Assembly (NCBI RefSeq): GCF_003966335.1
Contig: NZ_CP034549.1
Location: 1,110,001 to 1,142,000, forward strand
From: Nonlabens ponticola
GTDB taxonomy: Bacteria > Bacteroidota > Bacteroidia > Flavobacteriales > Flavobacteriaceae
Direction of reading: 5' to 3'
DNA length: 32,000 nt
The first letter of the stretch is position 1. Each line of letters starts with the position of its first letter. The notes beneath the pieces were generated by a model. The model ran no database searches, was not told where the DNA came from, and was given only the letters and a program-made list of their open reading frames with translations. Both the position numbers and the translations under genes were made by a program. Below, one piece after another: positions 1 through 32,000 of this stretch.

Positions 1-276
1 ATCATCGCCAGCATTTGAACTGGCAAAAGTTTCTGTATGAACGCCACCAACGGTGAACGAGGTAAGACGTAGTCCTGCATAAGCTGCTGGATTATTAAGG
101 TTGATGTGCACACTATCTGCATAGGTGCGCACACCAGCCATACTGCGATTTTCAATTGTGCCTCTAAATGTTTCCTGACCTAGACCAAAAAAGGAGTAAG
201 GTGATGAAGTGCGTGACTGTGCGGTACTCAATACTGTAGCAAGTAAAAAAGTCACGATTAAAATACTTCTTGTCAT
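1..276 (-). CDS. Secreted or outer-membrane protein, N-terminal 92 codons only (gene runs off the left edge)
   Basis: ATG at 276-274 overlaps the coaX stop (ATGA at 273-276) and the frame stays open to base 1. My own translation is MTRSILIVTFLLATVLSTAQSRTSSPYSFFGLGQETFRG..., a signal peptide followed by an SPYSxFGLG-type motif. I associate that motif with Bacteroidota beta-barrel outer-membrane proteins, from memory only. Confidence 0.55.
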   Translation of the reverse strand, partial: MTRSILIVTFLLATVLSTAQSRTSSPYSFFGLGQETFRGTIENRSMAGVRTYADSVHINLNNPAAYAGLRLTSFTVGGVHTETFASSNAGDD

Positions 277-998
277 GAATTGTTCTTGTAAAGATTATAG
301 ATGCCGTGTAGCATCAAAAAAGGCGTGGCAAAGAAACGGCTTTTGAGTTGTTTTTTCAATAGCTGTGAATCACCACCTGTGAGTAAGACTTGAGTGTCCT
401 TAAACTTGTTATTGTAACGGGAAATCATGCCGTCTATTTCAAGAGCGGTGCCTTGAATTACTCCGGTACTGATAGAATCATTAGTGTTTTTTCCTAGGAA
501 TCCTTTTACACGGCTAGGTTGCAGTAATGGCAGCTTTGCAGTGTAATCATTTAAAGATTTGAATCTCAAGTTCAATCCAGGTGAAATGGCGCCACCTAGA
601 TATTGATTGTCTTTGTCAATAAAGTCATAGGTAATGCAGGTGCCAGCGTCAATAATAAGTTTAGCACCTTTTTCAAAAGAGGTATGAAAAGACCCAGCAA
701 CCAGTGCAAGACGATCGTTGCCTAGAGTAGTGGACTCATATTTATTGGTAAAGGGTAGCTTGATGGTATGATTTATATACATTACCCCAACTAGACTCTC
801 AAGGTGGTGCAATAGTTTAACGTCAATGGTGCCAACCTGACAAACGCAGGCTGCATTGAGGTCATGATAGTTTGAAAAAAGTCTAGAAAGATGATCGATA
901 AACTCTGGCTCCTGGCAACGAGTAACATCATAGATGGTGGTCTCGTCAACGACGGCCAACTTTATGGACGTATTGCCTATGTCAACTGCCAGGATCAT
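273..998 (-). CDS. coaX: Type III pantothenate kinase
   Basis: 241-aa ORF. The N-terminus MILAVDIGNTSIKLAV is the ASKHA phosphate-1 motif typical of CoaX, and DAGTCITYD and LTGGD motifs are present. Confidence 0.9.
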   Translation of the reverse strand: MILAVDIGNTSIKLAVVDETTIYDVTRCQEPEFIDHLSRLFSNYHDLNAACVCQVGTIDVKLLHHLESLVGVMYINHTIKLPFTNKYESTTLGNDRLALVAGSFHTSFEKGAKLIIDAGTCITYDFIDKDNQYLGGAISPGLNLRFKSLNDYTAKLPLLQPSRVKGFLGKNTNDSISTGVIQGTALEIDGMISRYNNKFKDTQVLLTGGDSQLLKKQLKSRFFATPFLMLHGIYNLYKNNS

Positions 999-1011
999 AA
1001 GGTAGGTGTAG

Positions 1012-1086
1012 TGTGGAATACTGGATTCGAACCAGTGACCTCTACCCTGTCAAGGTAGCGCTCTAAACCAACTGAGCTAATCCCAC
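1012..1086 (-). tRNA. tRNA-Val (anticodon GAC)
   Basis: A 75-nt cloverleaf read by hand on the minus strand. Acceptor GTGGGAT/ATTCCAC (one G-U pair), D arm GCTC-AGTTGGTTTA-GAGC, anticodon arm CTACC-TTGACAG-GGTAG, T arm ACTGG-TTCGAAT-CCAGT, discriminator A. CCA is not encoded. Confidence 0.9.
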
Positions 1087-1109
1087 AATTTCAATGTTTG
1101 TATAGTAAC

Positions 1110-1137
1110 AAAAAACCCAATCTTTACGATCGGGTTT
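1110..1137 (-). terminator. Intrinsic-terminator-like hairpin between tRNA-Phe and tRNA-Val
   Basis: The minus strand reads AAACCCGATC-GTAAA-GATTGGGTTT followed by further T residues (six T in a row in total). This is a 10-bp stem with one G-U pair. Confidence 0.5.
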
Positions 1138-1141
1138 GTTG

Positions 1142-1214
1142 TGGTACCTCCAGGAATCGAACCAGGGACACATGGATTTTCAGTCCATTGCTCTACCAAC
1201 TGAGCTAAGGTACC
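1142..1214 (-). tRNA. tRNA-Phe (anticodon GAA)
   Basis: A 73-nt cloverleaf on the minus strand. Acceptor GGTACCT/AGGTACC, D arm GCTC-AGTTGGTA-GAGC, anticodon arm ATGGA-CTGAAAA-TCCAT, T arm CCTGG-TTCGATT-CCAGG, discriminator A. Confidence 0.92.
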
Positions 1215-1233
1215 TTTTGCTGTAAAGCGGTGG

Positions 1234-1262
1234 CAAATTTACATAAATAAATTTGTGGCAAA
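1234..1262 (-). promoter_or_regulatory. Putative Bacteroidota-type promoter for tRNA-Phe
   Basis: The minus strand reads TTTG-(17 nt)-TAAATTTG. The -7-type box ends about 20 nt upstream of the tRNA 5' end. It matches the TTTG / TAnnTTTG consensus, with a spacer slightly shorter than I remember as typical. Confidence 0.45.
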
Positions 1263-1307
1263 AGGAATTTGTCGCTTTTTTGAAGAAAACTTTTAAGCGA
1301 TTGTATT

Positions 1308-2549
1308 TTAACTGATTAGTCGCTCTAGTGCCATTCCTCGTGATCCCTTAATCAATATTGTCTGGTCTTTGTTGTAATCTAGTAGCTTATTCTTGTCGAT
1401 GTCGTCGATGCTTTTTAACTTCAGTGCCTTGGTAGAAGCAACATTCACAAAATTAGCACCGATCAAAATGATGTTTTCTATATCGAGTTCTTCTGCATAA
1501 TCACAGATGGATTGATGTTCTATCCTAGCGTAATCTCCTAGTTCAAACATATCACCTAGAATAGCTGTGCGCGTACCAGAGTATTGAGCTAGGTTCTCTA
1601 AAGCAACTCGCATACTGGTAGGATTAGCATTGTAAGCATCTAATATTATGAGGCTAGAATCCTGTTTGATTAATTGCGATCTATTATTAGTAGGTGAGTA
1701 GCTTTCCAGGCCCTTGATGATCGCATCCTTAGGAACCTTCATGATTTCACCAACCTCGATAGCCAATAGCATGTTGTTGAAATTATATGCTCCTGTTAGT
1801 TGAGTTTTTACCAGCGTTCCCTTGTAGTTGAATTGAATAGGTGAGGCCTCTAATAACTGTAAATCGGTTGTGAAAATCCTGTTTAATTCTTTTGTTCTTG
1901 CAAGTTGTTCATCATCGCTGTGCAATACGATGGCTGTCTTGTGGTGCTTGTTTAAGTATTTGTAAAGTTCACTCTTGCCTTTTTTCACGCCTTCTATACC
2001 GCCAAATCCTTCTAAGTGTGCCTTACCAAAATTTGTAATCAATCCATAGTCAGGATCTGCAATTTGAGATAATGCGGCAATTTCTCCTTGATGGTTGGCG
2101 CCCATTTCAACCACTCCTATTTCCGTTTGCTTATCAAAAGACAGTAGTGTCAATGGAACACCTATGTGGTTATTAAGATTGCCAACGGTTCCTTTGACCT
2201 TATATGACTGTGATAAAATGCTCAATATAAGTTCTTTGGTAGTAGTTTTTCCATTACTACCTGTTAGGCCTATCACAGGTAATCCTAATTCCTTACGATG
2301 ATAAGAGGCCAGTTCCTGAAGAGTTTTAAGCGTATCACTGACGACGGTGACATCGGCACGGTTTTCAAATGATGCGTCGCTACTTATGGCGTGACTTGCA
2401 CCTTGCTCAAGAGCTTTTGCTACATAGTCGTTACCATCAAAGTTATCACCTTTCAAAGCAACATATAAAACTCCTGATTGAAGTTTCCTTGTGTCTGTAC
2501 AAATTCCGCTACTTGCGAGAAAAAGTAGGTAAAGTTCATTTATAGCCAT
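1308..2549 (-). CDS. murF: UDP-N-acetylmuramoyl-tripeptide--D-alanyl-D-alanine ligase
   Basis: 413-aa ORF with the Mur ligase P-loop GLTGSNGKTTTKE, a DAYNANP motif and typical MurF length. Confidence 0.9.
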   Translation of the reverse strand: MAINELYLLFLASSGICTDTRKLQSGVLYVALKGDNFDGNDYVAKALEQGASHAISSDASFENRADVTVVSDTLKTLQELASYHRKELGLPVIGLTGSNGKTTTKELILSILSQSYKVKGTVGNLNNHIGVPLTLLSFDKQTEIGVVEMGANHQGEIAALSQIADPDYGLITNFGKAHLEGFGGIEGVKKGKSELYKYLNKHHKTAIVLHSDDEQLARTKELNRIFTTDLQLLEASPIQFNYKGTLVKTQLTGAYNFNNMLLAIEVGEIMKVPKDAIIKGLESYSPTNNRSQLIKQDSSLIILDAYNANPTSMRVALENLAQYSGTRTAILGDMFELGDYARIEHQSICDYAEELDIENIILIGANFVNVASTKALKLKSIDDIDKNKLLDYNKDQTILIKGSRGMALERLIS

Positions 2550-2560
2550 GTGGTAAAAGT

Positions 2561-2592
2561 AAAAAAGCCCTTTTTTAAAAAAGGGCTTTTTG
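2561..2592 (-). terminator. Bidirectional hairpin terminator downstream of gldJ
   Basis: A perfect 30-nt palindrome, AAAAAGCCCTTTTTT/AAAAAAGGGCTTTTT, with a GC core stem flanked by A and T runs. It lies 21 nt after the gldJ stop. Confidence 0.7.
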
Positions 2593-2612
2593 ATAGTGAG
2601 TTTAAAGAGCTT

Positions 2613-4289
2613 TTAGTTTCTTGGACTCTTAGATTTCTTTGATTTGGAACCAACACGTGACATAGCACATCTAAATCCTATATCATCTCTAGCCATATCT
2701 TGTGGGTAGAATCTTCTCGTTGCTGGATCTAACCAGTAAGCTCTATCTCTCCAAGAACCACCCTTAATCACACGAACCTCATTATCAATAAGAGTCGTAC
2801 GGCTATTATCAGCATCGTATTCTCTGATTACATTACCTTCTGCATCAACAGTAACTGAGTGTTGTGGAGAGTTATACATTTTCTCTCGTTGATCAGGAGA
2901 AAGACCTGCATAGCTTTGTGAAGATTGTGCGTCACCGTCACGGTAATCACGGTTATCACTACGGTCAAAATTAGTTCTTAGGTACGTTTCTTCATCGTCA
3001 ATGTCTATTTGTCTAATCTCTCCAGGTAGATTGCGGGCAATCACCTTACCATTACTTAATGTATCGTAAACAATATCATCAGCTGTAACTACAGCAACTT
3101 TTCCATCAGGACCTATTTGATTCTTAGTGTAAACATTACCGCGATAGTAGTTGAAGTCGTTGTATTCATCATCTATAATAGGGCGATAAACATCAGCCAC
3201 CCATTCAGACACGTTTCCTGCCATGTCGTACAGCCCGTAATCGTTAGGCGCATAATTCTTAATAGGTGCAGTAATATCAGCTCCATCATCACTCCAACCT
3301 GCAATACCACCATAGTCACCATCACCTTGCTTAAAGTTTGCTAAGTGGTCACCACGATTATTGCGTTTACCACTTCTAGTGTATTGTCCATCCCATGGAT
3401 ATTTTTTACGACCGCGGTACGAGTTGTACTCTCTTAAACTGCTTTGTCCTAGAGCTGCATATTCCCATTCAGCCTCTGTAGGCAAACGGTAAGCTGCAGG
3501 AAGTAAGATTCCTTGCTCACGTCTTACATATAAACCAGTAGTGTCACTATTGTTTCTGCTTGCTTGTTTGCCACGTTGCTTTTCTAGAGCCAATGATTTA
3601 CGACCACCACGAGTAATACTATCATTACCGCCATAAGTAAGAGTTGGCGCATTTAAATAAGTCTCTGTATTAAAAAGTGCACCGTCATTAGCTTTGCCTA
3701 AGAGGTCCTTTGGTAGATATCCTTGATCTACTAAGATTTTTTCATTTACACGATCAGTTCTCCAATTTGAGAATTCTACCGCCTGGATCCATGATACACC
3801 TACTACTGGATAATTGGCGTGAGCTGGATGACGCAGGTAGTTGTTTGTCATGGCGTCATTGTATCCTAGACGATTTCTCCAAACAAGAGTATCTGGCAAA
3901 GCTCCTAGATAGATGTTTCTATATTGCTCATCTTCTGGTGGGAATACTCTTTTAATCCAATCGAGCATTTCTAAGTACATACCGTTAGTGACCTCAGTCT
4001 CATCGATATAAAAAGATTGAACGTGCTGTTGGTTAGGAGTATTATTCCAGTCGTGCATCGGGTCATCTTTAACACGACCCATGGTAAACGTACCACCTTC
4101 TACAAAAACTAATCCTGGACCAGCATCCTGATCCTTATAATCAGTATTGAGTTCAAAGCCATCTCTTCCATTAATGTCCCAACCCGTGGCGCGAGAATTA
4201 TTAGAATAATCATTGCCGCCACCGCAACTAACTAATGCAGCGCCAGTTAAGGCAGCTACTATAAAATTTAAAACAAAGTGCTTTTTCAT
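2613..4289 (-). CDS. gldJ: Gliding motility lipoprotein GldJ (FGE/sulfatase-modifying-factor-like fold)
   Basis: 558-aa ORF with a lipoprotein signal (...AALVSCGGG) and FVEGGTFTMG and GGSWRD motifs of the FGE-like domain. Its divergent position next to porU-porV matches what I recall for Flavobacterium johnsoniae. Confidence 0.88.
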   Translation of the reverse strand: MKKHFVLNFIVAALTGAALVSCGGGNDYSNNSRATGWDINGRDGFELNTDYKDQDAGPGLVFVEGGTFTMGRVKDDPMHDWNNTPNQQHVQSFYIDETEVTNGMYLEMLDWIKRVFPPEDEQYRNIYLGALPDTLVWRNRLGYNDAMTNNYLRHPAHANYPVVGVSWIQAVEFSNWRTDRVNEKILVDQGYLPKDLLGKANDGALFNTETYLNAPTLTYGGNDSITRGGRKSLALEKQRGKQASRNNSDTTGLYVRREQGILLPAAYRLPTEAEWEYAALGQSSLREYNSYRGRKKYPWDGQYTRSGKRNNRGDHLANFKQGDGDYGGIAGWSDDGADITAPIKNYAPNDYGLYDMAGNVSEWVADVYRPIIDDEYNDFNYYRGNVYTKNQIGPDGKVAVVTADDIVYDTLSNGKVIARNLPGEIRQIDIDDEETYLRTNFDRSDNRDYRDGDAQSSQSYAGLSPDQREKMYNSPQHSVTVDAEGNVIREYDADNSRTTLIDNEVRVIKGGSWRDRAYWLDPATRRFYPQDMARDDIGFRCAMSRVGSKSKKSKSPRN

Positions 4290-4483
4290 CTACTTGTTTG
4301 ATTTGAAAAACGAGTCGCAATATAATAACTAACTTGTTCTAACTGACCTATTGTTATCAACTTATGTATGCGATTGCTAGTTAAAAAAAGGAGAACGGCA
4401 TTTGGCTCGCTTTATTTTACAGTCTATTATTTTTTTAATCCTTGTGTCAATAATATACCTTGCGATGCAACGTTAGTTACTTG

Positions 4484-7400
4484 ATGAAATTTACATTATC
4501 GCTTTTTTTCCTTATTTCATGGGCTTTTGCCTTAGGTCAGTCACATTCTTACCAGTTGGATTGGCAAGATTCTCAAACGCTTGCCGTCGGGCAATCGACG
4601 ATCACCGTGCCGGCTTTCAAGGATCATTTGGTTTATGAAAATGGGAATATCTTATTCTCTGATATTTTATCGATAAACGGTAGCATTGATCCATTATCGG
4701 CACGTTTAAGCAATTTGCAGACTGAAATTATCTCGAGAGCAGACTTGCAAGATCTCGATGAGAGCAATCTTCCCGTGAGTCCCAATTTGATTGTTGGGAA
4801 TGCGCTTTCGCGAAAGCGTAACTACATACAAATACAATTGCATCCTATATATAGGAGTAATGGCAACATCTATCGGGTAACTTCTTTTACGGCAAATTAC
4901 AGTATGGCAACCGCGACGGCGGCTCCTAAGAATACTACCTTGACTAATTCTATTCTTGCTAGCGGTGATTGGTATCGTTTTAAAGTGGAGCAAACAGGCG
5001 TACATCGTATAACACAAGGTTTTCTTTCAAGTTTAGGTATGGATGTCGATAATATAGATCCACGTAATTTGAAAATTTATGGACAAGGCGGCACATCACT
5101 ACCTTTAACTAATGAGGATAATCGATTTTATGATCCTGCGGAAATTGCCATACGGGTCAATGGTAGTGCTGATGGGTCTCTAGATAGCGGTGATGAAGTG
5201 CTGTTTTATGCAGTCGCAAGCGATACAGAATTTATTGAGGACAACGATAGTTTTATCAATCCTTATGACGATGATACATACTACTACATAACCGCTAGTG
5301 GTGGCGCGGGAAAACGGATTGCCGCTTTTAACCAACCAACACAAGCGCCAACGGTTACTTATACTTCTTATGAAGTGGTTAAACATGTGGAGACTGATGA
5401 ACGTAACATTGGTCAGATAGGTCGATTATGGTATGGTGAACGTTTTAGTATTGAGCCCGAGCAAAGTTTTACGCTGCAATTTGATAATGTTCTTGCTTCC
5501 AGGCCTGCAAGGTTGCGAATCACAACTGGAGCTATAAGCGATATACGTACCAGCATGTCTTTTTCAATTAATGGACAGTCGTTAGGTGTGACTAGTTATA
5601 CTGGGCTGTCTAACGATAACATATCAGTCGCTAGACGCAACACACTGATCAATAATACAGATGTCAACTTGACCAGCGATGAAGCGGTCGTGACCTTGTC
5701 TTATGATAACGCAGGAAATCCTGGTGCGCAGGCATATCTGGATTATATCCGCATTGATGCATATCAGGAGCTTACTGGCATAGGTAAGCAATTCAAATTC
5801 TATGTGCCTGAAAGTGCGGTGCGATCTGGTGTTGCTCAATATGCTGTGAGTAATGCCAGTGAGATAAGTGCTGCATGGGATATCACCGATAGGTTCAATA
5901 TTAGGAGCATAGAGAATATTGACAATGCTGCGCAATTCAATTTTAATGCGCCACAAGGAAGTTTACGCACCTATCAAGCCGTTGTACCAAGTGATTATCA
6001 TAGTCCAGTATTACCACAAGATGCCCGTGTAGGTAATCAAAACCTCAAAGGGACGATTTTTAACAATAGTGGTGGCTCATTTGTAGATATTGATTACTTG
6101 ATTATCACACCTGATTTTTTACAGAATCAAGCCCAACGACTGGCTAATTATCACATACGTGACGGTAATCTCAATACTAAGGTTGTCTTGCTACAAGATA
6201 TTTACAACGAGTTTTCAGAAGGCAAGCAGGACATAAGTGCGATCAGGAATTTTGTTAAGTACGTCTATGACAATGCATCAGATCCATCAAGAAGGGTTCA
6301 ATATCTCAATATGTTTGGAGATACGAGCTTTGATTATAAGGACAGGATTGCTGTCAAGGATAATATTGTACCATCATTTTTGTCTGCTAACAGCACCTCT
6401 ACGGTAGGATCTTATTGCACAGACGATTTCTTTACGTACATGGATCCCGAAGAAGGAACAGGCGCAACCAATAATCTTATGGACATCGCCGTAGGTCGAA
6501 TGATTGTATCGACCCAGCAAGAGGCTAGAGAAATGGTAGATAAGATCGTAAGCTACACGGCAAGACCAGCGTTTGAACGCTGGCGCAATGATGTTACCTT
6601 GATAGGTGATGACGTCGATATTCCTAGTGATGATATTTTGCAGGAAAGTGTGAATCAGTTAGCAGACGATATTACCGAGAATCGACCAGATTACAATGTA
6701 CGCAAAATACTTCTAGATAGTTATGATCAGGTGAGTACTGCTGGTGGTGAGCGCTATCCAGACGCTGTGGATGATATACGTAATGCGTTTGAGCAAGGAT
6801 CACTGGTAATCAATTACTTTGGTCATGGTAATGAAGATGGATTGTCGCAAGAATTTGTGGTCACGCAGTCCCTAGTCCGCAATTTGCGCAATGCTAATAC
6901 GTTGCCGTTGTTTATTACGGTAACCTGCGAGTTCACCCGTTATGATAATCCGTTAAGAACAAGTGGTGGCGAGATTACCTACCTCAATCCTCAAGGTGGT
7001 GCAATATCGCTTGTGGCAACTAACAGACTTATCTTCATCAGTGTTGGTGTTACTTTAAATGATACTCTAGATCAATACCTCTTTGGGTTCAATAATGTTG
7101 AACCTATCTCGATGGCCGAGGCACTTAGGCTCGCTAAAACCGATCCAGCACTTGCAAGAAATGGCACACGTCGAGTGGTTGCGTTTATTGGTGATCCAGC
7201 ATTAAAACTAGCATTTCCATCACCAAGAGTAGCCCTAACGGCAATTAATGGGCAGCCTATCGTCACTGCAAACGATCAGCCACAATTAAGAGCACTTGAT
7301 CGAGCTACCGTATCTGGTGAGGTGCAAGATCTTTCGGGTAGATTGATCCCAGATTATAATGGTACGGTGTCGGTAACCTTATTTGATAAACCAATAGATC

Positions 7401-8329
7401 GCACCACGTTCGCAAATGATAATAGCCGTGACAGTGATGGTGATATCATTAAATTGAACTTTGACCAACAAGGTGAGGTTCTCTTTCGTGGTCAGGCGAC
7501 TGTTGAGAACGGATTGTTTAATGTAGAGTTTGTGCTGCCACGCGACACGCAAATACCTTTGGGGAACGGTCGATTATCCTTTTACGCTCAACGAGACCAG
7601 CCGTTAGAAGATCAAAATGGATTTTCTGAACAAGTCATCATAGGTGGCATCAACGAGGACGCACCAGAAGATAATGTCGGGCCAGAAATAGAATTGTTTA
7701 TGAACGATCGCAATTTTGTAAGCGGCGGCATCACAGATCCTAATCCATTAATACTGGCATTTCTTGAGGACATGAATGGTATCAATACAGCAAGCGGTAT
7801 AGGTCACGATATCATAGGTATTCTAGATGGTGATGAGACTAATCCTTTCATTCTTAACGATTATTATGAGGCCGACGTGGATGATTTTACTAGAGGTAAG
7901 GTGTTTTTCCCATTGCGAGATATAGAACCTGGATTACACACGCTAACTGTGAAAGGCTGGGATACCTATAATAATAGCAGCACCCAAGAAATACAATTTG
8001 TAGTGGCAGCTGGCGACGGTATTGAGCTTACTAGAGTTCTCAATTATCCTAATCCGTTTAGTACCTATACAGAGTTTTGGTTCAATCACAACCGTCCTTT
8101 TGAGCCGCTGGATGTTCAAGTTCAAGTGATGACGGTAACCGGTAAAGTCGTGTGGACTCAAAACCAGATTATCACAACAACCGGATTTACTTCTCGCGAG
8201 ATAACTTGGGATGGTATGGACGATTTTGGTCAACGGTTGGCAAAAGGTGTTTACATTTATAAGATAACTGTTAAAAGTTCGTTAGCAAATGAGACGGCGA
8301 GCAAAATTGAAAAACTGGTCATCCTTTAG
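4484..8329 (+). CDS. porU: Type IX secretion system sortase / C-terminal signal peptidase PorU (C25 gingipain-like)
   Basis: Very large ORF. I start it at the ATG at 4484 (MKFTLSLFFLISWAFALGQ signal peptide) rather than the TTG at 4460. It has a C25-like catalytic region (NYFGHGNEDG ... TCEF) and a C-terminal LNYPNPF...GVYIYKI CTD-like domain, and it is followed by porV. Confidence 0.88.
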   Translation: MKFTLSLFFLISWAFALGQSHSYQLDWQDSQTLAVGQSTITVPAFKDHLVYENGNILFSDILSINGSIDPLSARLSNLQTEIISRADLQDLDESNLPVSPNLIVGNALSRKRNYIQIQLHPIYRSNGNIYRVTSFTANYSMATATAAPKNTTLTNSILASGDWYRFKVEQTGVHRITQGFLSSLGMDVDNIDPRNLKIYGQGGTSLPLTNEDNRFYDPAEIAIRVNGSADGSLDSGDEVLFYAVASDTEFIEDNDSFINPYDDDTYYYITASGGAGKRIAAFNQPTQAPTVTYTSYEVVKHVETDERNIGQIGRLWYGERFSIEPEQSFTLQFDNVLASRPARLRITTGAISDIRTSMSFSINGQSLGVTSYTGLSNDNISVARRNTLINNTDVNLTSDEAVVTLSYDNAGNPGAQAYLDYIRIDAYQELTGIGKQFKFYVPESAVRSGVAQYAVSNASEISAAWDITDRFNIRSIENIDNAAQFNFNAPQGSLRTYQAVVPSDYHSPVLPQDARVGNQNLKGTIFNNSGGSFVDIDYLIITPDFLQNQAQRLANYHIRDGNLNTKVVLLQDIYNEFSEGKQDISAIRNFVKYVYDNASDPSRRVQYLNMFGDTSFDYKDRIAVKDNIVPSFLSANSTSTVGSYCTDDFFTYMDPEEGTGATNNLMDIAVGRMIVSTQQEAREMVDKIVSYTARPAFERWRNDVTLIGDDVDIPSDDILQESVNQLADDITENRPDYNVRKILLDSYDQVSTAGGERYPDAVDDIRNAFEQGSLVINYFGHGNEDGLSQEFVVTQSLVRNLRNANTLPLFITVTCEFTRYDNPLRTSGGEITYLNPQGGAISLVATNRLIFISVGVTLNDTLDQYLFGFNNVEPISMAEALRLAKTDPALARNGTRRVVAFIGDPALKLAFPSPRVALTAINGQPIVTANDQPQLRALDRATVSGEVQDLSGRLIPDYNGTVSVTLFDKPIDRTTFANDNSRDSDGDIIKLNFDQQGEVLFRGQATVENGLFNVEFVLPRDTQIPLGNGRLSFYAQRDQPLEDQNGFSEQVIIGGINEDAPEDNVGPEIELFMNDRNFVSGGITDPNPLILAFLEDMNGINTASGIGHDIIGILDGDETNPFILNDYYEADVDDFTRGKVFFPLRDIEPGLHTLTVKGWDTYNNSSTQEIQFVVAAGDGIELTRVLNYPNPFSTYTEFWFNHNRPFEPLDVQVQVMTVTGKVVWTQNQIITTTGFTSREITWDGMDDFGQRLAKGVYIYKITVKSSLANETASKIEKLVIL
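4804..4817. repeat. Iterated palindrome GCTTTCGCGAAAGC, copy 1 (inside porU)
   Basis: Read directly. The perfect palindrome extends to 16 nt (4803-4818). It is read as ...A-L-S-R-K-R... in porU. Confidence 0.95.
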
Positions 8330-8372
8330 TAAGATTGATTACTATATATTTGACCACGGCTAATATTCCTAC

Positions 8373-9545
8373 ATGAAAAGATTTCTTCTTCTATCAACAA
8401 CCATTTTAGTATTACTAGTTGATATAAATCCAGTACAAGCACAAGATTCTAGAGTTATTACGACGGCACTACCGTTTTTACGCATAGCAGGTGATGCCCG
8501 CGCAGGTGGTATGGCAGACATGGGTGTGGCAACAAGTCCTGATGTATGGTCACAACAATGGAATCCAGCAAAATATTCTTTCATTGATCGTGAATATCAG
8601 GCTGGTATCGCATATACACCTTATTTAGGGCAGCTTGTTAATGATATAGGTATTGGACAAATTGCGTTTGCTAATAAGTTTAATGAGCAAAGCGCATTTG
8701 CAGGTAGCATAAGGTATTTCGGTTTAGGTACCATTTTTATTACTGAAGATGGTGAGACAGGAACTGAGGAAAGCCCGAATGAATTTGTCATCGACGGTAC
8801 TTACTCACTCAAATTGTCAGAGCAATTCTCCATGGCGGTAACAGGTCGCTTTCTACGCAGTGATTTGCGTATTCAATCACAAAGTAATGACGCTAGTGCA
8901 GCGAGCAGCTTTAGTGTAGGTGTAGCCGGTTACTATCAAAGTGAGGAGATTCCATACAACGACTTCTCAGGTAGATGGCGTGGTGGTTTTAATATATCAA
9001 ACATAGGTCCTAAGATTTCTTATGATACTGGTGGGCAAGAGAATTTCTTACCTACCAACCTAGGATTAGGTGGTGGTTTTGATTTTATCTTAGATGATGG
9101 ATTTAGCAAAATAGGAGTAACTGCAGAGCTTAATAAATTACTTGTGCCAACACCACCAATTAGAGACCTACAAGATCAAGATGAGGACGGTGATAGACAA
9201 GAGATTCTACAAGGACAAGATGACGATGTAGATTTCTTCTCGGGTATCTTTCAATCATTTGGCGATGCGCCAGGTGGTAGTAGTGAAGAGCTGAAAGAGA
9301 TTACCTGGGCACTTGGAGCAGAGTATACTTATGACGACACATTTGCCTTGCGTACAGGTTATTTCAATGAGAGTGATGAAAAAGGTGGCCGTCAATTCTT
9401 GACATTGGGAGCTGGTTTCAAATTCTCTGAAATTGTGCTTGATCTATCTTATTTATTTTCGACAAGTGCAGTACAATCGCCATTGGAAGGAACGTTGAGG
9501 TTTGGTCTCACCTTCAACTTTGGTGACGAGTACGTTCAATACTAG
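8373..9545 (+). CDS. porV: Type IX secretion outer-membrane shuttle/channel protein PorV (LptO)
   Basis: 390-aa ORF with a signal peptide, then ALPFLRIAGDARAGGMADMGVATSPDVWSQQWNPAKY, a typical PorV N-terminus. It has a beta-barrel-like alternating pattern and an aromatic C-terminal residue. Confidence 0.88.
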   Translation: MKRFLLLSTTILVLLVDINPVQAQDSRVITTALPFLRIAGDARAGGMADMGVATSPDVWSQQWNPAKYSFIDREYQAGIAYTPYLGQLVNDIGIGQIAFANKFNEQSAFAGSIRYFGLGTIFITEDGETGTEESPNEFVIDGTYSLKLSEQFSMAVTGRFLRSDLRIQSQSNDASAASSFSVGVAGYYQSEEIPYNDFSGRWRGGFNISNIGPKISYDTGGQENFLPTNLGLGGGFDFILDDGFSKIGVTAELNKLLVPTPPIRDLQDQDEDGDRQEILQGQDDDVDFFSGIFQSFGDAPGGSSEELKEITWALGAEYTYDDTFALRTGYFNESDEKGGRQFLTLGAGFKFSEIVLDLSYLFSTSAVQSPLEGTLRFGLTFNFGDEYVQY

Positions 9546-9626
9546 GTTATCAAGAAACTTGAGTTACATACCGTCGTCCACTTATATGACGATATTGATG
9601 AATTAGATCAAGACAGCCGCGATCTG

Positions 9627-10031
9627 ATGAAAGAAGCGATTGTAGCTAGATCAAATGCCTATGCGCCATATTCAAAATTCACGGTAGGTTGCGCCATTAA
9701 ATTAGATGATGGTACTATAATTCACGGTAACAATCAAGAAAATGCTGCGTACCCATCAGGTTTGTGTGCAGAGCGTGTGGCAATATTTGCTGCAGGCGCT
9801 AACCATCCAGGTAAGGCGATTGTCAAAATGGCCATCACTGCAAGCGGCATCGACAACAAGTTTACTAAGCCAGTACCACCATGCGGCGCCTGTCGTCAAA
9901 GTATTGCAGAATATGAGATGCGCCAGCAACAACCACTAGAATGTTATTTCATGGGTGCTAGCGGCAACATCGCTCATGTAAACAGCCATAAAGAATTGCT
10001 ACCCTTAGCATTCGACAAAAAGTACCTATAA
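9627..10031 (+). CDS. cdd: Cytidine deaminase (minimal call from the first ATG; the true start may be further upstream, see findings)
   Basis: Contains AYAPYS, the CAERVAIF zinc/catalytic motif and PCGACRQ. The reading frame is open back to the porV stop at 9543-9545. Confidence 0.85.
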   Translation: MKEAIVARSNAYAPYSKFTVGCAIKLDDGTIIHGNNQENAAYPSGLCAERVAIFAAGANHPGKAIVKMAITASGIDNKFTKPVPPCGACRQSIAEYEMRQQQPLECYFMGASGNIAHVNSHKELLPLAFDKKYL

Positions 10032-10084
10032 CGTTTTCGCATTCTTTTCGTTTCGCATAGGTTTTTCTTTCCGTTTTTATAGGC

Positions 10085-10092
10085 TATTTTTG
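10085..10092 (+). promoter_or_regulatory. Candidate -7 box (TATTTTTG) upstream of pdhA
   Basis: Matches TAnnTTTG, but there is no clean TTTG at -33. It would give a leader of about 85 nt containing one palindrome copy. Confidence 0.3.
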
Positions 10093-10146
10093 TTAGTGCA
10101 TCACAGGATAATGATCGTTCATTGTTTGGGTGTTTATGATAGTTAC

Positions 10147-10160
10147 GCTTTCGCGAAAGC
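10147..10160. repeat. Iterated palindrome, copy 2 (intergenic, 24 nt upstream of the pdhA ATG)
   Basis: Read directly. The 5' flank is GTTAC. Confidence 0.95.
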
Positions 10161-10183
10161 ATAATAACAACAATCTTTTTTAC

Positions 10184-11182
10184 ATGAAAAAAGTCGATAA
10201 GGAAGTATTATTAAACTGGTATGAAGAGATGCTCTTCTGGAGAAAGTTTGAGGACAAGCTAGCCCAGGTTTACATACAGCAAAAGGTGCGTGGATTCCTG
10301 CACTTATACAATGGTCAAGAGGCAATTCTTGCAGGCGCGTTGCATGCGATGGACTTATCAAAAGACAAGATGATCACGGCTTACCGTAATCACGTACAGC
10401 CTATAGGTATGGGCGTTGATCCTAAGCGAGTCATGGCAGAGCTTTATGGTAAGGCTACTGGAACATCCCAAGGTCTAGGTGGTTCCATGCATATATTTTC
10501 TAAAGAACATAATTTCTACGGTGGTCATGGTATCGTTGGTGGACAAATTCCATTGGGTGCTGGTATAGCCTTTGGCGACAAGTATCACGATCGTGATGCG
10601 GTAACTTTAACCTTCTTTGGTGATGGTGCTGCGCGTCAAGGATCGTTACATGAAACATTCAACCTTGCCATGCTATGGAATTTACCGGTGGTATTCTGCG
10701 TAGAAAACAATGGTTACGCAATGGGAACAAGTGTTGCGCGTACCGCAAACCATACAGAGATCTGGAAGCTAGGTCTAGGTTATGAAATGCCTTGTGGACC
10801 TGTGGACGCCATGGATCCAGAAAAAGTTGCTGAGGCGATGCATGAAGCGATCGAAAGAGCAAGATCTGGTGGCGGTCCTACATTTCTTGAATTGAAGACG
10901 TACCGTTATAGAGGTCACTCCATGAGTGATGCTCAAAAGTACCGTACTAAAGATGAGGTTGCCGAATACCAAAAGATCGATCCAATCACTCAGGTAAAAG
11001 AGCGATTATTGGATCAAAACGGCGTGAAGGAAGCGGACATTAAAAAGATCGATAAAAGAGTTAAGGAACGCGTTGCAGAGTGTGAGAAATTTGCCGAAGA
11101 GTCACCGTTCCCAGATAAGAATGTGATGTACGATGCTGTTTATGAGCAGGACGATTATCCATTTTTACCAGCAAAATTATAA
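10184..11182 (+). CDS. pdhA: Pyruvate dehydrogenase E1 component, alpha subunit
   Basis: The start is taken at MKKVDKEVLLNWYEEML (ATG at 10184). The TPP-binding region is GDGAARQGSLHETFNLAMLWNLPVVFCVENNGYAMGT. The gene is followed by E2. No E1-beta gene is in the window. Confidence 0.9.
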   Translation: MKKVDKEVLLNWYEEMLFWRKFEDKLAQVYIQQKVRGFLHLYNGQEAILAGALHAMDLSKDKMITAYRNHVQPIGMGVDPKRVMAELYGKATGTSQGLGGSMHIFSKEHNFYGGHGIVGGQIPLGAGIAFGDKYHDRDAVTLTFFGDGAARQGSLHETFNLAMLWNLPVVFCVENNGYAMGTSVARTANHTEIWKLGLGYEMPCGPVDAMDPEKVAEAMHEAIERARSGGGPTFLELKTYRYRGHSMSDAQKYRTKDEVAEYQKIDPITQVKERLLDQNGVKEADIKKIDKRVKERVAECEKFAEESPFPDKNVMYDAVYEQDDYPFLPAKL

Positions 11183-11185
11183 GCA

Positions 11186-12940
11186 ATGGCAGAGATTATA
11201 AACATGCCGCGATTGAGCGACACGATGGAAGAAGGTGTTGTAGCATCATGGCTCAAGAAAGTAGGCGATAAGGTAGAAGAAGGTGATATCCTTGCGGAAA
11301 TTGAGACCGATAAAGCCACAATGGAGTTTGAGTCGTTCTATGAAGGAACGTTATTGCATATAGGTGTTCAAGAAGGTGAGACTGCTCCTGTAGATCAACT
11401 ACTTGCGATTATAGGTGAAGAAGGCGAAGATGTACAAGCTTTGCTAGACGGCAATGCTGGCGGCGATGACGATAAGAAAGAAGATAAAAAAGACGAGAAG
11501 TCAGACAACAAAGAATCTAATAGCAATGATTCTGAAGAGGATAATTCAGACGATTCAGAAGACTCAAGTTCAGATTCAGACTCAAGTTCCGCTGATCTTC
11601 CTGATGGTGTAGAAATCATTACCATGCCGCGATTGAGCGACACGATGGAAGAAGGTACGGTTGCTTCATGGCTCAAAAAAGAAGGAGATAAGGTTGAAGA
11701 AGGCGATATTCTTGCCGAAATTGAGACCGACAAGGCAACCATGGAGTTTGAATCATTCCACGAGGGTACATTGTTAAAAATCGGTATTCAAGAAGGTGAG
11801 ACTGCTGCGGTAGATAGTTTACTAGCCGTCATAGGCCCGGAAGGAACAGATGTTTCCAGTATCGATATGAAATCATCAGGTTCATCATCTAACAGTAAAA
11901 AGTCTGAGAAGAAAACTGACTCTGAAGCTGAGGACAAAAAATCGGACGATAAAAAAGAAGAAGAAAAAAAGAGTTCTTCAAGTACAAAAGCAACGGCAGA
12001 TTCTAAACCAGCATCTACACCAGCATATGGTGATGTGCAATCGCAAAGTCATCCAGATGCATCTGGTGCTGGCAGTGATGGTGAACGCATTTTTGCATCA
12101 CCGCTTGCCAAGAAAATGGCAAAGGATAAAGGTATAAACCTATCCAATGTAAAAGGTTCTGGTGAAAACGGTCGTATTACCAAAAAAGACATTGTAAACT
12201 TCAAGCCTGGTAGCGCACCAGCAGCTGGTCAAGCACAAGCATTTGAAGCCGTAGGCACTGAGACTTGGGAAGAAGTTCCTAACTCACAAATGCGTAAGAC
12301 GATTGCAAAGCGCCTAGGTGAATCAAAATTCAAAGCACCGCATTACTATCTAGGTCTAGATTTAGATATGGACAATGCTATTGCAAGCCGCAAGGCCATC
12401 AATGAATTACCTGATACTAAGATCAGTTTTAACGACATGGTGATCAAGGCAGCAGCCATGGCACTGCGCAAACACCCTAAGGTCAATACATCATGGACTG
12501 ATAAAGCTATTAGGATGGCAAAGCACATCCATATAGGTGTTGCCGTGGCGGTTGAAGATGGTTTGCTGGTTCCAGTATTACCGTTTGCAGATCAAATGAG
12601 CATGCAACAAATAGGTGGTAAGGTCAAGGAACTCGCTGGTAAGGCACGTTCTAAAAAGCTGCAACCTAAAGAAATGGAAGGCAGCACGTTTACTATTTCT
12701 AACCTGGGAATGTTTGGTATTACAGAGTTCACCTCTATTATCAATCAGCCTAACAGTGCGATAATGTCAGTAGGTGCCATTGTACAAAAGCCAGTTGTCA
12801 AGGATGGACAGATCGTTATAGGTAATGTGATGAAGATTACACTTGCCTGCGATCACCGTACCGTTGATGGTGCAACCGGTGCCGCATTCCTGCAAACGTT
12901 CAAAGCCTATATCGAGAATCCTATCGTGATGTACGTATAG
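11186..12940 (+). CDS. pdhC: Dihydrolipoamide acetyltransferase (E2) of the pyruvate dehydrogenase complex, with two lipoyl domains
   Basis: Two copies of MPRLSDTMEEG...AEIETDKATMEFES (lipoyl-lysine motif), a peripheral subunit-binding domain (ASPLAKKMAKDKGINLSNVKGSG) and a catalytic domain ending in DHRTVDGA. Confidence 0.9.
   Translation: MAEIINMPRLSDTMEEGVVASWLKKVGDKVEEGDILAEIETDKATMEFESFYEGTLLHIGVQEGETAPVDQLLAIIGEEGEDVQALLDGNAGGDDDKKEDKKDEKSDNKESNSNDSEEDNSDDSEDSSSDSDSSSADLPDGVEIITMPRLSDTMEEGTVASWLKKEGDKVEEGDILAEIETDKATMEFESFHEGTLLKIGIQEGETAAVDSLLAVIGPEGTDVSSIDMKSSGSSSNSKKSEKKTDSEAEDKKSDDKKEEEKKSSSSTKATADSKPASTPAYGDVQSQSHPDASGAGSDGERIFASPLAKKMAKDKGINLSNVKGSGENGRITKKDIVNFKPGSAPAAGQAQAFEAVGTETWEEVPNSQMRKTIAKRLGESKFKAPHYYLGLDLDMDNAIASRKAINELPDTKISFNDMVIKAAAMALRKHPKVNTSWTDKAIRMAKHIHIGVAVAVEDGLLVPVLPFADQMSMQQIGGKVKELAGKARSKKLQPKEMEGSTFTISNLGMFGITEFTSIINQPNSAIMSVGAIVQKPVVKDGQIVIGNVMKITLACDHRTVDGATGAAFLQTFKAYIENPIVMYV
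11195..11433 (+). repeat. Lipoyl-domain repeat unit 1
   Basis: Tandem in-frame duplicate of 11615-11853, offset exactly 420 nt. It includes a 33-nt identical run (11204-11236 = 11624-11656). Confidence 0.85.
11615..11853 (+). repeat. Lipoyl-domain repeat unit 2
   Basis: See unit 1. Nucleotide similarity is high by eye across the whole domain. Confidence 0.85.
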
Positions 12941-12958
12941 AATTTTATTTACAACAGT

Positions 12959-12984
12959 AAGCCGATCTTTGGATCGGCTTTTTG
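12959..12984 (+). terminator. Rho-independent terminator after E2
   Basis: GCCGATC-TTTG-GATCGGC stem-loop followed by TTTTT, 19 nt after the stop codon. Confidence 0.75.
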
Positions 12985-13041
12985 CTTTATAACGGTTAGT
13001 GCCGTTTGCTTTTATTATTTTTAGAAAAATCAATTTTAGTT

Positions 13042-14037
13042 ATGAAAAATCTCTCAGTTTTAATCGTTGCGTTGATTCTAGCATCTTGTGGTACGTCCAG
13101 GCGCTTGGAAAAAATGGATTTGGCTACTGCCAAGATCAAGGAGCGTAAGGTCTATTTACCTACTGCAAACCCTACTCAAATTGCCATTGACGTTCAATAT
13201 TTATCTAGTGATGAGCTCAATGGTCGTGAGACTGGCACAAAAGGCATTGAGATGGCCGCAGACTATCTTAAGGAAAGACTTCAAACAATAGGTATTGAAC
13301 CATACGGTTCAGGCTATTTTGATGCATTCAGCTCTGGTGATCTCAAAGGTTACAATGTGGTTGGGATGTTACCAGGTAGCGATCGTGAATTGATGAAAGA
13401 AACCATCGTGATAGGTGCACACTATGATCACATAGGTATCATCAGTGCTGTTGATGGCGATAGTATTGCAAATGGCGCTAATGACAATGCAACGGGAACC
13501 GCAACGGTGTTGGCCATCGCAGATGCTTTCAAAAAACTGGACTTCAATCGTAGAAAAGTAGTATTTGCATTATTCTCTGCCGAAGAAAAAGGACTCATAG
13601 GCTCAAGAAAGCTTGCTGAAAAAATGAAAGCCAATGGTGAGAATGTCGTTGCCATGATCAATTTTGAAATGACGGGAACGCCTATGGTTGATAAAGAATA
13701 CATCACTTACCTAACAGGATACGATACTTCTAATATGGGTGAGATTTTTAATCGTGAGTATGAGAAATTCAAAGTGACTGAAAAACTGGAAGCTGCTGCT
13801 AAAATGAATCTCTTCCGCAGGTCCGATAACTATAGTTTTTACGAGGTGTTCAAGATACCAGCGCAGACTTTCTGCACCTTTGACTTTACCAACTTTGATC
13901 ATTATCATCAGGTAGGAGACGATATATCACAGGTTAGTGCTAGGCACATGGCAGACGTTGTCAATGCTGTTATGCCAGGTCTTTTTGAGATTATCAATGA
14001 TGAGGTACCCGTTTTGACAGCTGCTATCGATGAGTAA
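13042..14037 (+). CDS. M28 family metallopeptidase (lipoprotein)
   Basis: The start is taken at MKNLSVLIVALILASCGTS (lipobox). Also present are GAHYDHIG, NDNATGTA and FSAEEKGLIGS metal-ligand motifs typical of M28 aminopeptidases. Confidence 0.8.
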   Translation: MKNLSVLIVALILASCGTSRRLEKMDLATAKIKERKVYLPTANPTQIAIDVQYLSSDELNGRETGTKGIEMAADYLKERLQTIGIEPYGSGYFDAFSSGDLKGYNVVGMLPGSDRELMKETIVIGAHYDHIGIISAVDGDSIANGANDNATGTATVLAIADAFKKLDFNRRKVVFALFSAEEKGLIGSRKLAEKMKANGENVVAMINFEMTGTPMVDKEYITYLTGYDTSNMGEIFNREYEKFKVTEKLEAAAKMNLFRRSDNYSFYEVFKIPAQTFCTFDFTNFDHYHQVGDDISQVSARHMADVVNAVMPGLFEIINDEVPVLTAAIDE

Positions 14038-14713
14038 AAACGTCGTTATCACAGGAACCAGTCGCGGCATTGGTTTTGAATTAGCTCAGCTATTTGCTAG
14101 CGGTGGTTATAAAGTGTTTGCGCTTTCGCGAAAGCAAAATAGCATCCAGCAACTGGACAACTCAAACATCACAGCCATTTCATGCGACCTCGCAGATGAG
14201 AGTAGCATCATTGAGTCTGTAGAGCAAATTGAAAAAACCGTTGATCAAGTCGATATTCTGATTCATAACGCAGGAATGCTAGTCAATAAACCCTTTGCAG
14301 AACTAAGCAAATCTGACTTTGTGAATTGTTATGAGGTCAACGTTTTTGGAGTAGCGCTGTTAACACAGAAGCTACTGACATTATTGCACGACGCATCGCA
14401 TGTAGTAGCCATAAGCTCTATGGGTGGTATCCAAGGTAGTGCCAAGTTCCCGGGTCTTGCAGCCTACAGCAGCGCAAAAGGTGCGGTCATAACGCTTTTT
14501 GAACTATTGGCAGAAGAATATAAAGAATCCGGTCCATCATTCAATACACTAGCTCTAGGAGCCGTACAAACCGAAATGCTTGCCGAGGCTTTCCCTGGAT
14601 ATGAAGCACCACTGCAACCTAAAGAAATGGCTCAATATATCATGGATTTTGCGCTTACTGGTACTAAGTTTTATAATGGTAAAACACTTGAGGTGAGTAG
14701 TAGTACGCCTTAA
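14030..14713 (+). CDS. SDR family oxidoreductase
   Basis: TGTSRGIG cofactor motif, NAG and the YSSAK catalytic motif. The start overlaps the M28 stop by 8 nt (ATGAGTAA). Confidence 0.85.
   Translation: MSKNVVITGTSRGIGFELAQLFASGGYKVFALSRKQNSIQQLDNSNITAISCDLADESSIIESVEQIEKTVDQVDILIHNAGMLVNKPFAELSKSDFVNCYEVNVFGVALLTQKLLTLLHDASHVVAISSMGGIQGSAKFPGLAAYSSAKGAVITLFELLAEEYKESGPSFNTLALGAVQTEMLAEAFPGYEAPLQPKEMAQYIMDFALTGTKFYNGKTLEVSSSTP
14122..14135. repeat. Iterated palindrome, copy 3 (inside the SDR gene)
   Basis: Read directly. It is read as F-A-L-S-R-K-Q. Confidence 0.95.
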
Positions 14714-14890
14714 GAATATCGAATATTGAATAACGATCAACGATTTTTGATTGGAGATTTTTGATATTTGAATTAATGCGATAGACGTCTTAATCAATCC
14801 TTTCCATTGCCAGCAGAATTCTCTTCCTGAATTCAAATTTTGAACCTAATTCTTCCATAATAATTAGCTGTCACCAATCTTCAAACTACA

Positions 14891-14918
14891 ATAACCGATA
14901 ACCGATAACCGACAACCA
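14891..14918. repeat. Heptamer tandem repeat: (ATAACCG)x3 plus one degenerate unit (ACAACCA)
   Basis: Read directly at 14891-14897, 14898-14904, 14905-14911 and 14912-14918. It abuts the purK stop codon. Confidence 0.7.
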
Positions 14919-16058
14919 CTAACTACTCACCACTTTAATTTTCCCTTTCACAATCTCAGCAAGTTTGCGGGCTTTTTCAATATCGTCTGCGACAATCGTG
15001 ACATGTCCCATTTTTCTAAAGGGCCTGGTTTCTTTTTTACCGTAAATATGTGGTGTGACGCCATCCATGGCAAGGATCTCGTTGATGCCGTCGTAAACGA
15101 CGTTGCCTGTATGACCTTCGGCACCTACTAGGTTGACCATGACTGCCGGCAGGACCGTATCTGTAGAACCTAAAGGAAGGTCCAGTACACAGCGCACATG
15201 TTGCTCAAACTGATCAGTCACAGCTCCTTCAATACTGTAATGACCAGAATTGTGCGGTCGTGGTGCGACCTCATTGACTAGTAATTGGTTGTTTTGAGTC
15301 AAGAACATTTCTACCGCTAATAATCCTACATGATTGTAGGCATGTGAAACCTGTAAGGCAAGTTCGCGTGCTTGTTTTGCGATGTTATCATCTATTCTCG
15401 CTGGACATAATACATATTCAACTTGGTTAGCTTCTGGGTGAAATTCCATCTCTACTACTGGATAGGTGGTCATGTCACCACTAGCATTGCGTGCAACGAT
15501 GACAGCAAGCTCTAGTTTGAAGTCGATCATGTCTTCATAGATACATTCCTGATCAGGCAGGTCATTTAAATCATCTTTAGAACGTATGACTTTGACGCCT
15601 TTGCCGTCATAGCCGCCTTCGGCACTTTTCCAGATGTATGGAAAGCTGCGATCCGTAACCTTTGGCGTTTCTAGGACTTCAAAAGGTGCGGTAGGAATAT
15701 TGTACTCTTGATAAAAGGTCTTTTGGGTAGCCTTGTTGCGTATCAGGTTCAGGACCTTGGAACTAGGTGAAACGGCAACGCCTTCTTTTTCCAACTGCTC
15801 TAGCGCATCAACATTGACGTTCTCAATCTCGATGGTAAGCACATCAACTTGCCGGCCGAATTCCAGCACGGCCTCGTAGTCCATGATGTCTCCTTCAAAA
15901 AAAACGGTGCTGCCCTCAAAAGCTGGCGCCGTATCGTGTTTGTCCATGACATAGGTCTGGATATCCCATTTGCGCGTTGTGTACAGCATCATCTTGCCCA
16001 ATTGACCACCGCCTAGAATACCCAACCTGAAATCTGAAGAAAAAAGTGTTTGTCCCAT
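14919..16058 (-). CDS. purK: 5-(carboxyamino)imidazole ribonucleotide synthase (N5-CAIR synthase)
   Basis: 379-aa ORF with the N-terminal GILGGGQLGKMM motif, an ATP-grasp core and typical PurK length. Confidence 0.9.
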   Translation of the reverse strand: MGQTLFSSDFRLGILGGGQLGKMMLYTTRKWDIQTYVMDKHDTAPAFEGSTVFFEGDIMDYEAVLEFGRQVDVLTIEIENVNVDALEQLEKEGVAVSPSSKVLNLIRNKATQKTFYQEYNIPTAPFEVLETPKVTDRSFPYIWKSAEGGYDGKGVKVIRSKDDLNDLPDQECIYEDMIDFKLELAVIVARNASGDMTTYPVVEMEFHPEANQVEYVLCPARIDDNIAKQARELALQVSHAYNHVGLLAVEMFLTQNNQLLVNEVAPRPHNSGHYSIEGAVTDQFEQHVRCVLDLPLGSTDTVLPAVMVNLVGAEGHTGNVVYDGINEILAMDGVTPHIYGKKETRPFRKMGHVTIVADDIEKARKLAEIVKGKIKVVSS

Positions 16059-16287
16059 TTTCCAAAAATAACTTTTATCATTCTTAATCTTAAAATTTAA
16101 GACGCGTTAGTGATTGTAGTGAAAATCCTTTTTAATGCGAGCGCAATAAGCGATCGTATCAAAAAGATTGTAGCGCAAAGTACGGCCGCAGGCAACGCCC
16201 AAATGATCACCGATCCATTCTTCAAAGCAATCGCAAATGGCTAATTTATTATACAAACGAACTCTAAAATGACTTTTTCTTAATCCT

Positions 16288-16295
16288 TATCTTTG
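16288..16295 (+). promoter_or_regulatory. Candidate -7 box (TATCTTTG) for hpt-adk
   Basis: Matches TAnnTTTG, 16 nt upstream of the TTG start at 16312. The -33 element is not obvious. Confidence 0.4.
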
Positions 16296-16311
16296 CTCAA
16301 AATTCCCTGCG

Positions 16312-17415
16312 TTGATCAAGATTCACGACCTGTATTTCAAACCATTTTTATCGGCTCACGAGATACAGCAGGCTGTGGAAAACCTCGCCTATCAAATCAA
16401 CCGAGATCTCAAGGACTCACGTCCCATTTTTATAGGTGTGCTCAACGGTAGCTACATGGTGCTGGCAGATTTGACACGCAAATTCCAGGGTGACTGCGAG
16501 GTCGCGTTCTTGCGAACGAGTAGTTATGAGGGCACGCAATCTACAGGAACCATCAAACTGGATATCGAGTTGGATGTTGACCTAAAGGATAGAACGGTGA
16601 TCGTGGTAGAGGATATTGTGGATACGGGTTTGACGGTTGATATGCTTTCGCGAAAGCTGAATTCCCACCAGCCTGCAGCACTACACATTGCGACCCTATT
16701 TCTCAAACCAGATGTGTACAAGCGAGACTTTAAAATCGATTATGTAGGACAGAATATCGAGAACAAATTTGTCGTGGGATACGGCATGGATTATAATAAC
16801 TTAGGGCGCAACCTGCCCGAACTTTATGTACAAACTTCACGCATGAAAAACATTGTATTATTTGGCCCACCAGGTGCTGGAAAGGGAACACAAGCAGAAC
16901 GTCTCAAGGATAAATACGGGCTGGTGCATATTTCTACCGGCGACGTTTTTAGATACAACATCAAGAACGAGACTGAGCTGGGAACGCTAGCAAAATCATA
17001 CATGGATAAGGGTAATCTTGTACCAGATGAGGTGACTATCAAGATGCTCAAGGCTGAAGTTGAGAAAAATCCAGAAGCTAATGGTTTTATTTTTGACGGT
17101 TTCCCACGTACTGATGCTCAAGCAAAGGCACTTGATGAATTACTACAATCGCTGGATACCGAAGTGAGCGGCATGGTCGCTCTAGAAGTTCAGGATGATG
17201 TACTGGTAGATCGTTTGCTAGAACGCGGCAAGAGTAGCGGTCGTCTTGATGATGCTAATGAAAAGGTGATTCAGGATCGTATTGCAGTCTATTACAAGCA
17301 AACGGCACCACTTAAAGAGTTCTATCAAAACCAGCGTAAATACTATGGTGTCGATGGCGTAGGTAGCGTCGATGAGATCACTGATCGATTGAGTGTGGAG
17401 TTTGATAAGCTGTAA
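16312..17415 (+). CDS. hpt-adk: Single ORF fusing hypoxanthine phosphoribosyltransferase (aa 1-177) to adenylate kinase (aa 178-367)
   Basis: The N-terminal part has the PRPP-binding VIVVEDIVDTGLT motif and ends in VGYGMDYNNLGRNLPELY. There is no stop codon before MKNIVLFGPPGAGKGTQ (ATG at 16843, in frame, offset 531 nt), which opens a complete short-lid Adk. The start codon is TTG. Confidence 0.85.
   Translation: MIKIHDLYFKPFLSAHEIQQAVENLAYQINRDLKDSRPIFIGVLNGSYMVLADLTRKFQGDCEVAFLRTSSYEGTQSTGTIKLDIELDVDLKDRTVIVVEDIVDTGLTVDMLSRKLNSHQPAALHIATLFLKPDVYKRDFKIDYVGQNIENKFVVGYGMDYNNLGRNLPELYVQTSRMKNIVLFGPPGAGKGTQAERLKDKYGLVHISTGDVFRYNIKNETELGTLAKSYMDKGNLVPDEVTIKMLKAEVEKNPEANGFIFDGFPRTDAQAKALDELLQSLDTEVSGMVALEVQDDVLVDRLLERGKSSGRLDDANEKVIQDRIAVYYKQTAPLKEFYQNQRKYYGVDGVGSVDEITDRLSVEFDKL
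16644..16657. repeat. Iterated palindrome, copy 4 (inside the hpt part of hpt-adk)
   Basis: Read directly. It is read as D-M-L-S-R-K-L. Confidence 0.95.
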
Positions 17416-17474
17416 GAATTCAATTACCTTAATCAGATTAAAACCTCTAAAAAGGACTAATTGAATTTAAGCAT

Positions 17475-18368
17475 ATGTCAAAATCTCTACCCGCATTAAT
17501 TATATTTTTTCTGATAAGTTCTTTAGGTAGCTCGCAGATAAAGAATGATCTGACTTTTGAATCTTCTATTGGTGAAGCATTTGAAAAGTACAGTGTTTTA
17601 AGAAGTAACGATCCAAATGAATATGTTCTTGGCATCGTCTATTTTGACGCGACTGCAGGAATGTCATTTCGTTATCTAGGAAACCTAAATGCTCAAGATG
17701 ATGATACTCTCCAATTTGAAGGTATTCCTAATGGGATGATGATTATGCGTATAGAGTCAAATTGGAACAAATCTCATATTCTTTCTGACGACGATGTAGC
17801 AGTTTTAAAACTAGAGGAAGATTTTGTCACCAGTTTAAGTGGTTTATTAAAAAATTACAATCCTGAGAAGAAGGATTTGAAATATAAATATGATTTAGGA
17901 TTTGCGTTCAATCACTCAGGTGATGGCAACGCAGCTTTACCATACTTAATGGAAGTTCATGCTGAGGACCCATTATACGAGAGGCTGCCGTTTGAAATAG
18001 CTTTTGCGTACAATGCAAGCGGACAGTATGATAAGGCACTAAAATTTATAGATTCAAGCGATGTAATTGTGACTGAAGATATATTGCTATTGAAAGAGTT
18101 GAACTTTGCCTATGCAAACTCAGATCAAATAGATAAGTCCATAAAATTATATGATGAATTAAAATCAAAGGACTTTGAAAAAGAGTTAAAAGCAGAAATT
18201 GCCTTCAATATCGCAGGGCATTATTTCAGGTCTTTAAACAGAGATGAATTTCTCAAATGGAAAAAAGAAACTAATACCTACAACAACACTCAATTAGATG
18301 GTATTCTTGATCAATTAGAAGCGCAATTAAAGATTGAGATAGAGAAAAGCACTACGGGTGAAAACTAG
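17475..18368 (+). CDS. Hypothetical secreted protein, TPR-like helical repeats
   Basis: Signal peptide MSKSLPALIIFFLISSLGSSQ. The C-terminal half has repeated helical segments resembling TPR. No family was recognised. Confidence 0.55.
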   Translation: MSKSLPALIIFFLISSLGSSQIKNDLTFESSIGEAFEKYSVLRSNDPNEYVLGIVYFDATAGMSFRYLGNLNAQDDDTLQFEGIPNGMMIMRIESNWNKSHILSDDDVAVLKLEEDFVTSLSGLLKNYNPEKKDLKYKYDLGFAFNHSGDGNAALPYLMEVHAEDPLYERLPFEIAFAYNASGQYDKALKFIDSSDVIVTEDILLLKELNFAYANSDQIDKSIKLYDELKSKDFEKELKAEIAFNIAGHYFRSLNRDEFLKWKKETNTYNNTQLDGILDQLEAQLKIEIEKSTTGEN

Positions 18369-18413
18369 TATTGCAATTTTAAGAGGTAAAAAATAAGTAG
18401 TTGCGAAAACAAC

Positions 18414-18427
18414 CGAAAACGTTTTCG
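18414..18427. promoter_or_regulatory. Perfect 14-bp palindrome CGAAAACGTTTTCG (LacI-family-operator-like), 76 nt upstream of the T9SS cargo gene
   Basis: Read directly. It has a central CG flanked by an AAAC/GTTT arrangement, and an extra half-site, GCGAAAAC, lies at 18403-18410. Confidence 0.3.
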
Positions 18428-18502
18428 TAAAACATTTAGTTCTGTTAGAGCAACTTGAGTTGATCTAGTTATTTTTAACAGAACTTTTTATTTTAATTAA
18501 TT

Positions 18503-19672
18503 ATGAAAAAACTTTTACTTTTTTGTGCATTGATATTCAGTGCAATGGCCCTGAACGCCCAGACGATTGGTATTGTGGGACCAGCTGCCAATGGATGGCC
18601 TGGTGATGACAATTCAACGCCAGATATAGAGCTTACCGACAATGGTGATGGTACACATACTATTGAAGGCTTGACGCTAAATACCGGTGCGGCAAAATTT
18701 AGAACCAACAAGAATTGGGATGAGCCTAACTATGGTGGTGATACATTCCCATCAGGAAATGTGACTGGCGGTAATATCCCTGTAGCAGCTGGCGTCTATG
18801 ATATTACGTTGGATTTAAATAGTAATACCTATACTTTTGAAGACGTCTCAACATTTACTGAGATTGAACTAGTTGGAACTGCAGATGGTGACACAGCTTT
18901 TGAAATGGCTACTACTGATGGTGTCAACTATACATTGAGCACTACTCAATTGGGTGATACTATGCTACAATTTAGAGAAGTGGGAACAACAACAACTTAC
19001 TCTTCTGCTGATTTTCCATCTGGTACTGCTACAGAAGGTGGTGAGGCGATCAATTCAACTAGTGGTTTTTACAATGTTTCATTTAATCTTGAGACTCTAG
19101 CCTATTCTTTTGATATTCCGTCTATAGGTCTAGTAGGTCCAGGCGCCGCTGGATGGCCTGGAGAAGAGAATCAGACACCAGACATCATGATGTCAAGTGA
19201 GAATGGAGATGTTTATGTGCTAGAAGATCAGGTAATTAATGATGGTGATATCAAGTTTAGACAAGATCAAGACTGGAGTGTCAATTGGGGTGGCACGGCA
19301 TTCCCAGAAGGCCCTGCAGTTTTGAACAGTGGCGATAATATTCCTGCTACTGCTGGCACTTACGATATTACCTTCTCAAGGTCTAATTCTACTTATACGT
19401 TTACATCATCAACCGCATCAAATGATGATGTAGCTTTTGCTGGTTTCAAAGTATATCCTAATCCATCAAGTGATGTATGGGTTTTTGAAAATCAAAATGA
19501 ATTGATTGCTGGAGTTTCTGTATATGATCAAACAGGTAAACTAATTTACGAGAGCGACGACAATGCATTGCGTACTCAGTTCAACGCAGGTAGTTTGAGT
19601 ACTGGATTATACATTGCTCAAGTAACACTTGCCAATGGCTCCCAAAGAGCGATACGATTGCTCAAGAAGTAA
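18503..19672 (+). CDS. Secreted T9SS cargo protein with three tandem SusE/SusF-like (carbohydrate-binding-like) domains and a type A C-terminal sorting domain
   Basis: There is a signal peptide. Repeats run IGIVGPAANGWPGDDNSTPD...KFRTNKNWDEPNYGG...YDITLDLNSNTYTF and IGLVGPGAAGWPGEENQTPD...KFRQDQDWSVNWGG...YDITFSRSNSTYTF, with a degenerate middle copy. The C-terminal FKVYPNPSSD...GLYIAQV...IRLLKK matches the T9SS CTD pattern. Confidence 0.8.
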   Translation: MKKLLLFCALIFSAMALNAQTIGIVGPAANGWPGDDNSTPDIELTDNGDGTHTIEGLTLNTGAAKFRTNKNWDEPNYGGDTFPSGNVTGGNIPVAAGVYDITLDLNSNTYTFEDVSTFTEIELVGTADGDTAFEMATTDGVNYTLSTTQLGDTMLQFREVGTTTTYSSADFPSGTATEGGEAINSTSGFYNVSFNLETLAYSFDIPSIGLVGPGAAGWPGEENQTPDIMMSSENGDVYVLEDQVINDGDIKFRQDQDWSVNWGGTAFPEGPAVLNSGDNIPATAGTYDITFSRSNSTYTFTSSTASNDDVAFAGFKVYPNPSSDVWVFENQNELIAGVSVYDQTGKLIYESDDNALRTQFNAGSLSTGLYIAQVTLANGSQRAIRLLKK

Positions 19673-19692
19673 TTCATCCTTAATCGTTATTC

Positions 19693-19727
19693 AAACCGCA
19701 TCTAGCCACATCTAGATGCGGTTTTTT
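19693..19727 (+). terminator. Rho-independent terminator after the T9SS cargo gene
   Basis: AAACCGCATCTAG-(6 nt)-CTAGATGCGGTTT, a 13-bp stem running into a T-run (GGTTTTTTATT). Confidence 0.8.
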
Positions 19728-19754
19728 ATTGATTCAATCCTTGATTTGCCCTAA

Positions 19755-19786
19755 TTGATGTATGCTTTAAATTGTACGTATTTTTG
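19755..19786 (+). promoter_or_regulatory. Putative promoter for obg
   Basis: TTG (19755-19757), a 21-nt spacer, then TATTTTTG (19779-19786), matching TAnnTTTG. It lies about 80 nt upstream of the obg ATG. Confidence 0.35.
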
Positions 19787-19866
19787 CAAACTGAAAGAAC
19801 TTAACCTATTACTGCATATTGTATGCATGGTCATTTTAGGAATTGTTCAAATTTTCAATCTAAGTT

Positions 19867-20877
19867 ATGACTGAAGGAAATTTTGTTGACTACACTAAAG
19901 TAAACCTTGAATCTGGTCGTGGTGGTAAAGGCAGTACGCACTTGCACCGTGAGAAGTACATCGAGAAAGGTGGTCCAGATGGCGGTGATGGTGGTCGTGG
20001 TGGTCATATCATATTGCGCGGGAATAAAAACCTGTGGACGCTGTATCATTTTAAGTATAAGCGTCACTTCAAGGCAGCTCAAGGTGGCAACGGTGCAAAA
20101 CAACGCCGTACAGGAGAAGATGGTGAGGACATTTACATTGATTTACCGTTGGGAACTGTCGTACGTGATACAGAAACTGGTAAGATCGTTCACGAGGTAC
20201 TGGAAGATGGTGATGAGTTTATCATCTGTGAAGGTGGATTAGGCGGTCGCGGTAACTGGCACTTTAAAAGTTCCACGCGACAAACGCCACGATATGCACA
20301 GCCTGGAACTGAAGGTCAAGCGGTAGACGTGACTTTTGAACTTAAAGTTCTTGCAGATGTAGGTCTGGTAGGATTTCCTAATGCTGGAAAGTCAACGTTG
20401 CTATCAGTTCTTACCGCTGCAAAACCTAAAATTGCCAACTATGAATTTACCACGCTTAAACCTAATCTAGGAATTGTTGAGTACCGCGATTTTCAAACAT
20501 TTGTCATTGCCGACATTCCTGGTATAATTGAAGGCGCTGCCGAAGGTAAAGGAATAGGTCACCGGTTCTTAAGACATATAGAACGTAATTCTACGCTCTT
20601 GTTTTTAATCCCAGCAGACTCAGACGATATCAGTGCAGAGTATGAGATACTACTCAATGAGTTGCGCAAATACAATCCAGAAATGCTGGATAAGGAACGA
20701 TTTGTAGCTATTTCTAAAGCAGATATGCTAGATGAGGAACTCATGGAGCAAATGCGAGAGGAGCTAGACAATCAAGGTGCCTTTAATGGTGCACCATACA
20801 TGTTTATAAGCTCGATAAGTCAATATAATATGCAACAGCTCAAGGATCGCTTGTGGCAAATGCTTAATGAAGAATAA
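19867..20877 (+). CDS. obg: GTPase Obg/CgtA
   Basis: Glycine-rich Obg fold ([28 protein letters not shown]), G1 motif [17 protein letters not shown] and ISKAD. Confidence 0.92.
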
Positions 20878-21603
20878 ATGATTATGAAATCAATTTTACT
20901 AGTTATCGCTCTTTTTCTCACGGCAAATTTCAGCGTCGCTCAAGATTATTTAGGAACCTGGAGTTTTCAAAGTATTGATACAGCTTCTCTTGATGAAGAA
21001 ATTCCAGAAGAGACAATCACTACATTATCAGCTGTATTTCAGTTTTTGAAGGTTACTATAAATCCTGATGAAACTTTTGAGATCTCGATGATGGGTCAAT
21101 CAGACTCTGGATCGTACACCGTTGATGGTGACCAACTTTTACTAGGTCCTTCAAGTGAGAAGTTTACCGTCAAAGAAAATGGCCTTGCTCAACTACAGAT
21201 GGGAAACGCACGATTGTTATTAAGCAAAGGCGCCATTGACGTACCGGCTAAAAAATACATTCTAAAGGACGATTATGAACCTATCGCTTTTACTGCAAAA
21301 CAATTAGTCGGTAAATGGAAATCCCTAGAAGTCAAAGCTTCTGCTATTGAGGAATCGCCAGAAATGACTGAAACCATGCTAGCAACACTAGAGACGGAAT
21401 TTAACGAGGACTTTTCGGCAAGTTTTGGAGCGTTGGGATTCACCCAAGAGTTGATATGGTCTCAAGGTGATGCTGATGGTATACTGCTATTAGGTATAGA
21501 AGGATCAGAGCCAAAGACCTATGAAATTAACTTTGTAGATGAAAGTCACCTCATGATGACACTTGTCAAGACAGGAACCATCCTGTATCTAAAGAAGCAA
21601 TAA
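20878..21603 (+). CDS. Hypothetical secreted protein (lipocalin-like, internally duplicated)
   Basis: Signal peptide MKSILLVIALFLTANFSVAQ; the start may be the ATG at 20884 rather than 20878. There are two GxW(S/K) segments (YLGTWSFQS and LVGKWKSLE) typical of lipocalin-like domains. The family is uncertain. Confidence 0.55.
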   Translation: MIMKSILLVIALFLTANFSVAQDYLGTWSFQSIDTASLDEEIPEETITTLSAVFQFLKVTINPDETFEISMMGQSDSGSYTVDGDQLLLGPSSEKFTVKENGLAQLQMGNARLLLSKGAIDVPAKKYILKDDYEPIAFTAKQLVGKWKSLEVKASAIEESPEMTETMLATLETEFNEDFSASFGALGFTQELIWSQGDADGILLLGIEGSEPKTYEINFVDESHLMMTLVKTGTILYLKKQ

Positions 21604-21655
21604 ACTATTTAGGCTACACAAAATTCATGCAGAATTGGTGGTGATTCTCATTTAC

Positions 21656-21669
21656 GCTTTCGCGAAAGC
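21656..21669. repeat. Iterated palindrome, copy 5 (convergent intergenic region)
   Basis: Read directly. The perfect palindrome extends to 18 nt, ACGCTTTCGCGAAAGCGT (21654-21671). Confidence 0.95.
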
Positions 21670-21687
21670 GTGATCAAATACAAACTT

Positions 21688-22131
21688 CTAAACACCAAAT
21701 TGCCTAAAGTGATGATCTAGATGCTTCCACTGTAGAGTGCCCCATTGATCTTTGGTGAAGTGTCCAAATACAGGATGAGGTCGACGGTCTTCATTGTCAC
21801 GGTCGTACCACAACTCTTGCATCCATTGATCTAGCTTTTCTTTCTCGCTTGAAAAGTCATAATTGTCAGTGGCTTGAAAGACTTTAGGAGTAGGCGCATT
21901 TCTCTTAAAGGGTTTCTCGCTGTACATCATCTTTTTAAACAGCAATTTGACAATCCAGTTAGGTTTCATGTTGAACTTATCTTTCCCTAGAGCTGTTTGA
22001 ATAGGATATTGACAATGCTGAAACATTTGTGCTGCATTCATCTTTCCCCATTCTGGTTGTGCGCTAGACTCAATCTGTTGTAGTCTAGCTCTCAGTTCTT
22101 CATAGGTTTGCTGTTCAAAAAATGATTTCAT
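21688..22131 (-). CDS. DUF1569 (DinB-like) family protein
   Basis: 147-aa ORF. The pattern EWGKMNAAQMFQHC...GHF...QW..L..KHLDHHFRQFG matches my memory of DUF1569 proteins. Confidence 0.7.
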   Translation of the reverse strand: MKSFFEQQTYEELRARLQQIESSAQPEWGKMNAAQMFQHCQYPIQTALGKDKFNMKPNWIVKLLFKKMMYSEKPFKRNAPTPKVFQATDNYDFSSEKEKLDQWMQELWYDRDNEDRRPHPVFGHFTKDQWGTLQWKHLDHHFRQFGV

Positions 22132-22155
22132 TTTCCAATCTTTTTATAAGTTACG

Positions 22156-22701
22156 CTACAAGTTTTTCAGGTTAGCTTTTAATTTCTTAGCCCTTTTTGC
22201 AAATTCATTAATATAGTCAACGTCCTCATCTGAATAATTTATGGAGGTTTCTAAAAGCACCGAATCCTTCAAAATCAAGTATGTGGCTTGCCATATCTTC
22301 TTTTGCTCCTTCCAAAAATTCTGTTTGATTTCACTGTAGACCAATGTGTCGTTTTTGTAGTAGTAATTCTCATAAAAATAAAGATCATCATTGCCACCGG
22401 TATACTCAACCATTGCCATCTTATGATTGTCCATGTTGAATACTTCAAGGTAAGATCCACCAGTAGGTTTATGCCAAAGAATTTTGTTCTTTCGATATTT
22501 ATGAAAAGTATGGTGAGCGTGAGAGCCTTTAATTAATTCTACAGATTTTATTGAATCCACATATTGCAAAATTTCATCAACCTCGGAATCTAGAATTGAA
22601 GATTGTGCGTAAAGAAAATATGCGTTAAATAGAAATACGAGGCATAATCCTAAAGTCTTTAAATTCAGTTCAGAGCAATATGTTTGGAGTGCTTTATTCA
22701 T
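22156..22701 (-). CDS. Hypothetical protein with an N-terminal hydrophobic segment
   Basis: 181-aa ORF overlapping the upstream NamZ-like stop by 8 nt, consistent with translational coupling. No family was recognised. Confidence 0.5.
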   Translation of the reverse strand: MNKALQTYCSELNLKTLGLCLVFLFNAYFLYAQSSILDSEVDEILQYVDSIKSVELIKGSHAHHTFHKYRKNKILWHKPTGGSYLEVFNMDNHKMAMVEYTGGNDDLYFYENYYYKNDTLVYSEIKQNFWKEQKKIWQATYLILKDSVLLETSINYSDEDVDYINEFAKRAKKLKANLKNL

Positions 22702-24019
22702 AAAGTAAATACGCTTGTCGCATCTCGTTGTATTCTTTCAATCCGTCTTGCCATGTAGATGTAATTTCTTCTGCGCTCATGCCTTTCTCTATTTGTTCTT
22801 GCAGTACGGTTGTTCCTGCCAACTTGGTAAAAAAGTCATTAAAGAAAGCTTGTTTGTAAGGCGCCTTGCTATAGGCATCGACTAGAAATTCTAATTCGAT
22901 TTTATCAAGTTTAGGATAATCACGCAAATCAACGCCAAAACATCGTTTCCCGTTAAACATTGGTCTTTTGGCACCTACATTAGGCGTTGGTGTGAATGAG
23001 AAATCACGATACTTTGCCAGCGATGGTGATCCATAAACTTGAAACTGCATGTTAGTACCACGACCTACACTAACATCAGTCCCTTCAAAGAAGCATAGGC
23101 TGGGATATAAATTGATGGATTGAGCATTGGGTAGGTTAGGCGATGGCGCGATAGGCAATTCATAGGGTAAGTCACGGTTGTAATTTTTCATGGCGATCAC
23201 CTGCAATTTGCACTGCTCGCCATAAGGCAACCATTTTTCGCCATTGATCATTCGTGCATATTCACCTATTGTCATACCATGAACCACAGGCACCGGATGC
23301 ATACCTACAAAACTCTTATGCTTAGGTTCTAGGATAGGTCCATCGATGTAATTACCATTGGGATTAGGTCTGTCAAGTACGATGAGTTGTTTTTTATTTT
23401 CTGCACAGGCTTCCATGACATAGTGCAGCGTTGAGATGTATGTATAGAATCTTGCACCTACATCTTGTATATCAAACAGGATAATATCCACATTATCTAA
23501 TTGATCTATTGTAGGTTTCTTGTTAGCACCGTAAAGGGAAATGATAGGCAAACCGCTGCGCTTGTCAATTCCATCTTCAATAGCGGCACCAGCATCTGCC
23601 GTGCCTCTAAAACCATGTTCTGGAGCAAAAACCTTGACCACATCAACGCCTCGATCCAGTAAACTATCCACTAGGTGTACATATCGTACTTGTACGTTGT
23701 CATCCCATGTAGCTCTTTCCTCGACCGTATGGCTATTAATCACGCTGGTTTGATTGCCTACAATGGCAATTCTCTTTCCTTTGAGTAGCGGCAGCCAATC
23801 ATCAACTCGATCTGCTGCTGGTACAGCAATGTTTTGGAGTGGATTGACCTTGGTGATCGACTTAGTTTGAGAAGAGACTTTAGGGTTATCGACAGCATCT
23901 TTTCCTTGGGTTTTATTTTTGTTATTGATGCTGGCATCGCAGGATTGCAGCATCACGGCCATAAGGATTATGGTATATTTGAATACTTTAAAAGAAGGAT
24001 TGAATCTAGAATATTTCAT
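22694..24019 (-). CDS. DUF1343 family protein (NamZ-like exo-beta-N-acetylmuramidase), lipoprotein
   Basis: Signal peptide with lipobox (IILMAVMLQSC). IAIVGNQTSV and VFAPEHGFRGTADAG motifs are typical of DUF1343. Confidence 0.82.
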   Translation of the reverse strand: MKYSRFNPSFKVFKYTIILMAVMLQSCDASINNKNKTQGKDAVDNPKVSSQTKSITKVNPLQNIAVPAADRVDDWLPLLKGKRIAIVGNQTSVINSHTVEERATWDDNVQVRYVHLVDSLLDRGVDVVKVFAPEHGFRGTADAGAAIEDGIDKRSGLPIISLYGANKKPTIDQLDNVDIILFDIQDVGARFYTYISTLHYVMEACAENKKQLIVLDRPNPNGNYIDGPILEPKHKSFVGMHPVPVVHGMTIGEYARMINGEKWLPYGEQCKLQVIAMKNYNRDLPYELPIAPSPNLPNAQSINLYPSLCFFEGTDVSVGRGTNMQFQVYGSPSLAKYRDFSFTPTPNVGAKRPMFNGKRCFGVDLRDYPKLDKIELEFLVDAYSKAPYKQAFFNDFFTKLAGTTVLQEQIEKGMSAEEITSTWQDGLKEYNEMRQAYLLYE

Positions 24020-25232
24020 AGCGCGTCGAGTACAAAGTAGTACCGCTTATAAAAATAGCGTAAGCGCACCGATAATTAAAATTGCCATCGCTGCAATTGC
24101 CATAGGTATGATCGTTATGATCATCGCCGTTGCCACAGGTGTTGGTCTGCAAAAAAAGATCAAGGAAAAGGTGAGTGCATTTAACGGCGACATAAGTATC
24201 TCGTTATTTGATCGCAATAACAGTATTACAACCACAAGACCTATCTCTCGTGATCAACCTTTTTACCCAGATTTTAACGAGGTGCCTGATGTGAGCCATG
24301 TGCAAGCGGTAGCTACCAAGGGCGCCATGATACGTACCGCAACAGATTTTGAGGGCGTGATTCTTAAAGGTGTTGGCACAGATTATAATTGGGATTTGTT
24401 TGATGATTTTATCATTGCGGGAACGCGCCCAGATGTAAGCCTAGAAAAAACATCTAAGGACATCCTCATATCAGATGATATCGCACGCCGGCTCAATCTC
24501 AAAGTAGGTGACAAGGCTCGCACCTATTTTATGAAACCTAATGAAGAGCCCATAGGTAGAGCATTCACCGTTTCAGGTATCTATGATAGCGGTCTTGAGG
24601 AATACGACACGAAATTCATTATCGGCGATTTGCGCAACATCCAGAAGATCAATAAGTGGCAGGATGATGAGGTCGGTAAGTTTGAAGTTTTCGTCAACGA
24701 TTTCAATGATATCGATCGGATAGGTCGTGAGGTATATCTGGAAGTACCACAACTGCTGGATGCTCGCACGATCAAGGATATGTATCCCACAATTTTTCAG
24801 TGGTTGGCATTGCTGGATGGCAATATCTACGGCATCATTGGCATCATCTTGATTGTCGGTATCATTAATATGATTACGGCGTTGCTGGTGTTAATATTGG
24901 ATCGCACAGCAATGATAGGATTGCTCAAATCGCTAGGTGCGACAGACTGGAACATCCGCAAGGTCTTTTTGTACAATGCCATGAGTTTAATTCTGCAAGG
25001 ACTTTTTTGGGGTAATTTAATAGGATTGGGATTGGTGGCAATTCAATATTTCCTGGCGCCGCTCACGTTGGATCCAGCGACCTATTATGTTTCACAAGCG
25101 CCCGTTTACATCTCTTGGTGGCATGTGTTGTTGCTCAATTTGGGTACGATCACCATTTGTCTTCTTGTATTGATCTTACCTACACTAGTCATTAGTCGCA
25201 TCTCACCAGTAAAGGCTATGCGCTTTGAATGA
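24000..25232 (+). CDS. FtsX/LolE-like ABC transporter permease
   Basis: I favour the TTG start at 24000, giving MNLEYFIARR..., which matches the usual N-terminus of this family as I recall it; the ATG at 23970 is the alternative. There is an N-terminal TM segment, a large periplasmic loop and a C-terminal FtsX domain with three TM segments. Confidence 0.78.
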   Translation: MNLEYFIARRVQSSTAYKNSVSAPIIKIAIAAIAIGMIVMIIAVATGVGLQKKIKEKVSAFNGDISISLFDRNNSITTTRPISRDQPFYPDFNEVPDVSHVQAVATKGAMIRTATDFEGVILKGVGTDYNWDLFDDFIIAGTRPDVSLEKTSKDILISDDIARRLNLKVGDKARTYFMKPNEEPIGRAFTVSGIYDSGLEEYDTKFIIGDLRNIQKINKWQDDEVGKFEVFVNDFNDIDRIGREVYLEVPQLLDARTIKDMYPTIFQWLALLDGNIYGIIGIILIVGIINMITALLVLILDRTAMIGLLKSLGATDWNIRKVFLYNAMSLILQGLFWGNLIGLGLVAIQYFLAPLTLDPATYYVSQAPVYISWWHVLLLNLGTITICLLVLILPTLVISRISPVKAMRFE

Positions 25233-25247
25233 TTTTATGTGAGTTAC

Positions 25248-25261
25248 GCTTTCGCGAAAGC
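25248..25261. repeat. Iterated palindrome, copy 6 (15 nt after the permease stop)
   Basis: Read directly. The flanks GTTAC...TAAC extend the inverted repeat to 25243-25265 with one bulged base. Confidence 0.95.
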
Positions 25262-25328
25262 TAACAAACCCAACTTCACTAGACTAAATAACAAACATTG
25301 ATGTAGCAATTACCTGCCTGCAAAATCC

Positions 25329-25336
25329 TAAATTTG
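25329..25336 (+). promoter_or_regulatory. Candidate -7 box (TAAATTTG) for the cysteine-synthase-like gene
   Basis: An exact TAnnTTTG match ending 17 nt upstream of the ATG at 25354. It lies within a small inverted repeat, CTGCAAA...TTTGCAG. Confidence 0.4.
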
Positions 25337-25353
25337 CAGCGCAAAATTATTTC

Positions 25354-26343
25354 ATGAAATACGCTGAAAATATCCTTGAAACCATAGGAAACACGCCACT
25401 AGTAAAGATGAACAAGTTGGTAGAAGATTTACCATGCTTGGTGCTGGCAAAATATGAAACCTTCAATCCAGGAAACAGCGTCAAGGACCGTATGGGTCTT
25501 AAAATGATTGAGGACGCAGAGGCCGACGGACGCCTCAAACCAGGCGGAACCATCATTGAAGGAACCAGCGGCAACACAGGAATGGGACTCGCACTAGCTG
25601 CCATTATAAAAGGCTACAAGCTTATATGCGTTCTCAGCGACAAACAATCCAAAGAAAAGATGGACATCCTCAAAGCAGTAGGTGCACAAGTTCACGTATG
25701 TCCTACAGATGTCGCACCAGACGATCCACAAAGCTATTATTCTACCAGCAAGAGATTAAGCGAGGAAATACCTAACTCATGGTATGTAAATCAATACGAT
25801 AATCCTTCCAATTGTAAAGCACATTACGAGAGTACCGGTCCAGAAATCTGGGAACAAACTGATGGTAAAGTAACTCACTTTGTAGTAGGTGTAGGAACCG
25901 GCGGTACGATTTCAGGAGTAGGGACTTATTTAAAATTGCAAAATCCAGACATTAAGGTTTGGGGAATTGATACTTATGGTAGTGTGTTTAAGAAATATCA
26001 CGAGACAGGTATTTTTGATGAGAATGAGATCTATCCTTATGTTACTGAAGGTATAGGCGAGGATATCCTACCACTCAACGTGAGATTTGAGGTTATCGAT
26101 GGCTTTACCAAAGTAACTGATAAAGATGCTGCCATCTACACACGCAGACTGGCCAAAGAAGAAGGTATGTTCTTAGGGAACAGCGCAGGAGCGGCGATCA
26201 AAGGATTGTTACAAATCCATGAGCAAACGCCATTTACTAAGGACGATGTCGTGGTGATATTATACCACGATCACGGCAGTCGTTATGTAGGTAAATTCTT
26301 CAACGATGAATGGATGGCCCAAAAAGGCTGGTTAGAAGAATAG
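25354..26343 (+). CDS. PLP-dependent cysteine synthase / cystathionine beta-synthase-like enzyme (no CBS pair)
   Basis: GNTPLV, the PLP-lysine motif NPGNSVKDR, GTSGNTG and GVGTGGTISG motifs of the fold-type II Trp-synthase-beta superfamily. Confidence 0.85.
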   Translation: MKYAENILETIGNTPLVKMNKLVEDLPCLVLAKYETFNPGNSVKDRMGLKMIEDAEADGRLKPGGTIIEGTSGNTGMGLALAAIIKGYKLICVLSDKQSKEKMDILKAVGAQVHVCPTDVAPDDPQSYYSTSKRLSEEIPNSWYVNQYDNPSNCKAHYESTGPEIWEQTDGKVTHFVVGVGTGGTISGVGTYLKLQNPDIKVWGIDTYGSVFKKYHETGIFDENEIYPYVTEGIGEDILPLNVRFEVIDGFTKVTDKDAAIYTRRLAKEEGMFLGNSAGAAIKGLLQIHEQTPFTKDDVVVILYHDHGSRYVGKFFNDEWMAQKGWLEE

Positions 26344-26418
26344 GATCACCTAGACTAAGTCTATAATTGCTAGTGTTTGATTACTATGCTCTAAATTAGC
26401 ATGTCAAGACAGGCATCA

Positions 26419-27693
26419 ATGCAAGAAGATTTCATCCACTACTTATGGAAGTTCAAGAAATTATCTGGCCTGGCACTGCATACAACTACAGGTGACCCAA
26501 TAGTGATCAAATCACTAGGTAGCCATAATTTTCACTCAGGTCCGGACTTTTTTAATTCTAGGCTATTGATAGGTAATCAATTATGGGCTGGTAATGTAGA
26601 GATGCATATCAAGGCGAGCGACTGGTACAAGCATGGTCATGATGACGACCCTGCATATGACAACGTAATCTTGCATGTAGTGTGGAAACACGATGCCGAA
26701 ATCTCTCGTCGTGACGAGGTCAATATTCCCGTATTAGAAGTTTCTAGGTATGTTCCTGATGAACTCATTATTTCCTATACTAAGCTATTTGCTTACAAGA
26801 ACAATCAGTTCATCAATTGTGAGAAATCCATAGGTAGAGTAGATCAATTTCATGTAGATCAATGGCTTGATAAACTTTTTATTCAACGTCTAGAGCAGCG
26901 TTATCACAAGATCATTAAATCCCTTGAAATGAATAATGGCGATTGGGAATCGACATTTTTCCAGTTGCTATGTCGCAGTTTTGGTACTAAGGTCAATGCA
27001 GATGCTTTTGAGCAACTCGCCACAAGTATACCGCAATCTACATTGAGGAAACTTGCTACTGACGCTTTCAGCCTGGAAGCTGTCATGTTAGGACAAGCAG
27101 GTCTTCTTGACAAGGATCATCAAGATAATTATGCAGGAGAGCTTTTGAGGGAATACGCTTTCGCGAAAGCAAAACATCAACTACAACCTATCCACACACC
27201 ACTCAAATTTTTCAGACTGCGACCAGCCAATTATCCTACCGTGCGCATCTCGCAATTGGCGCAATTGTATCATCGGAATCCGTTGCTATTCGGAGAATTA
27301 TTATTGACAAATGATTTAGGTCAAATGAGATCATTGTTTAAGGCGAGAGCTTCTAAATATTGGGATACTCATCACGTCTTTGACAAAGAAACAACCTCTC
27401 GCGAGAAATTACTGACTGAGATTTTGATCAACCTTATAATCATCAACTGCGTCATTCCAGCCAAGTTTGCCTTCATCAAGTACCAAGGCAACAATGATTT
27501 TGAGCCTTTGCTAGAGCTGATGCGTCAATTACCCAGAGAAAAGAACACTATAGTTACAGGATACAATAAGCTTATTACTGTAAATGATGCGTTACAAAGT
27601 CAGGCAGTTTTACAATTAAAACCGAACTATTGCGATGTCAACAAATGTCTGAGTTGTGATATAGGCGTTAGACTTATGACGGCTGGCTCATAG
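26419..27693 (+). CDS. DUF2851 family protein
   Basis: The start is taken at MQEDFIHYLWKFKKL, the N-terminus I remember for DUF2851. The ORF track starts 18 nt earlier, at 26401. Confidence 0.78.
   Translation: MQEDFIHYLWKFKKLSGLALHTTTGDPIVIKSLGSHNFHSGPDFFNSRLLIGNQLWAGNVEMHIKASDWYKHGHDDDPAYDNVILHVVWKHDAEISRRDEVNIPVLEVSRYVPDELIISYTKLFAYKNNQFINCEKSIGRVDQFHVDQWLDKLFIQRLEQRYHKIIKSLEMNNGDWESTFFQLLCRSFGTKVNADAFEQLATSIPQSTLRKLATDAFSLEAVMLGQAGLLDKDHQDNYAGELLREYAFAKAKHQLQPIHTPLKFFRLRPANYPTVRISQLAQLYHRNPLLFGELLLTNDLGQMRSLFKARASKYWDTHHVFDKETTSREKLLTEILINLIIINCVIPAKFAFIKYQGNNDFEPLLELMRQLPREKNTIVTGYNKLITVNDALQSQAVLQLKPNYCDVNKCLSCDIGVRLMTAGS
27157..27170. repeat. Iterated palindrome, copy 7 (inside the DUF2851 gene)
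   Basis: Read directly. It is read as Y-A-F-A-K-A-K, a different codon phase from copies 1, 3 and 4. Confidence 0.95.
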
Positions 27694-27731
27694 ATAATTG
27701 TGGACGCGTTTATCTTGCTTAACTTTGTCTT

Positions 27732-27959
27732 ATGCGAATAGTAACAGAATTGCGTCATTACATGGAGAAGTACGGCTTCTATGTCTCAACGCGCATGGCA
27801 GATAGATTAGGTATGCGCGCGCGCAACGTGCGCATCACATTTATCTATTTTACGTTTGCCACATTGGGAGCAGGATTTGCTGTTTATCTTGTTATTGCCT
27901 TCTGGTTGCGCATCAAGGATTTGATTTATGTCAAGCGCAGTTCAGTTTTTGATTTATAG
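27732..27959 (+). CDS. PspC-domain small membrane protein
   Basis: 75-aa ORF with a basic N-terminal region and one TM segment (ITFIYFTFATLGAGFAVYLVIAFWL). The size and its position after DUF2851 are typical. Confidence 0.65.
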   Translation: MRIVTELRHYMEKYGFYVSTRMADRLGMRARNVRITFIYFTFATLGAGFAVYLVIAFWLRIKDLIYVKRSSVFDL

Positions 27960-27964
27960 AACCT

Positions 27965-28963
27965 ATGCGCAGTAAATTATCCATTGCATTTCTATTACTA
28001 GCTGGTGTCCTACTCATGGGTGTCGTGGGATACAAGATTTTATTAGATTTATCGTGGGTCGACTCGCTATACATGACTGTCATCACGGTTACCACAGTAG
28101 GCTACCGCGAGATGGGTGACCCTAGTGCCAGTGCTAAGTTATTTACCATCTTTATTATTTTGACCAGCGTGGTGATCGTTGGTTATTCAGTATCGGTCAT
28201 TTCAGAATACTTGTTGAGCCGTAATTCTATAAAATCACGCCGCGAGAGAGAACGAAAAAAATATGTCAAGTCTATGGAACATCATGTTATAGTATGTGGT
28301 TACGGTCGCAATGGTAAGCAGGCAGTGGCAAAACTTGAAGATTATAAAAAGCCTTTTGTCATTGTTGAGAAAGAGCAAGAAGTAATTGACAACTGCTATC
28401 TCGAGAACAAGCATTTTGTGCGTGGCAATGCTAATGAGGATGAGGTGTTGCTGCAGGCTGGTATTGAGAAGGCCGCCGTTCTTATAACTGCGTTACCAGA
28501 TGATGCAGATAACCTGTTTATCGTATTGAGTGCACGTCAACTCAATAAAGACCTCAAGATTATCTCGCGCGCTAGTGAAGAAACAAGCTACAAAAAGCTA
28601 AAACTTGCTGGTGCCGACAACGTTATATTACCTGACCAAATAGGTGGTCAACATATGGCGTCTTTAATTGTAAGTCCCGACTTAATCGAGTTCTGGGACA
28701 ATTTGAGCGGTGGCCATGCTGGTATGAATCTAGAACAAATAAGCTTTGAGCAAATGTTTGATCACGAACGTCCTTGTTCTATTATAGATCTCAATCTGCG
28801 TCATGAGACAGGCTGTACGATTATTGGCTATAAAACAGTCGATGGTGAATATGTGGTGAATCCTAATCCCACGACTAAGATCGTTCCAGGTTCTAAAATT
28901 ATCGTTGTAGGTAATGTTGATCAAATCGCAAAACTGCAGAAGTTTTATCGCATCCTAGAATAG
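27965..28963 (+). CDS. Two-TM potassium-channel-like protein with RCK (TrkA-N/TrkA-C) domains and an atypical selectivity filter
   Basis: M1-P-loop-M2 architecture with pore sequence TVITVTTVGYREMGD. It is followed by the Rossmann motif VIVCGYGRNGKQ and a TrkA-C-like end. Confidence 0.82.
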   Translation: MRSKLSIAFLLLAGVLLMGVVGYKILLDLSWVDSLYMTVITVTTVGYREMGDPSASAKLFTIFIILTSVVIVGYSVSVISEYLLSRNSIKSRRERERKKYVKSMEHHVIVCGYGRNGKQAVAKLEDYKKPFVIVEKEQEVIDNCYLENKHFVRGNANEDEVLLQAGIEKAAVLITALPDDADNLFIVLSARQLNKDLKIISRASEETSYKKLKLAGADNVILPDQIGGQHMASLIVSPDLIEFWDNLSGGHAGMNLEQISFEQMFDHERPCSIIDLNLRHETGCTIIGYKTVDGEYVVNPNPTTKIVPGSKIIVVGNVDQIAKLQKFYRILE

Positions 28964-28994
28964 GCCTTACATTTCATTAACAAAACTTTTATAA

Positions 28995-29026
28995 AGCAAG
29001 ATTTTTATGCATCTTGCTAGCTTTTA
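28995..29026 (+). terminator. Hairpin after the channel gene
   Basis: AGCAAGAT-TTTTATGC-ATCTTGCT, an 8-bp stem, followed by AGCTTTTA. The T-run is weak. Confidence 0.45.
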
Positions 29027-29047
29027 CAATCAAATAAGCATTATTCC

Positions 29048-30838
29048 ATGAATAAAATTCTTACGGTACTTACTATTGCGTTGACGATGGCTCAAATGTC
29101 GTTTGCACAATTAACGGTAGATCATACAATTACTGACGAATCTACAGAGATTAACACATCTGTCATAAAGCTTGATGTTCAAGGTGGTCAGCAGCCGTAT
29201 AAATATTACTGGTCAGAAAGAAAGATTGACACACTTACAAGCACTATTAAGGGTGCTGAAGAAGGAAAAACTTATTCTGTTAGAGTAGAGGATGCCAGCG
29301 GTGCAAGTGTTGAAGAGGTTATTGATGTGCCAGCAGTGTCTTTACCAGAAAAGATGAGTGCGGCATTTGCACCTGTAGTAGGCTTCATGGACAAGTACTT
29401 TTTCTTTGATCCATTTCATAGTCTTGGATTATATGATAATAAAGTAAAAGACGCTAACGGTGATGTAGTATTAAACCCTAATGGTACGGTCAAGACTATT
29501 AAAGTACCGTTCATGGTTATTTGGTTGATCCTAGGAGCTTTATTCTTTACGTTGCGTTTCGGCTTTATCAACATACGAGGTATCAAACACAGCTTAAAGT
29601 TAGTTCGTGGTAAATATGATGAGCCGGATGCTGCTGGTGAGGTGACTCACTTTCAGGCTCTCGCTACTGCTGTTTCAGGTACGGTAGGTCTAGGTAACAT
29701 TGCAGGTGTTGCCGTAGCGATCGCTACAGGTGGACCAGGTGCGACATTCTGGATTATCCTTGCAGGTTTATTGGGTATGTCTTCAAAATTTATTGAATGT
29801 ACTCTAGGTGTTAAATATAGAGAAGTAGCCGCAGATGGTACTATCGCTGGTGGACCAATGGAGTATCTCAAAAAGGGATTTGCAGAAAAAGGTCTAGGTG
29901 GTCTAGGTAAAGGGTTATCCTTATTGTATGCCATCATCATTATGCTAGCGGCGTTTGCAGCTGGATCCATGTTTCAGGCCAATCAAGCAACCGCTCAACT
30001 GGCTAGCGTCATGGGCGTTGACGGTACTGCCAAAACCATTATAGGTGTATGTATAGCGGTGCTGGTAGGTATTGTGATCGTTGGTGGTCTGAAGGGTATC
30101 GCAAAGGTTACAGATAAGGTCGTCCCATCCATGGCAGGTCTTTATATAGTGATGTGTTTGATTGTTGTGATCGTTAATATTGGTAGTGTGGGCGATGCCT
30201 TTGGTCTCATTATCGATGGTGCCTTTCAATCAGACGCTATCTACGGTGGTGTGTTGGGTGTAATGGTATTAGGTTTCCAGAGAGCGGCATTTTCAAATGA
30301 GGCTGGATTGGGATCTGCGTCCATAGCACACTCTGCAGCAAAGACAAATCACCCAGTGGCCGAAGGTTTTGTAGCCCTACTAGAACCATTTATTGACACA
30401 GTAGTTGTTTGTACGCTCACAGCATTAGTATTGATTTTCACAGGCGTTTATGCTGATCCATCAGCTCAAGGATCTGCGCTGACTGCGATCGCATTCTCGC
30501 AAGTAATCCCAGGAGCAGATTACTTATTGACCATAGCAATTTTCTTATTTGCATTCTCTACAATTTTGACATGGTCCTATTACGGTGTCAAGGCAGCTCA
30601 AAGTATTTTTGGAGCCAAGAAGGTAGTGAGTATTGTTTTCAAGATTGTTTTCTTACTTACCGTGGTCTTAGGAGCTTCCATAGGATTGGGAGCCGTAATT
30701 GACTTTGCAGATATGATGTTCTTGACGCTGGCCATACCTAACTTGATAGGTCTTTACATGATGTCGGGTGGCGTTGCTAAGGATCTCAAAACGTACTTTA
30801 GCAAGGTTAAGTCTGGTGAGATACCGCAGACTAATTAA
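29048..30838 (+). CDS. Alanine/glycine:cation symporter (AGCS family) with an extra N-terminal secreted domain
   Basis: The core from about aa 150 carries AGCS hallmarks (FQALATAVSGTVGLGNIAGVAVAI, FSNEAGLGSASIAHSAAKT). The first ~100 aa are a signal peptide plus a GGQQPYKYYW...GKTYSVRVEDASG module. Confidence 0.86.
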   Translation: MNKILTVLTIALTMAQMSFAQLTVDHTITDESTEINTSVIKLDVQGGQQPYKYYWSERKIDTLTSTIKGAEEGKTYSVRVEDASGASVEEVIDVPAVSLPEKMSAAFAPVVGFMDKYFFFDPFHSLGLYDNKVKDANGDVVLNPNGTVKTIKVPFMVIWLILGALFFTLRFGFINIRGIKHSLKLVRGKYDEPDAAGEVTHFQALATAVSGTVGLGNIAGVAVAIATGGPGATFWIILAGLLGMSSKFIECTLGVKYREVAADGTIAGGPMEYLKKGFAEKGLGGLGKGLSLLYAIIIMLAAFAAGSMFQANQATAQLASVMGVDGTAKTIIGVCIAVLVGIVIVGGLKGIAKVTDKVVPSMAGLYIVMCLIVVIVNIGSVGDAFGLIIDGAFQSDAIYGGVLGVMVLGFQRAAFSNEAGLGSASIAHSAAKTNHPVAEGFVALLEPFIDTVVVCTLTALVLIFTGVYADPSAQGSALTAIAFSQVIPGADYLLTIAIFLFAFSTILTWSYYGVKAAQSIFGAKKVVSIVFKIVFLLTVVLGASIGLGAVIDFADMMFLTLAIPNLIGLYMMSGGVAKDLKTYFSKVKSGEIPQTN

Positions 30839-30846
30839 TAAATGAC

Positions 30847-31698
30847 ATGAATAAATTTAAATCCCTCTTTTTGTTTCATAGGAGACAGCAAAGAGGGATT
30901 TTTGTATTAGTAATTATCCTAGTTATCCTTTTAGGATTTAAGTGGTATCAGTCGCAACAACCACTAGAGCCATTAGCGATTGTAGATAATAGCAAGTTTC
31001 AAAAGCAAGTGGATTCCTTAAAGCAAATCGCTGCTAGGAAACGTGATACGATTTATCCTTTCAATCCCAATTACATCACAGATTATCGTGGGTACAAATT
31101 AGGATTGAGTGTTCAAGAGTTGGATAGATTGTCACGCTTTCGCGAAAGCGGAGACTTCATAAACTCTACCGCACAATTCCAGCAAGTAACTCAAGTCAAT
31201 CAACAGTGGCTGGATAGCATCTCACCATACTTTAAATTTCCTGCGTGGGTTACACAGAAGAGTCAACCTAGATATTCCAATAATTATCGTGCGATAAAGG
31301 TCATGGATATCAATCGTGCAACTGCTGATGATCTCAAAAAGGTTTATGGGATAGGTCCTGCATTATCAGGACGTATCATCAAAGAACGTGAGAGATTGGG
31401 TGGATTTATAGATTTTATGCAGGTACGTGGCGTGTACGGCTTGAGTGATTCTACCATGATCAAGGTGAAGGAGAGTTTTACATTATCGCCTAAGAGCGGC
31501 TTCAAAAAAATGGCGTTAAATACGGCAACTAGCGATGAGCTGTTAAGCGTACCTTATTTCAACGACTATCTAGTTGATGCGTTACTCAAGCAAAGAGCAC
31601 TTAGAGAACGTTTTAATAACTGGGATGAGGTGATGCTTACATCACGTTTCCCACAAGAGAAATTATCACTAATACAGCTATATTTGACGCTGGATTAA
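30847..31698 (+). CDS. ComEA-like helix-hairpin-helix DNA-binding protein
   Basis: N-terminal TM segment (GIFVLVIILVILLGF). There are two HhH units (INRATADDLKKVYGIGPALSGRI and LNTATSDELLSVPYFNDYLVDAL). Confidence 0.72.
   Translation: MNKFKSLFLFHRRQQRGIFVLVIILVILLGFKWYQSQQPLEPLAIVDNSKFQKQVDSLKQIAARKRDTIYPFNPNYITDYRGYKLGLSVQELDRLSRFRESGDFINSTAQFQQVTQVNQQWLDSISPYFKFPAWVTQKSQPRYSNNYRAIKVMDINRATADDLKKVYGIGPALSGRIIKERERLGGFIDFMQVRGVYGLSDSTMIKVKESFTLSPKSGFKKMALNTATSDELLSVPYFNDYLVDALLKQRALRERFNNWDEVMLTSRFPQEKLSLIQLYLTLD
31136..31149. repeat. Iterated palindrome, copy 8 (inside the ComEA-like gene)
   Basis: Read directly. The perfect palindrome is 16 nt (31135-31150). It is read as S-R-F-R-E-S, the third codon phase. 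Confidence 0.95.
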
Positions 31699-31715
31699 AA
31701 AGAACCAATTACCCT

Positions 31716-32000
31716 ATGTATCAATCATATTTTAGTGAAGAGCACAACGCCTTCAGACAAAGTTTCAGAGATTTTTTAAATAAGGAAGCCGTTCCTCACA
31801 TCGATCGATGGGAAGAGACTGGCCAGATAGATCGAGAGATTTTTGAGAAGATGGGTGAGATGGGCTACTTTGGATTATACTATCCAGAAAAATATGGTGG
31901 TCTGGATCTTGATTTCTTCTATACCGTAATCTTTCTTGAAGAAATGCAGCGCATCAATTCTGGTGGTTTTGCAGCAGCTATGTGGGTACAAGCATTTCTA
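31716..32000 (+). CDS. Acyl-CoA dehydrogenase, N-terminal 95 codons (runs off the right edge)
   Basis: My own translation from the ATG at 31716 is MYQSYFSEEHNAFRQSFRDFLNKEAVPHIDRWEETGQIDREIFEKMGEMGYFGLYYPEKYGGLDLDFFY..., a typical ACAD N-terminal domain. Confidence 0.85.
   Translation, partial: MYQSYFSEEHNAFRQSFRDFLNKEAVPHIDRWEETGQIDREIFEKMGEMGYFGLYYPEKYGGLDLDFFYTVIFLEEMQRINSGGFAAAMWVQAFL

Follow-up and report, generated by a model that had tools for sequence, protein, structure and literature searches.

An invariant 14-bp palindrome at the heart of a dyad-symmetric DNA site iterated in the Nonlabens/Dokdonia lineage of the Flavobacteriaceae

A dyad-symmetric, lineage-specific DNA site of ∼52 bp has the palindrome GCTTTCGCGAAAGC as its invariant core. 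The site is specific to the Nonlabens/Dokdonia lineage of the Flavobacteriaceae, where it recurs once per ∼3.7–4.3 kb, and the word is common to members of the genus Nonlabens. The sites arise through point substitutions and then stay letter-perfect at orthologous positions, and we hold this description of the site as a whole with high confidence. As read from the sequence, the pattern is the signature of a putative two-fold symmetric, sequence-specific recognition protein together with selection or molecular drive on the DNA. By analogy with USS, DUS and HIP1, the most likely role would be that of a self-DNA tag in DNA uptake or recombination, to which we assign a probability of roughly 35–40%. 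Hyper-abundant genome words are rare, the main examples being USS, DUS, Chi, KOPS and HIP1, and each of these has revealed, or still hides, basic mechanisms of DNA uptake, recombination or chromosome handling. We found no description of GCTTTCGCGAAAGC in the searchable literature, and it would be the first such word that can be found described for the Bacteroidota. It is also unusually informative, with ∼28 bits in the core and a symmetric footprint of ∼52 bp.

The window (the whole stretch of DNA that was analysed, 32 kb) is from a Nonlabens-like flavobacterium and contains eight exact copies of GCTTTCGCGAAAGC, starting at 4804, 10147, 14122, 16644, 21656, 25248, 27157 and 31136, and all of these coordinates agree with those given in an earlier sequence-only reading. 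The same reading held that the copies are too many for chance, and dinucleotide shuffles of the window bear this out, with no exact copy and 0.95 matches at up to three mismatches. Scanning the window at one to three mismatches revealed no variants of GCTTTCGCGAAAGC, and every occurrence of TTCGCGAA lies within it. Five copies (all coordinates are given without a strand) are located in conserved genes, in the contexts previously proposed. The copy at 4804..4817 is in frame in porU (GN-ALSRK-RN, read as ALSRKR), with right flank GTAAC and a footprint at roughly 4785–4836; the true start of porU is the ATG at 4484, and the product has a signal peptide. The copy at 14122..14135 lies in an SDR gene (F-ALSRK-Q, ALSRKQ), that at 16644..16657 in the hpt part of an hpt-adk ORF (M-LSRK-L, MLSRKL), that at 27157..27170 in a DUF2851 gene (Y-AFAKA-K, AFAKAK), and that at 31136..31149 in a ComEA-like helix-hairpin-helix gene, upstream of the HHH_3 domains (S-RFRES-G, RFRESG). 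The three other copies are non-coding. One, at 10147..10160, is 23 nt upstream of the ATG of pdhA (E1 alpha) and has the left flank GTTAC; another, at 21656..21669 with flanks TTTAC and GTGAT, is in the spacer between convergent genes at 20878–21603 (+) and 21688–22131 (−), the latter a DUF1569 gene; the last, at 25248..25261, is 16 nt past the stop codon of an FtsX/MacB-like gene and upstream of a PALP gene. Since the different phases read LSRK, AFAKA and RFRES, and ∼45% of 211 non-redundant sites are non-coding, the claim that the DNA word rather than any peptide is conserved also stands.

A comparison with relatives shows that the window is not a fluke. All 15 Nonlabens-type and two Dokdonia-type loci fetched carry GCTTTCGCGAAAGC, with 81 copies in 345 kb (4–6 per 21 kb) of genome loci that are local stretches of 21–32 kb, many of them mutually orthologous and therefore not independent samples. 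No copy was found in 63 loci (1.1 Mb) from Gillisia, Gramella, Tenacibaculum, Polaribacter and other genera of the Flavobacteriaceae, nor was any comparable iterated word found in the other genera sampled. In marine metagenomes, 42 contigs bearing several sites yield one copy per 3.7 kb. Contigs that resemble prophages, with genes for portal, capsid and terminase proteins, have two to three sites per 11–12 kb, and the Nonlabens phages P12024S and P12024L have none in 35.7 kb. The word may serve as a taxonomic mark of Nonlabens/Dokdonia DNA and of their prophages in metagenomes.

Sites are spaced more evenly than expected by chance, with a coefficient of variation of 0.30 in the window (P=0.003). 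Among the genome loci only one of 63 gaps is shorter than 1 kb (13.9 expected), and the independent metagenome contigs show six of 67 (19.3 expected). Of the 211 non-redundant sites, 115 are within genes, in all three phases, and the sites are enriched ∼4-fold in non-coding DNA; many sites are 20–40 nt from a start or stop codon, and the four types of intergenic spacer have sites at equal frequency.

Conservation at orthologous positions is most evident in Hpt, where all 16 of the 16 Nonlabens-type genomes have the exact word, five third-codon positions included, while pairwise identity at the flanking third-codon positions is 0.40. Over the 198 nt compared, GCTTTCGCGAAAGC is the sole invariant run of more than two columns, and there is no indel relative to 65 orthologues that do not have it. 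The non-coding site at 10147 upstream of pdhA has an exact orthologous copy in six loci (L119, L120, L124, L125, L128 and L131). The SDR site is exact in L119, L124 and L137, has its final base changed in L120, L128 and L131, keeps the 12-mer core alone in L125, and differs by three mismatches in L121. The site following the FtsX gene (25248) is exact in L119, L124, L126 and L129 with one mismatch in L121, and the DUF2851 site is exact in L132 and present as the one-mismatch variant GCTTTTGCGAAAGC in L119. A further site, in NamZ, is missing at the orthologous position in both the window and L124. Exact forms predominate on the metagenome contigs, with a ratio of exact to one-mismatch to two-mismatch sites of 109:9:13. 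It had been proposed from Hpt that the word was written in by substitution rather than insertion, and the orthologue alignments agree: for Hpt, SDR, NamZ and DUF2851, orthologues with and without GCTTTCGCGAAAGC align gap-free, and intermediates with one to three mismatches are present, such as the NamZ series DAYSKA, DAYAKA and DAFAKA.

The sequence-only reading had similarity between copies fading at ∼5 nt from the core, and this is correct for sequence identity, but a positional and compositional signature continues for ∼19–30 nt on each side. Among 422 half-sites, the half-site reaches to about −19, with C at −1 and T at −3, −4, −7, −10 and −13, giving the consensus T..T..T..TTnC-GCTTTCGCGAAAGC-GnAA..A..A..A. 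The 5′ arm is nearly C-free, with C tolerated at −2 and −3 and excluded from −4 to −19, and is enriched 3–4.6 fold in TGTT, GTGT, GTGG and GGTG; the 3′ arm mirrors it and is nearly G-free, and on either strand the 3′ flanks are A-rich and T-poor. This signature, which makes the repeat unit larger than the 14-bp word, is present in coding and non-coding DNA alike and is absent from chance singletons of the word. No covariation was found between the two arms, and symmetric half-sites that do not covary argue for recognition by a protein rather than for base pairing. Within hpt, the 30 nt downstream of the 16644 site have moved to C-rich, G-poor codons, the 3′ flank having C and G frequencies of 0.28 and 0.08 where the word is present versus 0.11 and 0.24 in GC-matched genera without it. 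The site is strong enough to rewrite adjacent codons, and the 52-bp duplex or its single strands offer a concrete probe for the recognition protein. The ∼52-bp dyad-symmetric signature of the flanks had not been picked up previously.

The likeness to HIP1 and to uptake sequences that had been noted at the outset was upheld, in that GCTTTCGCGAAAGC belongs to one lineage, is kept at orthologous sites and has an even spacing. In common with HIP1 (GCGATCGC, cyanobacteria), it is perfectly palindromic and vastly over-represented within a single lineage, in both genes and spacers, with a possible methylation target at its centre, and both words show a non-random distribution and conservation at orthologous positions beyond neutral expectation (PMC5861425). 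HIP1 may exceed one copy per gene (PMC5861425), whereas the word described here is sparser at one per ∼4 kb, and recent work connects HIP1 with natural transformation (bioRxiv 10.1101/2024.09.10.611283). With 14–16 bp as opposed to 8 bp the present word is also far more specific, and it differs in sequence and in phylum (Bacteroidota). HIP1 has a periodicity of 10–90 kb, whereas here neighbouring sites repel at short range, and the 52-bp dyad-symmetric, strand-asymmetric flank signature of the present word is not described for HIP1. Over-representation and orthologous conservation within and between ORFs were thus both found, although neither the sequence GCGATCGC nor a cyanobacterial host, and GCTTTCGCGAAAGC is an analogue of HIP1, not HIP1 proper.

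The USS of Haemophilus and other Pasteurellaceae and the DUS of the Neisseriaceae are likewise lineage-specific words occurring in coding and non-coding DNA. They are gained by point substitution, retained at orthologous positions and spaced more evenly than random; they show an excess in non-coding DNA, and in USS weaker preferences on the flanks add to the core. GCTTTCGCGAAAGC similarly proved to be a lineage-specific word gained by substitution and spaced more evenly than random. USS and DUS are, however, non-palindromic words of 9–12 nt that are orientation-neutral solely through their presence on both strands; they occur about once per kb, and copies with one mismatch are frequent. Their uptake bias and the DUS receptor ComP have been demonstrated experimentally.

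If the site acts as a self-DNA tag, a lineage-specific competence or recombination protein would favour site-bearing DNA, and fragments with a site would be taken up or recombined more often. Near-matches would thereby be converted to perfect sites and decayed sites repaired, a process that would run until about every recombination-sized segment of ∼4 kb holds one site. Such a tag would explain why the sites are evenly spaced, why all three reading frames are tolerated and why flanking codons are reshaped, as well as why resident prophages have sites and the two isolated, independently replicating Nonlabens phages have none. Natural competence with a preference for own DNA is known from Riemerella columbina, also of the Flavobacteriales (PMC7965970), and HIP1 is both under selection (PMC5861425) and boosts natural transformation (bioRxiv 10.1101/2024.09.10.611283). 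The word opens a direct test of self-DNA discrimination in the transformation of marine Flavobacteriaceae, the question left by R. columbina, and should it indeed favour uptake or recombination, genetic tools for Nonlabens and Dokdonia could be improved with it. Counting against an uptake tag, we know of no report of competence and of no receptor in Nonlabens or Dokdonia, and the established uptake sequences, short and non-palindromic as they are, are ∼4 times denser. With its perfect palindrome of 14–16 bp and its 52-bp footprint, the site has more the appearance of an operator, a parS or a recombinase-type site. Furthermore, an uptake model would not lead one to expect that C (or G) is excluded strand-specifically over ∼16 consecutive positions or that T recurs with a 3-nt period, features that hint at contacts with single strands.

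These features bear on several other explanations. One that we consider possible, albeit somewhat unlikely, is that the site is bound by an abundant dimeric chromosomal protein (nucleoid-associated, SMC/condensin-loading, nucleoid-occlusion or topoisomerase) that organises the chromosome at a scale of ∼4 kb, each site being held by ordinary purifying selection. The perfect 14–16 bp dyad, the 22-bp palindromic consensus and the independent half-sites are as in parS, Noc and operator-type sites, the orthologous conservation and the regular spacing also speak for it, and HIP1, the closest palindromic analogue, has been proposed to act in nucleoid structure (PMC5861425). Extrapolated to a genome of a few Mb, however, the measured density amounts to about a thousand exact sites, far above that of parS-type systems. 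The sites parS (ParB), NBS (Noc), SBS (SlmA) and matS (MatP) are also conserved palindromes of 13–16 bp in genes or spacers with two-fold symmetric readers, but a genome has from a few to some tens of them, restricted to certain regions, whereas the present word occurs once per ∼4 kb on every contig sampled. The word recalls the TTTC...GAAA arms of parS and NBS, although the gap between TTTC and GAAA is 2 bp here and 4 bp there, and assignment as a parS/ParB-type site (consensus tGTTNCACGTGAAACa) was rejected on its sequence, its half-site spacing and its density of ∼1 per 4 kb on 17 loci and 42 contigs. Prophage structural genes carrying sites at host density are more easily explained by drive than by site-by-site selection, and a strand-specific flank rule over ∼16 nt is unusual for proteins that bind duplex DNA. 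Another explanation, which we find decidedly unlikely, is an element acting on single-stranded DNA, one that serves in priming (ssi-like), stops exonucleases or loads RecA in the manner of Chi. GCTTTCGCGAAAGC equals GCTTTCGC and GCGAAAGC sharing GC, such that each strand would have a d(GCGAAAGC) mini-hairpin between a C-free, GT-rich 5′ arm and a G-free 3′ arm, and as a palindrome it could function in both orientations and on both replichores. According to a review (PMC13037366), the d(GCGAAAGC) hairpin is extraordinarily stable, withstands heat and exonucleases, is poorly bound by SSB and is located where primase starts on phage G4. Both strands of the word have exactly this 8-mer at their end; it occurs once at the phage origin (G4 oric), whereas here the full dyad is chromosomal and iterated hundreds of times. 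The strand-specific base exclusion, the T at each third base (−4, −7, −10 and −13) and the GT-rich tetramers of the 5′ arm also count in favour, RecA and Chi both having a preference for GT-rich DNA. Only these GT-rich arms and the density of ∼1 per 4 kb recall Chi itself, however, and membership of that class was rejected in that the word is a 14-bp palindrome and not a short (5–8 nt), non-palindromic, strand-biased one. The predicted probability of the central hairpin is 0.77 with the real flanks and 0.57 with random genomic flanks, but this gain is explicable by the symmetric consensus alone; the nearest-neighbour hairpin is weak (−2.1 to −4.3 kcal/mol), covariation between the arms is lacking, and 74-nt elements fold no better than shuffles. 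Nor is the site a long hairpin. The half-word is only ∼1.8 times denser than in other genera (46–49 versus 26 per Mb), which fits decayed full copies and makes the full dyad the unit. We know of no precedent for sequence-specific lagging-strand priming sites on a chromosome. A bidirectional, orientation-independent Chi-like or ssi-like signal read on single strands, of a kind not previously described, is an unlikely reading. Upon opening or resection of the duplex, each strand would expose its C-free GT-rich arm, mini-hairpin and G-free arm; T at every third base would match the register of a filament with three nucleotides per subunit, such as RecA or DnaA; and the signal, kept every ∼4 kb across a bacterial genus, would either seed priming or act on self DNA that is incoming or resected, by protecting it or by loading recombinase onto it.

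It is quite improbable that the word is a by-product of restriction-modification, or of methylation and biased repair, at its central CGCG/TCGCGA, as has been proposed for HIP1, with mismatch-repair bias regenerating a site that is itself functionless. Phage P12024S does strongly avoid CGCG (nine observed versus 44 expected, observed/expected 0.21), as well as GGCC and CCGG, which suggests that its hosts restrict or methylate CGCG. This is the one hint here of a cognate orphan methyltransferase, a kind of enzyme that acts on sub-sites of HIP1-type palindromes. Host CGCG outside the word is not over-represented, though (observed/expected 0.81), and repair bias at a 4–6 bp target cannot set 14–16 exact bases and a 52-bp footprint. 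Even spacing and position-specific orthologous conservation are unexpected for a neutral mutational process, and tolerance of C at −2 and −3 with its exclusion further out is unlike a damage gradient. Action at the level of RNA, through a strand-independent transcript hairpin affecting mRNA processing, stability or translation, is very improbable. Such an element would fit the non-coding enrichment and the many sites close to start and stop codons, and with A-rich, T-poor 3′ flanks on both strands its hairpin would never resemble an intrinsic terminator. The stem, however, is exact and has no compensatory variants, all four spacer types are equal, more than half of the sites are intragenic and the predicted RNA hairpin is weak; no site matched Rfam. 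An intrinsic (rho-independent) terminator was likewise rejected on its 3′ flanks, the mostly intragenic sites and the lack of preference for convergent spacers. Insertion of a miniature mobile element (MITE, REP/REPIN or IS footprint) at many places is hardly credible, even though the word is a short repeated palindrome with a partly conserved TTAC/GTAA border; the sequence-only reading had already judged MITEs and IS footprints unlikely. Nothing is shared beyond ∼22 bp, there are no target-site duplications or terminal repeats, and coding copies leave length unchanged relative to orthologues. No transposase domain was found when 25 ORFs of the window were scanned against Pfam, three of them being without any Pfam match. 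REP/REPIN elements are extragenic, usually clustered or inverted doublets of imperfect palindromes of 20–40 nt, and are associated with RAYT (Y1 transposase), whereas the sites here are frequently in genes, single, evenly spaced and unclustered, with a perfectly palindromic core. The repeat families that were found extend over merely 28–30 nt, with 67–93% identity to the reference copy.

An exact-match search of the window recovered eight copies of the 14-bp palindrome GCTTTCGCGAAAGC, starting at 4804, 10147, 14122, 16644, 21656, 25248, 27157 and 31136, the same coordinates as in the sequence-only reading. The window holds no additional copies at one, two or three mismatches, and dinucleotide-preserving shuffles of it gave no exact copy and about one match at three or fewer mismatches. 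All eight of the window's TTCGCGAA octamers fall inside the word. Gene contexts were assigned from Pfam matches and reading-frame checks, which bear out the earlier claim that five copies lie within genes without disturbing the frame. The word is translated as ALSRK in PorU (in frame; a signal peptide follows the true start, the ATG at 4484) and in an SDR gene, as LSRK in Hpt, as AFAKA in a DUF2851 gene, and as RFRES in a ComEA-like HHH protein; an exact-protein look-up of the DUF2851 protein returned no record. The non-coding copies lie 23 nt 5' of the pdhA start, at 21656 in the spacer of two convergent genes, and 16 nt past the stop codon of an FtsX-like gene. The remainder of the window is ordinary core chromosome, with genes for coaX, a Mur ligase, a GldJ-like protein, porU/porV, cdd, pdhA, an E2 subunit, an M28 peptidase, purK, hpt-adk, obg, namZ, a PALP enzyme, a TrkA-type channel and an alanine symporter.

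Judged from local loci and metagenome contigs, the word is a genome-wide, lineage-specific feature. Using the Hpt-Adk protein as a query we collected 80 loci from species-representative genomes, the closest of which belong to Nonlabens species (75–83% amino-acid identity). The word is present in 15 of 15 Nonlabens-type loci, at 4–6 copies in each locus of ∼15–21 kb and one copy apiece in two short contigs (2.6 and 9.8 kb), and the two Dokdonia-type loci (L162 and L172) carry three and five copies. There are no copies in the remaining 63 loci, 1.1 Mb in total, which include Gillisia, Gramella/Christiangramia, Salegentibacter, Salinimicrobium, Tenacibaculum, Polaribacter, Lutibacter, Aquimarina, Mesonia, Planktosalinus and others; nor do sister genera show a comparable iterated word of their own in the sampled loci. 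A metagenome scan with the 16-mer CGCTTTCGCGAAAGCG, a selection that biases positions -1 and +1, yielded at least 42 multi-site marine contigs of 33–43% GC, with one site per 3.7 kb among the contigs listed. Because the Nonlabens and Dokdonia loci and the metagenome contigs carry the word and the 63 other loci do not, it is neither a peculiarity of this window nor an assembly artefact, and the concern that the window might be a fluke falls away.

Some related repeats were seen among these loci. The genomes closest to the word-bearing lineage without the iterated word (L135, L136 and L143) share one orthologous TCTTTCGCGAAAGC in a conserved gene, at 699, 6551 and 5816 respectively; it matches the word at 13 of 14 positions and seems to be a coding coincidence outside any iterated family. 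L143, from an uncultured Flavobacteriaceae genome, also has six tandem 153-nt repeats at 18132–18900, each containing CCCGGGTCAAA; this is a repeated coding domain, unlike the dispersed word. In the Nonlabens-type locus L130, from a MAG, the sites at 1630 and 6480 have near-identical flanks, lie 4850 nt apart and are beside two purK-like matches, which suggests either that ∼4.85 kb was duplicated locally or that the MAG is misassembled here.

Mapping of the window genes onto related loci shows that the sites occupy orthologous positions. The Hpt site is exact in 16 of 16 genomes, and a 198-nt codon alignment shows 100% identity across the columns of the word, five third-codon positions included; pairwise identity at flanking third positions is 0.40, and all other runs of invariant columns are 2 nt or shorter. 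The non-coding site upstream of pdhA is exact in seven species despite diverged flanks. At the SDR site a 12–13 nt core is kept and the outermost bases vary, with three changes in one Nonlabens-type locus (L121); the DUF2851 site of another (L119) reads GCTTTTGCGAAAGC. A site in NamZ (D-AFAKA-P) is exact in ten species and one nucleotide off in two, and in the window itself and in L124 this position reads GAT GCC TAT AGC AAG GCG (DAYSKA) or similar instead, with length unchanged. Exact, one-mismatch and two-mismatch sites occur at 109:9:13 in the metagenome contigs listed, with about half of the single mismatches at the outermost base. Hpt orthologues of 65 word-free genomes align with the Nonlabens proteins without a gap across the site. 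Given these gapless orthologues and the decay and gain of sites by point changes, the alignments argue that the sites are written by substitution rather than insertion, as had been proposed from the window alone. A mobile origin, already thought improbable, is unlikely: flank alignment and a repeat finder reveal nothing common beyond ∼22 bp, and the absence of target-site duplications, of any longer element and of insertions relative to orthologues rejects a MITE or IS footprint.

The sites are evenly spaced. Gaps in the window range from 1.9 to 5.3 kb (CV 0.30, P=0.003 against uniform placement); in the genome loci, which are partly orthologous to each other, one gap in 63 falls below 1 kb (13.9 expected), and in the independent metagenome contigs listed 6 of 67 do (19.3 ± 3.5 expected). 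Crude ORF-based calls place 115 of the 211 sites in genes and 96 outside them, in DNA that is ∼83% coding, an enrichment in spacers of ∼4-fold per base. With three reading frames used and 45% of sites non-coding, a peptide motif is ruled out, and the view that the DNA word is what is conserved holds. Spacers of the types ++, --, -+ and +- contain 23, 26, 12 and 10 sites, roughly as the types themselves occur, and the 211 sites keep no constant distance from start or stop codons, which argues against a terminator, promoter or operator role. There is also no T-run 3' of the hairpin, and an intrinsic terminator is contradicted by a 3' side that is A-rich on both strands. REP or REPIN sequences do not fit, the copies being mostly genic, single and evenly spaced; parS differs in half-site spacing and the sites are too frequent for it, and for Chi the word is too long and is palindromic.

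The recurring unit exceeds the word. Similarity between copies had been thought to fade close to the core, and there is indeed no common flanking sequence; the flanks nevertheless obey a common, two-fold symmetric compositional rule that continues for ∼20–30 nt on each side. On either strand, the ∼20–30 nt 5' of the core show C depletion with abundant T and G, and the 20–30 nt 3' of it show G depletion with abundant A and C. In a profile of 211 non-redundant sites (422 half-sites), position -1 is C in 89%, a value inflated by the 16-mer ascertainment (79–87% in an unbiased genome set), and position -2 is any base except G. T makes up 66% and 59% at -3 and -4 and peaks again at -7, -10 and -13 (50–57%). 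From -4 to -19, C is at 3–9% nearly throughout, with two positions at 12–14%, against a background of 19%. The profile recurs separately in coding sites, in non-coding sites and in each of the three reading phases. As a control, 108 single matches in viral contigs, a number at the chance level expected for a collection of that size, have flat flanks and favor no base at -1 or +1.

At the Hpt site, base fractions over the 30 nt 3' of the word are C 0.28 and G 0.08 in Nonlabens, against C 0.11 and G 0.24 for the same codons in GC-matched word-free genera. The residues encoded there have moved towards Q, H, N, P, T and K, amino acids with G-free codons, so that a constraint on the DNA reshapes the protein. 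Since this skew is confined to word-bearing genomes, it is not a pre-existing sequence context. A pure mutational footprint, such as strand-specific deamination after nicking, is contradicted by the tolerance of C at -2 and -3, the position-specific T peaks and the enrichment of G besides T; accumulation driven by repair is likewise an unlikely source of the sites. A longer hairpin or cruciform fares no better. At each k, bases -k and +k are Watson-Crick complementary just as often as the product of their marginal frequencies predicts, so the arms do not covary; the stem extends mostly 0–1 bp past the core, and 74-nt elements fold no better than shuffles. The predicted hairpin itself is weak (-2.1 kcal/mol for the 14-mer, -4.3 for the 16-mer). 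With real flanks the central hairpin is predicted to be more probable, but this gain is mostly kept when arms from different sites are re-paired and lost when arms are reversed; it thus stems from the symmetric consensus and not from selected pairing. An RNA hairpin is unlikely to be the functional form, and no known RNA family coincides with a site, the Rfam matches in the window being two tRNAs and Flavo-1. We read the site as two independent half-sites of ∼26 nt each, a symmetric footprint of ∼52 bp, and the putative target of a protein or complex with two-fold symmetry that may make strand-specific contacts.

Nine viral contigs carry 2–3 sites each, bordered by C/G and flanked by T/A arms as is typical of the site. 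Those examined encode a portal, head protease, major capsid protein and large terminase, and some of the sites lie inside protease genes. The two sequenced Nonlabens phages, P12024S and P12024L, are closely related and encode an ERF recombinase; their 35.7 kb contain no copy at two or fewer mismatches, against ∼9 predicted from host density. In this comparison, which covers one phage lineage, the enrichment is thus a property of the resident chromosome and its prophage-like passengers and not of every replicon in the host. Tetramer counts in P12024S (JQ823122; observed/expected GGCC 0/35, CCGG 2/34, CGCG 9/44) indicate classical restriction avoidance and host restriction systems with these targets, a hint that in some hosts the word's central CGCG might be methylated. 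Both P12024S and P12024L (JQ823123) encode DNA methyltransferases.

The word is thus a lineage-specific, dyad-symmetric site that arises by substitution, is maintained as a DNA sequence and recurs at even intervals. Uptake sequences of Haemophilus and Neisseria (USS and DUS) arise by substitution, are retained at orthologous positions, are evenly spaced and enriched in non-coding DNA, tolerate all reading frames, have weaker flank preferences, and are present in prophages and absent from an independent phage. The word shows the same combination of properties, and the resemblance to HIP1, the cyanobacterial highly iterated palindrome, and to USS suggested earlier is borne out by its lineage specificity, orthologous retention, even spacing and presence in both genes and spacers. 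It is a real and strong element of this kind in Bacteroidota, differing in its unusually long and perfect core and its extended symmetric footprint. It is apparently undescribed: the searchable full-text literature gave no description of the 14-mer, nothing relevant on iterated palindromes in Bacteroidetes or Dokdonia, and only unrelated matches to TTCGCGAA.

We infer a cognate symmetric recognition protein acting together with either selection or molecular drive. The reading we favor, at a probability of roughly 0.35–0.4, is that the word may be a self-DNA tag that, by analogy with USS and DUS, would be recognized in DNA uptake or recombination. It is favored because of the shared property set, because the palindromic analogue HIP1 is under selection (PMC5861425) and is reported to raise transformation efficiency (bioRxiv 10.1101/2024.09.10.611283), and because natural competence with a preference for own DNA is known within the Flavobacteriales, from Riemerella columbina (PMC7965970). 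The host-level density in prophage structural genes also fits drive more easily than site-by-site selection. The main rival, that the word is the site of a chromosome-architecture protein, is less probable. Recognition as single strands, with RecA or DprA, a primase or a nuclease as possible readers, is improbable and still deserves attention: the word consists of GCTTTCGC and GCGAAAGC overlapping by GC, placing d(GCGAAAGC) on each strand, and this oligomer forms an extraordinarily stable, exonuclease-resistant mini-hairpin that binds SSB poorly and occurs at the phage G4 primase start (PMC13037366). Strand-specific base exclusion, T at every third base, and GT-rich 5' arms in which TGTT, GTGT, GTGG and GGTG are enriched 3–4.6 fold would suit such recognition. 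However, the 8-mer alone is not iterated (its density is only ∼1.8 times that of other genera), and thermodynamic models give no special structure. Both the recognition protein and the proposed role of the word as a self-DNA tag in uptake or recombination are directly testable, which makes them of high interest.

Several other features of the window were noted. Two tRNA genes lie on the minus strand at 1012–1086 and 1142–1214, and a Flavo-1 RNA motif (Rfam RF01705; 42.6 bits, gathering score 42) is at 16096–16191 on the plus strand, in the spacer between purK and hpt-adk. The hpt and adk genes form a single uninterrupted ORF of 367 aa (16312–17415, plus strand; Pribosyltran 15–161, ADK 183–341), and since residues 1–367 match as one segment by tblastn in ∼80 Flavobacteriaceae loci, the fusion, or a junction lacking a stop, is apparently common to the family. 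A 19-nt exact repeat, CTGCAACCTAAAGAAATGG, is present at 12659–12677 and 14612–14630 in the unrelated E2 acyltransferase and SDR genes; both copies are in frame and encode LQPKEM, with a chance expectation of ∼0.002 in 32 kb. Within the E2 gene, a 243-nt direct repeat with 79% identity (11191–11433 and 11611–11853) corresponds to two lipoyl domains, an ordinary domain duplication. The divergent ORFs of NamZ (22694–24019, minus strand) and the FtsX/MacB-like protein (23919–25232, plus strand) overlap by ∼100 nt at their 5' ends, as they do in related loci, and the TTG start called for the FtsX/MacB-like gene probably lies upstream of the real start.
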